Shown here: positions 1-64,000 of the stretch, piece by piece | Numbering within the stretch: position 1 is the stretch's first letter | Layout: each line of letters begins with the position of its first letter | Assembly (NCBI GenBank): GCA_963713655.1 | Contig: CAVQMT010000044.1 | Location: 6,686-70,685, forward strand | Reading direction: 5' to 3' | DNA from: an uncultured Acidobacteriota bacterium | Lineage (GTDB): Bacteria; Acidobacteriota; Vicinamibacteria; Vicinamibacterales; UBA2999 | Length of the DNA: 64,000 bases | Notes under the pieces: model-generated | Databases searched by the model: none | What the model was told of the DNA's origin: nothing | The model's input: the letters and a program-made list of their open reading frames with translations, nothing else | Program-made: the position numbers and the translations under genes

Positions 1-210
1 GAGCCGCTGACCAAGGGGCTGCCGCAGAAGGACTGCTACGTGAACGTGCTGCGCGACGCGATGGCCGTGGACACGCTGGACAAGTGCGGCATCTACTTCG
101 GCACCACCGGCGGCCAGGTCTACGCGTCGTCGGATGCGGGCGACAGCTGGGCGCCCATCGTCAGCACGCTGCCCGCGGTGCTGTCGGTCGAGGTCCAGAC
201 GCTGACGTGA
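1..210 (+). CDS. C-terminal fragment of a BNR/Asp-box beta-propeller-like protein (5' end outside window)
   Basis: Frame 1 is open from the window edge to TGA 208-210. The tail reads [25 protein letters not shown], which contains an S-x-D-x-G-x-W Asp-box motif. Confidence 0.5.
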
Positions 211-262
211 CGTTCACCAGGTCCGCGTCGAGCTGCCGTTTCACCTCCGCACGCTCGCACGC

Positions 263-514
263 GTGCCAGGGGAGATCACCGTGGACGTGGACGGCACCGT
301 GACCGTCGGCGCGGTGCTCGACGCCGTGGAGCGCCGCTACCCGGTGCTCCTCGGCACCATCCGCGACCACGACACGCTGAAACGCCGGGCGTTCCTGCGC
401 TTCTTTGCCTGTCAGGAAGACCTGTCGCTCGAGCCCGCCGACTTCGTGCTGCCCGATCGGGTTGCCAGCGGCGCCGAGCCGTTCCTGGTCGTCGGCGCCC
501 TGGCAGGAGGCTGA
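263..514 (+). CDS. MoaD/ThiS-family ubiquitin-like beta-grasp protein ending in Gly-Gly
   Basis: Intact 83-aa ORF from GTG 263 to TGA 512-514. The small size, the ITVDVDG...FLVVGALAGG pattern and the C-terminal GG are typical of sulfur-carrier-like proteins. Confidence 0.7.
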   Translation: MPGEITVDVDGTVTVGAVLDAVERRYPVLLGTIRDHDTLKRRAFLRFFACQEDLSLEPADFVLPDRVASGAEPFLVVGALAGG

Positions 515-534
515 TCGGAGGAGTATTCTTCAGG

Positions 535-561
535 CCGGAAGCCGAAGCCGGAAGCCAGAGG
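535..561. repeat. Imperfect tandem CCGGAAG-type 6-7-mers directly upstream of the hydrolase RBS
   Basis: Reads CCGGAAG CCGAAG CCGGAAG CCAGAGG, followed by the GAGGAGG RBS region and ATG 572. Confidence 0.7.
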
Positions 562-571
562 AGGAACCCCC

Positions 572-2866
572 ATGACCACGCCCCCTCGTCAGGACGATGT
601 GCTCGATCTCTATCGCCGCTACGCCCGCGGCGGCGTCTCGCGACGCGAGTTCATGAAGCACGCCACGGCGCTCGGCATTGCCGGCTCCGCCGCGTCGGCG
701 CTCGGCGCGCTGGCCGGCAACGAGGCGGCCGCGGCGGGGTTGGCCGCGCAGGCGGCCGGCGGGCCCGGCACGCAGAAGCTGGCGCTCGACCTGTCCGAGT
801 GGAGCTACATGTGGGTGAACGTGAAGCGGGCCGACACGGCGATGGGCAGCTTCGTCGGCGGCCAGCAGATGTACGTCGAGTACATGGTGCCGACGCGCGT
901 GCGCAAGCCGTTTCCGATCGTGCTCGTGCACGGCGGCGGGGGACAGGGCCTGGACTGGATGGGCACGCCCGATGGCCGCCCGGGCTGGTTTCAGTACCTG
1001 GCGGCTGAGGGCTACCGGGTCTACGTCGTCGATCGGCCGGGGCACGGACGCTCGCCGCTCCATCCCTATGTGCACGGCGGCTTCCCGGCGCGCGCGAACA
1101 CGATGGAGGGGCTGCAGGGCAACTTCATCCCGCCGGCGCCGAGCAACACCGACAAGTTCCGCCGCAACCACACGCAGTGGCCCGGCCCCGGCAAGGTGGG
1201 CAATCCCGAAGTCAACGCGCTTCATCGCCTCACAAGGCGGCAGCTACGTTCAGCAGCAACAGCCGGGCGGGGCGCCGGGCCGTCAGGGTGGACCGGCCGC
1301 AGGGCGGCAGGGCGGGCCGGGCGGCGCGGCCGGCGGGGCCTCCGGTGCCGGCGAATCAGCAGCCCGCGGGTGCGCCCAATCTGGCGCACGCGACCTGGCG
1401 CGAGGCAGGCGCCGAGCTGCTCGACAAGATCGGCCCCGCGATCATCATGACCCACTCGGCCGGCGGCCCGTTCGGTCTGCTGGTCGCCGAAGCACGCCCG
1501 AACCTGGTGAAGGCCACGGTGATCATCGAGGGCGCCGGCACCGCGTTCGCCGGCGGCAACCGCTGGGGCCTGTCGACGATTCCGGTGACCTACGATCCGC
1601 CGGTCGCCGATCCGTCGGAGATCAAGGTCGTGCGGGTCGAGAACCCCGAGCCCGATGTGGACGGCTACTTCCTGCAGGCCGAGCCCGCGCGCAAGCTGCC
1701 GAAGCTGAAGAACACGGCCGTGCTGACGGTCACGGCGCCGGCCTCCAACGCCGCGCCCGGCAACCCCGGTCAGGTGGCGTTCCTGAAACAGGCCGGCGTG
1801 AAGGCCGAAGAGCTGCGCATCGAACGCGATGCGGGCCTGCGCGGCAACAGCCACATGATGATGGTGGAGAAGAACAACCGCGAGGTCCTGCAGCCCATCC
1901 TGAACTGGCTGGACAAGAACGTGACCGGCAGCGCCCCCGCCTACAAGAAGCGCGGCACCGACTCCACGGCGCTGCGCCTGGCGGACATGGGCTACTTCTG
2001 GATCGGCGCCGAGCCCAGGAAGATGGACTACGGCACCATCGTCTCGGGGCAGATCTACGTCCAGTACCTGATCCCCGAGCAGATCCGCCAGCCGCTGCCG
2101 ATCGTGCTCGTGCACGGCGGCGGCGGCCAGAGCACCGACTACATGGGCCTCGACGGCAACGCCAGCTGGGCGCACTACTACGTGCAGGCCGGCTACCAGG
2201 TGTACCTGGTCGATCGGCCCGGTCACGGCCGCGTGCCGAACCATCCCGATACCACCGGTCCGATTGGCGCGATGCCGACCTACGACTTCGTGTCCGGCCA
2301 ACTGCGGCGCGGGGCCACCGGCACGCCGCGGCGTTGGGCGGGCACGGGCCTGCCGGGCGACCCGCTGCTCGATCAGTGGATGGCGTCGTCGAACGCGGCG
2401 CCGACCAACAACGCCGCGATGATGGAGCTGTGGAAGAGCCGGGGCGGCATGCTGCTCGACAAGATCGGCCCGGCGATCATCCAGACGCATTCGGCCGGCG
2501 GCCCGTTCGGGTGGCTGACCGCCGACGCCAGGCCCAACCTGGTCAAGGCGATCGTGTGCTTCGAGGGCGCGCCGGCACCGCTCGTCGGGCAGGGCGGGGC
2601 GGTGCAGCCGCTGGCCAACCTCAAGAACATCCCCATCCTGTACTTCGAGGCCGAGAATTCCGGCTTCACGTTCGGCCGGCAGCTGCTGCCGGCGTTGAAG
2701 CAGTCGGGCGCGGCGGCGGAGTACTTGAGCTTGAAGGACCGCGGCATCACGCGGCAACAGCCACTTCGCGATGGTGGAGACCAACCGCAAGGAGATCTTC
2801 GAGGTGCTGCGCGGCTGGATCGAGAGCAAGTTGCCCGCGCGCGGAAACACGACCGCGCGGCTGTAG
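572..2866 (+). CDS. Tat-signal, internally duplicated (two-domain) alpha/beta hydrolase; apparent frameshifts
   Basis: It has a twin-arginine leader (SRREFMKHATALGIAGSAASA). Two homologous halves each carry VLVHGGGGQ, VDRPGHGR and THSAGGP (nucleophile-elbow-like) motifs. The reading frame hops near 1.22-1.38 kb and near 2745. The final segment RGNSHFAMVETNRKEIFEVLRGWIESKL ends at TAG 2864-2866. Confidence 0.7.
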
Positions 2867-2901
2867 GGGCTCCGGGCTCCAGGCTACAGGCTCCGGGCCC
2901 G
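2867..2901. repeat. Tandem heptamers GGGCTCC GGGCTCC AGGCTAC AGGCTCC GGGCCCG immediately after the hydrolase stop
   Basis: Direct reading shows five 7-nt units. AGGCTCC is the reverse complement of the GGAGCCT unit at 44981-45015. Confidence 0.85.
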
Positions 2902-2946
2902 GCAAAAGCAACGGCGGCGGCGGCCGCGGCGTCATAGTAGAGACGT

Positions 2947-4404
2947 ATGGACGCCGCGCTTCGTGCCCTGAATCGCTTTGGCCTCGGTGCCCGCGTGGGC
3001 GAGGGCCGCCGCCTCTCGGATCCGCGCGGCTGGCTGCGCGCACAACTGCGCGGCGATGCGCCACGCCTGACACCCCCGGCGGGCGCCGAGCCCGACACCA
3101 TCGGCGACGCCGTGCGGGGCTTGCGCCAGCTGGGGCAGGGCGACGAGGCCGCCCGCCGGCAGGCGCGCCGGCGTCTCCAGGAGATCGCCGCCGCGGAGCT
3201 GCGGCAGGCCCTCACGACCCGCGTCACCAGCGACCGCCCGTTCGTCGAGCGGCTGGTCGCGTTCTGGTCCAACCACCTGTGCGTGTCGATGGGCGCCAAG
3301 GTGCTGGTCGCGCCGCTGGCCGGCAGCTACGAGCGCGACGTCATCCGTCCCCACGTGCTGGGACGATTCGAGGACATGGTGCTGGCCTCGGCCAGACACC
3401 CGGCCATGCTGGCCTACCTCGACAACTTTCAATCGATCGGGCCGGCGTCGCCCGCCGCGACGTTGGGCCAGCGCGCTGGTCGTCCGCGTGCGGCTCAGCA
3501 GCCCGCTCCCGCGCGGCGCGGGCTGAACGAGAACTACGCCCGCGAGCTGCTGGAGCTGCACACGCTGGGCGTGGACGGCGGCTACACGCAGCAGGATGTC
3601 CAGGAGCTGGCCCGGATGCTGACCGGCTGGACCATCGACGGCATTGCCGGTCCGGGGGCGCGCGCCGCCGCCGCGACGCAGCGCGGGCGGGGCGGGCGGC
3701 GTGGGGGAGCCGCGCGCGCGCAGGCGGCGGCGCCGGACGGCCCGCTGCGGTTCGTCTTTCGCGAGGCGCTGCACGAGCCCGGCGCCAAGACGCTGCTCGG
3801 CACCCGGTACGGCGAGGACGGCGAGGACGAAGCGGTCCGCGCCATCAAGACCCTGTGCGCCCACCCGTCCACGGCGCGCTTCGTTGCCCGCAAGCTGGTG
3901 ACGCACTTCGTCAGCGACGAGCCGCCCGCGGCGGCCGTGGACCGGGTGGCGCAGACGTTCCGCTCGAGCGGCGGCAACCTGAAGGCCGTTGCCGACGTGC
4001 TGATCGACCTGCCCGAGGCGTGGCAGGACGACCGGCGCAAGTTCCGCGCCCCGCAGGACTGGCTGGTGGCGGTGCTGCGCGCGCTCGGCCCCGCCGAGGT
4101 CCGCGAGAACGTCGGCCCGCTGCTGCGGCAATTGCGCCAGCCGCTGTGGTCGCCCGCCGCGCCCAAGGGCTACGGCGACACGATGCAGGAATGGGCCGAC
4201 CCGGACTCGCTGCTCAACCGCGGCGAGCTGGCGCGCACCATCGCGCGGATGCCCGGCCTGCGGGACCTCGAACCCGGATCGTTGCTGGAGGTGGTGGACC
4301 TGCCGGCCAACGCACCCTTGCCGGCGATGCTGGCCGACGCGTCGATCGCGCGCGACGAGCGCGTGGCGCTGGCCCTGGCCGGCCCCGCGTTCCAATGGAG
4401 ATAG
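2947..4404 (+). CDS. DUF1800 domain protein
   Basis: Intact 485-aa ORF. NENYARELLELHTLGVDGGYTQQDVQELARMLTGWT is the characteristic DUF1800 core. The stop overlaps the next gene's start (ATGGAGATAG). Confidence 0.8.
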   Translation: MDAALRALNRFGLGARVGEGRRLSDPRGWLRAQLRGDAPRLTPPAGAEPDTIGDAVRGLRQLGQGDEAARRQARRRLQEIAAAELRQALTTRVTSDRPFVERLVAFWSNHLCVSMGAKVLVAPLAGSYERDVIRPHVLGRFEDMVLASARHPAMLAYLDNFQSIGPASPAATLGQRAGRPRAAQQPAPARRGLNENYARELLELHTLGVDGGYTQQDVQELARMLTGWTIDGIAGPGARAAAATQRGRGGRRGGAARAQAAAPDGPLRFVFREALHEPGAKTLLGTRYGEDGEDEAVRAIKTLCAHPSTARFVARKLVTHFVSDEPPAAAVDRVAQTFRSSGGNLKAVADVLIDLPEAWQDDRRKFRAPQDWLVAVLRALGPAEVRENVGPLLRQLRQPLWSPAAPKGYGDTMQEWADPDSLLNRGELARTIARMPGLRDLEPGSLLEVVDLPANAPLPAMLADASIARDERVALALAGPAFQWR

Positions 4405-5584
4405 CCGTGCGAACACCCATGCACCGCCGCGCCTTCGTCCAGCTCGATGTGCTACGGAGGGCTGGCAACCTTCGCGCTGCCGTCGGTGGCCTTCGCCCAG
4501 GTCAGCCGGCCGGGCCGCTTCGTGTTCGTGCTGTTGCGCGGCGGCTTCGACGGGCTGGCGGCAATCGTGCCGGTTGGCGATCCAGCCTATCGGAGCGTCC
4601 GCGACGCGTTCGCCTACGACGCCTCCGCGCTGGCGATGCTCGACGACACCTTCGGTCTCGCGCCCGGGCCTGGCGCCGCTGCGCCCGTTCTGGGAGCAGG
4701 GCCAGCTGGCGGTGGCGCACGCGATGGCGATCCCGCACCGCACCCGCAGCCACTTCGACGGCCAGGCGGTGCTCGAGTCGGGACTCGACAAGCCGCTGGG
4801 ATCGTCGGACGGCTGGCTCAACCGGCTGCTGCAGGTGATGGCGGGCAAGCGTACCGGCATCGCCATCGCCGCCGGCATGCCGCTGTCGCTGACCGGCGCC
4901 TACGACGTGCAAAGCTGGTCGCCGACGCAGCTCGGCGTCGTGGACGACGCGTTTCGCGAGCGGCTGGCGGCGTTGTATCGCGCCGACGCCGTCCTGCACA
5001 ACCGCTTCGAGGCCGCGATCGCGCAGCAGGAGATGGTGGGCGAGGAGCCGATGGCGCGCGGACGGGCGCGCCGCGACGGTGCCGTGGCGCTGATGACGGC
5101 GGCGGCCCGCATTCTCAGGCCCGAGGGCGGGCCCAACGTCGCGGCGATGGAGCTGAGCGGATGGGATACGCACGCCAACCAGGGGCTGGCCGGCGGCGCG
5201 CTCGATCGGCTGCTGGGCCAGCTGGCGGAAGGCCTGGTGGCGTTCCGCACTGAAATGGGCACGGCCTGGGATTCGACCACGATGGTCGTGATGACGGAGT
5301 TCGGCCGGACGGCGCGCCCGAACGGCACGCGCGGCACCGACCACGGCACCGCAGGTGCGGGCTTCGTGCTCGGCCCGCGCCTGGCGCGTTCAACGATTGT
5401 CGCCGACTGGCCGGGGCTGGCCGCCAGTGCCCTCTACGAGGGCCGCGATCTCAAGCCGACGCTCGACACGCGTGCGCTGCTCAAGAGCGCGGTGGCCGGC
5501 GCCTTCGACCTCACCGCGGCCCAGCTGGATCGCGTCTTTCCGAACTCCGCGGCCGCGCGCCCACTGCCGGGCTTGATGGCCTGA
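4395..5584 (+). CDS. DUF1501 domain protein with Tat-like N-terminus; about 2 apparent frameshifts
   Basis: MHRRAFVQL is followed by GRFVFVLLRGGFDGL, AMAIPHRTRSHFDGQ and MTEFGRTARPNGTRGTDHGTAG. Frame hops occur near 4445 and 4680. This is the usual genomic partner of DUF1800. Confidence 0.75.
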
Positions 5585-5641
5585 GACGGCCCACGCCCTC
5601 GGGCGGACGAACCTGGTCTGTCGATTGCACTCCTCCATCTC

Positions 5642-6798
5642 GTGCGTGGAGGAGTGGCCGCAGTCGTCGGCGTGACCTTGATCGCGACGGGCGTCTGGCT
5701 CGCCGTGGGAACCAACCACCGCTCCGACACGACCGTTACCGCGCCGACGCCCGCGGAAATCGCACGCGCCCAGCCGCGTTCGGCAGAGGAGCGCGTCGTC
5801 TCCGAGCCGGTGCGGCACGATGCGCTGACCCGCGCCCGGGTCTGGCCCGAGCCAAGCCCCCCGGTGGCGGACGACCAGTTTCGCGCCGCGACCATCGACG
5901 AGATTGCCTGCCGCTTCGTCGTCACGCGCCTCGGCGGCACGACGCCGAAGTTCGATTGCGCGCTGGCCAGCGGCGAGACGATTCGTGTCAAGTACGGCAG
6001 CGGGTCCGAGATTCCGTCCGAGGCGGCCGCCACGCGGCTGGTACGCGCGCTGGGGTTTGCCGCCGACACCATCACGCTGGTGAAGCGCCTGCGCTGTCAC
6101 GGCTGTCCGATCGAGCCGTTCACGACCTTGAAAACCGCGGCTGCCGTCCACGCGGGCGAGTTGTATTCCAAGGCGATCGACTACGCCGAGCATCGACGAC
6201 TTCGAGTGGGTGGCCGTCGAGCGCAAGTACGACGGCGAGCCGATCGAAACCGCGACCCAGCAGGGCTGGTCCTTCCACGAGCTCGATCAGGTCAGTGCGT
6301 CGAAGGGCGGCGCCGCCGCGGGCGCACGTGGACGCCCTGCGCCTGATGGCCGCCTTCCTGGCGCACTGGGACAACAAGGCCGACAACCAGCGGCTGGTCT
6401 GCGTCAGCCGCGAGTGGCCCGCGGGCGCGCCCTGCCCGGAGCCGATGCTGGTGCTGCAGGATCTCGGCGCGGCCTTCGGGCCGCGCAAGGTCGATCTCGA
6501 CGGCTGGAGCCGAACCGGCATCTGGGGCGACCGCACGACCTGCCGCCTGAGCATGCGCGGGCTGCCGTACAGACGGGGCCACGTTCTCGGACGTCCGGAT
6601 CGGCGAGCCGGGCCGCCAGCTCCTCGCGAGCCGGCTGCGGCAGGTGTCCGAGGCGCAGGCGGCGGATCTGTTCGCGGGCGCGCGCTTCGATCAGAAGCGC
6701 GGCCTGTTCAGCGACGTCCGCCCGGTGGACGACTGGGTGCGCGCCTTCAAGACGCGGGTCGCGATGATCAGCGACGGCCCGCCGTGCCCAGCGCTGTG
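5642..6798 (+). CDS. Membrane-anchored hypothetical protein with a divergent kinase-like catalytic loop; about 3 apparent frameshifts
   Basis: N-terminal TM segment (VAAVVGVTLIATGVWLAV). HWDNKADN lies at 6364-6387 and DLG at 6459-6467. Frame hops occur near 6200, 6300 and 6580. The C-terminal segment DLFAGARFDQKRGLFSDVRPVDDWVRAFKTRVAMISDG ends at TGA 6796-6798. Confidence 0.45.
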
Positions 6799-7772
6799 AT
6801 GCGGGCGCGCGGGCGGCCGCCGGCCCGCGCGCGAGAGCGTGCCCGCGTCGATGGTCCGCCCGCTCCGCGAGATCGCCTGGAAGTGCAGGTCGTCGCCTTC
6901 GATCTCCACCAGCATGAAGTGATAGTCGCCCGAGTAGGTACGCGCGATGTAGGACGTCGGCACGCCGTCGCCGGGCCGCAGCGAGCCCGCGCCGCCGCTG
7001 ACGAAATACTGGATGCCGCTCTGCAGCGTGGACCGCTGGTAGATGTGCTCGTGCCCCGAGAACACCACGCCGACGTTGTGGCGTCACGAACAGCGCCTCG
7101 AGGCTGGCGCGCTGGACCAGCGCCGCCAGGCGGTAGCGGCCGGAGGTGTAGATCGGGTGGTGCAGGAAACAGATCTTCCACTCCGCCGCCGACGCCTTGA
7201 GCCGCTGGTCCAGCCACGTCAACTGCTCGCGGTCCAGGTAGGTCGAGTCCAAGGCGAAGAACTCCACCGGCGTCGTCACCAGCGCCAGGGTGTTCCCCGG
7301 CGGCGCGAACGAGTAGTAGCGGCGGCCCTTCATGTTGAACTGCTCGTAGTACACCTGGCGGGGATCGTCGTGGTTGCCGAGCGCGGCATAGAACTGGACG
7401 CCGCGATCGAGCAGCGCCTGGTAGGGCTGCTCGAACTTCACGCGGTAGTCCTCCGGCGTCGCGACGCCTTCGTAGAGGTTGTCGCCGAGCATGATCGTGA
7501 ACGGGAACTCGAACTGCTGGTGGTAGCGCGCCATCTGATCCGCGACCTCGCGCTGCGGCTTGGTGCCGCGGCCGCTGTCGCCGATGACCGCGAACTTCAC
7601 CGACGTCGGCGAGTTGGGCAGCATCAGCGTGCCGGCGGCGATGCCCTCGAGCGCCGCCTGGCGGACGGTCGCGGCCGGGCTCGGCGGCGGATCTCGTGGC
7701 CGCAGCCGCTCGTCAGCACGCCAGCCAGAGCGGCAGCCAGCACCAGCTGGGCCGTGCGCGTGGGCCGGGCCA
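6768..7772 (-). CDS. Lipoprotein metallophosphoesterase (calcineurin/purple-acid-phosphatase-like); apparent frameshifts
   Basis: MARPTRTAQLVLAAALAGVLTSGC is a lipobox signal. The metallophosphoesterase motifs GDSG, GDNLY, GNHD, HHP and GHEH are all present. Frame hops occur near 7690 and 7070. The 3' end is uncertain (6691 or 6768). Confidence 0.7.
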
Positions 7773-7827
7773 TGTCTGTGCCCGGTGCAGAAAGCGGGCC
7801 AGCGGCGGCGTCTACAATCAGCACGTT

Positions 7828-9139
7828 GTGGCAAGCGCGCCCGAGCACGAGATCCTGACCGTCGGCCGCCGCGAGGTCGCCGTATCGAACCCGCGAAAGG
7901 TCCTGTTCCCGCAGGCGGGCCACACCAAGCTGGATCTGGCCCTCTACTACATCGCCGTGGCGGAGGGCGCGCTGCGCGGCGCGGGCGGCCGGCCGAACAT
8001 GCTGCTCCGGTTCCCGAACGGGATCGCCGAGGAGTCGTTCTACCAGAAGCGGGCACCCGACTCGCGGCCGCCGTGGATCGAAGTGGTCGAGCTGTCGTTT
8101 CCGTCCGGCCGCACGGCGAAGGAAGTGGTGCCGCGCGACGCCGCCGCGCTGGTGTGGATGGCCAACCTGGCGTGCCTCGAGCTGCATCCGCATCCGGTGC
8201 GCGCCGAAGACCTCGATCATCCCGACGAGATACGGATCGACCTCGATCCCGTGCCGGGCATCGAGTGGCCTCAGGTCCGCGAGGTGGCCGGTGTCGTGCG
8301 TGCGACCCTCGCCGATTTCGGCCTGGTGGGGTGGCCCAAGACCTCGGGCTCACGCGGCATGCACATCTACGTGCGCATCCAGCCGCGATGGGGCTTCACC
8401 GAGGTACGGCGGGCGGCCCTCGCGCTTGGCGCGCGAGGTGGAGCGGCGCGCGCCCACGCTGGCGACCAGCAAGTGGTGGAAGGAGGAGCGCCACGGCGTG
8501 TTCCTCGACTACAACCAGAACGCCAAGGACCGGACGATCGCCGCCGCCTATTCGGTGCGTCCCAAGCCCGATGCGCGCGTCTCGGCGCCGCTCGCCTGGG
8601 ACGAGGTCGGCGCCTGCGAGCCAGGCGACTTCACGCTGCGGACGATGCCGGCGCGGTTCGCCGAGGTGGGTGACCGCCATCGCGAGATCGATGCGTCGGC
8701 GGGCAGCTTGGAGGCGCTGCTCGAGCTGTCGGCGCGGCAGGAGAAGGAGGGTCTCGGCGACGCGCCGTGGCCGCCGCACTACCGCAAGCAGCCGGGCGAG
8801 GCGCCCCGGGTGGCGCCGTCCAAGCGGCGCGTGCCCAAGCACCCGCTGATCGAGATCGGACGGGCCCGAAACAAGGCCGACGCGCTCGCGGGCCTCGAGC
8901 GCTGGAAGGCGCGGCATCCGGAGGCCAGCGCGCATCTCGAGCCAGCAGACGTGCTGGTCGATGCGATGCGAGGGCGGTTCACCACCTGGACGCGCATCCG
9001 CGTCAACCTGCAGCACGTGCCGGCGGCGCTGCGGCCGGCGCAGGAAGCGCTCGACCCGGACGACGATCTGAACGACTGGCCCGCGCCGCCTGGCCGGCGT
9101 TACGCCCCGCTCGCGCCGAAGATCTTCTGCAGCTCGTAA
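7828..9139 (+). CDS. Stand-alone NHEJ polymerase/primase domain protein (LigD Pol-domain type) with a long C-terminal extension
   Basis: Contains VSNPRKVLFP, LELHPHP, WPKTSGSRGMHIYV, VFLDYNQNAKDRTIAAAYSVRP and LAWDEV. One frame hop occurs near 8425. About 130 aa follow the Pol core. Confidence 0.8.
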
Positions 9140-10186
9140 GGCGTCGTGACCTCCAGCTGGTCGTAGCGGCAGTCCTTCGGCTGGCGGTCGGGGCGCCACC
9201 GCTCGAACACGGCCGCGTGCCGGAACCGGTCGCCCTGCATGTGGTCGTATTTGACCTCGCACACGCGCTCGATCCTGAGGGGCTCCCACGACAGGTCCTT
9301 GCCGGCGCTCCACCGGCTCTGGCCTCCGGGCATGCGCGTCGAGCCGTCGCTGGCGGCCCACGCCCGCCACGGGTGGCCGTCCAGCGCTCCCGTCCGCAGC
9401 GGCTCGAGCTCCGTGGCCAGCTGCCGCCGCGCCGCCATCGTGAACGACGAGGTGACCCCGACGTGGTGCAGGTGGCCGGCATCGTCGTAGAGGCCGAGCA
9501 GCAGCGAGCCGACCAGCTCGCCGGGGCCGTTCTTGTGCCAGCGGAACCCGGCGACCACGCAGTCGGCGGTGCGCGCGTGCTTGATCTTGAGCATCGCCCG
9601 CTTGCCCGGCTGGTACTCCCCATCGGCCGGCTTGGCGATGACGCCGTCCAGGCCGGCGCCCTCGAACTGGGCCAGCCACTCGATCGCCAGCGCCCGATCG
9701 CGCGTCAGCGGTGTCAGGTGCACTGGCGGCCTGACTCCGCGCATCAGCCGCTCGAGGGCCGCCCGCCGCTCGCCTTGGCGATGCGCGCGCACGTCCCGGC
9801 CGTCGGCCGCCAGCAAGTCGAAGGCGACGAACGACGACGGCGTCTCGCGCGCCAGCTTCGCCACCCGCGACGCCGCCGGGTGGAGGCGCAGCTGCAGCGC
9901 GTCGAAGTCGAGCCCCTCGGGTGTGGCGATCACGATCTCGCCATCGACCACGCAGCCGTCGGGCAGCTGCGTGACGCAGCAGCTCGCTGAGCTCGGGGAA
10001 ATAGCGGTCCAGCGGGCGCAGGTCGCGGCTCTGGATGAAGATCTCGGTGCCGCCGCCGCGGAAGACGATGGCGCGGAACCCGTCCCACTTGGGCTCGAAC
10101 AGGAAGTCGCCCTCGGGGACCTCCTCGGTGAGCTTGGCGAGCATCGGCTCGACCGGGGGCTCGATGGGAAAGGCGCTCTTGGCCAT
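9100..10186 (-). CDS. ATP-dependent DNA ligase (LigD ligase-domain type)
   Basis: MAKSAFPIEPPVEPMLAKL...EPKWDGFRA contains the KxDGxR adenylation motif. LDGVIAKP, MLKIKHARTADCVV and RFRHAAVFERWRPDR are also present. One frame hop occurs near 9975. The gene is convergent with the Pol gene and overlaps it by about 40 nt. Confidence 0.8.
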
Positions 10187-10249
10187 GCGTCCGTACGCCG
10201 CGCGGACACTGATTATCGTCCGTCGCGGCGTCGCAGGCCCAGCCTGGCG

Positions 10250-10597
10250 CTACTTGCCGGCGTGCTCCTTGGCCAGCTCTTGATGAATCGTCGCCAGGTT
10301 TCGCAGCGCCTCGGCTGCCTCGCGGGAGTGCCCGGCGTAGTGCCGCGCTTCCTTCGCCAGGGCCGCCTCGGCCTTGTCGTACTGCTTCGCCAGCTCGTCG
10401 TGCACCTTGGCGTCGGCCTCGTGCTCCGCCGCGTGGGCGGTGTAGTGGGCGGCGAGTCGCCGATGCTCGTCGGCGTTGCTGTGCGACTGTGCGACTTTCC
10501 GGAAATCCGCCTCGGACAGCTTCCCGGACTGCGCCAGCAACGGCGTGCAGAGGACCAACGCTGCCAGGCAGACGAACGTGGGTCGAATAGTAATCAT
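10250..10597 (-). CDS. Small secreted His/Ala/Glu-rich helical protein, unknown function
   Basis: Intact 115-aa ORF with an AGGAGGG RBS. It has a signal peptide (FVCLAALVLCTPLLAQS) and many His residues (HSNADEH, AHYTAHAAEHE). Confidence 0.5.
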   Translation of the reverse strand: MITIRPTFVCLAALVLCTPLLAQSGKLSEADFRKVAQSHSNADEHRRLAAHYTAHAAEHEADAKVHDELAKQYDKAEAALAKEARHYAGHSREAAEALRNLATIHQELAKEHAGK

Positions 10598-10744
10598 GTG
10601 CCCTCCTGGCCGTCAGGCAGGGCACGAAGGGTGCCATTACCCGCCGCCGTCGCCGCGCAGCGCGAATTACCGAGCGATTCAGCGTCGGTCGCCGAATTCA
10701 GCCTATCGACCCACGATACAATCCAGGCCCCAGCAGGGGGAAAA

Positions 10745-11287
10745 ATGCGGGGACCGCGGAAATCTTCACAACCGGTGGCGGCAGGTGCGGTGCTGGCGTT
10801 CTGCCTTGGTTTGGCGTGGATGGCTACGCCCGGCGTCCAGCTCGCCGCGCAAGGGCCCAGCGCCGAGGACGTGGCCGCCGGTCTGCGCATCTTCCGCCAG
10901 AAGGCGGACTGCCAGGCCTGCCACGGCTGGGCCGGCGACGGCCGCAAGATGGACAGTCAGATGCCCGATGGCGCCAACTTGCGGACGACGAAGCTGAATC
11001 GGGACAAGCTGATCGTCGCGATCAAGTGCGGCGTGCCCGGCAAGGGGATGCCGGCGTTCGACCGCCTGGCCTACAGCGACGGGCGCTGCTACGGCATGAA
11101 GCAGGCGGATTTGGAACGCACCAACCTGACGATGCCGGATCCGGCGGCTACCCTGCAGGCGCGCGAGATCGAGCTCGTGGCCGACTTCCTGTTTGCCAAA
11201 GTCGTGGGCCAGGGGCCGATGGACCGCGCGAAATGCATCGAGTTCTGGGGATCGGACGTGGCGACGTGCGCGGAGTTTTCGAAGTAG
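10745..11287 (+). CDS. Secreted mono-haem c-type cytochrome
   Basis: ATG 10745. It has a signal peptide (AVLAFCLGLAWMATPGVQLAAQ), a CQACH haem-binding motif and a distal GMPAF. Confidence 0.75.
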   Translation: MRGPRKSSQPVAAGAVLAFCLGLAWMATPGVQLAAQGPSAEDVAAGLRIFRQKADCQACHGWAGDGRKMDSQMPDGANLRTTKLNRDKLIVAIKCGVPGKGMPAFDRLAYSDGRCYGMKQADLERTNLTMPDPAATLQAREIELVADFLFAKVVGQGPMDRAKCIEFWGSDVATCAEFSK

Positions 11288-11302
11288 CAGTTCCGTCATC
11301 AG

Positions 11303-11353
11303 TACTGCAGTCCGACTGCAGTCCCGCATAGCGGGACTGTAGCCGACTGTAGC
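11303..11353 (+). terminator. Long imperfect hairpin after the cytochrome c gene (possible terminator or REP-like element)
   Basis: The core stem CAGTCCCGC-ATA-GCGGGACTG lies at 11319-11339. It extends outward through ACTGCAGTCC / GGACTGTAG repeats. A weak T-run (ATTTTGA) follows about 20 nt later. Confidence 0.4.
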
Positions 11354-11372
11354 CCGTAGCCTGATTTTGAGT

Positions 11373-11454
11373 ATGCTGTGAACGGCACGGCGCCAGAGCC
11401 GGGCGGTCGTGAGTCGGCAGGACGCTAGCACGCCGCCTGTTCCGTTCACAGCAT
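11373..11454. repeat. 82-nt unit bounded by a perfect 13-bp inverted repeat
   Basis: ATGCTGTGAACGG lies at 11373-11385 and CCGTTCACAGCAT at 11442-11454, separated by 56 nt. It sits upstream of the winged-helix/TPR regulator. Confidence 0.6.
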
Positions 11455-11532
11455 CCCAGGCGCGATCCTAGGGGAGGGTCGCGTACGTGCGAGTCACAAA
11501 AAACGGTCAAATCTCTCTTCGGTACCCACGTC

Positions 11533-12810
11533 GTGACCGAGATCGCCTTCGGACCCTTCACCATCGACCTGGCCAACTCCCGCATCTACGCGCGACGGCG
11601 TGGAAGTCCGGCTTCGCCCGCAGGCGTTTCAGGCGCTGCGCGTGCTGCTCCGGCACAACGGCCGCGCCGTCGGGCACGACCAGATGATCGCGGAGGCGTG
11701 GGACGGTACGCACGTGTCGCGCCACACCGTCGACGTGACCGTCGGCGAGGTGAAGAAGAGCCTGGGCGAATACGGGCGCTGGATCACGCACCGGCCCAAG
11801 GCGGGCTACTGCCTCGAGCTGCCGACGTCGGAGGAGCTGATTCGCAAGGGCTGGCACTTCTGGGATCGCCGCACGCGCGAGGGCGCGGAGCTGGCGATCG
11901 ACTGCTTCGAAAGCGCCGCGGCCGATTGTCCCGGCGACTTCCGCGCCTACGACGGCCTGTCGCAGTGCTACCTGATGCTGGCCGTGTTCGGGATGCAGCC
12001 CCCGACCGACGTCTATCCCAAGTTCCAGGAGGCCAACGAGCGCGCGGCGGCGCTAGGCGGCTTCCGGCCCGAGCTGCGCTGCAACCGGGCGCACGGCCTG
12101 CACCTGTTCGAGCGCCGCTATGCCGAGGCCGAAGCCGAGCTGCTGCGGACGCTGGAGGAGAAGCCGTCGCTCGGCGACGCCTACGTGCGCGCGGCGCTGC
12201 TCTATGCCAACCTCGATCGGCTCGACGACGCCGTGGCGATGCTGCAGCGCGGCGCCCAAGCCGATCCCCTGAAGGCGACGCTGCCGGCTACCGAGATCCA
12301 GATCCGCGTCTACCGGCGCGAGTTCGACGTGGCGATCGCCGTCGGCGCGCAAGGCCGTCGAGCTGCACCCGTACCTCCAGATCGTGCGGGTGCACTACGG
12401 GCAGGCGCTCGAGTTCTCCGGTCGGTTCGCCGAGGCCCTGCGGCAGTATCAGATCGCGTCGGTGATGTCGCCCGACTTGCCGTGGCTGCGGGCGCTCGAA
12501 GGCACCTGCCTGGCGAAGATGGGCCGCGAAGCCGAGGCCGGCGCCATCCTGGCGGAGCTGGACGAGCTGCGGCGGTCCGAATACGTGGACGCCTACTACA
12601 TGGCGGTCTTCCGCCAGCGCGCTCAATCGCACCGACGAGGCGTGGCTCGAGCTGGAGCGGTCGGTCGACGAGTACTCGGGCTTCGTCCTGGCGCTCCACG
12701 TCGATCCGAAGATGGACGTGTTCCGCCGCGATCCGCGCTTCGCCGCGCTCAGTCCTGTCGAACTACCTTCCCGCCCTTCATCACGAACCGCACACGCTGC
12801 AAAGCCGTGA
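11533..12810 (+). CDS. OmpR/CadC-type winged-helix DNA-binding domain fused to TPR repeats; apparent frameshifts
   Basis: FGPFTIDLANSRIY..VRLRPQAFQALRVLLRHNGRAVGHDQMIAEAWDGTHVSRHTVDVTVGEVKKSL is a trans_reg_C-like domain and is followed by TPR-like helices. Frame hops occur near 11595, 12355 and 12625. The 3' end is uncertain. Confidence 0.65.
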
Positions 12811-14131
12811 TGTCGGCGGTGGGGTCTCCCGGCACGGCCACGAGATCGGCGAATTTGCCCTTGGCGATCGAGCCGATCTGATCGCCCCAGCCCATCACCC
12901 GGGCGTTGACGATGGTGCCGGCCTGCAGCGCGGCCGCCGGCGTCATGCCGGTGCGCTTGACCAGCAGCTCGAACTCCAGCGCCTGGGTGCCGTGCGGAAA
13001 CGGACCGCCGTCCACGCCGCTGCCGATCATGGTGCGCAAGCCCTTGGTCTTCACCGCCATCGACACCGCCTTCTCGAAGATCGGGATCATGCGGAACTTG
13101 CCGCCGGTGGCCTTGGCGTCGTTGTCGTCCATGTAGGGCGCGGTGTAGCGCGCCAGCGTCGGGTCGAAGTCCAGCTTCTTCGCCACCATCTGGTCGAGCT
13201 GCGCCTGCGTCAGGCCGTAGCCGTGCTCGATGGTGTCGCAGCCGGTGGTGATGGCGTTCTGCAGCCCTTCGCCGCCGAAGGCGTGGCACGCCGCCTTGAG
13301 GCCGAGGCGGTGGGTTTCGTCCATGATCGCCTGCAGCACCGGCAACGGGTAGGTGAGCACGTACTCGCGCGGTGCCGGTCGGCGTGAACGAATAGGCGCC
13401 GGTCGGATAGAGCTTGATCCAGTCCACGCCTCTGGCCTTGTGGTCGCGCACCGCCGCGCGGCCTTCTTCAGCCGACCGGATGACGGTGCCGGCCAGCGGA
13501 TCGTCGGGCGCCGACGGGTTGGGCGGGGTGGCGGACCAGCGGATGCCGCGGCCGGCGACCTGGAACCGCGGGCCATCGAGGTCGCCCTGGTTGATCGCGT
13601 CGCGCATGGTCACGTCGGCGTAGCCGTTGGTGTGCGAGCTCATGTCGCGCGCGGCGGTGAAGCCGGCGCGCAGGTCGGCCTGCAGGTTCTGGACGGCGAT
13701 GATGGTGGCGCGCTCGCGCGATGGTGCCCTTCTCGGGCGTGTTGAACATGTGCGTGTGCGCGTCGATGAGTCCGGGCAGAACCGTGGCGTCGCTGAGATC
13801 GATCACCGCGGCCCCGGCGGGCGCTTTCACGCGCGACTCGGGCCCGACGTCCAGGATGCGCTCGCCCTGCACGAGGACGACCTGTTTCGTCAGCATCGTG
13901 CCGGCTTCGCTGTCGAACAGCCGCCCGGCACGTATGGCCGTGACGCGTGTGCTGGCTGGCGGGCACTGCAGCGTGCCGCCATCCGGCGCGACGCACGGGT
14001 GTGCGCCGACGTTGCGCCACGGATCCGGGCAGCTTCTGCCGCGGCGGCGTCGCCGGCGCCTGCGCGCTCAGCAGGGCGCACGCCGTCATGAACACGGCCA
14101 CCGGCAGCACGATGCGATCACGTCGGGTCAT
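12749..14131 (-). CDS. Secreted amidohydrolase-family metallohydrolase; about 4 apparent frameshifts
   Basis: It has a signal peptide (IVLPVAVFMTACALLSAQA). LPGLIDAHTHM is the HxH metal motif. ACHAFGGEG, TIEHG and GKFADLVAVPGDP are also present. Pieces lie in four ORF-track frames. Confidence 0.75.
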
Positions 14132-14178
14132 GGGGCAAGACTCCTAGTCGAGGCTGAAGGGTCCGGAACGAGAGCCAC

Positions 14179-15176
14179 TTACCGAGCGGTGGTGGATCGT
14201 GACAGGCAGCGTGCCGCCTTGTTCGACGGGTCTGTCGGATCTGGATTCTGGCCGCGTCCCCGGGTCTCCCTGTACGCCTGGTGGCACGCGGCGCAGGCGT
14301 CGGAGAGGTCACCGGTGGCGTCCGACACGGCCTCCTGGCTCCTGGTCTGCGAGGCCTGGTAGGTTTTTCGCGCCACGGCGATCATCTCTTCGGTCAGCTT
14401 GATCCACAAGGCATCGGTGACTGGCGCCAGCCGCCCGTTCTCGCAGCGGATCCCCGGCGTCAGCATCAGGGGCGACGCGTCGGCCAACGCGATCGCGGCG
14501 TTGTCCACCAGCTGCCATCCGCCGTAGATGCCCGCTCCCCAGTCCACGAATGAGAAGCCGCCAGTCTGGCCGCCGCTGCCGCGGGGTCCGGCTTCGGAGC
14601 GGGCGCGCCGGGATCGTGTGTCTGCACCGTGAAGATCAGGTTCGAGTTCGGGAAGAAGATGCCGCGCATCAGCTGCGCCATGTTGCCGAGCGGCGGAAAG
14701 GCGCGAACCGCCGCGGCGGTTGCGGGCGCGGACGGCTGACTGGCCGGGCCGGGTGGCCAGCCGATCGCCGCAAGCGCGGCCTGCGCCGGGGCAAGCTCGG
14801 TGCGACCGGCGGGGAATCCGCCGAGCTTCAGGATGTGCGCCAGCACGTCGGACGTCTGGGCGGGCGACAGCGTCCCCTGGGCGTCGGCGGGCATCGTGTT
14901 GCGGATCTTGCCGGCGAGCGCGGAGAGCGGTTGTACGCGCCAGGTGCCGCGGAAGGCGTCGCCGACGAGCGGCGGCCCCTGCAGGCCTTCCGCCATCTTG
15001 CCGTGACACGACGCGCACTGCTTCGCATACAGCGCCTGACCGCGCGAGGCCTGGGCCTCGGTGAACACGCCGTCCTGCACGGTGCGCCGGACTGCGCCTG
15101 CACCGCGGTCAGCCATGACAGCGCTCATGGCCAGTATCTGGCCGGTCACTCGACCCGGGCTCGCGACGGACGGCAA
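14179..15176 (-). CDS. Two-domain c-type cytochrome (class I-like N-domain plus a C-terminal domain with a late CxxCH, as in cytochrome c'/c556)
   Basis: CASCHG lies in the N-terminal half and DACAACHQAYRE near the C-terminus. Frame hops occur near 15100 and 14540. It lies directly downstream of the PQQ dehydrogenase. Confidence 0.65.
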
Positions 15177-15193
15177 CGACCCTCATGGCCGGA

Positions 15194-16938
15194 CTAGTTC
15201 AGCGCGAACACGAACAGGTAGCTGGAGTTCTGCAGCTTGTCAAAGTTCACCGGGTGCAGGTGGCGGCCGCTGGCCTGCACCGCGAGAAACTGCTTCGGCC
15301 CGATCGCGTAGGTGACCGGCGCGCCCTTGAGCGGCGTGCCGACGTTGAAGCGCCACAGCTCTTCCAGCGTCTCGTCGTTGTAGGCCACGACCCAGCCGTC
15401 CTGCAGCGCCGTGAACAGCAGGCCGCCGGCGGTCACGGTCGCGCCCGAGCGGATCTCGATGTCGGTGACGGCCTTGGCCACCACCTTGTGGTTCACGGTG
15501 TCGAACGCCGTCACCGCGCCGTAGTAGAGGTCGCTGTTGAACTGGCGGCGCTCGCTGTTCTTGTTGTCGATGCCGCCGTCCTTGCCCAGCGACGCCACCG
15601 CGGCGCCCGTTCTGGCGTGAAGCATCCTTCGGTGCCGACGCCGTAGGCGATGCCCTTGACCGGGTTGTAGGCCATCGGCTGATGCGCCACGCCGCCGTGC
15701 CAGGTCGGGCAGCTGCGCTTGCGGCCGTCGCCGCGCAGCGCGCGCGCCTCGGGGTTGTAGATCTGCACGTCGAGCTTGGGGTTGTAGTCGAGCGGCTTGC
15801 CGCTCTCGGGGTGGATGCCCTTGGTCCAGTTCAGGTCGTTGACGTACTTCTCGGCCTTGATGAAGCGGCCGTTGGTGCGATCCACCGAGTAGAAGAAGCC
15901 GTTGCGGGCGAAGTGGCCGACCACCTTGCGATCGATGCCCTGGATCTTCTGGTCGTAGAGCATGAACACGCCGGCCTCGTCGAAGTCCCACGAGTCGTTG
16001 GGCGTGTACTGGAAGTGCCACTTCATCTTGCCGGTGGCGACGTCGAGCGCGACCACCGAGTTGGTGTAGAGGTTGTCGCCAGGGCGGAACTGCGGGTCGT
16101 AGATCGGGAACGGGTTGCCGGTGCCGAAGATGTAGAGGTTCTGCGCCGCGTCGTAGGAGCCCGTCTGCCAGATGCCGCCGCCGCCGGTCTTCCACGCGTT
16201 GTGGTCGTCCTTCCAGGTCTCGCTGCCGGGATCGCCCGGCTTCGGCACGGTGTACCAGCGCCACAGCTCGTTGCCGGTGTTGACGTCGAGGGCCGCCACC
16301 CAGCCGCGCGTGCCGCCGTCGCCGGCGCCGTTCTGCACCAGCACCTTGCCGTCGGCGACGATGGGCGCGGTCAGGAAGCGCTCCTGGTTGCCGAACTCGT
16401 TCTTGGTCATGATCTTCTTGTCCCAGAGGATCTCGCCGTTGTCGCGGTTGATCGCGATCACGCGGCCATCGGGCAGGTTGGCCAGGACCTTGTTCTCCCA
16501 CAGCGCGATGCCGCGGGTGCGCGAGGTGTTGCCTTCGTGCGCGACGCCGGGGTCGGCCACCCACACGAACGAGCCGCGCTGCGGGTTGCGCGCGTCGATC
16601 TTGTAGACCGTGCCCCAGCCGTCGCTGGTGTACATGAAGCCGTTGTCGATGAGCGGGTTGACTTCGCTCTCGGGCCCGTTCTGCCCGACGTCCTGCATGC
16701 CGCCGAGCGCCATCGCCCACACCATCCGCAGATCCTTCACGTTGGTGCGGTTGATCTGGGTCAGGCGGGAATAGCGCAGCGACCCGTAGTCGCCGTTCAT
16801 CAGCAGCCAGTTCTGCGGCTCGTTCTGCGCGTTGATCAGCCGGTCCTTGTTGACCGTCAGCGAATACTGGGCGGACGTGGTGACCATCAGCGCGGTCGCC
16901 GCGACGAGAGCCGTCAGGAGGGCGGTCTTGAGGCGCAT
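15194..16938 (-). CDS. PQQ-dependent dehydrogenase, methanol/ethanol family, with D-x-D (lanthanide-type) motif
   Basis: ATG 16938 with a GAGAGGA RBS and a signal peptide (ALLTALVAATALMVTTSAQ). Eight-bladed propeller W-motifs are present (ELWRW, MKWHFQ, EELWRF). DSWDFDE is encoded at 15976-15996. One frame hop occurs near 15.62 kb. Confidence 0.85.
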
Positions 16939-17004
16939 CGGTGAAATCCTCTCGGGTGGCACGCCCCATACCGTGGGCCGCACCGGCGACATAATACTGC
17001 GGTC

Positions 17005-17938
17005 ATGAAATTCACAATTCACAATTCAGAATTCAGAAACTGCAGCCGGAACTGCTTCTCTGGCCGCCTTTTGCGGGCGAGCCTGCCCCTGGCAGCCGCC
17101 TTGTTCCTGCTGGCGTCGCCGGGGCTGGCGCAGACGTCGAACAAGGCCGCTCCGGTGGTGGTCAGCCATTTCCACCTGAACGTGACCAGCATCGACGCTC
17201 ACAAGAAGTTCTGGGTCGATACCCTGGGTGGCACTGCGCTCAGGCTGAATGGTCTCGACGCCGTCCAGTTCCCCGACATCTATATCTTTCTCCGCCAGCA
17301 GGCGCCCACGGGCCCGACGCGCGGCACGGCGTTCGATCACATCGGGTTCGCCGTGCCGGACGTGCCGGCGTTGACGACTCGGGTGGTGGCCGCGGGATAT
17401 CAGCTGACCACCGGCCGCGAGCCGGCGCCGGGGCAGGAGGCCGCGGCGGCGACCGGCACCCAGGCGCCGTACGGCCGCTTTTCGTATCTGCTGGGCCCTG
17501 ACGGCGCGAAGGTGGAATTGGTGACGGCAGCCGGCGCCGAGCGCGCCTCCGATCGCGTATCACCACATTCACTTCATCAACAAGCAGTACGTCGAGATGC
17601 AGCAGTGGTACATGAAAGTGTTCGACGCCACGCTGCGCCCGGGTCAGACCGACTTCTTCATCGGCGCGGACCTGCCCGGCGTCGGCTACAGCCTCAACTT
17701 CTTCCGCTGGGAAGGGGATCAAGCCGTGACCCACGCCACCACGGCGGGACGAGTGATGGACCGTGCCGGGTTCGACGTGCGGAACCTCGAAGACTTCTGC
17801 AAGCGCCTGGAGGCCAAGGGCGTGGCGCTGACGGTGCCGTACCGGCGCCGTCCCGACTTCGGGAATCTGGGCACCGCCGTGATCACCGATCCGTGGGGCA
17901 CCGTGATCGAGTTGACCGAAGGGCTCGCGGGCCGTTGA
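17005..17938 (+). CDS. Secreted two-domain VOC (glyoxalase/bleomycin-resistance/dioxygenase) family protein
   Basis: It has a signal peptide (LPLAAALFLLASPGLAQT). HFHLNV...FDHIGFAVPD and HHIHF...DRAGFDV are paired VOC modules. One frame hop occurs near 17555. An alternative start is TTG 17071. Confidence 0.65.
17009..17036. repeat. AT-rich tandem heptamers AATTCAC x2 then AATTCAG x2
   Basis: Direct reading. They lie between the divergent PQQ-dehydrogenase and VOC genes, or inside the first 11 codons of the VOC gene if ATG 17005 is used. Confidence 0.9.
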
Positions 17939-18106
17939 GCGGCTGGCGAACGGAAACGTCATCGAATTCCCGAGTATCTACAAAAAAGTATGACGTCGCG
18001 TCCGGCCTCGAACCGCGCCGTCGATTCGGCGCCGTTCGGGAATGACGGCCGGCTGTATACTCGAATCCTACAGTGTTGTTTGATTCAAGCATTCATGTTA
18101 CGTGAT

Positions 18107-18125
18107 TGTGCAGCCGATCTGCACA
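18107..18125. promoter_or_regulatory. Perfect palindrome TGTGCAG-CCGAT-CTGCACA in the AT-richer spacer upstream of the porin gene
   Basis: Direct reading. It lies about 180 nt upstream of ATG 18303. It is loosely reminiscent of a CRP/FNR-type TGTG..CACA site, but the spacing differs. Confidence 0.3.
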
Positions 18126-18302
18126 TGACGGCGCCCGGTCAGACGGCGCTATCTGATCTCGCGCGCATATAGTTAACAGCCGATTCGAGCTCCTCGGTAT
18201 TTCGGCTTACCCCTTGCACCGTCCCTCCACACTTGCGGCCAGGTGAAGCAGCGCGACAGTCGCACGCGATTCGCTGCCCGGCCACATCGAGGAGGACATT
18301 TC

Positions 18303-19570
18303 ATGGGAGTTTCGAGTCGAGCCGTTCCGTTCACCGTCGTGCCGTCATTAGGTCAGGCCTTGCGCGCCCTGTCGGTCGTCTGCATGGGCGCCGCTTTGTT
18401 CCAGCCCGTGCCGGCGTCGGCGGGTCCCGGCGGCCCAGGAACTCCGGACGCCGGGCCCGAGCGCACCAGCGCCTGCACTGTCGCTGGCCAAGGCAGCGGA
18501 CGACCCCGACCCTCAGCAGCAGCAGGTTACGGTTGGGGTTACTGATCCGTTCATAGAGTTCTTTCGTAAGACGGAGATCCTGGGGCTCGTCGACACCTAC
18601 TACACCTACAACTTCAACGAGCCGCCGACCGGCACGTTCACGCCGCTCCACAGCTTCGACGTCAAGCACAACCAGTTCAGCGTCTCGCTGCTGGAGTTGG
18701 CGTTCAGCAAGGCCACGGGCACCGACGACCGGATCGGGTTCCGGTTCGACCTGCAATACGGGCAGACGGCGCAGGTCTTCAACACCGACCCGCTCGACAA
18801 CAACAATCTGCTGAACGTGCAGCAGGCCTACGTCAGCTACCTGGTCCCGGGGGGCATGACCTTCGAGGTCGGCAAGTTGGTGACCCCGGTTGGCAGCGAG
18901 GCGACCGAGGCGCATCTGAACAACAACTACTCGCGCGGGCTGCTCTACCAGTACGGGCCCTTCTACCATGTCGGAACGCGGGTGTCCTTCCCGCTGCACG
19001 AGAAGTTCACCATCGGCGGCATGTTCGTGAACGGGTGGAACGCCACCGGCGACAACAACTCCGGCAAGACGTTCGGCGCCAACCTCACCTGGGTGCCGAG
19101 CTCGAAGTTCACGTTCATCCAGAACGTCCTGTGGGGCCCGGAGCAGACCGACAACGCCGACGACAAGCGCACGTTTTCGGACACCAACCTCGCGTTCAAC
19201 TTTGGCGGTTTCACGACCGGCGCGAACTACATCTACGCCGTCGACGAAGTGGCGGGCGAGTCGATCGATTGGCAAGGGCTGGCGCTCTACTTCAAAGGCC
19301 AGCTCGGGCCGGTGTTTGCGATCGCGCCCCGCTTCGAGTGGTACAAGCGATCCCGACGGCTTCGTGTTCGGCGCCGGCGAGCAGACGATCAAGGAGTTCA
19401 CGCTGACCTTCGAACTCAAGCACCCGCGTGGCCTGATCACACGGTTCGAGTATCGCCGTGACTGGTCCGACGTGGACTACTTCACCAAGGACGGCGACCC
19501 GACCGACAACCAGAACGTTTTCACGGTCGGCTTCATCGTGCCGTTCAGCTCGAGGGCGGTGTCGCCCTAG
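18303..19570 (+). CDS. Outer-membrane beta-barrel porin (porin-2/DUF1597-like); about 2 apparent frameshifts
   Basis: GGAGGA RBS and a signal peptide. Alternating beta-strand pattern is visible (GLVDTYYTYNFN, FRFDLQYG, AYVSYLVPGGMTFEVGK, TFGANLTWVP). It ends in FTVGFIVPFSS. Frame hops occur near 18500 and 19345. Confidence 0.6.
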
Positions 19571-19593
19571 CGGGCTGTAGTCTCCCCCTGCTC

Positions 19594-19618
19594 GGCGCCG
19601 GCCGTCGCGGCCGGCGCC
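19594..19618 (+). terminator. GC-only 10-bp hairpin after the porin gene
   Basis: GGCGCCGGCC-GTCGC-GGCCGGCGCC. There is no adjacent U-tract. Confidence 0.3.
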
Positions 19619-19723
19619 GGGGCTCGTCCTGTGCCGCGTTTTCCCGCCTCGGGCGGGGCACCAGAAGACTTGACTCACCTGTCAGGGTCTTTGCGAGCAA
19701 GCCTTCTGGGCGAGCGCGGCCTG

Positions 19724-19743
19724 GGCAAGACGCTGGTCTTGCC
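19724..19743 (+). terminator. 8-bp hairpin with a T5 run 10 nt downstream
   Basis: GGCAAGAC-GCTG-GTCTTGCC, followed by ACAGGTCGCGTTTTT. Confidence 0.35.
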
Positions 19744-19840
19744 ACAGGTCGCGTTTTTCCGTCGGCAGATCGGGCCAGCCCCGACGGCATCAGACGACGG
19801 CAGCCGTATACTCATAATCTTTCCAATGCGGAGGTATGAG

Positions 19841-21209
19841 ATGCGGTGCCGGGTGTCTGCCGTGGCGGGCGCGGTGCTGGCGGTGGGTATCCTCGCCGCC
19901 GTGCCGGTCGGCCATGCCGAACAAGCCGCGCAGGGCGCGGGCCCTGCCGGCCGGGCCCAAGGCGCCGGGCGCGGGCCGGTGCGGCCCGAGTGCGTCAATC
20001 CGGCGCTGCCGGCCGCGGAGTGCAACATCCCGCCGGGGATCAACTGGCCCGATCCGCCGCTCGGCGCGGGGCCGTTCCTGCTCGAAACCGCGGTGCCCGC
20101 AGCACCGCAACATCCGCGTCGTGGTGGTGGCGACCGGGCTGAACCAGCCCTGGTCCATGACCTGGCTGCCCGACGGCACCATGCTCGTCACCGAGCGTGC
20201 CGGGCGGCTGCGCGTGATCCGCAACGGCGTGCTGGATCCGAACCCGGTGGCGGGCGTGCCTGAGGTGCGCGCGCAGGGTCTGCAGGGCCTGATGGACGTG
20301 GTGCTGCACCCGCGCTTCGCGGAGAACCGCTACGTCTATCTGTCCTATCACAAGCCCTTCCCGGTTCCCGGCGCCACCACCCCGCAGGGCGCACCGCTCG
20401 TCGAGGGCGAGACCGTGCATCGCGCGCGGCACCTGGAACGGCACGGCGCTCACCGACGTGCGCGACATCTTTCGATCGGGTGCCACGCGGACCGAGTCGT
20501 CGCGCATCGGCTTCGCGCGCGACGGCATGCTGCACATGACCATCAGCGCGTCGGGCACCGGTCCCGACGTGATGCGCTCCGCGGATCCCAACGACTACGC
20601 CGGCAAGACCGTGCGCCTGCGCGACGACGGCACCATCCCGCCCGACAACCCGTTCGTGGGCAAGGCCGGCTACAAGCCGGGGATCTACACGCTCGGGTCA
20701 TCGCAACGGCCATTCGATGGCGCTCAACCCCGAGACGGGCGAGTTCTGGGTCACGGAGCAGGGGCCCAACGGCGGCGACGAGATCAACGTGCTGAAGCCG
20801 GGCGCGAACTACGGCTGGCCCTACGCCAGCCACGGGCGCAGCTACATGGGGCCGCGCATCTCGCCGACGCCGGGCCGCGACGGCACCGAGCAGCCGGTGG
20901 TCGTCTGGGTGCCGTCGATCGCCGCGGCCGGCGGCGACCTTTTACACCGGCGACAAGTTCCCGGGCTGGCAGCGCAACTTCTTCGTCGGCGGCCTGCGCG
21001 AGGGCGAGACGCCGCGCACCGGCCAGATGCAGCGCATCGAGTTCAACGAGCGCTGGGAGGAGATCCGGCGCGAGCCGCTGCTGCGCGAGCTGAAGCAGCG
21101 CATCCGCGACGTGCGGCAAGGACCCGATGGGCTGATCTACGCGCTGACGAGCGAGAACCCGGGTGCCGTGCTGCGCCTCGAGCCGGCAGAGGCACCGGCC
21201 GCGCGTTGA
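19841..21209 (+). CDS. PQQ-dependent sugar dehydrogenase (soluble aldose/sorbosone dehydrogenase family); at least 4 apparent frameshifts
   Basis: GGAGG RBS 6 nt upstream of ATG 19841 and a signal peptide. Contains GLNQPWSMTWLPDGTMLVTERAGRLRVI, GLMDVVLHP, GHRNGHSMALNPETGEFWVTEQGPNGGDEINVLKPGANYGWP and PDGLIYALT. Confidence 0.8.
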
Positions 21210-21212
21210 CCA

Positions 21213-21247
21213 CGACTAACGACTAACGACCAACGACCAACGAGCAC
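21213..21247. repeat. Tandem heptamers CGACTAA x2, CGACCAA x2, CGAGCAC between the sugar dehydrogenase stop and the pirin start
   Basis: Direct reading. Its reverse complement begins with the same TAGTTGGT motif as the array starting at 51116. Confidence 0.9.
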
Positions 21248-21252
21248 CAACT

Positions 21253-21960
21253 ATGCTGACCTTGCGCAAAGCCGACGACCGCGGTCACACCGACCTCGGG
21301 TGGCTCAGCAGCTTCCACACCTTCTCGTTCGGCGGCTATACCGACCCGAACCACATGGGCTTCCGCTCGCTGCGGGTGCTCAACGACGACCGCGTGGCGC
21401 CGGGCAAGGGCTTCGGCGCCCACGGCCACCGCGACATGGAGATCCTGTCCTACGTGATCACCGGCAAGCTGGCGCACAAGGACAGCATGGGCGAGCAGCA
21501 CGAGCTGGGGCCGAACGAGGTGCAGGCGATGTCGGCCGGCACCGGCGTCATCCACAGCGAGTTCAACGGCGTGAACGACGCCGAGACGCATTTCCTGCAG
21601 ATCTGGATCGTGCCCAACGCGAAGGGGCTCAAGCCGTCGTATCAGCAGTTCGAGTACGCGGAGGCCGAGAAGCGCGGCGTGCTGCGGCTGATGGCGGGGC
21701 CCGATCGCGGCACCACGCCGCCGGCGGCGTTCATCAACCAGGACGCGCGGATGTACGCCTCCGTGCTCGCGGACGGGCAGACGCTCGAGCTGCCGGTGGC
21801 GCCCGGCCGCTACGCCTGGGTGCACTGCGTGCAGGGCGCCATCGACGTCAACGGCGTCGCGATGCACGGCGGCGACGGCCTGGCCGTCAGCGACGAGCGG
21901 GCGCTGACGATTCGCGGCGGCGCCGGCGGCGGCGAGCTGCTGCTGTTCGACCTCGCGTGA
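21253..21960 (+). CDS. Pirin family protein
   Basis: Intact 235-aa ORF. Contains RGHTDLGWLSSFHTFSF, FGAHGHRDMEILSYV and MSAGTGVIHSEFN (cupin metal-site pattern). Confidence 0.9.
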   Translation: MLTLRKADDRGHTDLGWLSSFHTFSFGGYTDPNHMGFRSLRVLNDDRVAPGKGFGAHGHRDMEILSYVITGKLAHKDSMGEQHELGPNEVQAMSAGTGVIHSEFNGVNDAETHFLQIWIVPNAKGLKPSYQQFEYAEAEKRGVLRLMAGPDRGTTPPAAFINQDARMYASVLADGQTLELPVAPGRYAWVHCVQGAIDVNGVAMHGGDGLAVSDERALTIRGGAGGGELLLFDLA

Positions 21961-21999
21961 GGGTCCTTAGGACCAGGCACCAAGGACCAGCCCAAGACC

Positions 22000-22433
22000 A
22001 TGGCCGACCCCGTCAACGTCCTGGTGGTGTTCTACTCGCGCTACGGCGCGCGCCGAGCGCCTGGCGCTCGCGGTGGGCGTCGGCGCCATCGAAGCCGAGG
22101 CCAACATCCGGCTGCGCCGGCTGCCCGACGACGCCAGCGCCGAGACGATCCAGTGCCGACGCCGCGTGGCGCGAGTCGCTCGACCGCATGAACCGCGACT
22201 ACGTGGCGCCGCGGCCCGCCGATCCGGTGTGGGCCGACGTGATCGTGCTGGCCACCCCCGCGGAATCCTCGCGCGAGGTAGAGGCCTACGTGGCGACGCT
22301 GCCCGGGCTGGGCGTCATGACCGGCAAGCTGGCGGCGCCGCTCACGCCGGGCGAGGACGGCGCGTGCGACGAGGTGTTCGTGGCGGCCGCCCGCGCCGGT
22401 CTGATCTCGGTTCCCGCGGACGCCCGCTTCTGA
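22000..22433 (+). CDS. Flavodoxin-like-fold protein (WrbA/NAD(P)H:quinone oxidoreductase-like); 2 apparent frameshifts
   Basis: VNVLVVFYSRYG N-terminus, then ADVIVLATPAESS and LAAPLTPG. Frame hops occur near 22050 and 22165. Confidence 0.55.
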
Positions 22434-22706
22434 CGCGACCGCCGACCCCGAAACCCTGACCCAGGCCCGCCTGCACGGCCAGCGGCTGGTGCAGCTGGCC
22501 CGCGCGATGAAGACCCCTTCGCCAGCGAATTAGCGCCTCCGCATCCGCTCGAAGGCGGCGCCAGGCCGCGATTGCACGCGCCTGCACGCGCGCCACGGCT
22601 CGACTGCCCTGAGCCGGCGAATTTCCCGTGCAGTTCTGGCGATTCACCGGCAGACGTGCGGTGCATCTCGTGCAGAAGTGCCACGGTCCGTGCCGATACG
22701 CAGCGC

Positions 22707-25051
22707 ATGGAACCAGCACTCTCGACTCCGCGCCCGGTGGCGCCTACCGTGTTCGAAGACGGCATCGGCGAGCGCCTGTCGGCGGTTGGCGGCGCCAACG
22801 AATCGCTGGAAGTCCTCAAGGTCAGCAACGAGCTGAGTGCGGTTTCGACCTTCGAGGGCGCCCTCCGCGAGCAGACCACGCGCCTGGCCTATTTCCGTCA
22901 CGAGGCGTTCGCCCGCGTCCGCGCCGTCGAGCGATTGGATTCACGCACCTCCACCGTGGTCGTCATCTCCGACCGTGTGCGCGGCGTCCGCCTGTCGGAG
23001 GTGCTGGCCACCGCCGAGCGGCAGGGCATTCCGCTCGAGCTGAACGCCGCGTTGTGCCTGATTCGCCAGCTGGTGTCGGCCGTGGCGGCCTTCCACGAGG
23101 CCGAACCCAACTCCTGCCACGGTGCGATCGCTCCCGAGCGGATCCTGATCACCCCCGAGGGCCGGCTGATCATGGTCGAGTACGTGCTGGGGCCCGCGCT
23201 CGAGGAGCTGCGCTTCTCGCAGGAGCGCTACTGGCGCGAGCTGGGGATCGCGGTGCCGCACACGTTCGGCCTGCCGCGCTTCGACCTGTTCGCCGACGTG
23301 ACGCAGGTGGGGGCGGTGGCGCTGGCGCTGGTGCTCGGGCGGCGTCTCGTGGTCGATGAGTACCCCGCGAAGATCAGCGAGGTCGTCGACTCGGCGATGA
23401 CGCGGCTCGAATCGGGCGAATCCGAGCCGATTCCGGTTCTGCTGCGGGCCTGGATCCGCAGCGCGCTGCAGCTCGAGCCGCGGCATTCGTTCGTCTCGGC
23501 GATTGGCGCGAAGAAGGACCTCGAGATCGCGCTGAGCCATGCCAGCCCAGACGCCGAGCGCGCGTCGCTGCGCGCGTTCCTGACCAGGTACGCAGCCGCG
23601 GTGCTGGCCGACCGCACGTCACGAGCCGCAGGCCGCGGCGCCGCCCGTGCCGATGCCGGTGGCGAGCAGCGCCCACGCCGGCGCCCTTCACGGTGTGCTA
23701 CCCCGGTTCCCGTACCGGCTCCCGTTGCGGCGCCCAGTGCCTGCCGCGGTGGCACCGCCAGCGCCTGCCCCGGCGCCTGCGGCCACGGTGCCCACGCCGA
23801 TCGCGATGGCCACGCCGTCGCGGTGCCCCGACGCCGGTGCCGGTGGCGCCAGTGCCGGTGACGCCGGTGCCGATGCGCGCCGGCGCCGGTACGCCCCCGT
23901 GTCCCAGCCGCCGTCACGCCGCCGCCGGCGGTTCCGCCGGCCCCGGCGTCCATCTCAACCTCGCCCGTCGCCGCACCCGCCGCGGCCGCCTCGGCCACGC
24001 CGTTCCGCGGCCGCGCCAGCGAGGCCGCCGGTGCAGGGCAGCGCGGCCCCGGCGCCGACGCCGTCGCGCGCCGCGACCTGTCTGGATGAACCCGTGGGCC
24101 GGCGCGGCCGCTGCCGCCCTGGTGATCGTGGCCACGCTCGGCTTTACGTTGACGCGTCCTGCCAGCGCCCCGCCGCCCGCGCAACCGGCAACGGCACGCT
24201 GACCGTCGGCACGAGCCCCGAGGGGGCCACGGTCCTCGTGGACGGCGTGAACCGCGGCCTGACGCCGCTGAACCTCAGCCTGTCTGCCGGCGAACACGTG
24301 CTCGAGCTGGTGACCAACGGCGAGCGCCGCCGCATCCCGGTCACGCTCACTTCGGGCGGCCAGGTCTCGCACTACTTCGACCTGCCGAAGACGTCGCCGA
24401 CCGGGACCGGCAGCCTGCAGATCCGCACCGACCCGCCCAAGGCGCGGGTCACGGTGGACGGGCAGCCGTTCGGTCGCACGCCCGACCGTGGTGACTGGCC
24501 TGACGCCGGGTCCGCACCAGGTGCTGCTCGAGACCGATACCGAGCGGGTCTCCGAGCAGGTGCTGATCGAGGCCGGCGGCACCGCGTCGCTGGTGGTGCC
24601 GATGAAGAGCCAGAGCCTCCTGCCCACGGGCGGCGGGTCCGGATGGATTGCCGTCTCGGCGCCAGCCGAAGTGCAGATCTACGAGAACCAGCGCCTGCTG
24701 GGCACCAGTCGCACGGATCGAATCATGTTGCCGGCGGGCCGGCACGACCTCGAGTTCGTGAACGAGTCGCTGGGTTATCGCGGGACGCGCTCGGTGGAAG
24801 TGGCCAACGGGCTGGTGGCCGCGGTGCGGCCCGAGTGGCCGCGCGGCACCGTGGCGCTGAACGCGCTGCCGTGGGCCGAAGTGTTCGTGAACGGCGAGCG
24901 GCTGGGCGAGACGCCCATCGGCGCGGCGTCCCTGCCGATCGGCGTCCACGAGATCGTGTTCCGCCATCCCGAGCTCGGCGAGCGCAGGGCCAGCGCCATC
25001 GTGACCAGTGGAGCCCCGGCGCGGCTCAGCGTGGATATGAGGGCGAAATGA
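22707..25051 (+). CDS. Pseudokinase-like domain, Pro/Ala-rich linker, TM segment and multiple PEGA domains; at least 3 apparent frameshifts
   Basis: Kinase-fold-like region with CHGAIAPERILI in place of HRDxKxxN and no DFG. The TM segment is WAGAAAAALVIVATLGFTL. PEGA-type repeats are present (GTLTVGTSPEGATVLVDGVNRGLTP, LQIRTDPPKARVTVDGQPFGRTP, NALPWAEVFVNGERLGETP). Confidence 0.65.
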
Positions 25052-25958
25052 GGAACCTGCTTCGCGCGACCGTTCTGGCCGTCGTGGCGCTGAGCGCCAC
25101 GACCGGCCGGGCGCAGGAGGCGAGCCTGGCGGCCGCCCGGGAGCTGTATGGGGCGGCTGAGTACGCCAGCGCCCTGAAGATGCTGACCACGCTGCCGGGC
25201 GCCGACACGTCGAAGGCCGACCTCCAGACCATCGACCTCTATCGTGCGCTGTGCCTGCTGGCGCTCGGCAACACCACCGAGGCCAACAAGGTGATCGAGT
25301 CGATGCTCATGCTCGACCCGCTCTACCGCCCCGACACCACCGACCTGCCGCCGCGCGTGCGCACTGCCTTCGCCGACGCCCGCAAGCGGATGCTGCCGGC
25401 GCTGGTCCAGCAGCGCTACCTGGTGGCGCGCGCCGCCTTCGAGGCCAAGAACTACGCGGCCGCGGCCGTCGGCTTCCAGGTCGTGCTGAGCGGCCTGTCG
25501 GACCCGGATCTCGGCATCGCCGAGCGCGCAGCCGCCGCTCTCCGATCTGAAGGTGCTGGCGTCGGGCTTCCACGATCTGGCTTCCAAGGCGAGCGCGCCC
25601 GTCGAGACGCCGGTCGAGGCGCCGCCGCCGGCGCCTCCCGTCCAGGAGCGGCCCGCCGGACCCGTCGATCTACGGCCCCGAGGATGTGAACGTGTCGCCG
25701 CCGCAGACAGTGCGGCAGATAGTGCCCGCGTTCCCGGGGCGCGTGCTGCTGACCGGGGCGGCGACGATGGACCTCATCATCAACGAGAGCGGGTCGGTGG
25801 ATTCGGCCACGATCGTGACCTCGCTGAACCCGCAGTACGATCGGATGGCGTTGAACGCGGCGCGGAGCTGGCAGTACAAGCCGGCGACGCTGAACGGCAC
25901 GCCGGTGAAGTACCGCAAGCGGCTCCAGTTGACGGTGGTTCCGGGCCAGACCCGGTAG
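25048..25958 (+). CDS. Signal peptide, TPR-like helical region, Pro-rich spacer and a TonB C-terminal-like domain; 2 apparent frameshifts
   Basis: The start ATG overlaps the upstream stop (ATGA). The Pro-rich spacer is PVETPVEAPPPAPPVQERP. The C-terminus PPQTVRQIVPAFPG...VDSATIV...ALNAARSWQYKPATLNGTPV is TonB_C-like. Confidence 0.6.
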
Positions 25959-25966
25959 AAGGGGGC

Positions 25967-26009
25967 GCCAGGCCCCAGGCTCCTAGGCTTTGGGCTTTGG
26001 GCCTGGGCT
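25967..26009. repeat. Degenerate heptamer array CCAGGCC CCAGGCT CCTAGGCT TTGGGCT TTGGGCC TGGGCTC at a convergent gene junction
   Basis: Direct reading. The right part encodes the SPFH C-terminal tail SSPGPKPKA on the minus strand. Confidence 0.75.
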
Positions 26010-26928
26010 CGACGCGTCGAACACGCGCATCGCCGTGGCAATCATCCCCGCGACGTCGGTGACGGTCGCCGGCACGATCACCGCATTCGCCGTGCGCGCC
26101 AGGTTGCCGAACTGCGTGACGTACTGTTCGGCGACCCGCAGCTGCACCGCGTCCCGCCCGCCTTCCGACCGAATCGCGTCGGCCACCTCGCGAATGCCTT
26201 GCGCCGTCGCCGTCGCCACGGCCCGGATCGCCGACGCCTGGCCTTCGGCCTCGTTGATCTGCTGCTGGCGGCTCGCTTCCGACTGCTTGATCACCTGCTG
26301 CTTTTCGCCCTCGGCCGAGTTGATGGCGGCATCGCGCTGGCCCTCGGACGTGCAGAATCAGCGCGCGCTTCTCGCGCTCGGCGCGCATCTGCTTTTCCAT
26401 CGCCGCCAGGATGTCCTGCGGCGGCTCGATGTTCTTGATCTCGTAGCGCAGCACCTTGACGCCCCAGGATTCCGACGCCTTGTCCAGCTCGCCCACCACC
26501 TCGGCGTTGATGCTGGCGCGTTCCTCGAACGTGCGGTCGAGGTCGATCTTGCCGACCTCGCTGCGCAGCGTGGTCTGGGCCAGCTGGGTGATGGCGAACA
26601 GGTAGTTCGAGATGCCGTAGGACGCGCGCTCCGGGTTCAGCACCTTCAGGTAGAGGATGCCGTCCACGCCCACCTGCACGTTGTCGCGGGTGATGCAGAC
26701 CTGCGCCGGGATGTCGAGCGCCTGCTCCTTGAGCGAATGCCGGTAGCGGATGACGTCCACGAACGGCACCAGGATGTGGAAGCCGGCGTTGAGCGTGGCG
26801 TGGTAGCGGCCCAGGCGCTCGACGACGAACGCGCTCTGCTGCGGCACCACGACCGCCGTCTTGAACAGGACGAACAGGATCAGCAGGGCGACGAGAATCA
26901 GGACGACGACGGTGGCTTCCACGGTCAC
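25983..26928 (-). CDS. SPFH/band-7 (stomatin/paraslipin-like) protein
   Basis: N-terminal TM segment (VVLILVALLILFVLF). Contains VVERLGRYHATLNAGFHILVPFVD, TRDNVQVGVDGILYLKV and LRYEIKNIEPP. One frame hop occurs near 26340. Confidence 0.85.
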
Positions 26929-26929
26929 C

Positions 26930-27361
26930 TCACTCCGGTCGGATGTCGAGTTCCAGGCCGTTGACGGCGACGACGCGGCAGCGTTCGCGCGCGCCGACGG
27001 CACGCTCGCTCACGTTGCGCGCGTTCCACAACGCGCCGCGCACTTCGGCCTTGCCGCGCCCGCCCGGCTCGAGCGCGATCGCGGGCAGCGCCGCGTCGCC
27101 GACGAGCGAATCCACGCTGGCCGGTGTCGCGCGCCTGCAGCCGGGCCAGGAGCGGCTGCCGGAAGAGCCGCAGCGCCACCAGGGCGACGATGGGGAAGAC
27201 CAGCCACTGCGCCCACGCCGGCTTCCAGCAGCCCGGCCACGCTGCAGCAGGCCGACCACCACCGCGCCGACGCCGAAGAAGATGATGAAGAAGCCGCCCG
27301 GCGTCGCCAGCTCGATGGCCGCGAGCACCAGGCCCAGGGCGATCCACATCCAGCCGGTCAT
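26930..27361 (-). CDS. NfeD-family membrane protein (SPFH partner); 2 apparent frameshifts
   Basis: MTGWMWIALGLVLAAIELATPGGFFIIFFGVGAVVVG, followed by a C-terminal beta domain (GRGKAEVRGALWNARN...VVAVNGLELDIRPE). It abuts the SPFH start. Confidence 0.75.
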   Translation of the reverse strand: MTGWMWIALGLVLAAIELATPGGFFIIFFGVGAVVVGLLQRGRAAGSRRGRSGWSSPSSPWWRCGSSGSRSWPGCRRATPASVDSLVGDAALPAIALEPGGRGKAEVRGALWNARNVSERAVGARERCRVVAVNGLELDIRPE

Positions 27362-27372
27362 GGCGGTTCCGG

Positions 27373-28192
27373 CTACGCGCCGGCGCGCGTCAGGCGTAAG
27401 GGCGCCGAGCCGGGCGCCGTCAGCTCGATCTCGGTGTCGCCGGCGCGGCCGGTGTAGACACGATCGCCGGCCTTGAGCGTGATGTCGCGCCCGTTCAGCT
27501 GCCCGGTGACCGGAACCGGCTTGCCGCCGACCGTCAGCGTGCCCGAGACCATCTGGAAGTCCTGCGTCAGGGTCAGCTCGCCGTCCGATGCGCGCCACCG
27601 GCCGCCCACCTTGGCCGGGACGATCCACAGGATCGCTTCGCACCATGCGGTGCAGTCGCCGCCAATCGTCTCGCTCTTGTCGGGATTCCACCCTTCGAAG
27701 CGGAACGTGTTCGACACGATCCGCGAGCCCGGCGCGAGGGCGAAGAACTTCGGCGCGCAGCTGCAGCATGTTGCTGGGCAGCAGGAAGATGGCCATCACC
27801 GTCGCCTTGGAGATGTCGGCCGCGAACATGTCGCCCTGCACGAACTGGGCGCGGTCGGCGACGCCGGCGCTCTTGGCCAGGCGTTCGGACAGGCCGACCA
27901 TGTCGGGGTTGAACTCGACCCCGAGCGCGCGGGCGCCGCGCTTGGCGGCCGCGATGACGTTGCGGCCGTCGCCCGACCCCAGGTCGATCACGAAGTCGTT
28001 GGGCCCGACCTGGGCCATGTCCATCATCTTCTCGACCAGCGCCGGCGGCGTGGGCACCCACACCACGTCCTTGCCGGGTTGGCCGACCTCGGGTTCGAAG
28101 GGTTTCGCGCCCTGTTGGGCGTGCGACGGGGCGGGTGAAACCAGCAGGGCGATGAGCGCCAGGGCCCATGCGACGGTGTAAATGCTTCGCAT
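27373..28192 (-). CDS. Signal-peptide-bearing class I SAM-dependent methyltransferase with an extra C-terminal beta-rich domain
   Basis: It has a signal peptide (VAWALALIALLVSPAPSHAQQ). VIDLGSGDGR is motif I. GVEFNPDMV and GDMF are also present. The C-terminal segment is WCEAILWIVPAKVGGRWR...TLTVGGKPVPVTGQLNG. One frame hop occurs near 27735. Confidence 0.7.
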
Positions 28193-28236
28193 GGGCCGTA
28201 TGGTAGCGCGGGATGCCCGCGCGCGGCGTTCCGAAC

Positions 28237-30087
28237 CTACCGCACGGCGTCGGACCGCGGCGGCGGTGCGGCGCTCAGCGGCGCCAGCTTGGAGGCGGCG
28301 TCCTGTGGCGAACCCGCGCCCGACTCCTGCTGCAGCATCGACACCTGGGTGGGCGCGCCGTAGGTGACTTCAACCGTCTGGCGGCGCTCGCCGAAGAGCG
28401 GATGCCGCACCAGCACTTCCCGCGTGCCCAGCGGCACCGAGATGTCGCCGAGCGGCAGCGTGCCCACGTGCTCACCCTCGACCCACACTTCGCCGCCGGG
28501 GGCACCGGCGATACGCAACTGCCCGGGAGGCAGCGTAGCCGTGTGCGTGGTCACCTGGCCGCCGGCCACGTCCAGGGTGACCTCGCCGCGGTAGTTCAAG
28601 CGCTTGTTGACCAGCTCGACGCGGCGGCGTCCGGCCGGCACCACGATCTGGCCGTCGTCGGTCGAGCCGACGCGCACGCCGTCGATGATCAGGTCGAGCG
28701 GCACGCGCGAATAGACGGTCAGGAGGCCCGACGAGGCCTTGGTCGGCGTCCACGACGGGCGTGCCGGCGGCCTGGGCGTCCCGGGCCGCGTCGCCGCGCC
28801 CGGCGCGCCGGGTGCGCGGCGCCGGGGTGGCCGGCTTCTCCGGTTCGGTGGCAGCAACTTCGGGAACGGTCTCGGGCGCCTTGGCCGGCGTGGCCGCGCG
28901 GTCCCACCACAGATAGCCGCCGGTCCCGATGATCACCACCGCGGCGGCGGCGGCAGCGGCCGCGATCCAGACCTTCCACGCCGGCGCGTCGTCGGAATCG
29001 TCCGTCGTCTCGGTGGTGCTGAAGCGTTCGCCGAAGACCGGACGCGGCGCGGGGGCCTCGACGCTTGGCGCGGCGGCGGGTTCGGCGATCGGGGCCGGGG
29101 CCTCCGGTGCCGGCTGGCGCCGCGCGGGCCGTTCCCGGTGCTCGGTGCGCAGCTTGGCCACTTCCTCCTCGAGCCGCTGGCTGTTTTCCGTGCGTGAACG
29201 CTCGCTCTCTGCCTTGAACCGGGTTTCGTTCTCCGAGCGGATGCGGGTCGCCTCGACTTCGAAGGCCTTGGCCGCCGCACGCTGGGCCGCGGCCTGGACG
29301 TCGCGCGCCGCTTGTTCGCGCGCCGCCTCGGCTTGCTGCTGCGCCTGCGTCTGCTGCCGCCTCGCCGCCTCGGCCTGCTCCCGCAGGCTGGCCAGCTCCA
29401 CCTGCAGCTTCGATTCGGTTTCGGTGCGCACGCGCGCAAGCTCGGCTTCGAGCGCGCGGGTCGCGGCGGCTTCGGCGGCGAGACGCGCTTCCTGGACGGC
29501 CGCCGCGCGCGTGACTTCGGCCTCGGCGCGGGCGCGGGCCAGGTTGGCCTCGCGGTCCCGATCGGCATCGACGCGCGACTGTCCCAGGCGTTCGGACAGC
29601 TGCCGCTCCATCTGCTCGCGCGACCGTTCCAGCTCGCGCGCCAGCTGCTGCTCGGCCTCGCGTGCGCGCGCGCGCCAGCTCGCTGGCCATCGACTCGCGC
29701 GCCGCGGCTTCGGCCTGGGCGCGGGCTTCGGCCACGGCTCGCTCGCGCTCTGCCGCGGCCGCCGCTTCATGGCTTGGCCAACTCGGCCTGCCGCTGGGCG
29801 GCCGCTTCGGCCTTGATCCGTTCGACCTCCACCGCCAGCTTCGCCTTGGCGTGCGCCTCGACGAGCGCGAGCTCGGCGGCGTGCACCTCCGGATCGATGC
29901 CGTCCTGGGCGGCTGCCGGGCCCGCCTCGGCCGCTGTCGCGGCGGCTTGACGGATGTCGGGTTGCTGCTCGCCGTTCACTTCGATGGCCATCGGGTCGAC
30001 ACCCATCGTGTTGATCAGGGAGTCGACCTCGGCGGCCATCTGCGTGTCGTCGGCGGTGTGGGAACGGCGGGGGTGGCGTGTGCTCAT
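28237..30087 (-). CDS. Long Ala/Glu/Arg-rich coiled-coil, TM segment and C-terminal PEGA domains; about 3 apparent frameshifts
   Basis: ATG 30087. It has about 250 aa of AEAEV/ARLAAEAAA/ELARVRTE heptad-like sequence. The TM segment is WKVWIAAAAAAAAVVIIGTGGYLWW. The PEGA-like segments are LLTVYSRVPLDLIIDGVRVGSTDDG and GGEVWVEGEHVGTLP. Frame hops occur near 29765, 29665 and 28740. Confidence 0.6.
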
Positions 30088-30332
30088 GTGGTCGGGCTCG
30101 GCGGATACAGAACTGGTCGTCCGGGGATGTTGCGCGCAACGCCCGTACCAGGCGTGGCCACGACGGCAAGCGTCAGAAACAGGCCGGAACTCGCGCCCAT
30201 CCGGTGCCGTGGCTCCCGCGGACGGGCGAGGGGCATTCGTGAGCACCTGCCAAATCCGTGATCGCCGGAACCCGATTTGTTACGGGGTCGGCGGCGACTG
30301 GCGCGCAGCTTTGTGCAGCCTTCCCCGGGCGT

Positions 30333-30379
30333 TACAATCGGCGGCGCAAGCGAGGCTCCGCCTCGCGTGCCCAGTTTTT
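30333..30379 (+). promoter_or_regulatory. TACAAT -10-like hexamer followed by a 7-bp hairpin and T5 run upstream of the secreted-paralog cluster
   Basis: TACAAT lies at 30333-30338. GCGAGGC-TCC-GCCTCGC lies at 30350-30366. TTTTT lies at 30375-30379. GTG 30429 is preceded by GGGGAGG. Confidence 0.25.
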
Positions 30380-30428
30380 GATTGCCAGCCCTTCGGGCGG
30401 GCGTCTAGCGTAGCGGGGAGGTAGGAAC

Positions 30429-31241
30429 GTGCGGCAACGGAAGTACGGGTTCTGGATCCTGGCGCTGGCCCTCACCTGGTCGGCGGCGGCCCCCGGCGCG
30501 CTCCTGGCCCAACAGGCCCAGGACATCCCGGCGCAGCCCCCGAGCGCGCTGGCGCCCGACAACCTGGCGAAGCCGCGCCCGGCGGCGCCGTTCAACCTGA
30601 CCGGGAACTGGTTCATCGACAACACGCCGGCGGTGCAAGGGTGGCTGTTCGGGCCCGCCGCCATCCCCAAGCTGCTGCCCGATGCCCAGAAGCACCGCGA
30701 TGCCTACGTCAAGGCGACAGCGGAGGGGAAGGTCTACCGCGACGACATCGGCCAGTGCTGGCCGGCCGGCGTGCCGATCATCATGACCCGGGTGTGGCCG
30801 ATCGCGATGATCCAGCTGCCGACCGCCATCTACATGGTCAGCGGCTTCATGAACAGCCTGCGCACCGTCTTCATGGACGGCCGCTCCCACACCGACCCTG
30901 ATATCGTCGTGCGGACGTTCAACGGCGAGTCGATCGGGCGCTGGGAGGGCGACACGCTGGTGATCGAGACCAAGAACTTCATCGACGACGAGCACCACTG
31001 GGTGGACCAGGGGGTCCGCGCCAGCGGCGAGCTGAAGATCGTCGAGCGGGTCCGGATGATCAACAACGGCCGGACCCTCGAGATCCAGATGACGCTCACG
31101 GATCCGAAGAACTGGGAAGGCGAGTACAAGGGCACCCGCCGGTGGAACCGCGTGGACGACATCGACATCGCGGAAGTGGAGTGCCTGCCAGACCTCAACG
31201 AGCATCTGCAGAGCACGTCGTCGAAAGTGCACGTCCGCTAG
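30429..31241 (+). CDS. Secreted uncharacterised protein, paralog A1
   Basis: Intact 270-aa ORF with a signal peptide (FWILALALTWSAAAPGALLAQQ). Contains LTGNWFID, GQCWPAG, VFMDGRSH and GRWEGDTLVIETKNF. About two thirds of residues are identical to the 31671-32543 product by eye. Confidence 0.7.
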   Translation: MRQRKYGFWILALALTWSAAAPGALLAQQAQDIPAQPPSALAPDNLAKPRPAAPFNLTGNWFIDNTPAVQGWLFGPAAIPKLLPDAQKHRDAYVKATAEGKVYRDDIGQCWPAGVPIIMTRVWPIAMIQLPTAIYMVSGFMNSLRTVFMDGRSHTDPDIVVRTFNGESIGRWEGDTLVIETKNFIDDEHHWVDQGVRASGELKIVERVRMINNGRTLEIQMTLTDPKNWEGEYKGTRRWNRVDDIDIAEVECLPDLNEHLQSTSSKVHVR

Positions 31242-31267
31242 GACCGCACACCAAGGAGACTGGACTG

Positions 31268-31669
31268 ATGAGAAGGACTGTTCTGTTGCCGTGCGTGCTG
31301 GCCGCGATGGTGGCCGTGCCGGTGTTCGCGCATCACTCGCCGGCGGCGTTCGACCGCACCAAGGAGGTCACGCTGGTCGGCATCGTCAAGGAGTTCCGCT
31401 GGCAGAACCCGCACACCTGGATCGAGATGAACGTGCCCGATCCCGTCACGAAGAAGGACGTGCTGTGGGGTGTGGAGCTGACCTCTCCGACCTACCTGGT
31501 GCGCGCCGGCTGGAAATCCAACCTGATCAAGCCCGGCGACAAGGTCACCGTGGTGGTCAATCCGGTTCGCAGCGGCGAGCCCTCCGGTATCTTCCGCTCG
31601 CTGACGCTGGCCGATGGCCGCACGTTCCTCGAACGGCCGGCGCGTCTCGGCACGGCCGAGTCCAAGTAA
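31268..31669 (+). CDS. Small secreted protein resembling the DUF6152 type (mature N-terminus His-His-Ser)
   Basis: Intact 133-aa ORF. The signal peptide LAAMVAVPVFA is followed by HHSPAAFD (31331-31339). Contains FRWQNPHTWIEM and KPGDKVTVVVNPVRSGEPSG. Confidence 0.7.
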   Translation: MRRTVLLPCVLAAMVAVPVFAHHSPAAFDRTKEVTLVGIVKEFRWQNPHTWIEMNVPDPVTKKDVLWGVELTSPTYLVRAGWKSNLIKPGDKVTVVVNPVRSGEPSGIFRSLTLADGRTFLERPARLGTAESK

Positions 31670-31670
31670 C

Positions 31671-32543
31671 GTGCGTGTGCCCCTGAAACGCCTGGGCCTT
31701 CACGCGCTCGCGCTGACGGCGATCGTCGCTCTGCCGCTGCTGCTACTGCCAGCGTCCTGCAGCGCGCCGCCGCTCGAAGCTCCCGCGCCGGCTGCGACAG
31801 GCGCCGGCGAGGTTTCGCCCGCCGGGGCCGAGCCCGTGAGCGCGCTGGCTCCCGCCAATCTGGCCAAGGCACGTCCGGCCGCGCCCTTCAGCGTGACCGG
31901 CAACTGGTTCATCGACGTCAGCCAGAACCCCGACGCGTGGCGGTTCGGGCCGCCGTATCCGGCCCTGAAACCGGGCGCGCAGAAACACGCCGACGCCTCC
32001 AAGAAGGCCACGGCCGAGGGCAAGGTCTATCGCGACGACATCGGGCAGTGCTGGCCGGCCGGCCTGCCGCTCATCATGACCCGCTACTGGCCGATGGCGA
32101 TGATCCAGCTGCCGACGGCGATCTACATGGTCAGCGGCTTCATGAACAGCCTCCGCATCGTCTATCTGGACGGCCGCAGCCACACCCCCGAGGACATCGT
32201 CGTGCGCACGTTCAACGGCGAGTCGATCGGCCGTTGGGAAGGCGACACGCTGGTGGTGGACACCCGCCATTTCCGCGCCGACCACCACTGGATGGACCAG
32301 GGCGGCGTGTCGATTCCGGCGGGCGAGCAGCTGCGCATCGTCGAGCGCATCAAGTCGGTGAGCGACGGCAAGCAGCTCGAGATCGAGTACACGATGACCG
32401 ACCCGGAAAACTGGGACGGCGAATGGAAGAGCACCAAGCGCTTCAACCGGGTGGACGACGTGGACATCCAGGAAGTGTCGTGCCTGCCCGACTTGAACGA
32501 GCACCTGCAGAGCACGACGTCGAAGACGCAGGTGCTGCAGTAG
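31671..32543 (+). CDS. Secreted (possible lipoprotein) uncharacterised protein, paralog A2
   Basis: GTG 31671 lies 1 nt after the upstream stop. LLLLPASC is lipobox-like. It shares the A1 motifs VTGNWFID, GQCWPAG, VYLDGRSH and GRWEGDTLVVDTRHF. Confidence 0.7.
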   Translation: MRVPLKRLGLHALALTAIVALPLLLLPASCSAPPLEAPAPAATGAGEVSPAGAEPVSALAPANLAKARPAAPFSVTGNWFIDVSQNPDAWRFGPPYPALKPGAQKHADASKKATAEGKVYRDDIGQCWPAGLPLIMTRYWPMAMIQLPTAIYMVSGFMNSLRIVYLDGRSHTPEDIVVRTFNGESIGRWEGDTLVVDTRHFRADHHWMDQGGVSIPAGEQLRIVERIKSVSDGKQLEIEYTMTDPENWDGEWKSTKRFNRVDDVDIQEVSCLPDLNEHLQSTTSKTQVLQ

Positions 32544-32563
32544 TGATCGAAGGAGGTCGTGTG

Positions 32564-34361
32564 ATGTGTTCGCGCGCGCGGTGTGCTGCTGCTTCTGGCG
32601 GTGCTGGCCGCGTCGGGTGGCAACGCCTTCGGGCAGGTGAGCCTGGTCGGGGATTGGACGGGCCGTTACCACGAGGATCAGCCCGACCGGGTCCCCGGGA
32701 TCGAGCCCAACGACTACTCGGGCCTTCCGGTCAACGAGGCGGCCCGGATGTTCGCCGACAGCTGGGATGTGGAGCGGACGACGGTGCTCGAGCACCAGTG
32801 CCAGCCCTACACCATGCCGTACCTGTTTCACGGCCCGCTGCAGTTCCGGGTGTGGGAGGAGCGGCAGCCGGACACGCAGGAGTTCCTGGCGATCAAGTTC
32901 TACATCGGTACCTATCAGCAGTGGCGCACGATCTGGATGGACGGCCGCCCGCACCCGCCGGAGTACGCGCCCCACACCTTCATGGGGTTCTCGACCGGCG
33001 AATGGAACGGCGACATCCTCACCGTCACCACTACCCATATCAAGGCGGGCTACTTCCGCCGCAGCGGCATCCCCAACAGCGATCGCACCACGCTGGTCGA
33101 GCACTTCATCCGCCACGGCAACGTGCTGTCGCACGTGACCATCGCCACCGACCCGGTGTATCTGACCGAGCCCTACATCCGCAGCCAGGAATTCGTGCTG
33201 ATGGAGCGCAACAACACCAACTGGCTCTACAACTGCGAATACGTCAACGAGATCCCGCGCCCTCGACACCAGGTGCCGATGTTCCTGCCGGGGAAGAACC
33301 CATGGCTGGCCGAGGTCGGTGCCAAGTACGGGATGCCGCAGGAGGCGGTGCGCGGCGGGGCGGCGACGACGCGGCCCGAATACGCGGAGACGATTCGCTC
33401 GGGCAAGGCGGCGCGCGCGGAAGGCGTGCCGGTGCCGGCCGTGCCGGAGCAGGTGGCGCTCACAGCTGACGCGCGGCCGGGCACCGTGCCCGCCGGCGAG
33501 GTGCGCACGATGCACGTGCAAGGGAACGTGCACATGATCGTCGGCGCCGGCGCGAACGTCGCCGTACAGGTGGGGCCCGACGGCGTGGTGGTCGTGGATA
33601 CCGGCGGCGCCGGGATGGGCGAGAAGGTGCTGGCCGCGATCCGGCAGCTGTCCGACAAGCCGATCCGCTGGATCATCAACACCACATTCCGCCCGGATCA
33701 CATCGGCGGCAACGAGCCGATTGCCTTCGCCGGCCGCACCGTGAACGGCAACGTGGCCGCGGTGGTGTCGCACGAGAACGCCAACGCGCACATGATTGCG
33801 GCCAAGGTGCCCGACCAGGCGCGGCCCTACAACACCTACTTCGAGCCGACGCGCGATTTCCCCTACAACGGCGAGGCGGTGATGCTCTATCACGGCGGCG
33901 CCGCGTCGAGCGACGCCGACACGATGGTGTTCTTCCGGCGCTCCGACGTGATCGTGGCCGGCGACTTGTTCTCCACCGCTGCGTATCCGGTGATCGACCT
34001 GCCGAACGGCGGCAGCGTCGCCGGCTCCATCGCCGCGCTGAACCAGATCCTCGAGATGGCCGTGCCCAGCAAGTACCTGGCGGAGGGCGGCACGCTGATC
34101 ATCCCGGGGCACGGTCGCATCTGCGACGAGTCCGACGTGGTCGAATACCGCGACATGCTCGTGATCGTGTCGTCGCGTGTGCGCGACATGGTGGAGCGCG
34201 GGATGACGCTGGAGCAGGTGAAGGCGGCCCGGCCGACGCTGGACTACGACGGCCGCTACGCGACGCCGTCCGGCCCCACGTCCACGGCCGGCTTCGTCGA
34301 GGCGTTGTATAACGACGCCGTCGCGGCCCGGCGCAACACGTCGGCGGGTGGCGCGCGATGA
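32564..34361 (+). CDS. Secreted fusion of an A-family-related N-domain and a metallo-beta-lactamase-fold C-domain with a degenerate HxHxDH motif
   Basis: AGGAGG RBS 7 nt before ATG 32564, with one frame hop inside the (CG)n run at 32571-32580. N-domain motifs are LVGDWTG, HQCQPY, IWMDGRPHP and GEWNGDILTVTTTH. The C-domain has VVVDTGG and INTTFRPDHIGGN (33675-33713). Confidence 0.7.
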
Positions 34362-35334
34362 GCGTACGGACTGTCCGGATCATCCGGCTCACTGTTGGCC
34401 GCGGCCTTCGGCGCCGCCCTGGCCTGGACCGCCGCGGGTCCGATGTCGACGACGCTGGCGCAGCAGGCGCCGGCACAGGGGCCGGGCGCGGCGCGCGGCC
34501 GCGGGGCGCCGCCGGCTCCGCGCACGGGGCGGGAGCTGGCGCCCATCGACCTGACCGGCAACTGGGTGGCGATTGTGACCGAGGACTACCGCTGGCGGAT
34601 GGTCACGCCGCCGAAGGGCGACGTCTCCAGCATCCCGATCAACGCCGAGGGCCGCAAGGCCGCCGAGGCATGGGATCTGGCCAAGGACAACGCCGCGAAC
34701 CTGCAGTGCAAGGCGTTCGGTGTCGCCGGCATCATGCGCCAGCCGGGCCGCTTGCGGGTCTCGTGGGACGACCCGGCGACGCTGAAGCTCGAGTTCGACG
34801 CCGGCACGCAGACGCGGCTGCTGCACTTCGACGCCACGCCAGCGCCGGCGGAGCGCACCTGGCAAGGACATTCCGTTGCGGTGTGGGAAGGGCCCGGGCG
34901 TCGGCCGGGGTGGGGAAATCGCGCCCGGCAACGTCAACGCCGTGGCGCGCGGCGGCCAGGTGGTGGTGCCGGGCGGCGGCGGGCAGGGGCTCCGCGGCGG
35001 ACCGCCGCCGCGTGGGCAGGCGTCGATCCTGCGCGGCGGCTCGCTGAAGGTCACCACCACGCAGTTTCGCGAGGGCTACCTGCGCAAGAACGGTGTGCCC
35101 TACAGCGAGCAGGCCACCATCACGGAGTACTTCCACCGTCTGCCGCCGCATCCCAACGGCGACGAGTGGCTCCACGTGACGACGATCGTGGACGACCCCC
35201 GCTACTTGACGCAGCCGTTCTACACCAGCACGCATTTCAAGCGGGAAGCCGACGGCACGAAATGGAACCCGGCGCCGTGCGCGACGCCGGCGCCGCTGCC
35301 AGTCGCGGAGCGGCCGCGTCCGGCCGCCCGCTGA
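34358..35334 (+). CDS. Secreted A-family-related protein with a Gly-rich insert
   Basis: ATG 34358 overlaps the upstream stop (ATGA). Contains LTGNWVAIV, LQCKAF, REGYLRKNGVPYSEQATITEYFHR and DDPRYLTQPFYTSTHF, which parallel the 32564 N-domain. Frame hops occur near 34390 and 34890. Confidence 0.55.
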
Positions 35335-35377
35335 ACACTTGATCGAGTCGGTCGACGTTCGCGAAGGAGGGCCAAGG

Positions 35378-35854
35378 ATGCGGAGTGTTGAACGGACCCT
35401 GGTCGGCAGTCTCGCGCTGCTGATGGTGGCGGCGTTGCCGATCGTGGCGCAGGCGCAGGCGTCGTTTGCGGGCACCTGGGAGCTGGACCGCTTCAAGTCG
35501 GTCTACGAGCCGGCGGCCACCCAGCCGCAGCGGCGGGTGGTGACGCTGGAGGTGAAGGGCGACGACATCGTGTCGAGGGCGCAGACGTGGCGCGGCGACG
35601 CGGTGAACGAGGTGGTGATCACCGCCAAGCTGGACGGCAAGGAGTATCCGGTGCCGAACCAGCCCGCCACGGTCACCTTCAAGCGGTCGAATCCGACCAC
35701 CATCGTGCGGACGGCGATGCTCAGCGGCAAGCTGACCGAGACCCAGACCTGGGCGCTGTCGGCCGACGGCAAGGTGCTGACCATCACCTCCGACGGCACC
35801 GACGCGCAGGGCACGCCGATCAAGAGCAAGCAGCACTACGACCGCAAGAAGTAA
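35378..35854 (+). CDS. Small secreted lipocalin-like beta-barrel protein
   Basis: GAAGGAGG RBS and a signal peptide (LALLMVAALPIVAQAQA). FAGTWELD is a GxW motif. The rest shows an alternating strand pattern. Confidence 0.6.
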   Translation: MRSVERTLVGSLALLMVAALPIVAQAQASFAGTWELDRFKSVYEPAATQPQRRVVTLEVKGDDIVSRAQTWRGDAVNEVVITAKLDGKEYPVPNQPATVTFKRSNPTTIVRTAMLSGKLTETQTWALSADGKVLTITSDGTDAQGTPIKSKQHYDRKK

Positions 35855-35900
35855 CGGTCACCTACTCGCTGCTATCCCCGGGCGGCCGCCTCCTGTGGCA

Positions 35901-35921
35901 TTGTGTCGGTCACCGACACAA
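35901..35921. promoter_or_regulatory. Perfect 21-bp palindrome TTGTGTCGGT-C-ACCGACACAA at the PadR gene start (candidate PadR operator)
   Basis: Direct reading. It ends 2 nt before ATG 35924 and overlaps the alternative GTG 35903. Confidence 0.5.
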
Positions 35922-36253
35922 CGATGAGCCGGCCACCCGACCTCGTCCAGGGCACGCTCGACGCGCTGATCCTGCGGACCCTGTCGCACGGCTCCCTGCA
36001 CGGTCTGGCGGTGGCGCAGCGCCTGCGCGCTCAATCGGCCGACGTGCTCGGCGTCAGCCGCGGGTCGCTCTACCCGGCGCTCCACAAGCTCGAGCAGCAA
36101 GGCCTGCTGCGGGCGGAGTGGCGTCTGTCGGAGAGCGGCAAGCGCGCCAAGTACTACTCGCTGACGCGCGCGGGCGGCCGCCAGCTGGCGAAGGAACTCC
36201 GGGACTGGGAGCGGCTGTCCACCGCGATCTCGATGGTCCTGAAGCCGGGCTGA
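35903..36253 (+). CDS. PadR family transcriptional regulator
   Basis: LVQGTLDALILRTLSHGSLHGLAVAQRL...GSLYPALHKLEQQGLLRAEW...KRAKYYSLTRAG is a canonical PadR winged helix. The likely true start is ATG 35924. Confidence 0.85.
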   Translation: MSVTDTTMSRPPDLVQGTLDALILRTLSHGSLHGLAVAQRLRAQSADVLGVSRGSLYPALHKLEQQGLLRAEWRLSESGKRAKYYSLTRAGGRQLAKELRDWERLSTAISMVLKPG

Positions 36254-36262
36254 GGAGGACGC

Positions 36263-38930
36263 ATGACGCGATGGCTGGGCCGATGGTCGCGCGTGCGGGA
36301 CGTCTGGCGCCGCTCGCGCCTGGATCGCGACATCGACGACGAACTGCGCTTCCACATCGAGGAAGAGAGTGGAAGCCGGCCTGCGGGCGGGGCTGACGCC
36401 CGGCCAGGCGCGCCGCGCAGCGGAGGAGAGCCTGGGGGCCGGACCGCTGGTGACGCGCGAACAGATCCTCGACGCGCGGGGCGCTACGGCGCTGGACGAG
36501 TTCACGCGCGACGTTCGCCACGCGGTCAGGTTCCTGGGGCGGAATCCGGGATTCGCGGCAGTGGTCCTGGCGACGCTGGCCGTCGCCATCGGCGCGGCGG
36601 TCGCCGCCTTCAGCGTCACCGACGCGTGGCTGTTCAGGCCGCTGCGCTTTCCCGACGCGGACCGCCTGGTGGTCGCGTTCGCCGCCGCGCCCGCGCGGCC
36701 CACCGAGCCGGCGGTGTGGATGCCATACCGCGCCTACCGTGCGTGGCAGAAGGACGCACGGTCGTTCGCCTCCGTTTCGGGGGCGTTCTTTCAAGGTGCC
36801 ACCTACCGCACGGCGACCGACGCGATGTCGATCGTTGGCATGCGCGTGACCCCCGAGTTCTTCGACACGTTCGCCATGCCGCCGCTGCGCGGCCGCGGGC
36901 TGACGCAGGCCGACGTGGGCGGCCCGGACGCGGTGGTCATCAGCCATGGCTTCTGGCAACGGCCTCGGCGGGTCCGAGAACGTGGTTGGGACGACGCTGA
37001 CGCTGAGCGAGGTCCCGTACACCGTCGTCGGCATCATGCCGCCGGGCTTCGACGTCAGGCTGCTGGATCAGGCGGAGGGGGCGGCGTTCTGGACGCTGCT
37101 GGGCGCCAGCGATCCGGGTTACGGCCCCGACGGGATCGGCCCCGTGGCCATCGTCGCCCGAGTGAGGGCCGGCGTGACCATCGCGGCGGCGAGGGCCGAA
37201 GCGGCCGCGATCACGCGCCGCGCCGAGTCGGTCTACGCCCGCAACTTCAACCAGTTCATCGTCAACCTCAGCTCGCTGCAGGCGGACAACACGCGCTCGG
37301 TGCGCGTCACGCTCGTGACCGTGCTGGCGGCGGCGATCTGCCTGCTGCTCATCGCCGCGATCAACGTCGGCGCCTTGCTCCTGAGCCGGGGGCTGGCCCG
37401 GCGCAGCGAGGTGGCGGTCCGCCATGCGCTCGGGGCGGCCCGCGCGCGGCTGGTGCGGCAGTTCCTGACGGAAAGCTTCGTCCTGTCGGTGTGCGGCGGC
37501 GCCCTCGGCCTCGGGGTTGGCCACCGTGGCAACGCGGCTCTTCCTGGCGTGGAACCCGCTCGGCACGCTGCCGGCCAACGGCGTGCAGCTGGACTTTCGC
37601 GCGCTGGCCGCGGCGGCCATCGCGATGACGCTGACGACGGTCGTCAGCGGCCTGGTGCCGGCCCTGCAGGTCTCGTCGGGCGCGCCCGCCGAGGCGCTCC
37701 GGTCGGGTGGGCAGCCGGGCCGCTCGACCGCGCCGATTCGGCGTGCGCAGAACCTGCTGCTGGCGGCGCAGGTGGCGGTGTCGCTGGTGCTCCTGGTGTG
37801 TTCAGCCCTACTGGCACGCACGTTCGTTCAGCTTCGATCCGCGCCGCTCGGCTTCGCCTTCGATGATCTGACCGTCGCCACCGTGGTGCTGCCGCGGATG
37901 CCGTTCGATTCCAGCGCGGCCCGCAACGCCTACTTCGCCAGGCTCGAAGCCAGGCTCCTGGCCCTCCCCGGCGTGGCGAAGGTGGCCGCATCGACGACGC
38001 CGCCGCTCGACCGGCGGGGGAGTGGCCAGCGTGAACCTTACGGCGGCGGACTCTATCTCCGCGCCCCGCATCAGCCTGTCCGAGGTGACGCCGGGATTCT
38101 TCGATGCGCTGGCGGTTCCGCTGCTCGCCGGCCGGTCCTTCGATATCCAGGACAGTGCGCGCGGTGTGCCGGTGGTGGTTCTCAACGCGCGCGCCGCCAC
38201 CGATCTCTTTGGCAGCCCGGCGGCCGCCGTTGGACAGCGCCTGCGGCTGAACGACGAGCCCTGGCGACAGGTGGCGGGCGTCGTGGGCAACGTGCGAACC
38301 ACCTTCTTCAACACGCTCGAATGGCGCACCGACCCCGCGGTCTATCGCCCGTCGGCACAAGGGTTCTCGCAAATCGGCAGCCTGTCGGCGGCCAGCTTCT
38401 CGCTGTTCATACACATCCGCGCCAGCCGGCCGCTGCCGGCGGCCGAGATACGGCAAGCGGCCCTGGATGCGGACCCCGCGGCCGCCGTCGTCGAGGTGCG
38501 CCGGCTGCCGGCCATGGTCGCAGACGCGACCAGGCAGCCGACGTTCCGGATGACGCTGCTGCTCTGGTTCAGCGGACTCACCCTGTTGCTGGCGGCCATC
38601 GGCGTCTACGGGCTGGTGGCGCAGACGGTCAATCAGCGCCTGCGCGAGATCGCCGTCCGCATGGCGTTGGGTGCCGCGCCACGCACCGTGATGGCCGCGC
38701 TGGTCCGCGGCGCCATGACCGCGAGCCTCGCCGGGCTGGCGGCCGGCATCGTTGCGGCGCTGGGCCTGGCCCAGGCGCTCCAGGGGTTGCTCTACGGCGT
38801 GCAGCCCCGCGACGGGGCGGCGCTGCTCGGAGCGGTGGCGCTGCTCCTGGCCGTCACCGCCGCGGCGGCCTGCGTGCCGGCGTTGCGCGCCACGCGCGTC
38901 GATCCGGTGCGAGTGCTGCGTGGCGATTAG
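36263..38930 (+). CDS. ADOP-family duplicated orphan permease (two FtsX/MacB-like halves); at least 4 apparent frameshifts
   Basis: The N-terminus RLDRDIDDELRFHIEE is typical of ADOP proteins. Two MacB_PCD/FtsX halves are present. It ends in RATRVDPVRVLRGD. It follows PadR, as is usual in Acidobacteria. Frame hops occur near 36370, 36960, 37515 and 38010. Confidence 0.85.
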
Positions 38931-39105
38931 GACACGCTCTACCACCCCAGCAGGCAGCGACGCCCTGCTTGACTGTTATGTCCAGCGTGCTGATGGGCGC
39001 CGGGTAACGTCCTCATCACGTTGGGGTCGGCCTACGCCTGGACGATCGTCGGCGTGACGCTGGCCGTCGCTCTGACCGTCGCCGGCCTACCGGGAGGGCG
39101 CCCGC

Positions 39106-39445
39106 TTGAAGCGGCTCCGTGAGGCCGTCTCGGAGCCGGCCTTTCCCGAACTCGACGACCTGCTGCAGCACCGTGCCCGGGTCGGCGCCGCCGTGCTGCT
39201 GGCGCGGCACGATCGGCTGTCGTTCAGCCGCCTCAAGGAGCTGCTGAACGAGACCGACGGCAACCTCGGCGCCAACATGCGAAGGCTCGAGGACGCGGGC
39301 TACGTCAACGTCCGCAAGGAATTCCAGGACCGCCGGCCGGTGACTTGGTACGCGCTGACGCCGAAGGGCAGGCGGGCCCTGTCGCAGCACCTGACCGGCC
39401 TGGGACAGCTCATCGAGCGCGCGCGCGGAAAGGCACTGCCGGTGA
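39106..39445 (+). CDS. Small winged-helix transcriptional regulator (HTH_34/ArsR-like)
   Basis: Contains HRARVGAAVLLARHDRLSFSRLKELLNETDGNLGANMRRLEDAGYVNVRKEFQDRRPVTWYALTPKGR. The stop at 39443-39445 is reached only if one hop is assumed in the GCGCGCGCG run near 39420. Confidence 0.6.
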
Positions 39446-39882
39446 TCGACCTGAACCTCGCGTTTCTCGGCTGGCTCCACACCGTTGCGTGCGCTGGTCG
39501 CGATGGCGGCATTCGTGCCGGTGATGCTGGCGCGAAAGGGCAACCGGCGGCACCGGGTTTCGGGCCGCGTCTACGCCGTCGCCTACGTCGGCTGCTTCGC
39601 GCGCTTCTCTCGCGCAATTCTGGTATCGCCTTGGCCGGGATCTGCCGAACTGGCCGTGCCGGCGCTGGCACTGCACGGCCGAGTACGCGCGGGCACGTCT
39701 GCTGCCGACCACGCCTGATCGCCGATCGTCAACGGCCGCCGTACCGGCGTCGCGGAGCATTGCGAGCTGGCAGGCCTCGATCACTGCTGGCGTCGCCATG
39801 CGTTCATGAGCGACAGCCGTGGTCGCTACGGCGTCAGGACTGATCATTCTGGCACTCGGTGACATCGTCCTCGACTTTCTGA
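39442..39882 (+). CDS. Possible DUF2306-like membrane protein, heavily frame-disrupted
   Basis: The GTG start overlaps the regulator stop (GTGA). Fragments include LVAMAAFVPVMLARKGNRRHRVSGRVYAVAYV and LIILALGDIVLDFL. Frames and the 3' end are unclear. Confidence 0.3.
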
Positions 39883-39893
39883 ATTCGAGTGTC

Positions 39894-40919
39894 CTAGCCG
39901 GTCCGCGCGGGCTCCCAGCGCAGGCCCAGCGCGATGATGCGCTCGAGCAGCCGCTCGTAGGACGATGCCGGCCCGCTCGGCCGACTCCGCGAAGTCCTCG
40001 CCGTAGGCGAGGTTCGGGTTCGGGTTGGCGTCGAGCACGTAGGGGCGGCCGTCGCCGTCCAGGCGGATGTCGATGCGCGCGTAGCCGTTGAGGTCGAGCG
40101 CGCGGTAGGCGCGCTTGGCGAGGCGTTGGATGGTGCTCGACGACTTTGTCCGGCGAGCTCGGCGCGCTCGGTCATGATGCCGTGGCGCTTCTGGTACCGC
40201 GTGCTCCACTTCACGCGCTCGGTGGCGATGCGCCAGCGGTTGTCCGCCATGCCGGCGAACGACATCTCCCATACCGGCAACACCTCCAGCCGCTCGTTGC
40301 CGAGGACGCCGACGTAGAGCTCGCGGCCGTCGATGAACTGCTCGACGATGGCGGCCGTGCTCCAGGCTTTCGTGGACGAAGGTGACGCGCTTGGCCAGCT
40401 GCTCGTCGTTCTCGACCACCGACGCCTGCGAGATGCCGGTGGACGACTCGAAGAACAACGACTTCACGATCAGCGGAAACCCGAGCTTGCGCGGCAGCAC
40501 GGGCTTGCGGCCGGGCCGCACGACCGTGAAGTCCGGCACCGGCACGCGGTGGTAGGCGAGCAGCTTCTTCGACAGCGCCTTGTCGCGCGCCAGGATCAGG
40601 CCGCGCGGGTTGCAGCCGGTGTAGGGCAGGCGCAGCAGCTCCAGGTAGCTGACGACGTTCTGATCGAAGGTGGTGACGCCGGCGAACGCCTCCAGCAGGT
40701 TGAAGACGATGTGCGGCTTGAACGACGCGACGGTGGGCGCGGATGCCGCTGCAGGTCGTCGTGGACGCCGCGCACGCGCACCTCGTGGCCCATCTCGCGC
40801 AGCGTCTCGATGACGTCGAACTCCATCTTCCACTCGGCCTCGCGCACGTCGATGCCCTTGGTGTGCGCGGGGCGGCACCAGGTGGTCGTGCACGAGCGCC
40901 AGGACGCGGCGTCTTCACA
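39894..40919 (-). CDS. ATP-grasp enzyme of the D-alanine--D-alanine ligase family; about 5 apparent frameshifts
   Basis: Contains VLALVHDHLVPP, FKPHIVFNLLEAFAGV, LRLPYTGCNPRGLILARDKALSKKLL, FPLIVKS, VEQFIDGRELYVGVLGNE and GYARIDIRLDGDGRPYVLDANPNP. The GTG start overlaps the upstream stop (GTGA). Confidence 0.75.
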
Positions 40920-41958
40920 GGAACAGCCGGTGGCCGCCGCTGTGCAGGTAGTTCATCGCCTGCACGGTGAGGAGCACGGTGAACTCCTGCCGCGCGGTGT
41001 CTTCGGGAACGCGCCAGCCGCAGCCGCAGCTCGCGGCAGCGCGCCGTCATGTCCTCGAGCACCTGATCGATCGTGTACTGGTAGATGCCGGTCCAGCCGG
41101 CCACCGCCTTGCGCACCGGCCGCCGGATGCGGGCGATGAACTGCGCCGCCGTGGGGTTGGCGCTGAACTCGGGCTCGTCCGAGAAGATGCGCCGCAGGTC
41201 GCGGTCGTAGAAGTTCGGATAGTCCACGCCGTAGTGGCGACGCTTGGTGCGGTAGTGCTGGCGCAGCGTCTTCCGCAGGCTCGGCAGCGGATCGATCTCG
41301 GCCGGGTTGTCCACGCGCGGCGGCTGCGCCTTGCAGCGATGCCCATCAGCTGGTCCATGTATTCCAGCTTGCGCAGCGCCGGCCAGCCGGCGTAGCGCTG
41401 GCGCCACTCGCTGTTCGGCGTCAGCCACACCGCGAACGTCTCGGCAAAGTCCTCGTCGGGATGGCTCTGCGCGTACCACGCGTCGAGGTGCAGCACGAAG
41501 CTCTTGCTGTACGGCTTCGGCGTGTAGAACTCCGGATACGGCTCGGACGGCGAGCCGAACACCTCGCGCCGCTGCCGGCGCAGGCGGAGGCGGTAGGCGT
41601 TGTCGATGGCGTGGCCGGCCTCGTGGCGCAGGATGCGCATGCCCCACTCGTGCTCGCCGCCCTCGACCTCGAGCATCTGCGCCTCCTCGAGCTTCTCGAG
41701 CCGCGGGTGCGCCAGATAGAAGGGGACGGCGATCGGCCGTCGCGCCGTCGGGCGTGAACCACTCGTCCGACAGATAGAAGTGCAGCGGGAAGCGCGAGGC
41801 CGCGCGCTCGCCATCTCGTCGCGCAGCTGGGCGATGCGGGCGGCCAGCGTGCCTTCGATGGCGATCGGCAGGTCGGCCATCCGGACGTCGAGGAGCGCGT
41901 CGTCCGAGAGGCTTGCCCAGTCTGCGGTCAGCGGCCGGCGCGGCATCCGAACGTCCAT
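40915..41958 (-). CDS. Putative zinc metallopeptidase (HExxH) of the type commonly paired with ATP-grasp ligases; at least 4 apparent frameshifts
   Basis: Contains FPLHFYLSDEWFTPDG, VPFYLAHPRL, MRILRHEAGHAIDNAY and HPDEDFAETFAVWL. It ends in NYLHSGGHRLFL, with the stop at 40915-40917. Confidence 0.7.
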
Positions 41959-42024
41959 TGTATTAGCGCATCCGTCCCGCGCCGCGCGACGCTGGTCCCA
42001 CACGCTTTTGCACGGGGGACGGGC

Positions 42025-42033
42025 TGCTACACT
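42025..42033 (+). promoter_or_regulatory. Extended -10-like element TGCTACACT upstream of the M3 peptidase
   Basis: TGnTAnnnT pattern 36 nt before ATG 42069, with a GGGAG RBS in between. Confidence 0.3.
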
Positions 42034-42068
42034 AGAAGCCTGTTGTACCTCAACCGGGAGCCGCTTTC

Positions 42069-43963
42069 ATGCACGCCCGAACCATGCGCCTGGCCCTGAC
42101 CGGTGTTCTCTTTCTGGTGACTACGATGCTGCTGACGGCACAGGAACGCGACCGCGCCAAGGTGCCCGATACCTTCAAGTGGAACCTGGCGGACATCTAT
42201 CCGGACCAGCCGGCGTGGCGCGCCCGGAAGGACGACAATCGCGGCCGAGCTGCCGTCGCTGCGCAAGTTCGAAGGGCAGCTCGGCTCGTCGGCCGCGAAG
42301 CTGGCCGACGCGCTGGAGCTGATGTCGCGGCTCGACAAGGAGCTGTCGCGGCTCTACGTCTACGCCAGCATGCTGTCCGACCAGGACACGCGCGTGTCCG
42401 AGCCGCAGGGCATGCAGCAGGAGATGCAGCAGCTGTACGCCAACTTCGCGCCCAGGCGGCGTTCATCGAGCCCGAGGTGCTGCGCGTCGGCAGCGACGAC
42501 GATCGAGGCGTTCCTGACGTCGGAGCCGCGGCTCAAGCCCGTACGCGTTCTACCTGCGCGACATCGTGCGCCGCGCCGCCCACACGCTGAGCGATGCCGG
42601 AAGAGAAGCTCCTGGCCGACGCCGGTCCGCTGGCGGGATCGGCGTCGAACATCTACACCATCCTCGCCAACGCCGACTTCCCGTATCCGACGCATCACGC
42701 TCGGCCGACGGCAAGACCGTCAAGGTCGACCAGGCCGGCTACTCGGCGCTGCGCACCTCGCCGAACCGCGAGGATCGCAAGGCGGCGATGTCCGCGTTCT
42801 TCGGCGCGCTCGGCGGCTTCGGCCGCACCTTCGGCACGACGATGAACTCGAGCGTGCAGAAGTCGCTGTTCTACGCCCGCGCCCGGAAGTACGGCTCGAA
42901 CCTCGAGGCCGCGCTCGACGGGCCCGAACATCCCGGTGTCGGTCTACATGCGCCTGATCGAGGGCGTGAACCAGCAGCCTGCCGACGTTCCACCGCTACC
43001 TGAAGCTGCGCAAGCGGATGATGGGGCTGACCGACGACCTGCACTACTACGACCTGTACGCGCCGCTCGTCGCCGACGGTGGACCTGCGATACACGCCGG
43101 AAGCAGGCGCAGGCGCTGGTCGTGTCGTCGATGGCGCCGCTCGGCGCCGACTACACGGGCGTGCTGCAGCGCGCGTTCAAGGAGCGCTGGCTCGACTGGT
43201 ATCCCACCGAAGGCAAGGTGTCGGGCGCCTACTCGAACGGCGGCGCCTACGACGTGCACCCGTACATGCTGCTGAACTACCTCGGGCAGTACAACGACGT
43301 CAGCACGCTGGCCCACGAGCTGGGCCACACGATGCACAGCTACTACTCGAACAAGACGCAGCCCTACGCCACGGCGGCCTACGCGACGTTCGTCGCCGAG
43401 GTGGCGTCCACGTTCAACGAGGCGCTGCTGGTCGATCACATGCTGAAGCAGATCAAGGACACGCCGACGCGGCTGTCGCTCCTCGGCAACTATCTCGAGG
43501 GCATCAAGTCCACCGTGTTCCGCCAGACGCAGTTCGCCGAGTTCGAGCTGCGGATGCACGAGATGGCCCAGGCCGGGCAGCCGATCACCGGTGAGGCGCT
43601 GGCCAAGCTGTATCTCGACATCACGCGCCGGTACTACGGCCACGACCAGCGGCGTGTGCGTCGTGGACGACTACATCGCCCACGAGTGGAGCTACATCCC
43701 GCACTTCTACCGCGACTTCTACGTGTTCCAGTACGCCACGTCGTTCACCGCCGCCGAGGCGCTGTCGGCGAAGGTGCTGGCGGGCGACATCAAGGCGCGC
43801 GACGCGCTACCTGACGTTCCTGGGCTCGGGCGGCTCGAAGTATCCGATCGACCTGCTGAAGGACGCCGGCGTGGACATGACCACCGACGAGCCGCTGGAT
43901 CTCACGATCAGGCGGATGAACGAGGTGATGGACGAGATCGAACGGCTACTGCCAAAGCAGTAG
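42069..43963 (+). CDS. Secreted oligoendopeptidase F-family (M3B) metallopeptidase; about 9 apparent frameshifts
   Basis: It has a signal peptide (LALTGVLFLVTTMLLTAQ). Contains FKWNLADIY, LSRLYVYASMLSDQD and STLAHELGHTMHSYYS (HExxH), plus FAEFELRMHE and WSYIPHFYRDFYVFQYATSF. It ends at TAG 43961-43963. Confidence 0.85.
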
Positions 43964-44047
43964 CCGCTCGATCGTCAGGCTAGAGTCCGGCCTTCGGTCG
44001 GCCCAGCGCGTCCGGCTGAAGCCTGGAGCCCTGCCGAGCCCGTAGCC

Positions 44048-44963
44048 CTACAAGATATTCTTCCCCAGCGCCGACAGCGCCAGCTCCGTGCCGAGCTCGG
44101 CGGTCGTGTTGCGAATGTCGAGCGTGGGGTTCACCTCCACCAGGTCCAGCGCGACCAGGAGCTTCGAGTCGGCCACCAGCTCCATCAGCAGGTGCGCCTC
44201 GCGGTAGCCCAGCCCGCCGCGCACCGGCGTGCCGACGCCCGGTGCGATCGACGGATCGCAGGCGTCGAGATCGAACGAGACGTGGATGCCGCCGGTCCCG
44301 GCTGACGCCGGCGGCGATCGCGCGCTCGGCCACGCGCGCCATCCCGTCGCGATCGATGTCCTTCATCGTGAAGACGTGCACGCCGGCGGCGCGAATCTGA
44401 TCCTTCTCGCGGTCGTCCAGGTTGCGGATGCCGACGAGCACGGTGTGCTGGGCGGACACCGACGGCGCCGTTGCCGATCGCCGCGAGCTCGCGCGGCTCC
44501 TGGCCGAGCAGCGCCGCCAGCGGCATGCCGTGCACGTTGCCGCTCTCGGACGTGTCGGGGGTGTTCATGTCGCCGTGCGCGTCCACCCAGATGAGGCCGA
44601 GCGGGTAGCGCCGACCCTTGGCTCACCCAGTCGGCGCTGGCCGCGACCGAACCAGCGGCCAGGCTGTGATCGCCGCCGAGCACCACCGGGAGGGCGCCGG
44701 CGTCGAGCGCCTCGAGGCGGCAGCCGTGCACGCGGCGGCAGACCTCGGCGATGTCGTCGACGTACTTCTTGCGCTCGTCGCCCGAGGCCGCCCGACTCGC
44801 GCATGCGGCGCCGGCACGTTGCCGCGGTCCACGACGCGTGCGTCCGAGCACGCGCGATCTGTTCCGCCAGGCCGGCGATGCGGAACGCCGACGGGCCCAT
44901 GTCCACGCCGCGCCGCCCGCCGCCGAGGTCCAGCGGCACGCCGATGAGATGGACCGGCTTCAT
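44048..44963 (-). CDS. rocF: Arginase; about 4 apparent frameshifts
   Basis: Contains [75 protein letters not shown] and LDLVEVNP. Confidence 0.85.
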
Positions 44964-44975
44964 GGCGCGCTCATT

Positions 44976-46409
44976 CTAGCGAGGCCTGGAGCCTGGAGCC
45001 CGGAGCCTGGAGCCTGATGCCGCGCCGAGCCACTCGTGGATGCGCGTGGCCGTGGCCCGGCCGTCGAGCAATGCAGTCGGGGATGCCGATGGCGCCGAAT
45101 CCGCTGCCGGCGCCGAAGAGACCCGGGATGCGCCTCGAGGCGCTGCGTCGATGGCCCGCACCCGCGTGCCGATGCCCGACGACGTACTGCGGGCTCTGCC
45201 GCGTCCAGCGCGCGACGCGGGTCAGCACCGGGGCGCCCGGTGATGCCGAGCACGTCCCCCAGCTCCTGCGTCGCCAGATCTGTCAGCCCCTCGTCGTCGT
45301 GCTGGTCGAGGCGCTGGGGGTCGCGGCCGCCGCCGAAGAAGGCGCGCAGCAGCACGTGCCCGGGCGGCGCGCGGCCCGGCCACTTCGACGTGACCCATGT
45401 GGCGGCCAGCAGCGCCCGGCCTTCGGCCCGCGGGACCACGAAGCCCGTGCCCCGCATCGGGTGCGCGACCTGTTCCGCGCGATAGCCGAGGGCCACCGTG
45501 GCGGTGGACGCATAGTCCACGCCGTCGCACAGCGCCGCCAGCGGCTGGTCGAGGGCGCGAAGCAGCGCGGCGGCCTCGTAGGACGGCACCGCCAGCAGCA
45601 CCGAGCCCGCGCGAACGTGCCGGCCGCCGGCGCTCCACGACGTAGCCGCCGGCGCCGCGCCGCACGCTCGTCGCACGGCAGCCCTGCACCACCGTGCCCG
45701 GCGGCAGCGCGCGCCACCAGCGCCTCCACCAGCTCGCCGACGCCGCCGGGCAGCGACACGAACGCGCCCTCGAGCCGAGGGTGTCGGCTTCAGTCGCGCG
45801 GAAGGCCCGCAGCAGGCTGCCATGCTGACGCTCCGCATCCACCAGACGCGGAAACAGCGGGCGGACCGACAGCCGATCGACGTCGCCGGCGTGGATGCCG
45901 GCGAGCAGCGGCTCGGCCAGGTAGTCCACGGCCTCGCGGCCGAACCGGCGGCCCACGAACGCCGGCGATCGACTCGTCGTCGTCCGTCGTGCCAGCGTCG
46001 CGCGCGCGGGATCAACGCTTCGGCCGCCATCCGCGCCTTGCCCAGCGGCGTGAAGAGCGACGACATCGCCAGCGCCGCGCAGCGACACGGGAAAGCCGAG
46101 GAACGAGCCCTCGGGCAGCGGATGCAGCCGGCCGTCGCGCAGCACGTAGGCCGTGCGCGGCTCGAGCGTCGACGATCAGCTGCGGCTCGAGGCCCAGCTC
46201 GCGGCAGAGCGCGATGGCGGCCGGCTTCTGCGACCAGGAACGAGTCGGGCCCGCAATCCACGACCCAGCCGTCGAAGCGTTCGGTTTGCATCACGCCGCC
46301 GGGCGTCGGCCGGCGTCGAGCACGCGCACCGTGCGGCCGCGCCGCTGCAGGTCGTAGGCAGCCGCCAGGCCGGCGATGCCGCCGCCGATGACGACGACGT
46401 CGACGGACA
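44976..46409 (-). CDS. hemY: Protoporphyrinogen/coproporphyrinogen III oxidase (HemY type, FAD-dependent); about 6 apparent frameshifts
   Basis: MSVDVVVIGGGIAGLAAAYDL is the GxGxxG motif. Also contains LAEPLLAGIHAGD, VLLAVPSYEAAALL, GFVVPRAEG, ATWVTSKWPGRAP and GIPDCIA. Confidence 0.8.
44981..45015. repeat. Five tandem heptamers GAGGCCT GGAGCCT GGAGCCC GGAGCCT GGAGCCT
   Basis: Direct reading. The array lies between the arginase start (44963) and the hemY 3' end. On the minus strand it encodes the hemY tail GSRLRAPGSRPR. Confidence 0.9.
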
Positions 46410-46419
46410 TCGGCGCACG

Positions 46420-47463
46420 TCAGGCGGGACGGCAGCGGCCGAGCCGTCACGCGGTGGACGTAACTGGCCAGCATCTGCACGTGCTCGAGCGGCGTGGTCG
46501 GCAGGATGCCGTGGCCGAGGTTGAAGATGTGGCCGCGGCGGCCGCCGACGCGCTCGATGATGTCGTCCACCTGCCGGCACATGCGGGCCACGGGCCCGAG
46601 CAGCGTCGTCGGATCGAGATTGCCCTGGATGGCGCGGTCGTGGCCGATGCGATCCCAGGCTTCGTCGATCGGAATGCGCCAGTCGGCGCCAATCACGTCG
46701 CCGCCGGCTTCGCGCATGACGTCCAGCATCATCGCCGTGCCGGTGCCGAAGTGGATCGTGGGCGCCCGGCTGCCGACGATCTCGAAGATCCGGCGGGAGT
46801 GGGGCAGCGCGAACTCGCGGTAGTCGGCGGCACTGAGCGCGCCGACCCACGAGTCGAACACCTGCACCGACGTCGACGCCGGCTTCGATCTGCGCCACCA
46901 GATAGTCGCCCACCAGCTCCGCCAGCATGCCGCAGAGCCGATGCCAGGCGTCGGGGTGCCCGAACATCAGCGCCTTGGTCTTGGCGAACGAGTTGGAGTG
47001 CCCGCCTTCGATGGCGTAGGACGCGAGCGTGAACGGCGCCCCGGCGAAGCCGATCAGCGGCAGCTGGCCGTTCAGCTCCCGCTGGATCTGGCGGATGGCC
47101 TGCAGCACGAAGCCCAGCTCCTCGCGCGGCTCGAAGCGCCGCAGGGCGTCGATGTCGGCGGCCGTGGACAGCGGCCGCTCGAGCCGCGGTCCCTCGCCGC
47201 CGACGAAGTCGAACGGCAGCCCCAGCGGCGCCAGCGGAATCAGCAGATCCGAGAACAGGATCGCGGCGTCCACCTCGATGCGGCGCAGCGGCTGCAACGT
47301 CACCTCGGTGGCCAGGTCCGGCTCGCGGCAGATTTCGAGCAGCCCGTGCCGCTCGTCGCAGCGCCCGGTATTCGGCCATGTAGCGTCCGGCCTGGCGCAT
47401 GAACCAGACGGGCGTGGCGTCCACCGGCTGCCGCCGGCAGGCTTGCAGGAACCGGCCGCTCAC
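46420..47463 (-). CDS. hemE: Uroporphyrinogen decarboxylase; about 3 apparent frameshifts, 3' end approximate
   Basis: Contains [57 protein letters not shown] and FNLGHGILP. The GTG start overlaps the receiver-domain stop (GTGA). Confidence 0.85.
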
Positions 47464-47858
47464 GCCGCGCTCACGAGCGACCGCGCCAGCGCCACCAGCT
47501 CGTCGAGCCAGAGCGGCTTGTAGCGCACCACCGCGCCGAGCGCGGTCAGCTCGCCGAGGGCGTCGGGTGTGGGGTGCAGGTCGCCGCTGACGATGGCGAT
47601 GGGCGTCCCGGCCAGATGGGGAATCTGCCGCAGCGACCGGGCGAGCCCGAGCGCGCGCGGCATCGAGGTTCTGATGTCGACCACGATCGCGTTGGGCGCG
47701 TGGGCCTGCGCCAGCCGCACGCCGTCTTCTGCCGTGAGCGCCGCCCACACTTCGTAGCCGTCCAGCCGCAGGGCCCTGGAACAGGAGTCCGCCACGGTCG
47801 GATCGTCGTTCACGATCAGAATACGGGCAGACGAACGCCCACCGGCACCAGGAGACAT
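47460..47858 (-). CDS. Stand-alone response-regulator receiver (CheY-like) domain
   Basis: Intact 132-aa ORF. It has the acidic pair in ILIVNDDP, the phospho-acceptor D in AIVVDI, S in IVSGD and K-P in RYKPL. Confidence 0.85.
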
Positions 47859-47868
47859 CGGGCCATTG

Positions 47869-47877
47869 TGCTATATT
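47869..47877 (+). promoter_or_regulatory. Extended -10-like element TGCTATATT
   Basis: TGnTATAnT pattern, with GGAGG plus TTG 47940 downstream. It is nearly identical in context to 49789-49797 (TGCTATAYTTTYCGCGCCT). Confidence 0.3.
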
Positions 47878-47939
47878 TTCCGCGCCTGCGGCCGGGCTTG
47901 GCCGCCGTCTGAGGCCCTTCCCCTGTACCGGAGGTTTTA

Positions 47940-49310
47940 TTGAGCCCCATCCTCGTGCGGCCCGTTCGCGAGCAGCTCGAGCACGATCGGGTGATCCGCC
48001 TGCTGCAGGCGAAGTACAAGAGGAAGTTCGACGTCGCCATCAATCCCGGGCACGAACAGACGGCTCCGGTCGGCCCGCCGCCGTCGCCCTGGTATCCCGA
48101 CCTGGTCCTGCACTCCACCGAGCGCGGCCGCCGCCTGGCCGGCATCGTCGAGGTGGAGACCGCCGAGTCGGTGAACAACCTCGAGGCGATGTCGCAGTGG
48201 GCGGCGTTTGCCAAGCAGCGGGCGGAGTTCCACCTCTACGTTCCGGCGTCGTCGATCGACGTGACCCGGCGGCTGTGCGCCGACATCGGCATCAACGTCA
48301 CCGAGATCTGGGCCTATCACGCGGTCGGCGACCAGCTGCGGTTCGTCCTGGTGCAGCGCGCCGCCGGCGCCCCGAAGCCGCCAAGCCGGCGCCCGAAGAC
48401 CGCCGGCCAAGCCGGCCAAGGCCGCCGCGGCCAAGCCGGCTGCCAGCGGCGCGAAGCGGCCGGCGAGCCGCCAAGCCGCCCGCGTCAAGGTCGCAGCGGC
48501 GAAGAACGGCCCGGCGAAGAACGGTGCCGCGAAGCAGCAGCGCCGCCAAGAACAGCGGCGCCGAAGGCCGTCCGTCAAGAAAGCGGCCGCCCAAGCAGGC
48601 CGGCGCCGCAAGAAGGCGGCGCCGAAGCCCGCCGTCCAAGCCAGCCAGGCGCCGCTAGCCCCGTGCCGTTCCTGAGGGTCATCCGCGACAAGCGCGGGTA
48701 CGAGACCACGTACCTGATGCACTGGTTCAGCGAGGGGGGCCGGCAGCGCTCGCGCATCCTGTACGCCTTTCGCGGCCCGTCGCTGGCACGCGTCGGACGG
48801 GTGCCGCTCGAACCTGCCGTCATGCGGCAGATCGCGGCCAGCTTTCCGGAGGTGGCGTTCGACTGGAAGGCCGTCGTCGCCGAACGTCAGGTGATCGAGT
48901 CGGCCCCCGAGATCAGGCGCCGGCGTCCACGCCGCGAGGACGAGCCCGTCCACGCCGCCGGGCCGAAGCCGCGCCGCCGCCGGTTGTGGCCGCAGCTCCT
49001 CCCCCCGAGCGGCCTCGGCAGATTCCCTCGGCGCTGCCGCCGGGCACCGACGAGGAGCGGATGGCATTTCTGGCCGAGTGGTATCCGCTGGTGCGCGAGC
49101 GGGTAGAGCGCCGCACCACCGACGAGGTGCGGCGGCAGGCGCTGCTGAGCCTGGCCGAACGCCTCGAACCCGGCGGCGTGGGGCGAGGGTGGCGCGTCGC
49201 CGGACCACTTCGCTGCGGCGGCTGAAGCGCTGGAACGCCTGGCGCGCGTGCTGACGCGCCGCCGCCGCCGCAGCAACCGGCCGCCGCAGGCGCCGAGCCC
49301 CGCGAGCTAG
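47940..49310 (+). CDS. Hypothetical protein: endonuclease-like N-domain, Lys/Ala/Pro-rich histone-H1-like middle and a conserved-looking C-domain; about 5 apparent frameshifts
   Basis: The N-domain contains YPDLVLHS...[10 protein letters not shown]. The middle region at 48360-48660 reads [20 protein letters not shown] / [14 protein letters not shown] / KKAAPKPAV in shifting frames. The C-domain begins [22 protein letters not shown]. It ends at TAG 49308-49310. Confidence 0.5.
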
Positions 49311-49778
49311 GAGTGCGGCACCGCGGCCGTGCGCGTGAACTCGCGCTCGATCGCGAGGAGCTTGTCGAGCCGCCGCCGGTGCCGGGCTTCGCCGGAGAAC
49401 GGGCGTTCAGGAACGCCGACACGATCTCGCTGGCCAGCGCGCCGCCCACGACGCGGGCGCCGAGGCACAGCACGTTCATGTCGTCGTGCTCCACCGCCTG
49501 GTGGGCCGTATAGGTGTCGTGGCAGACGGCGGCCCGAATGCCCGGCACCTTGTTCGCCGCAATCGACACGCCGGCGCCGCTGCCGCACACGACGATGCCG
49601 CGCTCAGCGCGCCCGCGGTCAGCGCCTCGGCGACGGCGCGGGCCGAATCGGGATAGTCCACGGGGTCCGTGGAATGGGTGCCCAGATTCTCGACCGTGTG
49701 GCCCAAACCCGCCAAAAAGGCCGCCAGCTCCTCCTTCAGGTCCAACCCCGCATGATCGGACGCCAGCGCCAGGTGCAT
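49307..49778 (-). CDS. rpiB: Ribose-5-phosphate isomerase B; 2 apparent frameshifts
   Basis: Contains [43 protein letters not shown] and [11 protein letters not shown]. Confidence 0.85.
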
Positions 49779-49788
49779 GCGGCAAGAC

Positions 49789-49797
49789 TGCTATACT
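49789..49797 (+). promoter_or_regulatory. Extended -10-like element TGCTATACT only 9 nt before ATG 49807 (possible leaderless transcript)
   Basis: Direct reading. There is no Shine-Dalgarno sequence between the element and the ATG. Confidence 0.3.
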
Positions 49798-49806
49798 TTC
49801 GCGCCT

Positions 49807-51118
49807 ATGCGCAACACGAACCGGTGCATCTTTGCTGGCTTGTTCGCATGCCTGCTGGCGGCGCTGATCACCACCGCCCATGGGCCGCTGGCCGCCCAGG
49901 CGCCACAGGCGCCGGCGCCGCAGCAGCCGGCGCCGGCGCCGGCCACGCCGCCGGCCGGGCAGACGCCGACGTTCCGCGTCAGCGTCGACCTGATCACCAC
50001 CGATCTCATCGTCCGCGACAGCCGCGACCAGTTCATCGCCGACCTGAAGCCGGGCGAGATCGAGGTCTACGAAGACGGCGTCAAGCAGGACATCGCGTCG
50101 CTGGAGCTGATTCACGGCGGGCGCGCCTACAGCGTGCAGGCCCCGCCGCCGGCGCCGGTGCAGGAAGGCATCATCCTGCCGCGCAACCGGCCCACCAACG
50201 ACACCGCCGGGCGCGTGTTCCTGCTGTTCATCGACGACCTGCACCTGGGCTTCCGCGAGACGCCGCGCACGCGCGACCTGCTGAAGCGGATGCTGAAGAG
50301 CCTGATTCACGACGGCGACATGTTCGGCATCGTGACCACGGGCACCTCGTCGATCTCGCAGCAGCTGACCTACGACCGCCAGGTGCTCGACTCGGCGATC
50401 TCGCGCATCACCGGCAACTCGCTGAAGCCGTCGGAAATCATCCAGGGCGGGCAGGGTCCGAACGGCCCGACCGAGCTGCGACACCGCGCGCACGTCGCGT
50501 TTTCGACGGCCTACGATCTGATGCGCAACCTCGAGAAGCTGCAGAACCGCCGCAAGGCCGTGCTCTACATCAGCAGCGGCTACGACTTCAATCCGTTCGA
50601 GCAGGGCCGCGTGGACGAGATGGCCAAGCGGATGCACGTGGAAAACGCCAACGAGCTGCAAAGCGATCCGTTCTTCCGCAACCAGCAGAGCCAGCAGATG
50701 CTGGCCGAATCGGATCTCGATTCGCGAGCTGGCCGAGCTGACGCGCGCCGCCAACCGCGCCAACGCCACCTTCTACACGATCGACCCGCGCGGGCTGGTG
50801 GCCGGGCAGGATCTCGACGAAGAGGTGCCGATCAAGGACTGGAACGAGTACATCCGCGAGACGCAGAACAGCCTGCGCGTGCTGGCCGAGGAAACCGGCG
50901 GCATCGCGGTGGTGAACCAGAACGACTTCGACAAGGCGCTCAAGCGCATCGACGCCGAGACCAGCGACTACTACGTCCTGGGCTACTACTCGAGCAACCC
51001 CGACCCGCTGAAGCGCACGCGCAAGATCGAGGTGAAGATCTTGAACCGGCCGAACGTCAATACGTTCTTCCGGTCGTCGTACTCGCTCCGTCCGCCTCCG
51101 CCGCCGGATCAGCGCTAG
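49807..51118 (+). CDS. Secreted VWA-domain protein of the acidobacterial VWFA-related type
   Basis: It has a signal peptide. Contains [61 protein letters not shown] and [11 protein letters not shown]...KIEVKI. One frame hop occurs near 50720. Confidence 0.8.
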
Positions 51119-51215
51119 TTGGTCGTTCGTCGTTTGTAGTTGGTCGTTCGGACTGCATTACGCGACCGAATCGCGACGTCCGAGCTAACGACCCACGACT
51201 ACGAGCCGCTACCAA
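51116..51215. repeat. Composite heptamer-phased repeat: TAGTTGG TCGTTCG TCGTTTG TAGTTGG TCGTTCG, then a central segment, then CTAACGA CCCACGA CTACGAG in inverse orientation
   Basis: Direct reading. The left arm is related to the reverse complement of the array at 21213-21247. It lies at the convergent VWA/LysR junction. Confidence 0.7.
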
Positions 51216-52125
51216 CCAGGCTTGACGGCGGCTTCCAGACGAGGCCGCAGTCCCTCCAGCACGCTCATCACTTCGCTCACCATCCGCGGCAGCCGGCTCA
51301 TCTTCGGATAGACCCAGCCGGTCTGGCGGAACAGCTGTGGCCGGCGATGCGGCTGCAGGCCAGCTGCTTGCTCTTGCACGTCGGCCGCGGCGGCCTGCCA
51401 CGGGATGATGCTGATGCCGAGGCCGCTGCGCACCATCGCCTTGATGATCTCGACGTTCTCGGTCTCCATCACGACGTGGGCTTCGACGCCCTGGCGGGTG
51501 AAGAACTCGTCCACCAGCCGGCGGGTGATCGATCCGGTCTCGAACAGGATGAACGGCTGCCTGGTTCAGGTCGGCGGGCGTGATCTGGCGGCGCTTGGCC
51601 AGCGGGTGGGTCGGGTAGGTCACGAGCAGCAGCTCCTCGGTGAGGATCGGCACCGACACCAGGTCGCTGGCCTCCACCGGCAGCGTGACCAGGCCCAGGT
51701 CGCCGACGCCCTGGCGCAGCATCGCAATCGAGCGCTCGGCGCTGCCGACGGTGACCTTCAGATCGAGGTTGGGGTGGATGCGCCGCAGCTCGGCGATGAG
51801 CGACGGGAAACACGTAGAGGCAGACCGTCATCCCGCCGACCAGGCGGATCGTGCCGCGCAGCGTTTCCTGCGTATCGTTGATGGCGGCCACCGTGTCCTG
51901 GAGATCCTGGAACACGCGGTGGCTCAGCTGCAGCAGTGCGGCCCCGGCCGGCGTGATCCGGACCCGCCGGCCGACGCGGTGGAAGACCGCCTCGCCGAGC
52001 TCGTCCTCGAGCAGCAGGATCTGGCGGCTGATCGCCGACTGCGAGACGTGCAGCTTGTTGCCGGCCGCGGTGAACGAGCCGGTGTCGGCGATGGCGCGGA
52101 TGATCTCGAGCTGCCGGAGATCCAT
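51209..52125 (-). CDS. LysR-family transcriptional regulator; about 3 apparent frameshifts
   Basis: MDLRQLEIIRAIADTGSFTAAGNKLHVSQSAISRQILLLEDELG is the HTH. It is followed by a periplasmic-binding-protein-like effector domain (LVTLPV, FILFETGS, GLGISIIP). Confidence 0.8.
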
Positions 52126-52150
52126 GCGCCAGGATACATCTCGAAACTGG

Positions 52151-52170
52151 ATGGGTTCAAATCGACCCAT
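52151..52170. promoter_or_regulatory. Dyad ATGGGT-N8-ACCCAT upstream of the LysR gene (possible LysR-type box)
   Basis: Direct reading. It lies 26 nt upstream of ATG 52125 on the minus strand. Confidence 0.3.
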
Positions 52171-52190
52171 GCGCCGGCGGCGTGTCGCCG

Positions 52191-53102
52191 TCAGGGCCGC
52201 GCGGCGATGGCGGCGGCGGTGCGGGCGATGGCTTCCTTGAGATAGGCCTCGTCCAGCTCGAAGCCCACGAAGTCCACGCCCAGCCCGACGCAGGCGAGCG
52301 CCGTCGAGCCCAGGCCCAGAAACGGATCGGCGACCAGCTTCACCCGCTCGCGCCCGTGCAGCCGGACGCACATCTCCGGCAGCTTGGCGGGAAAGGTGGC
52401 CGGGTGCGGCCGATCCTTGTCGCGGTTCTGGATGGTGTCGTAGGGGATGAACCAGGTGTTCCCCCGGCATCGGACCCCCGACCCCGCCGTCCGCCACCTC
52501 GACACGTTCGACTGATCCTGATATCGCACGCCAACCGACTCGCCGATCGAGCGGTGTCCGGCCGCCCGGCGTCAGGTGAAAGACAAATTCATGACAGTCG
52601 TGGACAAATCGTTGACTGTTGATCGGCTTGTAGTGGCCGACGGCCAGATCCTCGTCGAGCGCCGCGCGCGCGCCGGCCAGCGCCTTTTCGATGGCGATCG
52701 ACTTGATCCAGTGGATCGTGTTCTGCAGCTGCAGGTGGCTCGCGCGCGGCCTGCGCCACGTCCATCGCCAGCCAGGGGTCGGTGGGCTTCGACCCGACGT
52801 TCAGGAACAGGGAACCGTCCGCGGCCAGCACGCCGGGCCAGCGCCTGCACCCACGCCGAGGTCCACTTCAGATACTCCGGCCGGGGCATCGTGTCGCGGA
52901 ACGTGTTGTAGGCGATGCCCAGGTTGTAGGGCGGCGAGGTGACGGCGACGTCCACGCTGCCCGCGGGCCAGTTCGCGAGCAGATCGGTGCAGTCGCCGAG
53001 GAAAAAGCTGAACTGAGCCTTGCCCCGGCGCAGGATCTCGTAGGGGCGAGGCGGGCGGGACACCGTCGCGATTGTAGCGCCTGGCGCGCGGAGCGCGCCC
53101 AA
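52191..53102 (-). CDS. Beta-class N4-cytosine/N6-adenine DNA methyltransferase (SPPY motif IV before FxGxG motif I); at least 3 apparent frameshifts
   Basis: Contains [34 protein letters not shown] and [14 protein letters not shown]...GFELDEAY. An alternative start is GTG 53063, directly after a minus-strand TACAAT at 53076-53071. Confidence 0.8.
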
Positions 53103-53118
53103 GAGGCAAGCTGACCGA

Positions 53119-53325
53119 CTACGACGCCCGGGCGTCGATCAGGCTGGGAGATGCGGGCGCGGCCAGATTGGCGACCGTGTGATTGCGGCGATGCGAGTGG
53201 GTCTCGCAGGTCGATCCCTTTTCCTCGACGTAGGTCAGCTCTCGACCGCTGGCCAGATCGCGGTAGCGACCGACGACGCATCCGCACGTCAGGTTCTTGA
53301 ATCCCAGGAGCCGAACCAGACTCAT
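53119..53325 (-). CDS. Small Cys/His-rich hypothetical protein upstream of the methyltransferase
   Basis: MSLVRLLGFKNLTCGCVVGRYRDLASGRELTYVEEKGSTCETHSHRRNHTV carries a CxC...CxxHxH pattern. It lies 17 nt from the longest methyltransferase ORF. Confidence 0.4.
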   Translation of the reverse strand: MSLVRLLGFKNLTCGCVVGRYRDLASGRELTYVEEKGSTCETHSHRRNHTVANLAAPASPSLIDARAS

Positions 53326-53608
53326 TGCCCCGCCCTCCGTCGAGTGCACAAAGCAAATCTCGTGCCTGTGCGGCTAACGATCGGCGCGCATGCGCGTCGT
53401 GCGCGCCGCTGCCGAAACTCCGTTCCGAAAACACCAGCGGTGTGTGGATCAAGCCGCGCCCGGGAGCGGCCGGCCAGCCGCAGATCGCGGCATCGCCGAG
53501 GCCCCGTTCGTTGGATCGCGGTTCAACGCCTTGGACAGGGTCCGGTGACAGGATTTGTCGGGAGTTCTTGGATTCCAGCGAAGTCTCGCGGCCGCCGGAC
53601 CGCGGTAC

Positions 53609-54141
53609 TCACGGTTCTGTCGGCGGGTGTATCGCCTTGAACGCGTCGAGGTCGGCGCGCCGCTGGCGGCCGGCCACCATCCGCGCCCGCGCGAGCCGCA
53701 GCAGGAACGCCGCGTGCGCGGCGAAGAGCAGCACGATCTCGAGTGGCGTCGGCTGGGCCACGAAAGCCACGCCCAGGTTGACAAGAGACGCCACGGCGAA
53801 GACCACCGAGAACAACGGGTCCGCTCCGCTGCCGGGTAGCCCCGGGGAGGCGCGCATGGCGCTCGTCTCCCACGAGGCGCCGTCATCCCGACTCGTAGCT
53901 GACCTGAATGAACCGGCCGATGCGCTCGACGCCGACGTGCAAGGTCCACACAGCCTCGAATCCGCCGACCAGCACCGTCAGCGGGACCATCGCCAGCAGG
54001 GACAGGTCGCGAGTAGAGGCCCTGCATCGACGCCAGCGTCGCCCACGCCACCACGGCCGCTACGGCCACGACGACCCGGACCGTGCCTCGAGCGGCTATC
54101 GTCTGGCGCAGGGCGGCGAACTCGGCTTCGCGTATCGTCAC
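53609..54141 (-). CDS. Hypothetical multi-pass membrane protein; about 2 apparent frameshifts
   Basis: AAGGAG RBS plus GTG 54141. Hydrophobic segments are VVVAVAAVVAWATLA, LSLLAMVPLTVLVGGF and PLFSVVFAVASLVNLGVAFVA. Confidence 0.4.
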
Positions 54142-54242
54142 GGAAACAACTCCTTTACGGCTTTGGCCCTGTAGAAATTGCACGCTGTGGCTTGCGGCCA
54201 AACAATTTTCGCGTCGTCCCGGGCACGCGGGTATAGATTGTC

Positions 54243-54251
54243 TGCTAGAAT
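54243..54251 (+). promoter_or_regulatory. Extended -10-like element TGCTAGAAT upstream of the DD-carboxypeptidase
   Basis: TGnTAnAAT pattern in an AT-richer spacer, 55 nt before ATG 54306. Confidence 0.3.
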
Positions 54252-54305
54252 GCCGATACTCGTAACGGTCCTAGTCTCAAACATTTGCCGGTGATTTTCC
54301 CTGGG

Positions 54306-55384
54306 ATGCAGCTTGTGGAACTGACTAATGCCCCCCGTCGGATGCTCGCAGTGGTGTTTTGTCTCGCGGCCGCGCTCGCCGTGTCGACGGAACAGGCCCT
54401 GGAAGCGGCAACTCAGGCGAAGCCGCCGAAGCCGAGCTCGAGCTCGTCCCGGCTAACCTTGTCAAAGGCGCGTGCCACCAAGGCGCGCAGCCGCCGGCCC
54501 AGTCGTGCCCGCGCCCGCGCCGCGGCCAACGCCAAGGCGGTCCGCGAGGCCCAGGAGCCGCATTTCAAGTTCGACGAGACCGGCGCGCTGGTTCCGGACA
54601 TCCGCGCCGAAGCCGCCATCATCTATGACCCGCGCACCGGACAGGTGCTGTGGGAGCAGAACTCGCAGGTCGAGCGCTCGATTGCCAGCATCACGAAGGT
54701 GATGACGGCGGCGGTGGTGCTCGAGAACCCGGACGACCTCGACACCGAGGTCGTGATCCAGCGGTCGCGACGTCTATCGCGCCTCCACCACCTACATCCG
54801 TGCCGGCGACCGCGTGACCAAGGACGACCTGCTGCACCTGCTGCTGATCGGCTCCGACAACGCCGCGGCGCGCGTGCTGGCGCGCACGTCGTCGCTGGGC
54901 CCCGAAGGCTTCATCCGGCGGATGAACGAGAAGGCGGCCGAACTCGGGCTCGAGAGCACCGAGTACGTCGATCCCGCCGGGCATCTACAACGCCAACGTG
55001 TCGTCGGCCTACGACATGGCGCGGCTCATCAGCTTCGCGTCGGGCAACGAGCGCATGGCCGCGATCATGCGCACGCCGCAATACAGCATCGACGCCGGCC
55101 GGCGCCGCATCACCGTGTCATCGACCAATCAGCTGGTGAAGGCGGGCGACGTGGACGTGCAGGCGGGCAAGACCGGGTTCATCCGCAACGCCGGCTACTG
55201 CCTGGCGACGCTGCTGCGGCTGCCGCAGGGCGGTGGCGAAGTGGCGGTCGTGGTGCTGGGCGCCAAATCGAACGCGGGCCGCTTCTGGGAAACCCGTCAC
55301 CTGTTCAACTGGCTGTCGGCCAAGGCCGAAGATCTGCTGGGCAGCCGGCTCGAAGCCGCCGCCCCGCCTCCGCTCGCGCAGTAG
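54306..55384 (+). CDS. D-alanyl-D-alanine carboxypeptidase/endopeptidase (peptidase S11, PBP5/6-like); 2 apparent frameshifts
   Basis: It has a signal peptide. The motifs are SIASITKVMT (SxxK), IGSDNAAA (SxN) and AGKTGFI (KTG). Frame hops occur near 54765 and 54985. Confidence 0.8.
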
Positions 55385-55387
55385 CGG

Positions 55388-56260
55388 TTACCCCGCCAGA
55401 TACCCGCGCTGGATCGCTGCCGCGTCGAGCGGCAGCGTGGCCACGTTGTCGAAGGTCGGAAACACCGGCCGCGACGCGTGGCGCGAATCGAACGCCTTCA
55501 GGTACCGCCGGCACTGGTCGCAGCCGAACACCCGATATTGCCCGTCCGGCGTCGCGAACGACGACACGCGCGCGCGATCGTCGTTGCGGCAGAACGGGCA
55601 CGCCGTGCCGTCGAACCCCCACTGCAGGTGGCAATGGCTGCACACCAGGCGGCGCGCGCTGGCCGAGACGATCACCGCGAAATCCGGTTCGGCGCCGCAC
55701 AGCGGACAGTAGCCGTGTGTCCACATGCTGAGCTCGGGCCGGGGCTGAAACGCCTCGGCGCATCGGGAGAGGAACGGGCGCATCGCCAGCGCCAGCACCT
55801 GGTCCAGCGTTTCGTCTTCCGGCGTCGCGCTGGCGGCCGGCGCGCCGTTGTGGCGATCGGCGGTGCGGGCATACCAGGCGGCCGCCGCCGACAGCAGATC
55901 CTGGCTGCGGCCGAGCGCGGCGGCGCGCGCGTAATCGTCGGGGTCCAGGGCACCGCAGCGGTGCAGCACTTCGGCGGTCTGGCGGATCGTGAGCCGCAGG
56001 TCGCTGACGTCGATTGGGATCTGCTCGAAGCGCAGGACCGGACGCCCCTCGCGTACGTGCCGCGCGAAGCCCGGCCCGTCGATGTCGATCCACGGCAGCG
56101 ACACGCGCAAGCGGACGCGATGCTGCAGGTCGAGCAGCGCCAGGTGCAGGTCGGCGGCGTCGGCCAATTCGGGCTGGCTGGTGCGGAGCGCCCTGAGGTG
56201 GGACAGTTCGCCCGCTTCGTTGCGGCCAGACGGGTCGGAGCGCGTGGGCACCCTCGGCAT
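55388..56260 (-). CDS. fdhE: FdhE-like protein (formate dehydrogenase accessory protein family)
   Basis: Intact 290-aa ORF with four Cys pairs (CPLCG, CSHCH, CPFC, CDQC) in the spacing typical of FdhE. Confidence 0.75.
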   Translation of the reverse strand: MPRVPTRSDPSGRNEAGELSHLRALRTSQPELADAADLHLALLDLQHRVRLRVSLPWIDIDGPGFARHVREGRPVLRFEQIPIDVSDLRLTIRQTAEVLHRCGALDPDDYARAAALGRSQDLLSAAAAWYARTADRHNGAPAASATPEDETLDQVLALAMRPFLSRCAEAFQPRPELSMWTHGYCPLCGAEPDFAVIVSASARRLVCSHCHLQWGFDGTACPFCRNDDRARVSSFATPDGQYRVFGCDQCRRYLKAFDSRHASRPVFPTFDNVATLPLDAAAIQRGYLAG

Positions 56261-56299
56261 AATACAGCAGAGCTTGGAATTAATACAGCAGAGCTGGGA
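56259..56299. repeat. Two 21-nt direct repeats (ATAATACAGCAGAGCTTGGA / TTAATACAGCAGAGCTGGGA) in the fdhE-glgA divergent spacer
   Basis: AATACAGCAGAGCT occurs at 56261-56274 and 56282-56295, a period of 21 nt (3 x 7). Confidence 0.85.
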
Positions 56300-56333
56300 C
56301 TGGCCCGGCCCGACCCGCGGATAATAAGGTGGA

Positions 56334-57818
56334 TTGTCGATGCGGATCCTGATGGTGGCCTCGGAAGTCGCCCCGTTCGCGAAAACCGGGGGATTGGCCG
56401 ACGTTCTGGGGGCCCTGCCGCAGGCGCTGGCGCGCCTGGGGCACGATGTCGAGGTCGTGATGCCGCGTTACCGCGGGGTCACCGCCGGCGACCGCGTCGG
56501 GCGCATCACGGTGCGATTGGGGGACCGCCAGCTGGACGCCGGCGTCTTTGCGGTCTCCGCCGCCGGCGTGCGCATCGTCTTCATCGACCAGCCCAGCTAT
56601 TTCGACCGCGAGGGCATCTACGGCGAGGGCGGCCAGGACTATGCCGACAGCCCCGAGCGGTTCGCCTTTCTGGGCCATGCGGCGCTGCGCTGGTCGATGC
56701 TGACCGGCGCGCGCTACGACGTGGTGCACGGGCACGACTGGCAGGCGGGCGCGCTGGCGGCCCTCATCGGTACACCCGGCGCCGCGCACGCGCTGGCGCG
56801 CGTGCCGATGGTGTTCACCATCCACAACCTGGCGTACCAAGGGCTGTTCGACCGGTCGTGGCTGCCGGGACTGGGGTTCAGTCCGACGCTGATGAGCGTG
56901 GACGGGATGGAGTACTGGAACCAGGCCAGCTACCTCAAGGCCGGCATCATGTTCAGCCGGGTCATCACCACGGTCAGCCCGCGGTATGCGGCCGAAATCC
57001 AGACCCCGGAATACGGGTTCGGGTTCGACGGCATCCTGCGCAGCCGGGCCGACCGTCTGGTCGGCATTTTGAACGGGATCGACTACGATCAATGGAACCC
57101 CGCCAGCGACCCGCATCTGCCTGTCCCGTTCGACGCGGGAAACCTGTCGGGAAAGGTGGCCGCCAAGCGACACGCCCTGGAATCGTTCGGCATCCAACCG
57201 AATGAGGCCGCCATGGGCCGGCCGCTGGTCGGCCTGGTGTCGCGGCTGGTGGACCAGAAGGGGTTTGATCTCGTGGCGGACGCGTCCGAAGAGCTGCTGG
57301 GCCTGGATGCTACGTTCGTGCTGCTGGGGACCGGCGACGCGCGCTACGAGACCCTGTGGCACGACCTGTCAGCCGCCCACCCCGACCGTGTCGGCGCGCG
57401 CCTCGGGTTCGACGAGGGGCTGGCGCACGTCATCGAGGGCGGCAGCGACATGTTCCTGATGCCGTCGCGATTCGAGCCGTGCGGCCTCAACCAGATGTAC
57501 AGCCTGCGCTACGGCACGGTGCCGGTGGTGCGGGCCACCGGCGGGCTGGCCGACACGGTGCGCGACTTCGATCCGCAGACGGGCGAGGGCACCGGATTCA
57601 CCTTCGAGGAGTACTCGTCGACGGCGATGGTCGGTGCGCTGACGCGCGCGATCGACACCTATCGGCGCGCCGACGTGTGGCGCGCCATGCAGCTGGCCGG
57701 GATGCGCGAGGATCACTCGTGGACCACGTCGGCGCACAAATACGTGTCCGTCTACGAATGGGCGCAGGAACTGCAGCACCAACGCGGCGGGCCGGCAGGG
57801 AAGGCCGTGCGCGCGTAA
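56334..57818 (+). CDS. glgA: Glycogen synthase (ADP-glucose type)
   Basis: Intact 494-aa ORF. Contains [36 protein letters not shown] and [13 protein letters not shown]. Confidence 0.9.
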
Positions 57819-57839
57819 CGGAACAGGGGGAGACCACAG

Positions 57840-58163
57840 ATGGCATCCGACAAAGTGAAGACGGTCACCGACGGCAACTTCGACAGCGAAACCAGCAAGG
57901 GCCTGGTGCTCGTGGACTTCTGGGCGCCCTGGTGCGGACCCTGCCGCCGCATGGCGCCGACGGTCGACGAGCTGGCGTCGGATTACGAAGGGCGCGCCAC
58001 GGTTGCAAAAATGAACGTGGACGACAATCCGGACGTGCCGAGCCGCTACGCGATTCGCGGCATCCCGACGCTGCTGCTCTTCAAGGACGGGCAGCTGGCC
58101 GAGACGATCGTCGGGCTGCAGTCGAAGGAGGCCATCGTCGCCACGCTCGAAAGGCACCTTTGA
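57840..58163 (+). CDS. trxA: Thioredoxin
   Basis: Intact 107-aa [15 protein letters not shown] is the active site. Confidence 0.9.
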
Positions 58164-59143
58164 TGTCGCACGGTCGCGTCGTCATCATCGGCTCGGGGCC
58201 GGCGGGTCTGACCGCGGCGCTGTACACCGCGCGCGCCAACCTGAAGCCCACGCTGGTGGAGGGCCTCGAGGCCGGCGGGCAGCTGATGCTGACGACGATG
58301 GTGGAGAACTGGCCGGGGTTTCGCGACGGCATCATGGGGCCCGACCTCATGACCGAGATGCGGGCTCAGGCCGAGCGGTTCGGCGCCGAAATCCTGCAGA
58401 GCACCGTGACCAGGGTGGACTTGAGCCGCCGGCCGTTCACCATCGGCCTGGGTGAGAAGCGCGAGCTTCAGGCCGACGCGCTGATCATCGCCACCGGCGC
58501 GTCGGCGAGGTGGCTCGACATCGGCGCCGACCGGCGGCTGTCGGGCCACGGCGTGTCCACGTGCGCCACCTGCGACGGCTACTTCTTCCGCGGCAAGCCG
58601 ATCGCGGTCGTCGGCGGCGGCGACTCGGCGATGGAGGAAGCGATCTACCTGACCCGCTTCGCCTCGTCGGTGGCGGTGATCCACCGCCGCGACTCGTTGC
58701 GGGCGTCGAAGATCATGCAGGACAAGGCGTTCGCCAACCCGAAGATCACCTTCGTGTGGGACTCGGAGGTGGCCGACATCACCGCGTCGGACAAGGGCGA
58801 GGTGACCGGACTGGTCGTCCGCAACCTGAAGACGGACGCGCAGCACACGCTGCCCGTGGACGGCGTGTTCATCGCCATTGGCCACACGCCGAACACGTCG
58901 CTGGTCGCGGGCCAGATCGAGCTCGACGCCAACGGCTACATCGTCACCCACGACGGCTCGCGGACCAGCGTGCCCGGCGTCTTCGCGGCCGGCGACGTGC
59001 AGGACCACATCTACCGGCAGGCGATCACCGCTGCCGGCTCGGGCTGCATGGCGGCAATCGACGCCGAGCGGTATCTGGAAAACCTCGCTGTTCCGTCGAG
59101 CGTGCACGAGACCGCCGATGGTGTCGGCGCCACGGGGCGCTGA
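58163..59143 (+). CDS. trxB: Thioredoxin-disulfide reductase
   Basis: The ATG overlaps the trxA stop (TGATG). Contains [14 protein letters not shown], the redox pair in [16 protein letters not shown] and FAAGDV. Confidence 0.9.
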
Positions 59144-59307
59144 GCCCTCCAGCCGTCCGTCACCAGCCGCGCCAGGCCCGCGGTTCGGGCGCCGGCGATC
59201 TGTTCCGTCTCGGTCTCGCGGTTGCCGCCGCGGGCACCATCGTCGCGGGCTCTCCGATCGTCAACACGATTCGCCAGGCGCTGCTCGTAGCCTGGCCCGC
59301 GGGCTAC

Positions 59308-60321
59308 GTGCCGGTGCTGGCCGGCGTCGTGGCCGTGACCGGCCTGGCCCTCGTCGTCTTCACCCTGCGCTCGATGCGCGACCGGTCGTGGCCGCGGCTG
59401 GCTGCGCTGGCGATGGCTGTCGCCCTTGCCGTCGGATCCGGCGCGGCCCTGCGAACCGGCGTCGCCAACGTGGACGCGGTCGAGGCCTTTCACTTCGTCG
59501 AGTACAGCGCGCTGACGCTGCTGTTTGCCTGGGCCTTCACCCAGCCGGCCGGAGCATCGGCCTGGTTGTGGGCGGCGTATGCGGCGCTGTTCGTCGGCGC
59601 GGTGGACGAGTGGACGCAGTGGTTCGTGCCTGGCCGCACCGGTGAGATTCGCGACGTCGCCATCAACGGCATCGCGATTACCTGCGGGCTGCTGCTCGCC
59701 CGGGCGCTCGACCTGGGCGCCGGTCCGCGGCGCGAGGGCCGCCGGTGGGCCCTGGGCGCCGGTGCCGCCGCGGTCGTGCTGGTGGTGGCGGGCTTCTTCG
59801 CCAGCGCGCACCTGGGCTACGAGCTTCGCGATGATGAAGCCGGCACCTTCATGTCCTACCACTCGCGCGAGGGGCTGGCGGCCCTGTCAGCGGAGCACGC
59901 GCGGGCGTGGGGCGACCGCGGCCCTGCGCCGCAGGGGCAGTTCTCCCGCGAGGATCAATATCTCAGCGAAGCGCTGTGGCACGTGCGGCGGCGCAACGAG
60001 GCGATGGAGGACGGCGATCTCGCCGCGGCGTGGCGCGAGAACCGGATCCTGGAGAAGTACTTCGCGCCCGTGCTGCGAATCAGGCGGCCCGACCGCTCGC
60101 CCCTCCACGCCTTGTCACCCGAACAGGCGGCGGGCCTGGCGGCCGGCCGCGACGCCGCCGGCGCGGGGTCGAGCGACGCGAACCCGATTGCGATCTACAC
60201 CTGGCGGCCCGCGGCGTTCTGGACGGTCGTGCTGGCTCTCGCGGCGGCCCTGGTCTTGCTGACAACACGGGTGGGAGCGGGCCTGGCCACCCGGCGAGCC
60301 CCGGAGGACGTCCATGCGTGA
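59308..60321 (+). CDS. VanZ-like multi-pass membrane protein with a soluble C-terminal region
   Basis: EAFHFVEYSALTLLFAWAF...DEWTQWFVPGRTGEIRDVAINGIAI is a VanZ-like core. The ORF is open upstream to 59140, but the first canonical start is GTG 59308. Confidence 0.55.
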   Translation: MPVLAGVVAVTGLALVVFTLRSMRDRSWPRLAALAMAVALAVGSGAALRTGVANVDAVEAFHFVEYSALTLLFAWAFTQPAGASAWLWAAYAALFVGAVDEWTQWFVPGRTGEIRDVAINGIAITCGLLLARALDLGAGPRREGRRWALGAGAAAVVLVVAGFFASAHLGYELRDDEAGTFMSYHSREGLAALSAEHARAWGDRGPAPQGQFSREDQYLSEALWHVRRRNEAMEDGDLAAAWRENRILEKYFAPVLRIRRPDRSPLHALSPEQAAGLAAGRDAAGAGSSDANPIAIYTWRPAAFWTVVLALAAALVLLTTRVGAGLATRRAPEDVHA

Positions 60322-60898
60322 CACGATTGCGGCACTCGAGGCCGAGTTCTGGCGTTACAAGGCACTTGGCGATTCGGCGCTGGCACAGCTGGACGACGAT
60401 CTGGTGTCGCGCGTGCCGGCGGGCGAGAGCAACTCCGTGGCGGTGATCGTGTGGCACCTGGCGGGCAACTTCGAGTCCCGCTTCACCGACTTCCTGGACG
60501 CTGACGGCGAGAAGCCCTGGCGCGACCGCGACGCCGAGTTCGAGGCGCGCACCGTCACGCAGCCGGTGACGGTGGCGCGCTGGCAGCAGGGCTGGGCGGT
60601 GGTGCTACCGGCGCTGGCCGGCCTGCGCGACATCGACCTGCCGCGCCACGTCACCGTGCGGGGGCAGAAGCTGACCGTGCTCGAGGCCGTGAGCCGCGCG
60701 CTGGCGCACACGGCATATCACGTCGGACAGATCGTGTTCCTGGGGAAGATGTGGCGCGACGAGCAGTGGAAGTGCCTGAGCATTCCGCGCGGCGCGTCGA
60801 AGACCTACAACGCCAACCCCCGCAGCGAGAAGCCGTCGGCCCACGCCGCGCACCTTCAGTCGATCCAGCCGCCGCCGACGACGACGTCGTCGTCGTAG
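60314..60898 (+). CDS. DinB-superfamily protein (DUF1572-like)
   Basis: Intact 194-aa ORF. The ATG overlaps the upstream stop. It shows a four-helix DinB pattern with conserved His residues (VWHLAGN, LAHTAYHVGQIVFLGK). Confidence 0.7.
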   Translation: MRDTIAALEAEFWRYKALGDSALAQLDDDLVSRVPAGESNSVAVIVWHLAGNFESRFTDFLDADGEKPWRDRDAEFEARTVTQPVTVARWQQGWAVVLPALAGLRDIDLPRHVTVRGQKLTVLEAVSRALAHTAYHVGQIVFLGKMWRDEQWKCLSIPRGASKTYNANPRSEKPSAHAAHLQSIQPPPTTTSSS

Positions 60899-61914
60899 AA
60901 CACGGCCGCCTGGCCCGGCGTGACCGCGGCCTGCGGCGCGTCGAACTCCACCTCGGCGCGGCCGCCGTCGAGCGCGCGCACGCGGGCCGGCGCCGCGCGG
61001 TGGCGGTGCCGGATCTGCGCCGTCACCGGCGTCCAGCCAGCGGGGCGGACGCCGCTCGTCCACGTGACGCCGGATGCCGTGAACCCGGTGCGATCCAGGG
61101 CGGCGCGTGGTCCGACGGTCACCGTGGCGCTGTCCGCCTCGATCCGCAGCACGTAGAGCGGCACCGGTGAGGCCACGCCGAGTCCCTTGCGCTGGCCGAC
61201 GGTGAAGCGGTGGACGCCGCCGTGCGCGCCGAGCGTGTTCCCGGCGGTGTCGGCGATGCGGCCGGGGCGCGTGCCGTCGCCGGCCTTCGCCTCCACGAAC
61301 GCCGCGTAGTCGCCGCTCGGCACGAAGCAGATCTCCTGGCTGTCGGGCTTGTCGGCCACGGCCAGGCCCAGGCGCCGCGCGTGATCGCGGACCTCGCCCT
61401 TGGTCAGGGGCCCGACAGGAAACGACGCCTGCGCCAGCTGCTCCTGCGTCAGCGAGAAGAGGAAATAGGACTGATCCTTCTCCCGGTCCGCGCCGCGGCG
61501 CAACAGCCAGCGTCCGTCCGCCGCCCGGTCCACGCGCGCGTAGTGGCCGGTGGCGACGTGGGCGGCGCCCAGCCCGGTGGCGCGCTCGAGCAGCGTCGAG
61601 AACTTGAGGTCGCTGTTGCAGTGGGCGCAGGGCAGGGGAGTGCGGCCCGATGTGTACTCCTGCACGAAATTCGACACCACCGCCTGCTCGAACTGCCGCT
61701 CGAAGTTCAGGATGTAGTGCGGGACGCCGAGGGCGGCGGCCACTCGACGGGCATCGTGCAGGTCGTCGAGGGTGCAGCAGGTGCCGAAGCTCTCGCCGTT
61801 GCGCTGATCGTAGAGCTGCATCGACACGCCCACCACGTCGTGGCCGGCCTCGGCCAGCAGGGCCGCGGCCACCGACGAGTCCACGCCGCCCGACATCGCG
61901 ACCACGACGCGCAT
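60856..61914 (-). CDS. mnmA: tRNA 2-thiouridine(34) synthase
   Basis: Intact ORF. MRVVVAMSGGVDSSVAA is the PP-loop. Also contains PCAHCNSDLKF, ATGHYAR, KDQSYFL and QEICF. Confidence 0.9.
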   Translation of the reverse strand: MRVVVAMSGGVDSSVAAALLAEAGHDVVGVSMQLYDQRNGESFGTCCTLDDLHDARRVAAALGVPHYILNFERQFEQAVVSNFVQEYTSGRTPLPCAHCNSDLKFSTLLERATGLGAAHVATGHYARVDRAADGRWLLRRGADREKDQSYFLFSLTQEQLAQASFPVGPLTKGEVRDHARRLGLAVADKPDSQEICFVPSGDYAAFVEAKAGDGTRPGRIADTAGNTLGAHGGVHRFTVGQRKGLGVASPVPLYVLRIEADSATVTVGPRAALDRTGFTASGVTWTSGVRPAGWTPVTAQIRHRHRAAPARVRALDGGRAEVEFDAPQAAVTPGQAAVFYDDDVVVGGGWID

Positions 61915-62689
61915 GGCTATGATCGGTACTCCGGAAATCGCGACCGCCAGCCTTTGAGGGCGCGGGAAGGGCATACTGCCGGCGCCTCCCGTATTCCGCA
62001 CCCCGACTTGCCGGCGTGCTTTGCACGCTGGTCTCTCGTCCCTCCCGCCCTTCCGCTGCCACCGCAACTAGTCCGTAATTCCACCGAGAACCATCGTGAC
62101 AATGCACCGTCCGGGTGGTTACCGACCGTTCGCGAGTGTCTGTCTTGCGCGCTACGCGCGCAACATCCGCAGCTGTTGACGACCAAGTCCGGCGTGTCGG
62201 GCGTCTACCTCGATAGCATTTGGGGACTTGTGAGACCGTCACCGTATCCGCCGCGTGGCCGCATTCGCCGGTGGAGTCGAGCGTTCGATGGCTCCCTCTC
62301 GTCGGACTTATGGCTCCCGCCGGAGGCTACGCTCACAACATTTGGTGAGCCATTCCTAGCCTCCGTGGCGGTCTCCGGTCCACTCGGGCCGATTCCTGCG
62401 ATTTTCTGCGATTATCTCGTCCGCGTTGTCCGGCCCACCCCTTGCTGCCTTCGCAGCAAGTCCTCCGGAGAGCGGTTTTCCGCGATATCCGGGATCAGAC
62501 CCGGGGGGCTGTCCACGGAACCGGCGAGATTCAGCGCGAGCCGCATCGTTATTTAAGTACTCTGGGCGAATTGCTGCTTGTAGATAATGAGAGACTGAAC
62601 CAACTTGGTCAGGGAACCGCACGCTCGGTCGCGGTAAGCACAACGCGCGAGCGTCATTTCCTCGCCGGAAAAGGAACTGGGGAAGCACC
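61915..62689. other. 775-nt unassigned, visibly lower-GC, hairpin-rich non-coding region (candidate ncRNA or long structured leader)
   Basis: No frame gives a credible protein. A nested hairpin spans 62316-62371 (GGAGGCTA..TAGCCTCC enclosing GCTCAC..GTGAGC). A perfect 8-bp hairpin, CTTGCTGC-CTTC-GCAGCAAG, lies at 62441-62460. Confidence 0.5.
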
Positions 62690-64000
62690 ATGTCGAAGAG
62701 AGAAGACGAGAGAGAAGATACCCGTGATCCGTTTGATCCCTCGGCGCAGGTGCCGTCGGTTCCGACCGGCCTGGACCGCCGAAAGTTCATCATGCGCAGC
62801 GCCGTGATCTCGGCAGCGGCAGTGATGAACGGCTGCGCGCGATCGGAGACCGAACAGAAGGCCCCGCCGCCAGTAGCCGAATCCGCAGCGGCCGATGCGC
62901 CCTCAGTCCCGTTGGCTGCCGACCTGAACGTGGTGATGAAGGCAAAGGGGCCGGTGTTGACGACCGCGGACGAGTTCTACAAGGTGGGACCTGGCCCTTC
63001 CAGTTCGCACACGATTGGTCCGATGCGCATCACCTACGATTTCTACCAGCGAGCGGCCAAACTGCCGGCCGACAAACTCGCCACGGCGACGAAGCTTCAG
63101 GTGAACTTGTTCGGAAGCCTCAGCGCGACAGGCAAGGGACACGGCACGGAACGAGCCGCGCTCGCAGGGCTCGTCGGGAAAGAACCGGCAACAGTCGACC
63201 CGAAGTTTCTGGACGGCTTGCGAGACAAGCCTGATCAGGTGTTCCCGGTGAAGCTGGGCAACAAGTCAATCAATGTGAGCCTCAAGGACGTCATCTACGA
63301 TGCGACCAAGGGCGACTTCAAGCACCCGAACACGATGACGGTCAAGCTCCTCGCCGGCAACGATGTGTTGCTCGAGCAGGAGTACTACTCGGTGGGCGGC
63401 GGATTCATCGAGTGGAAGGGGTATACGCCCCCGAAGAAGAACCCGCCGAAGTACCCGTTCGCGACGATGAAGGAACTGCGGGCCCACGCCGACAACAACA
63501 AGATCACGATCGCCAAGGTCATGCTTGCCAACGAGATGTCGATCGCGGGCAGGTCGGAAGAGGAGGTCAATGCCTTCATCGACAAGATCATCAACGCGAT
63601 GGTCGCGACGGTGAAATCGGGGCTGTCGATGCCGGAGGATGACGTGCTGCCCGGCCCGATCAAGCTGCACAGCAAGGCAGCGTCGGTTTACAAGCGCGCC
63701 AGGGACGACAAGTTCGAATCGGACCGCGGCATCGCCGGTCTGTCGGCGTTCGCGCTGGCGGCATCCGAAGAGAACGGGCGCGGACACCTCGTCATCACCG
63801 CTCCGACCGGCGGTTCAGCCGGTGTCATGCCGTCGCTGGTCTATGGGCTGATGGAGGTCCGAAAAGTCGACCGGCAGAAGGTCCGTGACGGCATGCTCGC
63901 GGCTGGGCGATCGGCTACCTCTGCAAGCACCATGCGACGCTGTCTGCGGCCGAGGGCGGCTGCCAGGCAGAGATCGGCGTGGCGTCGGCGATGGCTGCAG
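62690..64000 (+). CDS. sdaA: Iron-sulfur L-serine dehydratase (single-chain) with an N-terminal twin-arginine signal; runs off the window
   Basis: ATG 62690. LDRRKFIMRSAVISAAAVMNGC is a Tat-like leader. Also contains FYKVGPGPSSSHTIGPM, LFGSLSATGKGHGT, YYSVGGGFI and ITAPTGGSAGVMP. One frame hop occurs near 63903 (IGYLCKHHATLSAAEGGCQAEIGVASAMAA). Confidence 0.85.
   Translation, partial: MSKREDEREDTRDPFDPSAQVPSVPTGLDRRKFIMRSAVISAAAVMNGCARSETEQKAPPPVAESAAADAPSVPLAADLNVVMKAKGPVLTTADEFYKVGPGPSSSHTIGPMRITYDFYQRAAKLPADKLATATKLQVNLFGSLSATGKGHGTERAALAGLVGKEPATVDPKFLDGLRDKPDQVFPVKLGNKSINVSLKDVIYDATKGDFKHPNTMTVKLLAGNDVLLEQEYYSVGGGFIEWKGYTPPKKNPPKYPFATMKELRAHADNNKITIAKVMLANEMSIAGRSEEEVNAFIDKIINAMVATVKSGLSMPEDDVLPGPIKLHSKAASVYKRARDDKFESDRGIAGLSAFALAASEENGRGHLVITAPTGGSAGVMPSLVYGLMEVRKVDRQKVRDGMLAAGRSATSASTMRRCLRPRAAARQRSAWRRRWLQ

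Follow-up and report, generated by a model that had tools for sequence, protein, structure and literature searches.

The broken reading frames in this stretch of acidobacterial DNA are very probably single-base insertion errors of a long-read metagenome assembly and not a sign of gene decay, and in the organism itself the genes are almost certainly unbroken. The window, by which we mean the whole stretch of 64,000 nucleotides analysed (positions 1..64000, 70% G+C), holds about 56 genes, 97 frame hops within genes and at least 167 small indels that are private to it. The initial annotation had already favoured consensus indel errors over decay. This is borne out by three properties of the indels and their surroundings: they are private to one assembly, they are missing in short-read contigs, and the genes that carry them have kept the third-position bias of their substitutions.

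Frame hops were located with a six-frame codon-usage dynamic program that was trained on the window itself, without an outside reference, and from which the open reading frame at 972-4838 was excluded. This 1288-aa frame was rejected as a gene, being a wrong-frame artefact of high G+C. The program placed 106 frame switches across the window, 97 of them sited more than 30 nt inside genes, which corresponds to 1.7 per kb of coding sequence and agrees with the earlier manual estimate that most genes need frame hopping and that some 80-100 hops are present. When applied to Illumina (short-read) contigs of similar G+C, it returned only 0.05-0.3 hops per kb, so that about 8-10 of the 97 window hops are expected to be false; sister long-read contigs gave 0.5-1.3 per kb. 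Where comparators were available, 74 of 88 hops fell within 60 nt of a window-private indel defined by alignment, against a random expectation of 21.5. One-base skips are the commoner kind of hop, their ratio to two-base skips being 77:20 in the window and between 7:1 and 19:3 in the sister long-read contigs. A Nanopore MAG, L015, was considered as a parallel case because it shows 2 hops per kb, and was set aside, since its hops bunch in one 3.4-kb stretch that may reflect an odd gene.

Comparison with relatives of the same species, 92-99% identical, was possible over 56.5 kb of the window. About 20 of these relatives are short-read contigs; the others are six stretches of sister long-read contigs, which come from three ENA assemblies and are syntenic and 93.6-97% identical to the window. 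Over this span 167 small indels are private to the window, 142 insertions and 25 deletions (p = 5e-21 for the excess); 145 of the 167 are 1 nt long and 126 are +1. The short-read contigs, in which the genes are intact, carry none of them. Over the 7.1 kb that align with short-read contig L101, 54 insertions and 10 deletions are seen in the window, and compared to short-read contigs L184-L190 the window has 17 private insertions and 3 private deletions, while short-read contig L087 is without 3 window insertions. For the most affected region no same-strain short-read contig was found, the best being 92.5-96% identical, and the absence of the indels there thus holds at the level of the species and not of the strain. 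In three- and four-way alignments, each sister long-read contig shows its own insertion-biased private indels, with genes split in different places. With the reading frame used for polarisation, it is the allele with the extra base that breaks the frame, both in the window and in its sisters. Among GTDB species genomes, the 592-aa protein encoded at 32583-34358 had no match above 66% identity; the best matches, in Vicinamibacterales MAGs, hint at the taxonomy but supply no reference. Exact-protein look-ups with the DinB-like protein, the response regulator, the pirin and the PQQ dehydrogenase returned no record, and the accessions of the ENA assemblies were found in no paper.

Among the affected genes, the M3 oligopeptidase (42066..43963, forward strand) differs from the intact Illumina copy in L101 by 12 insertions and 1 deletion; its stitched translation matches Peptidase_M3 over 2-453/457 and retains the HELGH motif. 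On the reverse strand, hemY and hemE (44975..47457; Amino_oxidase and URO-D, respectively) together carry 26 private small indels, of which 5 lie in hemE, where 3 hops are needed to obtain a protein matching URO-D over 13-345/346. The ATP-grasp gene (39894..40868, reverse strand; Dala_Dala_lig_C) has 7 private +1 insertions, and rpiB (49307..49781, reverse strand) has two 1-nt deletions, at 49399 and 49611, that require 2 hops, and its stitched protein matches LacAB_rpiB over 2-138/138. Each stitched translation contains one near-full-length Pfam domain, and internal in-frame stops were found in none of the stitched proteins. The statements that the translated pieces keep their catalytic motifs without in-frame stops, and that normally essential genes are affected, thus hold, the latter with 5 indels in hemE, 21 in hemY and 2 in rpiB. 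We rate the per-gene hop counts as equal to the earlier ones or higher: the M3 peptidase, thought to need about 9 hops, has 11 dynamic-program hops and 13 indels; hemY, put at about 6, has 8 hops; the ATP-grasp gene, put at about 5, has 4 dynamic-program hops and 7 indels. The window also contains an N6/N4 DNA methyltransferase gene; no tRNA genes and no Rfam matches were found within it.

Frame shifts in so many conserved genes could in principle be genuine, in a lineage undergoing mass pseudogenisation, with the clean stretches being recent recombination imports from intact relatives. The mosaic phylogeny of the window, which stands apart at 38-55 kb and falls within the sister clade at 55-62 kb, is what such a history would produce, and the search yielded no same-strain high-accuracy sequence in the hot zone that would speak directly to it. 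The pattern of substitutions, however, makes this explanation very improbable. Relative to L101, window substitutions are divided over codon positions 1/2/3 as 89/54/271, a split that cannot be told apart from that of the sisters (p = 0.70) and departs strongly from an even one (p = 2e-43). Third positions account for a fraction of 0.65 in the window and 0.68 in intact relatives. The implied neutral fraction of window substitutions is 8% (95% CI -15 to 25%). Because the third-position bias is kept, the genes must have been under selection during divergence, which is incompatible with real decay at 9 indels per kb. Of the 414 substitutions in these 7 kb no more than about 105 could be neutral, while the stretch has 64 indels, which gives a ratio of about 0.6 indel or more to each neutral substitution. 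In bacterial pseudogenes this ratio is roughly 0.05-0.15, far lower, and decay in bacteria is biased to deletions, opposite to the 142:25 excess of insertions found here. The indels are also almost all 1 nt long, the stitched pieces are free of stops, essential genes are among those hit, and independent decay would be required in every sister long-read contig. A real and very recent insertion-biased mutational burst in a soil Vicinamibacterales lineage, for example due to a faulty polymerase or repair system and with 30-34 and 55-62 kb imported, is equally hard to credit.

That the cell itself decodes the shifts, by programmed ribosomal frameshifting, transcriptional slippage or some other recoding, has still less to recommend it, and we consider it extremely improbable. 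Frames do continue on either side of the shifts and catalytic motifs are retained, as recoding would demand. Yet no slippery or homopolymer context is common to the sites, extension of homopolymers being depleted, relatives that are 92-99% identical lack the shifts at the sites compared, and a single gene can contain as many as 13 of them. Assembly error thus remains by far the best explanation, and the question becomes why such errors are distributed so unevenly.

The unevenness is large. Most of the window has 1-2 private indels per kb, but there are 5-13 per kb at 38-50 kb and, between 55 and 62 kb, only about 0.15 per kb, a range of more than 30-fold along one 64-kb contig. Counted in 2-kb units of coding sequence, the hops are overdispersed (chi2 63.8, df 27, p = 8e-5), and the second-longest stretch without a hop is too long for chance (p = 5e-4), so that the recount rejects a uniform spread, as the initial annotation had suspected. 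The hot zone (38000..55000) has 3.5-13 private indels per kb and also the densest private substitutions. The main cold zone (55000..61950) encodes the fdhE-like gene, glgA, trxA, trxB, the VanZ-like gene, the DinB-like gene and mnmA, and has a single coding indel in about 6.9 kb: a +1 G at 59194 (forward strand) in the VanZ-like gene, by which the first 25 codons are shifted compared to Illumina contig L004. The earlier description of 55.4-62.0 kb as free of hops is therefore nearly right, this one insertion being the exception. A second cold zone (29800..34850), with a paralogous gene pair, DUF6152 and the 592-aa MBL-fold protein, matches ten Illumina contigs at 98-99% identity and contains no coding frameshift. 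The one hop previously assigned to 30.4-34.3 kb was not confirmed; relative to Illumina, this part of the window has two intergenic +1 insertions, at 31251 and 32570.

Density of private indels follows density of private substitutions. Over 32 one-kb bins the two are correlated with rho 0.84 (p = 2e-9) in the window, and the same relation is found in the sister contig L098 (rho 0.72), with its hot stretches in other places: at 34.08-34.85 kb L098 has ten +1 insertions and the window two, and at 38-44 kb the window has 45 private indels and L098 only 5. In the main cold zone, only 1-7 private substitutions per kb are left when the window is compared with the sister contigs. About 23 window-private substitutions per kb remain at 55-57 kb when the comparison is with Illumina contigs, and the association of clean with typical sequence is accordingly seen mainly when the sister long-read contigs serve as the reference. 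The spread had been called hard to reconcile with a uniform error process. It is indeed non-uniform, and still compatible with an error process, because the hot stretches of the sisters lie elsewhere, the sites share no motif, and the indels track private SNPs.

This coupling leads us to lean towards sequencing depth and the pooling of strains as the cause of the unevenness. The contig consensus of a Vicinamibacterales-like soil acidobacterium very probably carries uncorrected, insertion-biased single-base errors, with a local error rate that is presumably set by the number of strain-specific reads available for each stretch. At 38-55 kb, where the strain is most unlike its co-occurring relatives, only its own few reads would contribute and up to about 1% of extra bases could persist. 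At 55-62 kb and around 30-34 kb, where strains are nearly alike, their reads would pool and give a clean consensus resembling the common population. One feature is odd for a simple low-depth consensus: substitution errors are apparently negligible while insertions reach about 1%.

A different origin of the unevenness, which we regard as possible though rather unlikely, is partial correction. Short-read or reference-guided polishing could have removed errors only where reads or references were mappable and left divergent stretches raw, and polishing would also have pulled SNPs towards the dominant strain in the corrected stretches. Like read pooling, it predicts that indels are scarce where private SNPs are scarce, and that clean sequence lies close to that of the common population. 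Against it, sister contigs that follow the same naming scheme have 0.7-1.3 insertion errors per kb where the window is clean, unlike polished data, and in the clean stretch at 55-57 kb the window still differs from the Illumina contigs by private substitutions at about 2% of positions.

The third option, which is improbable, is that errors are driven by sequence, with a methylation motif, G+C or local context prompting insertions by the basecaller or polisher. Tabulation of the indel contexts, as recommended before, revealed two deviations from expectation. Extra bases extend a same-base neighbour in 28% of cases where 51% is expected (p = 1e-8), and they create CpG in 42% of cases where 24% is expected. 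Creation of CpG or GpC is thus enriched and is a point in favour of sequence-driven insertion, as is the methyltransferase gene of the window. The same holds for identical +1 insertions in independent assemblies. The window and L098 share an extra C at 34899 (forward strand) that L099 and the Illumina scaffold L100 do not have; another extra C, at 31251 (forward strand) and 17 nt before the DUF6152 start codon, recurs in the window, L098 and L099 but in none of ten Illumina contigs; and identical +1 insertions at 30606 and 27054 are common to L098 and L099. These few sites point to a small site-specific error component. They are a handful among hundreds, however, and none of the 4- to 6-mers at insertion sites was enriched after correction (best p = 4e-4, 959 tests). 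The same sequence has different hot zones in different contigs, and G+C content was rejected as the driver because hot and cold zones are equal in G+C. A mixed-strain consensus that writes both SNP alleles in tandem was considered as well and is unsupported; insertions were found by third positions in 37 of 48 cases, with 32 expected (p ~0.08, an estimate).

Biologically the interest of the window is low, since it is an assembly artefact and the genes are almost certainly intact. Its use is as a quality warning. Annotation of the contig will yield dozens of false pseudogenes and truncated proteins, among them hemE, hemY, rpiB, the M3 peptidase and arginase, and because the error rate shifts more than 30-fold within 64 kb, a genome-wide mean quality figure would be misleading. 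The coupling of insertion errors to strain-private SNP density, as well as the recurrence of identical insertions across independent assemblies, may aid polishing and filtering of long-read assemblies from strain-rich soils.

Of the known systems with which the window can be compared, three concern broken frames in general. Programmed frameshifting in prfB, dnaX and IS3-family transposases also joins two frames in one protein, but it uses a conserved slippery site and a conserved shift, neither of which is seen in the window, where a gene has up to 13 shifts. Mycobacterium leprae and recent obligate symbionts resemble the window in having many frameshifted genes, here including normally essential ones. 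The window differs from such decay in its bias to insertions, almost exclusively of 1 nt, in the lack of nonsense codons in stitched pieces, in its purifying selection and intact close relatives, and in its 70% G+C. The third are the indel errors of long-read assemblies, which reportedly split predicted proteins (a description said to be that of Watson and Warr in 2019) and whose effect on protein length is measured by IDEEL-type tests. As in those cases, conserved genes are broken by 1-nt, assembly-private indels that are absent from short reads of the same species, and independent assemblies break at different places. Errors concentrated in homopolymer runs are the usual signature of Nanopore or HiFi data, typical though not defining. 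The window departs from it, with insertions outside homopolymers instead of homopolymer-length deletions and a local rate of about 1% that varies more than 30-fold on one contig. As the spectrum is not that of textbook homopolymer-length error, the sequencing platform cannot be named.

The contig names, of the form contig_NNNNN, follow the output style of Flye. The same naming is found in a Nanopore-only soil MAG study that used Flye and one round of Medaka and reported that microdiversity limits MAG recovery from soils (PMC12313526). Both the naming style and the soil habitat are shared with these assemblies, a resemblance that is no proof that the window originates from that study or platform. 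As in strain mixtures, indels in the window follow strain-private SNP density and its clean stretches resemble the common population, from which we infer, going beyond the result of PMC12313526, that microdiversity is linked to insertion errors.

Frame switches (hops) in the window were called without a reference by a dynamic program that walks codon by codon, scores each step against codon usage learned from the window itself, disallows in-frame stops and charges a penalty for each skip of one or two bases. It returned 106 switches, 97 of which lie more than 30 nt within a gene. This corresponds to 1.7 per kb of coding sequence and bears out the 80-100 hops of the initial annotation. The same program gave 0.05-0.3 per kb on Illumina contigs of similar G+C and 0.5-1.3 per kb on sister long-read contigs, which are syntenic contigs of the same species. 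From the Illumina rate, about 8-10 of the 97 hops are expected to be false; among the false calls are one at the trxA/trxB overlap (58158) and another within the intact ORF of the PQQ dehydrogenase. One-base skips, each pointing to a surplus base in the DNA, number 77, compared with 20 two-base skips. Once stitched, ten genes of the most broken class each yielded a single near-full-length Pfam match, including Peptidase_M3 (2-453 of 457), URO-D (13-345 of 346), Arginase (3-279 of 280), GSDH (1-332 of 332), LacAB_rpiB (2-138 of 138) and N6_N4_Mtase (1-219 of 221). The example genes with broken frames had been chosen correctly, and the reported absence of stops within translated pieces extends to the stitched ones. 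A separate cluster of 33 model-called hops in 3.4 kb, with few elsewhere, was seen at 16857-20288 of a contig from a GTDB Nanopore MAG (MFD01275.bin.2.72, 5.97 Mb); it reflects either locally concentrated errors, as in the window, or a gene of odd composition.

The G+C content of the window is 70%, at which long spurious ORFs arise in every frame. The longest ORF (1288 aa, 972-4838, forward strand) was rejected as a gene because it lies in the wrong frame by both third-position G+C and the codon model, which instead support real genes at 590-2866 and 2947-4404 in another frame. At such G+C, ORF length is a misleading guide. No tRNA genes or Rfam matches were found across the window. A cluster at 30429-34361 comprises two paralogous secreted proteins (270 and 309 aa, about 77% nucleotide identity) around a DUF6152 gene, followed by a 592-aa accessory protein with a C-terminal metallo-beta-lactamase fold. 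The latter has at least 575 relatives in a GTDB scan, those listed being mostly from Acidobacteriota MAGs with some labelled Gammaproteobacteria (44-66% identity); among the matches listed, the closest GTDB species genomes are Vicinamibacterales MAGs at no more than 66% identity. A perfect 8-nt inverted repeat at 35903-35919 (GTGTCGGT-C-ACCGACAC), directly 5' of the ATG of a PadR-family regulator gene (35924-36253), is likely an autoregulatory operator. Intergenic heptamers are repeated in tandem at 21208-21243, 17009-17035, 44984-45016 and about 51140-51200 (GACCAAC x5, AATTCAC x4, GCCTGGA x4.7), and the one near 51.15-51.2 kb is of variable length across all four long-read contigs.

The species is well represented in other public data. 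An identical thioredoxin is encoded by many public contigs that form two groups, one in ENA assemblies ERZ25039547, ERZ25039469 and ERZ25039531 with Flye-style names (contig_NNNNN), the other of short contigs of Illumina type (named k141_, NODE_ or JGI Ga); NCBI as well as ENA contain the exact PadR protein, which makes it probable that the window belongs to a deposited MAG. A search for literature citing the three ENA accessions found none. Sister long-read stretches, found via small intact proteins, cover 0.25-20.6, 26-45.8 and 47.8-62.1 kb and are syntenic with the window at 93.6-97% identity, and short-read contigs from look-ups and one JGI scan cover 28.8-36.3, 40.8-47.9 and 50-62 kb. Synteny with three sisters (L001, L002, L003) breaks off shortly upstream of mnmA, near 62.13 kb (in the sisters, beyond about 14300), after which these three and the window each continue differently. 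There the G+C of the window falls to 62%, and a gene carries a GPSSSHTIGPMR motif which we take to be L-serine-dehydratase-like; 62032-62133 is matched, inverted, by a 100-nt piece of L001. Either a junction that varies between strains or a join made in assembly could account for the end of synteny (62030-64000).

Alignment to relatives showed that the indels are private to the window: none is carried by the short-read contigs within their coverage. Over the comparable 56.5 kb there are 167 private small indels, comprising 142 insertions (126 of exactly one base) and 25 deletions (p = 5e-21 for the bias). In multiple alignments each long-read contig has its own set; at 47.8-62.1 kb, private insertions and deletions number 31 and 8 in the window, and 14 and 1-8 in each of the three sisters. 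When pairwise indels were polarised by the frame-keeping allele, the broken allele nearly always carried the additional base, in window and sisters alike. Over 7.1 kb shared with the Illumina contig L101, in which all five genes are intact, the window differs by 54 insertions and 10 deletions. Comparison with seven short-read contigs at 50-57.5 kb gives 17 private insertions and 3 private deletions, and comparison with a further Illumina contig gives three extra bases in the window (29660, 29776, 30195), two of which coincide with called hops. The gene at 47967-49254 has a repeat region rich in Lys, Ala and Pro where the window carries ten small private insertions (48360-48630) totalling 15 nt, a multiple of three; genuine variation of the repeat or noise in the alignment, instead of errors, may explain some of these.

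The substitutions settle the choice between errors and gene decay. The window has 414 coding substitutions relative to L101, counted in the intact frames of that contig, and they fall 89/54/271 on codon positions 1/2/3; this spread cannot be told apart from that of the sister contigs (p = 0.70) and departs strongly from evenness (p = 2e-43). No more than about a quarter could be free of selection, whereas decay that collected 64 indels in the same 7 kb should have added several hundred unselected substitutions. Decay should also produce deletions of mixed size and nonsense codons; instead, the indels are nearly all single bases and insertion-biased, and no stops interrupt the stitched pieces. 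Decay would also have to have arisen independently in every sister long-read contig. Because of the substitution pattern, the one-base insertion bias, the absence of stops and the private sets of the sisters, the indels of the window are very probably assembly errors, as the initial annotation had argued. The broken frames are not a biological feature.

The claim that hops are unevenly distributed also held on recount, since counts in 2-kb bins of coding sequence show overdispersion (chi2 63.8, df 27, p = 8e-5) and the rate is not uniform. By alignment, window-private small indels number 1-2 per kb at 0-38 kb, 5-13 at 38-50 kb, 3.5-4 at 50-54 kb and 0-1.5 at 54-62 kb. Two details needed correction: 55.4-62.0 kb, described as free of hops, contains one coding error (+1 G at 59194) that puts the opening 25 codons of the VanZ-like gene out of frame, and 30.4-34.3 kb, credited with one hop, has zero coding frameshifts and two intergenic +1 insertions relative to Illumina contigs (31251, 32570). 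Neither G+C, which showed no association with hot or cold stretches, nor a motif, none at insertion sites surviving correction, was retained as a driver. Hot stretches are contig-specific: at 34.08-34.85 kb there are ten +1 insertions in the sister L098 against two in the window, and at 38-44 kb five private indels against 45. Private indels per kb correlate with private substitutions per kb (rho 0.84, p = 2e-9 in the window; rho 0.72 in L098), and these substitutions are mostly real since they are third-position-biased. Set against its sisters, the window behaves as an outlier across 38-55 kb and as an ordinary clade member across 55-62 kb. Relative to Illumina contigs, its private substitutions still amount to about 23 per kb at 55-57 kb, so the link between clean and typical sequence holds mainly relative to sister long-read contigs. 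At 38991 the window lacks about 462 bp present in L098 (13069-13530) and in the sister L099, where they are part of a 188-aa gene; the gene next after this gap (39.0-39.7 kb) is unusually divergent.

In outline, a non-uniform error process explains the unevenness. We lean towards strain-specific read support as its cause. In a strain-rich sample, a stretch that differs from neighbour strains would be backed by its own few reads only and errors would stay, while a near-identical stretch would pool the reads of several strains into a clean, typical consensus. The main rival, which seems rather unlikely, is partial polishing that was effective only where reads or references mapped. The value of the case is as a warning for annotation and for quality averages taken per contig.

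A few insertions recur identically. The +1 at 31251 is common to the window, L098 and L099, that at 34899 to the window and L098, and those at window-equivalent positions 30606 and 27054 to L098 and L099; as estimated from the counts, chance alone would give about 0.06 coincidences of the kind seen in two assemblies at 34899, 30606 and 27054. Those at 34899, 31251 and 30606 are absent from Illumina contigs wherever covered, and no Illumina contig covers 27054. They could be errors that recur at particular sites, or real alleles that strains have in common.

The contig naming agrees with Flye. A large Nanopore-only soil study, which reports that microdiversity in soils is high, used Flye with one round of Medaka (PMC12313526); the likeness to that pipeline is a resemblance only and no proof of origin. 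Substitution errors seem negligible. C or G make up 73% of the extra bases, in line with base composition. Many of these bases create CpG (42%, compared with 24% expected) or adjoin GpC, and no 4- to 6-mer is enriched at insertion sites after correction. Homopolymer context, which the initial annotation had suggested tabulating, is depleted: 28% of extra bases extend a same-base neighbour against 51% expected. This spectrum differs from the usual homopolymer signature.

Follow-up and report, generated by a model that had tools for sequence, protein, structure and literature searches.

The window analysed here is a stretch of 64,000 nucleotides from a contig of an uncultured bacterium of the Acidobacteriota (order Vicinamibacterales). 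It carries a PQQ dehydrogenase gene followed on the same strand by a gene for a two-domain dihaem cytochrome c, and, further downstream and convergent with the dehydrogenase, a gene for a monoheme cytochrome c (Table 1). Two lineage-specific genes, encoding a TPR regulator-like protein and an amidohydrolase and delineated from the ORFs and the Pfam tables of the collinear contigs L006 and L007, separate the dehydrogenase-cytochrome pair from the monoheme cytochrome. On the other side, the divergent gene of a secreted VOC/glyoxalase-fold protein adjoins the dehydrogenase only in the sub-lineage of the window and in L004. A scan for promoters and terminators returned no promoter-like site and two terminator-like sites, fewer than the shuffle expectation.

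Table 1. Positions of the genes and motifs at the locus, in window coordinates.
Feature	Position	Strand	Remarks
Monoheme cytochrome c gene	10745..11287	+	180 aa; convergent with the dehydrogenase
CQACH	10910-10924	+	monoheme cytochrome motif
GKGMPAF	11039-11059	+	monoheme cytochrome motif; the protein has four further Cys
TPR regulator-like gene	~11533-12750	+	lineage-specific
Amidohydrolase gene	~12749-14131	-	lineage-specific
Two-domain dihaem cytochrome c gene	14179..15186	-	~330 aa, ~four indels; ATG 7 nt past the dehydrogenase stop
Haem 2 CAACH	14281-14295	-	dihaem cytochrome
GNMAQLMRG	14661-14687	-	start of the second domain of the dihaem cytochrome
Likely axial Met in NTMPAD	14883-14900	-	dihaem cytochrome
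Haem 1 CASCH	15003-15017	-	dihaem cytochrome
PQQ dehydrogenase gene	15194..16938	-	580 aa after one frameshift repair; ATG 16938, TAG 15194-15196
Frameshift site	15610..15616 (~15614)		GCFTPE/TGAAV in the window, GCFTQTGAAV in orthologues; sequencing or assembly indel
FARNGF	15895..15912	-	Arg345, PQQ-binding Arg (R326 of XoxF SolV)
DSWDFDE	15976..15996	-	Asp318, catalytic base; Asp320, lanthanide hallmark; Glu321 next, invariant
GTGNPF	16108..16125	-	Asn275, metal-binding Asn (N256 of XoxF SolV)
GAGDGGTRG	16303..16329	-	Asp207 at the position of the bidentate metal-binding Glu of XoxF, MxaF and PedH
Loop HEGNTSRTRGIALW	16498..16539	-	Gly-Asn instead of the vicinal Cys-Cys; PQQ-binding Arg142 kept
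Predicted Sec-type signal peptide MRLKTALLTALVAATALMVTTSAQ	16867..16938	-	sequence reading; cleavage inferred
Secreted VOC/glyoxalase-fold gene	17005..17940	+	frameshifted; divergent from the dehydrogenase

The initial annotation had suspected an indel near 15.62 kb, and this indel is a real feature of the window sequence. Indeed, the tblastn alignment of the orthologue P0001, 98% identical to the window dehydrogenase, is split over two frames, residues 1-441 covering positions 16938-15616 and residues 442-580 covering positions 15613-15197. The alignment of the window with the near-identical collinear contig L006 displays 135 gap openings in 21.8 kb; therefore, this frameshift and the indels of the dihaem cytochrome gene are assembly or sequencing errors. 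The dehydrogenase orthologues derived from Illumina data are intact.

Pfam analysis of the dehydrogenase reports a match with PF01011 (4.5e-61), and its best full-length PDB matches are all quinoprotein alcohol dehydrogenases, namely the type II quinohaemoprotein alcohol dehydrogenase (qhADH) 1kb0 (9e-74), PedH (5e-71), and XoxF (2e-68). The AF2 model of an orthologue (pLDDT 91.3, pTM 0.91), in which an N-terminal helix is of low confidence, returns PedH (6zcw) as the best Foldseek match (TM 0.83/0.86), and superimposes on PedH, qhADH, XoxF, and MxaF with TM ~0.8, a comparison at the level of the fold. PDB matches, AF2 model, and Foldseek agree on a PQQ dehydrogenase of the alcohol dehydrogenase fold, as first annotated. 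The nearest solved structures share no more than ~35% identity with the family, and none of the curated family models claims it. The repaired window protein scores 409.2 bits against TIGR03075 (methanol/ethanol family), below the curated cut-off of 480; among its relatives, the nearest lie at 337-456 bits, and the cut-off is reached only by some of the more distant ones. Among the features of this model, the eight-bladed propeller and residues D318, W257, R142, and R345 are present, aligned, and invariant, and the metal-binding Asn is kept (N275), whereas the vicinal Cys-Cys is absent and the metal-binding Glu is replaced by Asp207. The TIGR04528 model ("acido-empty-quinoprotein group A") covers acidobacterial homologues of quinoproteins, and some of these are without the Cys-Cys pair, like the window dehydrogenase. 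The latter is not a member (333 bits for a cut-off of 650); P0302, a 36% identical relative without the Cys pair, reaches 573 bits and thus also stays under this cut-off. We take the name of this model to refer to hosts without PQQ synthesis and not to a loss of catalysis.

The active site was mapped by alignment to the XoxF of M. fumariolicum SolV (4mae, chain numbering), and also to 6zcw, 1kb0, and 1yiq, and residue conservation was counted over the best 80 of 358 orthologue loci in GTDB species genomes. Residues C104-C105 of XoxF SolV correspond to G136-N137, R110 to R142, E172 to D207, W238 to W257, N256 to N275, D299 to D318, D301 to D320, and R326 to R345. In these best 80 of 358 orthologues, G136, R142, and W257 are invariant, as are D207, N275, D318, D320, and R345 (80/80), and N137 is found in 78. 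The predicted active site would keep the Glu, Arg, Trp, and Arg that contact PQQ, and the predicted metal site would consist of Asp207, Asn275, Asp318, and Asp320, and therefore include the additional Asp, a lanthanide ligand in XoxF, ExaF, and PedH. The initial annotation had recognised DSWDFDE as the D-x-D hallmark, and the proper alignment places its two Asp residues on those serving catalysis and lanthanide coordination in XoxF and PedH: the segment NDSWDFDE aligns with HDGWDFDG of PedH, whereas the calcium-type qhADH reads GDNWDYTS, and the position of Asp320 is taken by Ala, Ser, or Thr in all the solved calcium-type enzymes compared. What has been shown for this residue is that lanthanide use requires it, not that it suffices. 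The role of this Asp, two residues after the catalytic one, was experimentally tested in XoxF1 and ExaF (Good et al., bioRxiv 10.1101/2020.02.25.964783).

The absence of the vicinal Cys-Cys, also claimed at first, stands after correction of the indel, Gly136-Asn137 occupying its place. No "CC" occurs anywhere in the protein in any of the best 80 of 358 orthologues, and the loss is therefore genuine and not an indel artefact. Asp207, at the metal site, is an additional change that the first reading of the sequence had overlooked; its segment GAGDGGTRG aligns without gap with GGEFGVRG of 4mae and 6zcw. Two other changes are observed in the PQQ pocket, where Ala-His replaces the Asn/Asp of other enzymes and an Arg replaces a Trp. 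Because of these changes, together with the missing disulfide and the Glu to Asp replacement, the geometry of the cofactor may differ.

Among known quinoproteins, the PedH/ExaF type (6zcw), also an eight-bladed propeller, is the best structural match. It has in common with the window dehydrogenase the Asp pair of the WDFD motif and the Asn, Trp, and Arg of the PQQ-metal pocket, and it works in the periplasm and reduces a cytochrome c. Identity is ~28% in the structural alignment and an estimated ~35-38% over the HMMER-aligned regions, and the window dehydrogenase differs by the missing Cys-Cys, the Asp in place of the bidentate Glu, the Ala-His and Arg changes, and its separate placement in a rough NJ tree. 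XoxF (4mae, 6dam, 6oc5) has the same fold (TM ~0.8), a Sec signal peptide, and matching N256, D299, and D301, but its fourth ligand, E172, is an Asp in the window protein, which also lacks the Cys-Cys pair, a xoxJ gene, and a XoxG/MoxG equivalog. The type II qhADHs (1kb0, 1yiq, 1kv9) include the best sequence match and have likewise a class I cytochrome c domain as partner. However, they are of the calcium type (WDYT), possess the Cys-Cys pair, and carry the cytochrome as a fused domain, whereas the window cytochromes are encoded by separate genes.

Regarding the dihaem cytochrome, the initial annotation proposed a class I CxxCH domain followed by a C-terminal cytochrome c'-like domain with a late CAACH, and both parts have a Pfam match. 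The N-terminal one is of class I (PF13442, 3.1e-14; pLDDT 81-97 in the AF2 model), with an invariant CxxCH and an invariant Met in a TMP motif. The C-terminal one matches PF01322 (1.8e-6, 29.3 bits for a cut-off of 26.5) over the last 42 profile positions only, and cytochrome c' 1bbh in phmmer (E=0.003); its helical AF2 model is of low confidence (pLDDT 60-84), and Foldseek matches it to cytochrome c' (probability 0.98, TM ~0.5, E >0.1). These matches with cytochrome c' are weak but specific, and, as in the class II cytochromes c (c' and low-spin c556-type), the domain is modelled as helical and has a CxxCH near its C-terminus. The Met residues of its first helix are invariant; a Met in the first helix is a feature of the Met-ligated low-spin class II cytochromes c. 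In contrast to these, the domain sits behind a class I domain and a Pro/Ala-rich linker, is longer (~175 versus ~130 residues), contains two extra invariant Cys, and has no detectable sequence similarity to them in its N-terminal half. This two-domain architecture had been described as unusual, a view contradicted by the 1621 database clusters retrieved at E<=1e-5, more than 120 of them at >=69% identity. Its pairing with the dehydrogenase holds only in the sub-lineage of the window: the cytochrome gene lies directly 3' of the dehydrogenase in the window and its close relatives L006, L007, and L012 only, and it is not adjacent in the other 79 of 80 orthologous genome loci (the best 80 of 358). 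The same cytochrome family stands alone in the other genomes checked (P0165, P0168). The gene context in the 80 genomes, and the surroundings in which members of the cytochrome family occur, rule it out as the conserved partner.

The monoheme cytochrome matches PF13442 (3.4e-8), without any NCBIfam equivalog, and displays the class I features of an invariant CxxCH and an invariant Met in a GMPAF motif. The initial annotation had not linked it to the dehydrogenase. Of 78 loci, 40 carry a convergent monoheme cytochrome of ~175 residues within 400 nt of the dehydrogenase, and 53 carry one within 5 kb; among the loci labelled Beta- or Alphaproteobacteria that have 3' flank, 11 of 13 carry it within 400 nt. 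In Polynucleobacter rarus, the gene directly 3' of the dehydrogenase encodes a protein 61% identical to the window monoheme cytochrome, which is the neighbour of the dehydrogenase recurring across phyla. The association is not exclusive, this cytochrome family often occurring apart from the dehydrogenase: only 12 of 68 metagenome contigs carrying the monoheme cytochrome with 3' flank also carry the dehydrogenase, in a sample that has short flanks and is biased to the closest relatives of the window copy.

As first annotated, neither pqq nor xoxJ genes are seen nearby. The precomputed Pfam table of the collinear L006 locus lists no pqq gene and no xoxJ-like periplasmic binding-protein gene within ~10 kb, and a crude motif scan of the whole 64-kb window (radical-SAM and PqqA-like patterns) found no pqq gene. 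The absence of pqq genes is expected here, since Vicinamibacteria reportedly scavenge PQQ, encoding PqqU but no PQQ synthesis (PMC12124388). Against the MoxG/XoxG model TIGR03872, the two-domain cytochrome scores 27.6 bits for a cut-off of 147.8 and the monoheme cytochrome returns no match. The locus, with neither xoxJ nor a MoxG/XoxG-type cytochrome, differs from the xoxF-xoxG-xoxJ cluster type.

More than 120 database clusters share >=78% identity with the dehydrogenase. The best 80 of the 358 loci in GTDB species genomes are 74-95% identical to it and span the Acidobacteriota (including Vicinamibacterales), the Burkholderiales/Betaproteobacteria, and the Alphaproteobacteria; 223 of the 580 columns are invariant in their alignment. 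The family is a tight, uncharacterised orthologous group within a larger clade of PQQ dehydrogenases whose members are without the vicinal disulfide, the metal-binding Glu being replaced by Asp in most of them. A rough NJ tree, with four reference sequences rebuilt from HMMER alignments, places the dehydrogenase in this Cys-less clade, apart from XoxF, PedH, and qhADH. A literature search on PQQ in Vicinamibacter and Polynucleobacter and on the absence of the disulfide returned no paper on the family.

From the homology, fold, residue conservation, gene order, and distribution described above, we lean towards reading the locus as that of an intact secreted PQQ dehydrogenase that would use scavenged PQQ and a light lanthanide and pass its electrons to soluble c-type cytochromes; its cofactor loading, metal, substrate class, and electron route are predicted as follows. 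PQQ is probably scavenged from outside, given the lack of pqq genes in the vicinity and the reported import of PQQ by this class. The cofactor would bind at the centre of the propeller together with a light lanthanide, and Asp318 would act as the base in the oxidation of an alcohol, an aldehyde, or a sugar hydroxyl in the periplasm. Soluble c-type cytochromes would then accept the electrons of the reduced PQQ and feed them into the respiratory chain. In the lineage of the window, the likely first acceptor would be the co-transcribed dihaem cytochrome, with its class I and low-spin-looking class II domains, and this role may fall to the convergent monoheme cytochrome in most other hosts.

The lanthanide dependence is predicted from one hallmark residue, and the enzyme might instead use Ca2+ or another divalent metal despite its D-x-D motif, its all-carboxylate site, with the shorter Asp207, then being an adaptation unrelated to lanthanides. 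We consider this unlikely but not negligible: none of the solved enzymes compared offers a characterised precedent for the Glu to Asp change or the remodelled pocket, mixed metal motifs occur within families in one survey (PMC11996626), and XoxF1 can bind Ca2+ when lanthanides are lacking (Good et al., bioRxiv 10.1101/2020.02.25.964783). However, Asp320 is strictly conserved in the best 80 of 358 loci and followed by an invariant Glu, and the Ala, Ser, or Thr found at its position in the solved calcium-type enzymes argues for the lanthanide reading. The D-x-D motif, the common fold, and the c-type cytochrome neighbours could also fit a XoxF-type methanol dehydrogenase in a lanthanide-dependent methylotroph. 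This is improbable given the score below the TIGR03075 cut-off, the lack of Cys-Cys and of a xoxJ-like gene in the neighbourhood, the position apart from XoxF, PedH, and qhADH in the rough NJ tree, and two cytochromes that miss the MoxG/XoxG model; moreover, the GSDH, VOC, and porin neighbours suggest sugar or other periplasmic oxidations. The frameshift and the 333-bit likeness to TIGR04528 might evoke a pseudogene in decay, or an "empty" propeller without catalysis, in which the motif conservation is residual. This is very improbable: the indels are widespread and not shared between near-identical contigs, their density against L006 and the P0001 alignment ruling out a pseudogene, while orthologues from Illumina data are intact, the 223 invariant columns across phyla reflect extreme purifying selection, and the TIGR04528 score falls far under its cut-off.

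Many lanthanide-type PQQ dehydrogenase clades have already been described, and these enzymes are thought to be commoner than the calcium types in soils and oceans; to our knowledge, only XoxF and ExaF/PedH-like members have been characterised. The window dehydrogenase would be of this known kind, in a family that, judging from the alignments, departs from the textbook site by its lack of Cys-Cys and its Asp for Glu. If the lanthanide reading is right and the enzyme is active with these metals, the vicinal disulfide would prove dispensable for passing electrons to cytochrome c, the sequence criteria by which lanthanide enzymes are called in metagenomes would broaden, and a function could be given to a common gene of the Vicinamibacterales, a dominant and little-cultured soil group. 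If it is calcium-dependent, it would be a warning against taking D-x-D as sufficient. More speculative, and doubtful in our view, is the idea of a small module, made of the dehydrogenase and a c-type cytochrome and spread by horizontal transfer, that is 74-95% identical from soil Acidobacteriota to freshwater Polynucleobacter and would represent a distinct mechanistic class of lanthanide quinoproteins with a metal site of three Asp and one Asn, electron transfer to cytochrome c that needs no redox-active disulfide, and one specific, ecologically widespread substrate. Orthologues are present in the cultured Polynucleobacter rarus and P. kasalickyi (78-79% identity), and the prediction is therefore directly testable. 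The dehydrogenase family is also abundant in soil metagenomes.

The dehydrogenase gene is interrupted by one frameshift at ~15614, where the window reads GCFTPE/TGAAV and the orthologues GCFTQTGAAV. Pfam analysis reports a match with PF01011 (PQQ, 4.5e-61), and the closest solved relatives are the quinohaemoprotein ADH (qhADH; 1kb0, E = 9e-74), the lanthanide-dependent PedH (6zcw, E = 5e-71) and XoxF (4mae, E = 2e-68), followed by the MxaF methanol dehydrogenases, every match being full-length. The AlphaFold2 model of P0001, an intact database orthologue (pLDDT 91.3, pTM 0.91), superposes on PedH, which ranks first, and on qhADH, XoxF and MxaF with a TM of ~0.8. A typical signal peptide forms the N-terminus. 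The full-length matches, the fold of the model and the signal peptide therefore point to a periplasmic eight-bladed quinoprotein dehydrogenase, and the protein is very probably an intact PQQ dehydrogenase homologue.

Coordinates of the dehydrogenase, the two cytochromes and selected neighbours in the window
Feature	Position	Strand	Remarks
Monoheme cytochrome	10745-11287	+	61% identical to the Polynucleobacter rarus copy
Two-domain (dihaem) cytochrome	15186-14179	minus, as dehydrogenase	directly downstream of the dehydrogenase
PQQ dehydrogenase	16938-15616 and 15613-15197	minus	jointly 98% identical to the intact 580-aa P0001
Secreted VOC/glyoxalase-fold gene	17005-17940	+	divergent from the dehydrogenase; apparent duplicated domain
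Six-bladed GSDH-type soluble PQQ sugar dehydrogenase	19800-21200	+	frameshifted

To analyze the active site, the HMMER alignment of the dehydrogenase was numbered according to the XoxF chain of M. fumariolicum SolV (4mae); the known ligands E172, N256, D299 and D301 land on the expected letters, which validates the mapping. The initial annotation had assigned a lanthanide-type D-x-D motif, and this proper alignment upholds it, D299 and D301 corresponding to D318 and D320; all the motifs it quoted are found at their coordinates. The WDFD segment of PedH aligns with that of the dehydrogenase, whereas the Ca-type qhADH has WDYT instead. R110, W238, N256 and R326 are retained as R142, W257, N275 and R345. 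In contrast, the vicinal pair C104-C105 is replaced by G136-N137, which confirms the lack of cysteine here claimed in the initial annotation. The indel suspected near 15.62 kb does exist as the ~15614 frameshift, but the Cys pair is still absent, and none of the 80 orthologues (species-representative genomes; the best 80 of 358 loci) contains CC. A further change had been overlooked: the bidentate metal-binding Glu (E172) is replaced by Asp (D207), the local alignment of AGDGGTRG with GGEFGVRG being devoid of gaps. Two more pocket positions differ, with Ala-His instead of the Asn or Asp found elsewhere, and Arg instead of Trp. Residues E92, G136, R142, D207, W257, N275, D318, D320, E321, R345, H419 and R496 are invariant in all 80 orthologues. 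Mutagenesis of XoxF1 and ExaF has shown that both lanthanide coordination and activity require the +2 Asp (bioRxiv 10.1101/2020.02.25.964783). Such a necessary residue need not suffice for lanthanide use, least of all in the remodelled site predicted for this family.

A word-indexed search with the dehydrogenase returns over 120 clusters that are 78-98% identical to it, labelled only as "PQQ-binding-like beta-propeller repeat protein" (Vicinamibacterales) by NCBI and as "alcohol dehydrogenase (cytochrome c)" by JGI. An exhaustive search of 50%-identity representatives indicates that the next full-length relatives are merely 41-48% identical, and this drop therefore delineates a tight orthologous group. 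The dehydrogenase scores below the cut-offs of both TIGR03075, the methanol/ethanol family (409 bits versus 480), and TIGR04528, the "acido-empty-quinoprotein group A" (333 bits versus 650). As the family departs from the curated methanol/ethanol family in three defining respects, namely the score cut-off, the Cys-Cys pair and the Glu ligand, we do not count it as a member. When 43 representatives are aligned with four solved enzymes, the lack of the Cys pair coincides in many lineages with GD replacing GE[YF]G. A rough NJ tree places the family as a long branch within a Cys-less, Asp-containing D-x-D-E clade, separate from the half of the tree that contains PedH, XoxF and qhADH. Surveys have reported 14-17 PQQ-dehydrogenase families, mostly with the lanthanide motif and including Acidobacteria (PMC11996626; bioRxiv 10.64898/2026.07.10.737718), and Thaumarchaeota have been described as containing D-x-D quinoproteins devoid of Cys-Cys (PMC7300363); the prediction of a lanthanide-type quinoprotein is thus not new in kind. 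What makes this family valuable is its abundance, its conservation across phyla, its altered predicted metal site and the existence of cultured hosts.

Among the 358 loci detected in GTDB species genomes, the best 80 (74-95% identity) belong to Vicinamibacterales and other Acidobacteriota, to Burkholderiales and other Betaproteobacteria, and to alphaproteobacterial MAGs. Of the 580 alignment columns, 223 are invariant across these orthologues. Such identity across phyla implies horizontal spread and strong constraint on the dehydrogenase. The acidobacteriotal loci include that of a Microflora Danica long-read MAG (L012, 95% identity), in which the genes are ordered as in the window. The betaproteobacterial ones include the cultured Polynucleobacter rarus MT-CBb6A5 (78%) and P. 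kasalickyi VK13 (79%), which provide experimental hosts for the family. Of note, on a Vicinamibacterales contig (L005, 1-9844) the orthologue is immediately preceded by no fewer than three additional PQQ dehydrogenase paralogues and two small cytochrome c genes.

The recurrent neighbour of the dehydrogenase is a ~175-residue monoheme cytochrome with CQACH, GxxMPAF and four extra Cys, which matches no curated equivalog family. Of the 78 loci with a 3' flank, 40 have this gene no more than 400 nt away and a further 13 have it within 5 kb, and it is convergent with the dehydrogenase in every such locus. This adjacency is seen in Acidobacteriota, Betaproteobacteria and Alphaproteobacteria, both Polynucleobacter isolates included. 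These freshwater Betaproteobacteria (P. rarus locus L043, 9956-12278, and P. kasalickyi locus L050) have the dehydrogenase at 78-79% identity together with the convergent cytochrome 41-44 nt away, which indicates horizontal transfer of the pair. In the window, 3.9 kb separate this cytochrome from the dehydrogenase stop. The interval is occupied by the dihaem cytochrome, an amidohydrolase and a TPR regulator-like gene, which we read as a lineage-specific insertion. The link is not exclusive: the dehydrogenase occurs within 4 kb on only 12 of 68 soil-metagenome contigs that have a flank and encode close relatives of this cytochrome.

The two-domain cytochrome had been described as an unusual partner of the dehydrogenase. 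The pairing holds in the window, where its ATG lies 7 nt past the dehydrogenase stop once a single inserted base in a G run is discounted; this spacing makes co-transcription likely. The gene contains approximately four indels, with frameshifts at ~15180 and ~14570. A class I cytochrome c domain (PF13442, 3e-14) makes up the N-terminal half, while the C-terminal half ends in CAACH and returns weak yet specific matches with cytochrome c' (PF01322, 29.3 bits, last 42 positions only; 1bbh, E = 0.003; Foldseek probability 0.98, with a model only moderately confident in this domain). Across 38 family members, the invariant features comprise both CxxCH motifs, the Met of TMP, two extra Cys, and two Met located in the initial helix of domain two, from which we infer a probable His/Met low-spin electron carrier and not a gas-binding cytochrome c'. 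However, among the dehydrogenase loci, the pairing is limited to the window and three close relatives (L006, L007 and L012), and the fusion is solitary in other Vicinamibacterales genomes, with no PQQ gene nearby. Nor is it unusual, as class I and class II-like domains are fused in 1621 clusters at E<=1e-5. In a sub-clade at 83-87% identity, a 148-residue cytochrome, ~43% identical to the dihaem N-terminal domain, is encoded directly upstream of the dehydrogenase in three loci (L013, L015 and L019) and ~4-5 kb upstream in two others (L014 and L018).

In the mechanism that we infer, scavenged PQQ and a light lanthanide would bind at the propeller centre, the metal being held by D207, N275, D318, D320 and PQQ. 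D318 would act as the base in the periplasmic oxidation of a hydroxyl or aldehyde substrate. A soluble cytochrome c would then reoxidise PQQH2 and pass the electrons on to the respiratory chain; in the window lineage this acceptor is probably the co-transcribed dihaem protein, and elsewhere the monoheme cytochrome. We favour this full statement, lanthanide use included, by a modest degree.

As initially annotated, pqq and xoxJ-like genes are absent: the Pfam table of the collinear L006 reports no pqq biosynthesis gene, xoxJ-like binding protein or TonB receptor within ~10 kb, and a crude scan of the whole window finds neither radical-SAM nor PqqA-like motifs in any coding frame, and no more than three haem motifs of the cytochrome c type. 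The missing pqq genes are not surprising, since Vicinamibacteria reportedly possess the PQQ importer PqqU but lack PQQ synthesis (PMC12124388). The secreted VOC protein, porin and GSDH-type sugar dehydrogenase already named as neighbours are found at the locus, together with a pirin. Being common to close relatives only, they give little information on the substrate. The divergent VOC-dehydrogenase arrangement is common only to the window, L004, L006, L007 and L012. Many six-bladed GSDH-type enzymes are reported to bind lanthanides (2026 preprint, 10.64898/2026.07.10.737718).

The window has a G+C content of ~70% and contains single-base indels throughout, so that nearly every gene is split between frames. 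Over positions 5202-26984 (21.8 kb), the window is 96.9% identical to the near-identical metagenome locus L006, and the alignment has 135 gap openings, an indel load consistent with a long-read assembly that has not been polished. Among genomes, the Microflora Danica MAG (L012) is the closest. LigD-type DNA ligase and primase-polymerase genes (non-homologous end joining) at 7800-10200 are also frameshifted. Two paralogous genes of ~270-310 residues lie close together at 30438-32540 (+), with a small ORF in between, and have a long conserved stretch in common (...GKVYRDDIGQCWPAG.P.IMTR.WP.AMIQLPTAIYMVSGFMNSLR...). Lastly, the final part of the window (62000-64000) has a lower G+C content of 62%, and there an L-serine dehydratase-like ORF (63236-63760; YSVGGGFI) displays an atypical codon-position composition; this end could be foreign DNA or a mis-join.

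What the first reader, a model, noticed from the sequence alone, without database searches (positions are those of the whole stretch)
22707..30087. Envelope module: pseudokinase-PEGA plus TonB-C pair facing a coiled-coil-PEGA / exported methyltransferase / NfeD / SPFH operon
Two tightly packed, convergent transcription units meet at 25958-25983.
- Plus strand: a protein with a degenerate kinase domain (CHGAIAPERILI, no DFG), a Pro/Ala linker, a TM segment and several PEGA domains. It is translationally coupled (ATGA) to a TPR-like protein with a Pro-rich spacer and a TonB C-terminal-like domain.
- Minus strand: a coiled-coil protein of about 600 aa with a TM segment and PEGA domains, then a signal-peptide methyltransferase (11-nt gap), NfeD and SPFH (abutting).
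SPFH/NfeD pairs are known membrane-scaffold modules. I do not know of a described link between them and PEGA proteins, a pseudokinase and a TonB-like anchor.
Basis: partly seen in the sequence, partly recalled or inferred. Interest (0 to 1): 0.55.

Follow-up and report, generated by a model that had tools for sequence, protein, structure and literature searches.

The report
Pseudokinase-PEGA/TonB-C pair beside ordinary stomatin operon

Summary
The six genes exist at the stated coordinates. All are broken by single-base indels, which occur throughout this Vicinamibacterales assembly.

Domain calls:
- Supported: PEGA, TonB_C, Band_7/Band_7_C (a QmcA homologue), NfeD and a class I methyltransferase.
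- The N-terminal domain has no Pfam hit. A family profile and a confident AlphaFold model both match PknA/PknB kinase domains. The beta3 Lys, HRD Asp, catalytic Asn and DFG Asp are replaced in all aligned family members, so it is a true pseudokinase.
- "TPR-like" is compatible with the data but not significant.

Gene order gives the key result:
- The pseudokinase-PEGA gene is followed by the TonB_C gene in 77 of 85 related loci, usually with a 4-nt overlap. In one genome the pair is tandemly duplicated as a unit.
- The SPFH/NfeD/methyltransferase/coiled-coil-PEGA unit is adjacent in only 5 of the 61 loci with at least 5 kb downstream, plus one metagenome contig. All six are close relatives.
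- Of 37 metagenome loci with a methyltransferase homologue, 36 lack SPFH/NfeD.

So the "envelope module" is a lineage-specific juxtaposition. What is new is the conserved two-gene pair: an uncharacterised transmembrane pseudokinase family (about 950 clusters at 50% identity) with a secreted TonB-like partner. Its function is inferred only.

The parts
22707..25051 (+). Gene for a bitopic membrane protein of about 780 aa: a cytoplasmic Hanks-type pseudokinase domain, a Pro/Ala-rich linker, one TM helix and four PEGA-type beta-sandwich domains. Frameshifts lie near 23630, 24183 and 24484.
   Evidence: Intact orthologues are 710-811 aa.
22707..23620 (+). Pseudokinase domain of about 305 aa.
   Evidence: There is no Pfam hit. 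phmmer finds PknE at 1.3e-3. The family profile matches the PknB kinase domain over its full length at 3.8e-6. The AF2 model has pLDDT 91.6, and Foldseek matches PknA/PknB at E 1e-11 with TM 0.6-0.67. HRD is replaced by (A/C/S)HG, the catalytic Asn by an invariant Arg, DFG by VE(Y/H), and the beta3 Lys is not conserved.
24095..24151 (+). Predicted transmembrane helix, WAGAAAAALVIVATLGFTL.
   Evidence: Read from the frame-1 translation. The same position is hydrophobic in intact orthologues.
24190..25048 (+). Periplasmic array of four PEGA-type domains. Two reach Pfam significance and two are divergent.
   Evidence: Pfam PEGA at 1.1e-28 with two stretches. There are two or three stretches in intact orthologues.
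25048..25958 (+). Gene for a secreted protein of about 305 aa: a Sec-type signal peptide, a helical (possibly TPR-like) domain, a Pro-rich spacer and a TonB_C domain. Its start overlaps the upstream stop (ATGA). Frameshifts lie near 25523 and 25640-25667.
   Evidence: Pfam TonB_C at 3.4e-8. TIGR01352 at 6.4e-8. The family profile matches TonB C-terminal domain structures at 1.2e-4. Signal-peptide-like N-termini occur in all 39 orthologues. The junction was verified.
25959..25982 (.). 24-nt spacer between the convergent stop codons. It holds a short GC hairpin (GGGGC-GCCAG-GCCCC) and no T tract.
   Evidence: Sequence read. No terminator consensus was found here.
25983..26928 (-). Stomatin-type SPFH protein, a QmcA homologue of about 314 aa. 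There is one frameshift near 26352.
   Evidence: Band_7 at 1.4e-33 and Band_7_C at 2.8e-25. It matches the E. coli QmcA structure 8z5g at 2.7e-56 over its full length.
26930..27361 (-). Short NfeD protein (YbbJ-like, about 143 aa): membrane helices plus a C-terminal OB-fold partner-binding domain. There are two frameshifts near 27216-27241.
   Evidence: Pfam NfeD at 1.8e-7 and NfeD_membrane at 6e-3. The intact L001 orthologue is 143 aa.
27373..28192 (-). Methyltransferase of 272 aa: a signal peptide, an aKMT-like class I SAM-methyltransferase core and a beta-rich C-terminal domain of about 80 aa. There is one frameshift near 27755.
   Evidence: Methyltransf_25 and Methyltransf_31. NF041081 protein-lysine MT at 2.1e-25, below its cut-off. 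PDB 5bxy at 7.5e-45, and aKMT 5fa8 at 8.2e-38 and 5jwj at 9.6e-37. More than 8000 homologues.
28237..30087 (-). Lineage-restricted protein of about 605 aa: a long cytoplasmic Ala/Glu/Arg-rich helical (coiled-coil-like) region, one TM helix and two PEGA-type periplasmic domains. There are at least three frameshifts.
   Evidence: Pfam PEGA at 2.2e-6. Only 21 homologues were found, nearly all at 54% identity or more. Its PEGA pair is paralogous to PEGA domains 3-4 of the pseudokinase protein. The L001 orthologue is 629 aa.

Best explanation
The interval holds two functionally separate units that are neighbours only in one Vicinamibacterales sub-lineage.

Unit 1 (shown). This is a conserved, translationally coupled two-gene operon.
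- The first product is a bitopic inner-membrane protein. Its cytoplasmic domain has a Hanks-kinase fold but has lost the catalytic residues. Its periplasmic part is an array of four PEGA beta-sandwich domains.
- The second product is a secreted protein: a helical domain, a Pro-rich spacer and a TonB C-terminal domain. It has a signal peptide where TonB has a membrane anchor.

Unit 1 (inferred). The two proteins form a complex in the periplasm, with the helical domain docking on the PEGA array. In effect this is a 'split TonB': its inner-membrane anchor is a pseudokinase, and its TonB_C head reaches an outer-membrane or peptidoglycan ligand across the Pro-rich spacer. Occupancy would be relayed through the single TM helix to the pseudokinase. 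The pseudokinase would act as a non-catalytic scaffold or allosteric switch for cytoplasmic partners.

Unit 2 (shown). This is an ordinary QmcA/YbbJ-type SPFH-NfeD membrane-scaffold pair. In this sub-lineage it is preceded by a very common signal-peptide aKMT-like methyltransferase and by a lineage-specific coiled-coil-TM-PEGA protein.

Unit 2 (inferred). The coiled-coil protein arose by partial duplication of the neighbouring pseudokinase-PEGA gene. It may compete for, or share, the same periplasmic partner.
For: Pair conservation:
- tblastn of the window proteins against 85 related loci finds the TonB_C gene directly after the pseudokinase-PEGA gene in 77 of them. Most of the eight without a hit are contigs that end at or just after the pseudokinase-PEGA gene, or belong to the sister clade that carries a Peptidase_M23 gene instead.
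- The spacing is -4 nt in 30 of 67 loci and at most 50 nt in 64 of 67. The single outlier, L008, is a tandem duplication of the whole pair.
- The pair is still present at 44% pseudokinase identity (L168).
- A protein with a TM helix and four PEGA domains but no pseudokinase is also followed by a TonB_C gene (L167).

Pseudokinase:
- The profile matches PknB at 3.8e-6.
- The model has pLDDT 91.6, and Foldseek matches PknA/PknB at 1e-11.
- The catalytic residues are replaced in all 26 aligned family members.

Secreted partner:
- Signal-peptide-like N-termini are present in all 39 orthologues.
- TonB_C is supported.

Independence of the two units:
- SPFH is adjacent in only 5 of the 61 loci with at least 5 kb downstream.
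- Of 37 methyltransferase loci, 36 lack SPFH/NfeD.
- The methyltransferase and the DUF6152 block are syntenic without SPFH in L011, L019 and L038.

Other points:
- The SPFH protein is a QmcA homologue.
- The coiled-coil-PEGA protein is a paralogue of the pseudokinase-PEGA protein and is lineage-restricted.
Against: - No physical interaction was tested.
- The helical domain is not demonstrably TPR.
- No ligand for the TonB_C domain is known.
- No active kinase, FHA protein or phosphatase gene is conserved next to the pair. The ORF clustering found no third widely conserved neighbour, but that clustering was crude.
- In the six loci of the sub-lineage, all six genes do stay together, and gaps of 11 nt and 1 nt suggest co-transcription of MT-NfeD-SPFH. 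A lineage-specific functional link therefore cannot be excluded.
- All window genes carry frameshifts, so the stitched sequences are approximate at the junctions.
Confidence: 0.6

Rival explanations
1. One reading: all six genes form one envelope module. In it, PEGA proteins, the pseudokinase and the TonB-like protein work together with the SPFH/NfeD scaffold.
For: - The full arrangement recurs in L001, L006, L008, L069 and L087, and in L007 up to the end of that contig.
- Both PEGA membrane proteins share a homologous C-terminal ectodomain.
- The spacing is tight: gaps of 24, 1, 11 and 44 nt.
Against: - All six of these loci are close relatives, with pseudokinase identity of 59-87%.
- The other 56 loci with at least 5 kb downstream lack SPFH/NfeD.
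- Of 37 methyltransferase loci, 36 lack SPFH/NfeD.
- The coiled-coil-PEGA protein has only 21 homologues.
- The flanking genes (Pirin, the DUF6152 block) are also conserved in the same relatives. The shared order is therefore what recent common ancestry alone would give.
Confidence: 0.1
2. The pair works on peptidoglycan rather than on outer-membrane TonB-box proteins. The PEGA pseudokinase would be an inner-membrane regulator or anchor for a periplasmic cell-wall factor, by analogy with FtsEX-EnvC.
For: In the sister clade (40-42% pseudokinase identity), the gene directly downstream is a 419-aa Peptidase_M23 protein (5.7e-32) instead of the TonB_C protein. This is seen in L003, L004, L005 and L169. 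From established knowledge, not tested here: TonB C-terminal domains have been reported to bind peptidoglycan.
Against: - No peptidoglycan-binding motif was tested.
- The TonB_C domain keeps the typical W-x-Y/F-x-P-A signature of TonB-box-binding domains. This favours neither ligand.
- The sister-clade proteins have only one PEGA domain, so the partner interface may differ.
Confidence: 0.25
3. The N-terminal domain is an atypical but active kinase. The protein would then be a conventional receptor Ser/Thr kinase with a PEGA sensor.
For: - The fold is a complete kinase fold.
- A Glu is nearly invariant at the DFG-Asp position and could bind a metal.
- Some eukaryotic 'pseudokinases' retain activity (general knowledge, discussed in bioRxiv 10.1101/2025.01.12.632604).
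Against: Four catalytic positions are replaced at once, and consistently, in all 26 aligned sequences: beta3 Lys to Leu or variable, HRD Asp to Gly, catalytic Asn to Arg, and DFG Asp to Glu. The Pfam Pkinase model gives no hit for the window protein and only sub-threshold hits for orthologues.
Confidence: 0.1
4. The locus is decaying: the frameshifts are real and the genes are pseudogenes.
For: There are about 13 frameshifts in 7.4 kb. The public record of the same contig carries the same truncated 370-aa product (P0001).
Against: - Frameshifts affect every gene in the region. They include the 95%-conserved QmcA homologue and, outside the interval, the sugar dehydrogenase at 19836-21226.
- GC3 stays at 0.85-1.0 in the shifted frames.
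- Orthologues in short-read assemblies are intact.
- This pattern fits errors in a long-read assembly.
Confidence: 0.05

Closest known systems
Membrane-anchored bacterial pseudokinases, such as the M. tuberculosis MviN (Rv3910) pseudokinase domain and B. subtilis YukC/EssB of the type VIIb secretion system (PMC9600267)
   Same: A Hanks-kinase fold without catalytic residues is joined through one TM helix to an extracytoplasmic domain. The presumed role is as a scaffold or allosteric element rather than an enzyme.
   Different: - The ectodomain here is a four-PEGA array.
- The family has no Pfam Pkinase hit.
- It has an obligate secreted TonB_C partner.
- No sequence relationship to MviN or YukC was found; the best PDB matches are the active kinases PknA, PknB and PknE.
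- The 2025 atlas of bacterial Ser/Thr kinases lists seven pseudokinase families and does not mention PEGA, TonB or Acidobacteria in its main text. Whether this family falls in one of them was not tested.
TonB (energy transducer of the ExbB-ExbD-TonB system)
   Same: A Pro-rich spacer is followed by a TonB_C domain with the usual signature.
   Different: - The N-terminus is a cleavable-looking signal peptide plus a helical domain of about 140 aa, not a TM anchor.
- No exbB or exbD is among the called genes within 10 kb in the close relative L001.
- It is always encoded after a PEGA membrane protein.
E. coli QmcA (YbbK)-YbbJ and Pyrococcus PH1511-PH1510 stomatin/NfeD operons (PMC2636767, PMC4208085)
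   Same: The SPFH protein aligns over its full length to QmcA at 2.7e-56. A short NfeD with the C-terminal partner-binding domain is encoded immediately upstream.
   Different: Nothing essential. The extra upstream genes (methyltransferase, coiled-coil-PEGA) are specific to this sub-lineage.
Archaeal aKMT-type protein-lysine methyltransferase (PDB 5fa8, 5jwj; NCBIfam NF041081)
   Same: The catalytic core, residues 41-190, matches at 8.2e-38 and 9.6e-37 with the profile and at 2.1e-25 with NCBIfam.
   Different: It has a Sec-type signal peptide and an extra C-terminal domain of about 80 aa. Its score is below the NCBIfam cut-off (89.5 against 200). The substrate and cellular compartment are unknown.
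Receptor Ser/Thr kinases with extracytoplasmic repeat sensors, such as PknB-PASTA
   Same: The overall architecture is a cytoplasmic kinase fold, one TM helix and repeated small extracytoplasmic domains. The best structural matches are PknA and PknB.
   Different: It is catalytically dead, and it carries PEGA rather than PASTA repeats.

Membership tests
Hanks-type protein kinase (Pfam Pkinase PF00069) | Bilobal protein-kinase fold. | tested here: met
   The AF2 model has pLDDT 91.6. Foldseek top hits are PknA and PknB at E 1e-11 with TM 0.6-0.67. The profile aligns to PknB residues 34-287.
Hanks-type protein kinase (Pfam Pkinase PF00069) | A score above the Pfam gathering threshold. | tested here: not met
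   There is no hit even at E<=10. Orthologues P0199 and P0203 reach only 20 and 16.7 bits against a cut-off of 31.7.
Hanks-type protein kinase (Pfam Pkinase PF00069) | The catalytic residues: beta3 (VAIK) Lys, HRD Asp, catalytic-loop Asn and DFG Asp. | tested here: not met
   In the alignment to PknB, Lys is replaced by Leu or a variable residue, HRD by (A/C/S)HG, Asn by an invariant Arg145, and DFG by VE(Y/H). This holds across all 26 sequences. The domain is therefore a pseudokinase.
PEGA domain (PF08308) | A score above the Pfam gathering threshold. | tested here: met
   The pseudokinase protein scores 99.3 bits against a cut-off of 20.8. The coiled-coil protein scores 27.9 bits against 20.8.
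TonB energy transducer | A C-terminal TonB_C domain. | tested here: met
   PF03544 at 34.3 bits against 24.6. TIGR01352 at 32.8 bits against 27.1. The profile matches TonB C-terminal domain structures.
TonB energy transducer | An N-terminal transmembrane anchor that couples to ExbB/ExbD. | tested here: not met
   All 39 orthologues begin with a signal-peptide-like segment that ends in A-x-A/Q-[DE], followed by a soluble helical domain. No signal-peptide predictor was available, so cleavage is inferred from the sequence.
TonB energy transducer | Genomic association with exbB/exbD. | tested here: not met
   No ExbB or ExbD family appears among the genes called within 10 kb in L001, L003, L167 or L168. 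A location elsewhere in the genome was not tested.
TPR repeat protein | A significant match to TPR profiles or structures. | tested here: inconclusive
   There is no Pfam TPR hit and no PDB sequence hit for the N-terminal domain. The single-sequence model is all helical hairpins (pLDDT 64.8). Its best Foldseek matches are TPR proteins, but at E 0.6-1. The L167 partner has a sub-threshold TPR_16 hit at 2.4e-3.
SPFH/stomatin-NfeD operon (QmcA-YbbJ type) | An SPFH (Band_7) domain protein of stomatin/QmcA type. | tested here: met
   Band_7 at 116.9 bits and Band_7_C at 88.5 bits. QmcA structure 8z5g at 2.7e-56, matching residues 8-301.
SPFH/stomatin-NfeD operon (QmcA-YbbJ type) | An NfeD gene with the C-terminal partner-binding domain immediately upstream on the same strand. 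| tested here: met
   PF01957 at 31.7 bits against 29.1. The NfeD stop is at 26930 and the SPFH start at 26928.
aKMT-type protein-lysine methyltransferase (NF041081) | A score above the NCBIfam equivalog cut-off. | tested here: not met
   It scores 89.5 bits against 200. The core is clearly homologous, with PDB hits from 9.6e-37 to 7.5e-45, but orthology is not established.
   SPFH/NfeD is adjacent in 5 of the 61 loci with enough flank and in one further metagenome contig. All six have at least 59% pseudokinase identity to the window. Of 37 methyltransferase loci, 36 lack SPFH/NfeD.
Conserved pseudokinase-PEGA / TonB_C two-gene operon | Adjacency, same strand and tight spacing across the lineage. 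| tested here: met
   It is present in 77 of 85 loci. Spacing is at most 50 nt in 64 of 67 loci and a 4-nt overlap in 30. The pair is duplicated as a unit in L008.

The most novel reading that the evidence does not exclude
The conserved pair is a previously undescribed trans-envelope device that works without ExbBD. A secreted 'anchor-less TonB' docks through its helical domain on the PEGA array of an inner-membrane pseudokinase. Engagement of an outer-membrane or cell-wall ligand by the TonB_C head would then be reported to the cytoplasm through a catalytically dead kinase scaffold. The sister clade uses the same pseudokinase-PEGA chassis with an M23 peptidase partner. This would make the family a general 'pseudokinase-controlled periplasmic effector' system. 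It is widespread in soil Acidobacteriota, with about 950 clusters at 50% identity.
Probability: 0.2. Interest if true: 0.65.

Novelty: new variant of a known kind. Interest (0 to 1): 0.38.

Why it matters
Vicinamibacterales are among the most abundant soil bacteria, are hard to culture, and their envelope biology is essentially unknown. The analysis removes an attractive but unsupported link between SPFH/NfeD and PEGA/pseudokinase/TonB. It leaves a well-defined target: a large, unannotated family of transmembrane pseudokinases whose N-terminal domain has no Pfam model and which has an obligate TonB-like secreted partner. If the pair forms a complex, it would be a new way of using both a TonB C-terminal domain and a kinase fold in bacterial envelope signalling. 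It can be tested with two recombinant proteins.

Tried and rejected
- Pfam on the kinase-like domain at E<=10 gave nothing. I switched to PDB sequence and profile searches and to structure prediction.
- ORF clustering of the 85 loci, meant to find a third conserved neighbour of the pair, was crude. Antisense ORFs pass a GC3 filter in DNA of 70% GC. It showed no cluster present in more than about 15 loci other than the pair itself.
A single-sequence model of the N-terminal domain was of low confidence, and its Foldseek hits were insignificant.
- The sigma-70 promoter and intrinsic terminator scans found nothing useful in this high-GC DNA.
- I first read L008 as having a 3.5-kb insertion that splits the pair. 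It is a tandem duplication of the whole pair.
- I considered that the coiled-coil-PEGA gene might be generally linked to the methyltransferase or to SPFH. I rejected this because it has only 21 homologues, and the distant ones (P0193, P0194) are TM-PEGA proteins followed by TonB_C genes instead.
- A literature search for 'PEGA domain' (18 papers), and a search within a bacterial kinome atlas, found no description of this architecture.

Full report
**What is in the sequence**

The window has about 70% GC. In the interval, the frame with the highest GC3 changes every few hundred bases, so every gene is split over two to four reading frames. I compared the window with L001, a contig whose pseudokinase domain is 87% identical. 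Most of the breaks are 1-nt insertions in the window, and they are not in homopolymers. They affect even the SPFH gene, whose protein is 95% identical to that of L001. They also affect genes outside the interval, such as the sugar dehydrogenase at 19836-21226. Orthologues in short-read assemblies are intact. I therefore treat the indels as assembly errors and stitched the proteins across frames.

- On the plus strand, 22707-25051 is followed by 25048-25958, with an ATGA start/stop overlap.
- On the minus strand the order is 30087-28237, a 44-nt gap, 28192-27373, an 11-nt gap, 27361-26930, a 1-nt gap, and 26928-25983.
- The convergent stop codons are 24 nt apart.

**Domain calls**

Pfam supports the following on the stitched proteins:
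- PEGA in the first plus-strand protein, at 1.1e-28.
- TonB_C in the second, at 34.3 bits against a cut-off of 24.6.
- Band_7 and Band_7_C in the SPFH protein.
- The NfeD C-terminal domain, at 31.7 bits against 29.1.
- A class I methyltransferase fold.
- One PEGA domain in the roughly 605-aa Ala/Glu/Arg-rich protein.

NCBIfam adds tonB_Cterm, and an archaeal protein-lysine methyltransferase model for the methyltransferase at 2.1e-25, below its cut-off. The SPFH protein aligns over its full length to E. coli QmcA at 2.7e-56. NfeD-SPFH is therefore the well-known YbbJ-QmcA (stomatin operon partner) pair (PMC2636767, PMC4208085).

**The pseudokinase**

The 305-aa N-terminal domain has no Pfam hit even at E<=10. 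Four other lines of evidence show what it is:
- phmmer against PDB gives only kinases: PknE at 1.3e-3 and PknA at 2.3e-3.
- A profile of 26 family members aligns end to end with the PknB kinase domain at 3.8e-6.
- An AlphaFold2 model built from that alignment is confident, with pLDDT 91.6 and pTM 0.90.
- Foldseek places the model with M. tuberculosis PknA and PknB at E about 1e-11 and TM 0.6-0.67.

In the alignment, the HRD motif reads (A/C/S)-H-G. The catalytic-loop Asn is an invariant Arg. DFG reads V-E-(Y/H). The beta3 Lys position is Leu or variable. This holds in all 26 sequences. The loss of catalytic residues is thus ancestral to the family and is not an artefact of this assembly.

A full HMMER scan of 1.84 billion cluster representatives finds about 950 clusters at E<=1e-30. 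Typical lengths are 620-810 aa. Intact members show a TM helix, PEGA repeats and at best sub-threshold Pkinase scores.

**The partner protein**

All 39 full-length orthologues recovered start with a signal-peptide-like segment. This is followed by a conserved helical domain of about 140 aa, a Pro-rich spacer and the TonB_C domain with its usual W-x-Y-x-P-A signature. The family profile matches only TonB C-terminal domain structures.

'TPR-like' remains unproven:
- There is no Pfam or PDB sequence hit for the N-terminal domain.
- A single-sequence model of low confidence consists of helical hairpins.
- The nearest folds to that model are TPR proteins, at insignificant E-values.
- A more distant partner has a sub-threshold TPR_16 hit.

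The protein is not a TonB in the functional sense. It lacks the membrane anchor, and no exbBD genes lie nearby.

**Gene-order test**

A scan of one genome per GTDB species returned 80 loci. All are Acidobacteriota, mostly labelled Vicinamibacterales. Five more loci came from look-ups of exact proteins. I ran tblastn with the stitched window proteins.

Results for the plus-strand pair:
- The TonB_C gene follows the pseudokinase-PEGA gene in 77 of 85 loci.
- Most of the eight without a hit are contigs that end at or just after the pseudokinase-PEGA gene, or belong to the sister clade that carries a Peptidase_M23 gene instead.
- The estimated spacing is a 4-nt overlap in 30 of 67 loci and at most 50 nt in 64 of 67. 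My choice of start codon biases these estimates towards small gaps.
- The single apparent exception, L008, is a tandem duplication of the entire pair.
- The pair persists at 44% pseudokinase identity (L168).
- A protein with a TM helix and four PEGA domains but no pseudokinase is also followed by a TonB_C gene (L167).

Results for the minus-strand unit:
- SPFH/NfeD lies next to the pair only in L001, L006, L007, L008 and L069. That is 5 of the 61 loci with at least 5 kb downstream, and their pseudokinase identity to the window is 59-87%.
- One metagenome contig of the same clade, L087, also has it.
- A metagenome scan seeded with the methyltransferase gave 37 loci of at least 4 kb. Of these, 36 have no SPFH/NfeD.
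- In L011, L019 and L038, the methyltransferase and the downstream block (DUF6152 with flanking paralogues) are syntenic with the window, but SPFH/NfeD is absent. In L019, an HTH_25 membrane protein occupies the position of the coiled-coil-PEGA gene.
- The coiled-coil-PEGA protein has only 21 detectable homologues, almost all at 54% identity or more.

The six-gene arrangement is therefore a recent, lineage-specific juxtaposition inside a larger syntenic block. It is not a conserved module.

**A real link between the units**

The two periplasmic domains of the coiled-coil protein are 36% identical (E 1e-26) to PEGA domains 3-4 of the pseudokinase protein, including the F/V-R-H-P-x-x-G-E-R-R motif. 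The simplest reading is a local partial duplication of the ectodomain, fused to a new cytoplasmic helical region. This explains why two PEGA proteins lie near each other without any need for SPFH involvement. It also leaves open that both bind the same periplasmic partner.

**How it probably works**

The following is shown:
- The operon is conserved and translationally coupled.
- The topology follows from the sequence: a cytoplasmic pseudokinase, one TM helix, periplasmic PEGA domains and a secreted partner.
- Catalytic residues have been lost.
- The pair duplicates as a unit.

The following is inferred. The partner's helical domain binds the PEGA array, which replaces TonB's membrane anchor. 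The Pro-rich spacer and the TonB_C head then reach an outer-membrane or peptidoglycan ligand. The pseudokinase acts as a scaffold or switch on the cytoplasmic side.

The sister clade (40-42% pseudokinase identity) has a Peptidase_M23 gene in the partner position. This suggests that the family in general controls or anchors periplasmic factors that act on the envelope. It also keeps a peptidoglycan-directed role as a serious alternative.

Nothing here tests the interaction, the ligand or the cytoplasmic output.

**Comparison with what is known**

The closest analogues in function are membrane pseudokinases such as MviN of M. tuberculosis (from my own knowledge) and YukC/EssB (PMC9600267), and receptor kinases such as PknB-PASTA. 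The closest relatives by sequence and structure are active Hanks kinases.

A 2025 atlas of bacterial Ser/Thr kinases defines seven pseudokinase families from sequences homologous to Pfam Pkinase. Its main text does not mention PEGA, TonB or Acidobacteria. Eighteen papers mention 'PEGA domain', and none of their titles or abstracts points to this architecture; I did not read them. I therefore rate the pair as a new variant of a known kind, the bacterial transmembrane pseudokinase. I rate the SPFH/NfeD part as already known.

**Verdict**

- Interest is moderate. The striking association is not real beyond one sub-lineage. What remains is a solid, widespread and uncharacterised two-gene system in a major soil lineage.

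Noticed in passing
L008:9875-16727: The whole pseudokinase-PEGA plus TonB_C pair is tandemly duplicated in this relative (59% identity). The second pseudokinase-PEGA copy carries frameshifts. The SPFH/NfeD/MT unit follows the second copy.
   Followed up: partly
window 27373-28192 (minus strand): The methyltransferase has an aKMT-type protein-lysine methyltransferase core (PDB 5bxy, 5fa8 and 5jwj, from 9.6e-37 to 7.5e-45). It also has a Sec-type signal peptide and an extra C-terminal domain of about 80 aa. The family is very large (more than 8000 hits). A SAM-dependent enzyme that appears to be exported is odd, and its substrate is unknown.
   Followed up: partly
P0119 and P0157 (homologues of the methyltransferase); L019:17433-18452: Some methyltransferase homologues are fused to an HTH_25 (RodZ-like) domain. 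In L019, a separate HTH_25 membrane protein is encoded directly upstream of the methyltransferase. This suggests a recurrent association between HTH_25 and the methyltransferase that has nothing to do with SPFH.
   Followed up: no
L003:10001-12794, L004, L005, L169:5496-8163: A sister clade of the pseudokinase-PEGA family (40-42% identity, only one PEGA domain) is always followed by a 419-aa Peptidase_M23 protein. After that come DUF1015, a 2-hydroxyacid dehydrogenase and an aminotransferase.
   Followed up: partly
window, whole length (examples 19836-21226 and 22707-30087): Frameshifts interrupt essentially every gene. Against L001 they are mostly single-base insertions outside homopolymers, about one per 500-600 bp. 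The public protein P0001 (370 aa, 100% identical) shows that the same truncation is in the deposited contig.
   Followed up: partly
window 30429-32543: A triplet of genes lies just past the coiled-coil-PEGA gene: a secreted 270-aa protein, DUF6152, and a paralogue of the first. The block is syntenic with the methyltransferase in L011, L019, L038 and L069.
   Followed up: no
L006 (CAWBMV010000012.1): The closest genome hit (80% identity) is labelled 'Candidatus Rokubacteria'. All other relatives are labelled Vicinamibacterales or Acidobacteriota. This is probably a mislabelled bin.
   Followed up: no
L019:14497-15411: In relatives that lack SPFH/NfeD, the space after the TonB_C gene holds other predicted surface proteins. 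These include a Pro/Tyr-rich protein ending in a PEGA-like domain and a 393-aa protein that looks Ig/cadherin-like. I judged both from the sequence only.
   Followed up: no

Follow-up and report, generated by a model that had tools for sequence, protein, structure and literature searches.

Phase-variable contingency loci of host-adapted pathogens carry simple-sequence repeats (SSRs) in promoters or at the 5' ends of coding sequences, where they act as frameshift or promoter-spacing switches. The STRR heptamers of cyanobacteria form dispersed arrays of one unit and are akin to the TAACTGA repeats. A translational role of the TAACTGA repeats has been put forward, without demonstration (MacGregor 2015, PMC4679880). 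More generally, in most of the bacterial genomes that have been surveyed, no long SSRs are commoner than heptanucleotide repeats, for which polymerase slippage has been proposed as the origin (Mrazek et al. 2007, as relayed in PMC4692102 and PMC4679880); the class is already known from Burkholderia, Xanthomonas, cyanobacteria and Beggiatoaceae. Why bacterial SSRs prefer a 7-nt unit is a question that has been standing since 2007, and no function has been proven for such repeats.

The window analysed here, by which is meant the whole 64-kb stretch of DNA, contains tandem heptamer arrays at several of its gene boundaries (Table 1). Studied together with ~75 kb of sequence from close relatives, these arrays are probably microsatellite- or VNTR-like heptanucleotide SSRs, driven by slippage and present lineage-wide in a Vicinamibacterales-like acidobacterium. 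Tandem 7-nt units, an excess of period 7, a non-coding position and whole-unit variation between strains, the features by which long heptanucleotide SSRs are recognized, are all observed.

Heptamer arrays in the window and their placement

Table 1. Heptamer arrays of the window with their units and surroundings (a dot marks arrays to which no strand is assigned).
Coordinates	Strand	Units	Surroundings
44981-45015	-	Main array of five heptamers, read RGGCTCC in the sense direction and GGAGCCY on the + strand (GAGGCCT GGAGCCT GGAGCCC GGAGCCT GGAGCCT)	Last codons of hemY, next to arginase; TRF: period 7, 4.7 copies, 92% matches
2867-2901	+	GGGCTCC GGGCTCC AGGCTAC AGGCTCC GGGCCCG	Co-directional spacer, right after alpha/beta-hydrolase TAG stop (2864-2866), 45 nt upstream of DUF1800 ATG (2947); TRF; fold z -0.3
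25963-26009	.	Degenerate RGGCYYY/GGCTTTG heptamers	Fills convergent junction of TonB_C gene (+, stop 25956-25958) and SPFH/Band_7 gene (-, stop 25985-25983)
44018-44047	-	Degenerate RGGCTNC heptamers	Directly past arginase stop (44050-44048), in convergent junction with peptidase M3 gene
534-561	+	GCCGGAA GCCGAA GCCGGAA GCCAGAGGAGG	Between + strand ORF (stop 512-514) and ATG 572; TRF (534-556)
17009-17038	+	AATTCAC AATTCAC AATTCAG AATTCAG AA	5' end of glyoxalase-family gene: past ATG 17005, or 5' UTR if the start is the TTG near 17068; preceded by a divergent PQQ-dehydrogenase gene
21212-21251	+	ACGACTA ACGACTA ACGACCA ACGACCA ACGAGCACCAACT	Fills spacer from GSDH-family TGA stop (21207-21209) to pirin-family ATG (21253)
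21961-22000	+	Degenerate GGACCAG GCACCAA GGACCAG; small inverted repeat GGTCC-TTA-GGACC at 5' end	Fills spacer from pirin-family stop (21958-21960) to ATG 22001 of a gene without Pfam match
51118-51215	.	Inverted pair TTGGTCG TTCGTCG TTTGTAG TTGGTCG ... ACGACCC ACGACTA CGAGCC; components 51118-51150 and 51186-51215	Between + strand ORF (stop 51116-51118) and convergent LysR-type gene

The original prediction had proposed a GGAGCCY/RGGCTCC family recurring at several gene ends, and this is borne out: the five units at 44981-45015 are present exactly as described, the reverse-complement array does follow the hydrolase stop, with the same RGGCTCC sense orientation as the main array, and the two degenerate relatives match a GGAGCCY dimer at ≤2 mismatches (25963-25983 and 44018-44048). 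The window has 14 such dimer matches where 5.5 are expected, all of them in these four loci and two stray sites, while the single word GGAGCCY is under-represented (16 copies against 29.8 expected, 9 of the 16 in the four array loci); the word itself being rare and its copies clustered, it is the tandem arrangement, and not the word, that is the notable feature. In a small sample, units of this type were found at the 4 window loci and in two relatives, L002 and L099. The family is thus real, but it is not the pattern as such, being one of many unit families within a lineage-wide property of heptanucleotide repetition; the spacers of the window also hold units of the ACGACYA, GGACCAR, GCCGGAA, AATTCAS and TTGGTCG types. 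Other spacers said to be heptamer-phased were recovered too, one by TRF (534-556) and one through clean arrays that relatives carry in the corresponding spacer (21963-21999), and further arrays at 17009-17038, 21212-21251, 51118-51150 and 51186-51215 lie beyond those originally listed.

The window holds many single-base insertions compared with its relatives, which resemble sequencing errors. The ends of its ORFs therefore need checking against relatives; owing to the pervasive frameshifts, a GC3-based gene caller left large gaps and the genes beside the arrays were defined by hand, with the help of Pfam and of the relatives.

Against dinucleotide shuffles, the window contains 3-4 period-7 arrays where 0-0.1 are expected and none at periods 8 or 10-14, and TRF assigns its arrays period 7 with 4.7-5.3 copies. 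A period-7 run is present in 12 of the 35 intergenic spacers of the gene-called relatives, where composition-matched shuffles predict 0.04, with orthologous spacers counted repeatedly in this test and a lineage census of ~140 kb in total. The same 35 spacers hold no run at periods 4-6 and 8-12, and no period-7 run occurs in 868 pieces of 60 nt (~54 kb) of the relatives' coding DNA. Across the close-lineage loci (74.7 kb), 19 arrays have period 7 and 4 have period 14, each of the other periods from 4-15 being represented by 0-1 arrays. Enrichment over shuffled controls is found, in the window as in the relatives' spacers, for period 7 alone. On a wider scale, 274 kb of Acidobacteriota loci yielded 11 arrays, and 869 kb from other phyla yielded 4 (binomial p = 7.6e-5).

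All strong arrays in the gene-called relatives are intergenic; at a looser threshold, the coding exceptions are the tail of HemY and one short low-complexity GGGCGGC run. In the window and in the relatives, arrays abut stop codons and extend up to start codons. The proposed location at gene ends holds in so far as arrays do sit at 3' ends, but co-directional stop-to-start spacers harbor them as frequently as convergent junctions. Divergent spacers carry an array in 0 of 7 cases against 12 of 28 for the other spacers, a difference that is not significant (Fisher p = 0.07) and is based on non-independent counts.

Hairpins are formed by inverted array pairs only. The pair of the window (51112-51222) folds into a long imperfect hairpin with z-scores of -2.5 and -2.7, and inverted pairs in relatives reach -5.5 (L082), -2.8 (the L099 junction) and -3.3 (L106); this folding in excess of shuffles favors a view of the arrays as transcription terminators or as structural DNA or RNA elements at gene ends. 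Direct arrays, both GGAGCCY arrays included, fold like shuffles (z +0.7, +0.65 and -0.3), the CA-rich ones being nearly unfolded, with folding energies of -4 kcal/mol over 56 nt and -1.6 kcal/mol over 64 nt. A terminator scan of 43800-45300 detected no stem-loop with a U-tract over the main array or at the arginase 3' junction, and no U-tract is evident in the sequence following the inverted pair at 51118-51215. The main array lies, moreover, inside an ORF and 12 nt before the next start, within an apparent operon. With direct arrays no more structured than shuffles and no terminator-like site at the arrays in 43800-45300, the terminator role suggested along with the original prediction is unsupported, and terminators or structural elements are a very unlikely explanation of the arrays. 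G-quadruplexes were ruled out, as the consensus units (GGAGCCY, ACGACYA, GGACCAA, AATTCAS, TCATCGG) contain GG at most, without the G3 runs of a stable G-quadruplex; a few GGGCTCC variants reach GGG. Also rejected was a stop-codon "insulator", by which three units would suffice to stop translation in any frame and which fits ACGACTA and CCGATGA but fails for GGAGCCY, GGACCAA and AACGACC.

A length-frozen array in the HemY tail

An array whose unit contains no stop codon can be read through into a C-terminal tail, and this is what happens in HemY: its last 12 residues (GSRLRAPGSRPR) are the translated main array, as had been predicted. The TAG stop follows at 44978-44976 (- strand), and the arginase ATG (44963-44961) lies 12 nt past this stop and in frame with HemY. 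The tail is encoded in the same manner in relatives with clean sequence, where HemY ends, immediately before its stop, in GSRLRASGSRPE (L099), GSRLPAPGAPPE (P0165) and GHQLRATGTGHG (L100); the orthologous 35-nt array with its HemY tail was found in L099, L100-L106 and P0165, the comparison with P0165 and P0014 covering gene coordinates and protein tails only. Downstream of the DCIADGR motif, HemY has 26 residues here against mostly 17-22 in other Vicinamibacterales.

The original prediction expected changes in copy number to alter the translated C-terminus. None is seen at HemY, where the array measures 35 nt in all four lineages and the tail counts 15 residues after WLG in 4 of 4; among the relatives examined, the translated array differs by substitutions only and never by length. 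Once translated, this array has thus been held at constant length and has evolved by substitution. The second tail thought to be read from an array, that of the SPFH protein, fits in part: its last ~5 codons overlap a GCCCAAA repeat, but one of 2.4 units, and the resulting tail (...DASSPGPKPKA, against ...DASAAPKK and ...DSAAAPPEK in relatives) extends ~3 residues beyond those of the relatives.

Copy number among relatives and the origin of the arrays

Arrays that are purely non-coding are hypervariable loci. The relatives' spacers were compared by blastn and direct reading, tblastx synteny being too noisy. The ACGACYA array occurs with 0, ~2.5, 3, 4, 6 or 8 units beside a pirin-family protein that is 89-98% identical (the protein encoded in the window has no exact match in the protein collection searched), and the GGACCAA array of the 21961-22000 spacer ranges from 0 to ~15 units in relatives, L082 adding an inverted block. 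Between arginase and peptidase M3, L106 has eight units more than L100, with a spacer of 140 nt as opposed to 84 nt; the arginase genes of these two strains are 98.5% identical in DNA and identical in protein. The variable arrays change in 7-nt steps (0-8, 0 to ~15, and 8 vs 16 units) next to flanking genes that are 95-100% identical. The one contig (L081) returned by a metagenome scan with exact coding anchors around the main array, in which these seemed to enclose a 7-nt-shorter span, was discarded as a chance match, its alignment being unrelated beyond the anchors.

The unit changes as well as the copy number. At the arginase/M3 junction, L099 has GGCTACR x5 and an inverted GCCTGGA x2.5, and L100-L106 have (TCATCGG)8-16 followed by 3-4 AACGACY units; in L002, whose pirin-family protein is 75% identical, both spacers flanking the orthologous gene hold arrays of different units. 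Close strains can be without any array, having a 20-nt spacer (L084) or overlapping genes (L097) in its place. At the 17009 site, the proto-repeat of L096 comprises just two units (AATTCAG AATTGAC), and relative to it the window carries a net 54-nt in-frame insertion; the two states make the birth of an array from a proto-repeat visible.

If slippage is the driving force, a short proto-repeat beside a gene boundary would grow or shrink in 7-nt steps by slipped-strand mispairing at replication or repair. Because a 7-nt step shifts the reading frame, expansions would survive just where frame is irrelevant; such tolerance would be found between stop and start within an operon, where two genes converge, and at the very ends of ORFs, and with expansion limited to such places the arrays often make up an entire spacer, from the stop codon to near the next start. 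Direct arrays would have no dedicated function, and what effects they have would be incidental: a variable distance between cistrons, CA-rich leaders without structure, and a hairpin wherever two arrays are inverted relative to each other. Slippage alone explains neither the preference for 7 over 4, 5, 8 or 10 nt nor the recurrence, in this lineage only, of AACGACY and GGAGCCY/GGCTCYR at unrelated loci. The presence of arrays with different units in the L002 spacers is more recurrence than expected at a low birth rate and could mean selection for an array there, and the many arrays that end 1-13 nt before a start codon, with no clear Shine-Dalgarno sequence, are compatible with a role in translation.

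These last two observations, the co-directional arrays spanning the distance from the stop codon to that point, also favor intercistronic mRNA elements, that is, unstructured and largely Shine-Dalgarno-less leaders or standby sites whose length tunes initiation or coupling of downstream translation. The nearly unfolded CA-rich arrays are in line with this, as are the translational roles put forward for TAACTGA repeats in PMC4679880 and for heptamers of Nostoc in bioRxiv 10.1101/2022.06.06.494920. On this view, copy number would be a dial on expression, and a heritable one. However, the array is dispensable, as L084 and L097 lack it; convergent junctions, which have no downstream start, are equally array-rich; the GC-rich GGAGCCY-type arrays are not unstructured; and unit sequence and sense orientation are inconsistent among loci, all of which makes such mRNA elements unlikely. 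It is decidedly unlikely that the arrays are actively maintained, lineage-specific intercistronic elements, with few families (AACGACY, GGAGCCY/GGCTCYR, GGACCAA) seeded repeatedly by a dedicated mechanism or by selection, replacing Shine-Dalgarno leaders and making copy number a population-level dial on downstream translation or coupling; this would amount to contingency-like tuning outside pathogens, in a free-living soil bacterium.

In the small sample examined, AACGACY units occur at three or more unrelated sites and GGAGCCY/GGCTCYR units at five or more, and arrays of AACGACY and GGAGCCY type are absent from ~1.1 Mb of other taxa. Such lineage-restricted recurrence is what might be expected of iteron- or operator-like sites bound by a sequence-specific protein (or, on RNA, by a cold-shock-like protein, CspB binding to heptamer repeats having been noted in PMC4679880) or of remnants of a small mobile element that spread heptamer families. 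Both are highly improbable: six or more unrelated unit families coexist, the unit differs between relatives at one and the same spacer, copy number varies freely between 0 and 16, the arrays lack terminal inverted repeats, target-site duplications and associated genes, and none of the 7 divergent (promoter) spacers of the relatives holds an array. A mobile repeat of REP/MITE type was likewise rejected, since orthologous sites differ in unit and length and their flanks are not conserved. That the arrays could be assembly or sequencing artefacts, a doubt voiced with the original prediction and to which an error-rich window lends some substance, can practically be dismissed: the errors of the window are single-base insertions and not 7-nt duplications, and arrays also appear at these positions in short-read assemblies that were made independently, from different samples and from more than one source (JGI, ENA).

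Probable slippage-driven SSRs as a natural experiment, and their known counterparts

With the same spacers available from many environmental strains at 0 to 16 units, the lineage constitutes a compact natural experiment, in which a captured, length-frozen protein tail, a visible two-unit birth and a copy-number series make the question of slippage versus function directly testable. In practical terms, the arrays could be used as strain-resolving VNTR markers for abundant, hard-to-culture soil Vicinamibacterales, and in the annotation of MAGs they lead to errors in calling where genes start and end.

Contingency loci share with the present arrays a slippage-driven change in copy number. In contrast to them, the arrays described here follow stop codons, separate cistrons or occupy last codons, where a 7-nt step is non-inactivating; a phase-variation contingency locus was rejected, as a position close to a 5' end is found for the 17009-17038 array alone, whose net insertion keeps the frame. 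The TAACTGA repeats of marine Beggiatoaceae, cyanobacteria and some Bacteroidetes (MacGregor 2015, PMC4679880) resemble the arrays in lying just upstream of starts and possibly in the use of one unit at many loci. Their unit is, however, AT-rich, carries stop codons and belongs to low-GC genomes, whereas here the genome has ~70% GC, the units are GC-rich or CA-rich, and convergent gene ends are equally array-rich. The GGGAATC repeats of Xanthomonas and GGGGAYT repeats of Nostoc (Rehm et al. 2015, PMC4692102) are also intergenic, mostly between the same gene pairs in related species, vary largely in length and sequence, and in some cases form inverted pairs between convergent genes. They differ in being G-rich and forming G-quadruplexes, with one family dominating each genome, while the consensus units here are free of G3 runs and several unrelated families coexist.

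The closest counterpart is found in the long SSRs of Mrazek, Guo and Shah (2007), which, as far as they are described in PMC4692102 and PMC4679880, share the tandem 7-nt units, the over-represented period, the mostly non-coding position and the proposed slippage. According to the same two sources, the taxa that stood out in their survey were Burkholderia, Xanthomonas, cyanobacteria and actinobacteria, whereas the arrays described here belong to Acidobacteriota; in the literature searched, no report of heptanucleotide SSRs was found for Acidobacteriota or Vicinamibacterales. To this known class, the present lineage adds a strain-level copy-number series at orthologous spacers and an array that is translated and frozen in length.

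Period-7 arrays and the spacers that hold them

The five-unit array at 44981-45015 and the reverse-complement array at 2867-2901 have exactly the sequence claimed in the original prediction, and both are assigned a period of 7 by Tandem Repeats Finder (TRF), as are further arrays listed in the table below. The GGAGCCY word is rarer in the window than expected (16 copies vs 29.8), and nine of the 16 copies lie inside the four loci named in that prediction. Its dimers with at most two mismatches (14 vs 5.5 expected) are limited to 2867-2901, 25963-25983, 44018-44048, 44981-45015 and two stray sites; the arrays are thus real, and the unusual feature is the tandem 7-nt arrangement rather than the word. 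Our own census, with dinucleotide-preserving shuffles, gave 3-4 period-7 arrays in the window vs 0-0.1 in shuffles, and none of period 8 or 10-14.

The proposed enrichment over shuffled intergenic sequence was borne out in relatives: seven contigs whose genes are cleanly called offer 35 spacers of at least 15 nt (5,086 nt in total), and 12 of the 35 contain a period-7 run. Shuffles keeping each spacer's base composition predict 0.04 such spacers (200 shuffles, never more than 1), and among the other periods between 4 and 12 none yields a run in any spacer. No period-7 run occurs in 54 kb of coding sequence from these relatives, which does hold in-frame runs of periods 6, 9 and 12. An array typically starts 0-2 nt past a stop codon and ends 1-13 nt before the next start; it is in effect the whole spacer. 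Arrays occupy 9/23 co-directional, 3/5 convergent and 0/7 divergent spacers, orthologous spacers being counted more than once, and the trend towards fewer in divergent spacers is, with this repeated counting, non-significant (p = 0.07).

The genomes nearest to the window are Acidobacteriota MAGs, with named protein matches in Vicinamibacterales. Of 15 period-7 arrays, 11 fell in 274 kb of Acidobacteriota sequence and four in 869 kb of other sequence (80 loci, many phyla; binomial p = 7.6e-5); the frame-keeping periods 6, 9 and 12 showed the opposite trend. Long heptamer arrays built of unrelated units (ACYAACC x10, GCTARTT x13 and TCTGCAT x5 among them) are also present in more distant Acidobacteriota MAGs, Pyrinomonadaceae and one labelled gp4 included, so the period-7 habit appears phylum-wide, not confined to Vicinamibacterales.

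Coordinates of repeat features (L handles, related or comparison contigs)
Feature	Source	Position	Details
Main array	window	44981-45015	GAGGCCT GGAGCCT GGAGCCC GGAGCCT GGAGCCT; period 7 (TRF)
Reverse-complement array	window	2867-2901	GGGCTCC GGGCTCC AGGCTAC AGGCTCC GGGCCCG; immediately 3' of TAG stop; period 7 (TRF)
GCCGGAA array	window	534-556	period 7 (TRF)
AATTCAC array	window	17009-17035	period 7 (TRF)
ACGACYA array	window	21208-21243	period 7 (TRF)
GGCTTTG array	window	25986-26002	period 7 (TRF)
GTTCGTC/TTGGTCG array	window	51118-51150	period 7 (TRF)
Inverted-pair hairpin	window	51112-51222	TTGGTCG-type and ACGACC-type arrays between convergent genes, one LysR-type; z = -2.5 and -2.7; long, imperfect
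Inverted-pair hairpin	L082	1253-1342	z = -5.5
Inverted-pair hairpin	L099 junction	4221-4328	z = -2.8
Inverted-pair hairpin	L106		z = -3.3
Heptamer arrays, distant MAG	L001	9117-9185, 4638-4674	
Heptamer array, distant MAG	L012	8322-8416	
Heptamer arrays, distant MAG	L018	3046-3079, 9888-9983	
Heptamer array, distant MAG	L021	4300-4562	
Heptamer array, distant MAG	L045	1689-2015	
Inverted tandem 11-mers	window	11304-11362	ACTGCAGTCCG ACTGCAGTCCC GC ATA GC GGGACTGTAGCC GACTGTAGCC, then TGATTTTGAG
21-bp direct repeat, near-perfect	window	56258-56300	TAATACAGCAGAGCTTGGAAT TAATACAGCAGAGCTGGGACT; divergent region, ORFs 55388-56260 (-) and 56334-57818 (+)
Overlapping 9-, 15-, 16-, 22-nt repeats	window	48340-48650	coding, ORF 47940-49106 (+)

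Repeats of other kinds occur in the window as well: the 21-bp direct repeat could serve as an operator or bind a regulator, and the overlapping coding repeats encode a Lys/Ala/Pro-rich low-complexity stretch similar to basic repeat proteins of the histone-H1 or AlgP type.

Birth and resizing of arrays among relatives

The pirin-family gene (21253-21960), flanked by an array on each side, has homologues 89-98% identical on many metagenome contigs. The upstream ACGACYA array has no units in L096, about 2.5 in L097, 3 in L084, 4 in the window, L082 and L085, 6 in L087-L095 and 8 in L098. The downstream GGACCAA/GCACCAA array is absent from L084 (a 20-nt spacer) and L097 (genes overlap), and counts about 4 units in the window and L098, about 5 in L085, 7 plus an inverted GGTCCTT block in L082, about 8 in L096 and about 15 in L087-L095. 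The convergent arginase/peptidase-M3 junction contains degenerate RGGCTNC units in the window, GGCTACR x5 and inverted GCCTGGA x2.5 in L099, (TCATCGG)8 followed by 3-4 AACGACY units in L100-L105, and 16 TCATCRG units in L106. Copy number changes by whole units between near-identical strains: this spacer measures 84 nt in L100 vs 140 nt in L106, exactly eight units apart, with arginase 98.5% identical in DNA and identical in protein.

A proto-repeat precursor is seen in a glyoxalase-family gene, where L096 starts with ATG-AAA-TTC-AGA-ATT-GAC, only two units, and the window reads AATTCAC AATTCAC AATTCAG AATTCAG (17009-17038) within a net 54-nt in-frame insertion at the extreme 5' end (17005-17110 vs 4840-4900 in L096). 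This AATTCAS array is either signal-peptide n-region, if the start is ATG 17005, or 5' UTR, if it is a TTG near 17068.

Slipped-strand mispairing probably creates and resizes such arrays, with selection against frameshifts restricting them to gene boundaries. Most direct arrays are probably near neutral and merely fill space; as side effects they would vary the distance between cistrons, leave leaders unstructured and now and then form hairpins. A role in translational tuning seems unlikely; what speaks for it is that slippage leaves the 7-nt unit size unaccounted for and does not explain the return of a few unit families, in this lineage alone, at loci unrelated to one another (AACGACY beside the pirin-family gene, between arginase and M3, and at 51118-51215; GGAGCCY/GGCTCYR at five loci or more), nor why both pirin-family spacers contain heptamers again, with the different units CAGAGCC and GGAGCCN, in a relative whose pirin-family protein is 75% identical (L002).

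Translated arrays

Single-base insertions make the window by itself an unsafe guide to ORF ends, and each end was compared against relatives. In the window, the genes for arginase, HemY and HemE and the one that follows the pirin-family gene are each split across several reading frames, and alignment places extra single bases (for example at 19817, 19826, 20098, 20419, 20694-20697, 20936-20937, 22047-22048, 22154-22155 and 22411-22413) where five independent related contigs agree among themselves; these are most likely sequencing or assembly errors, for example from an unpolished long-read assembly, rather than marks of pseudogenes.

The sense (-) strand sequence of the main array is TC AGGCTCC AGGCTCC GGGCTCC AGGCTCC AGGCCTC GC TAG, which codes for the HemY C-terminus ...RIHEWLGAAS-GSRLRAPGSRPR, with the stop at 44978-44976 and the arginase ATG (44963-44961) 12 nt beyond in the same frame. 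The reading of this tail as a translated array is confirmed, stop included, by ...RIHEWLGPVTGSRLRASGSRPE in L099, ...RIHGWLGTGPGHQLRATGTGHG in L100-L106 (all clean contigs) and ...RIHEWLGPDTGSRLPAPGAPPE in P0165, a relative known by its protein tail and gene coordinates. The copy-number variation expected to alter this C-terminus did not appear: length is stable once the array is translated, for in all four lineages WLG is followed by exactly 15 residues and the heptamer-phased stretch measures 35 nt. That stretch grows more degenerate in L099 and L100, and several differences between the window and L099 affect synonymous or Arg AGG/CGG positions. After its DCIADGR motif, HemY has 26 residues here vs mostly 17-22 in other Vicinamibacterales; the array was thus absorbed into the HemY ORF in this sub-clade and has since changed by substitution at constant length. 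The SPFH tail, also predicted to be read from an array, does overlap a 2.4-unit GCCCAAA repeat (...DASSPGPKPKA), with a minor effect, as ...DASAAPKK (L097) and ...DSAAAPPEK (L089) are shorter by about 3 residues. L096 has a Band_7 (SPFH) gene call (14384-15562) of 392 aa vs 309 in L097, which overlaps its convergent neighbour and whose C-terminal translation is unrelated to these three tails; that contig probably carries a frameshift near the gene's 3' end. The original observation is confirmed and its interpretation partly supported: it holds for HemY translation, not for copy-number variation there.

Folding and comparison with known repeats

Folding was no better than in shuffled sequence for the main array (z = +0.7, both strands), its L099 orthologue (z = +0.8) and the 2867 array (z = -0.3); CA-rich arrays were essentially unfolded, and no terminator-like site overlaps an array within 43800-45300. 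Among the arrays folded, inverted pairs only gave significant hairpins. Pairs like that at 51112-51222 are also present in L100/L106. Just past a + strand ORF (stop 11285-11287), the inverted 11-mers form a palindromic hairpin that looks like a terminator made of tandem repeats whose period is not 7.

Heptanucleotide repeats have been reported to outnumber other long SSRs in most surveyed genomes and to be mostly non-coding, with polymerase slippage proposed as their origin (Mrazek et al. 2007, as relayed in PMC4692102 and PMC4679880). Xanthomonas GGGAATC and Nostoc GGGGAYT repeats sit at the same gene pairs across related species, yet their length and sequence differ greatly, inverted pairs included (PMC4692102), and in Beggiatoaceae TAACTGA repeats are concentrated ahead of start codons (PMC4679880). 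A Nostoc study speculated on transcriptional or translational roles without resolution (bioRxiv 10.1101/2022.06.06.494920); no report of heptanucleotide repeats in Acidobacteriota turned up in the literature searched. The arrays of the window's lineage have the defining features of heptanucleotide long SSRs and lack those of G-quadruplex repeats, phase-variation loci, intrinsic terminators and REP/MITE elements. They belong to this already known class, which is probably near-neutral, and their orthologous copy-number series, frozen translated array and recurring unit families make the lineage well suited to tests of heptamer-repeat function.
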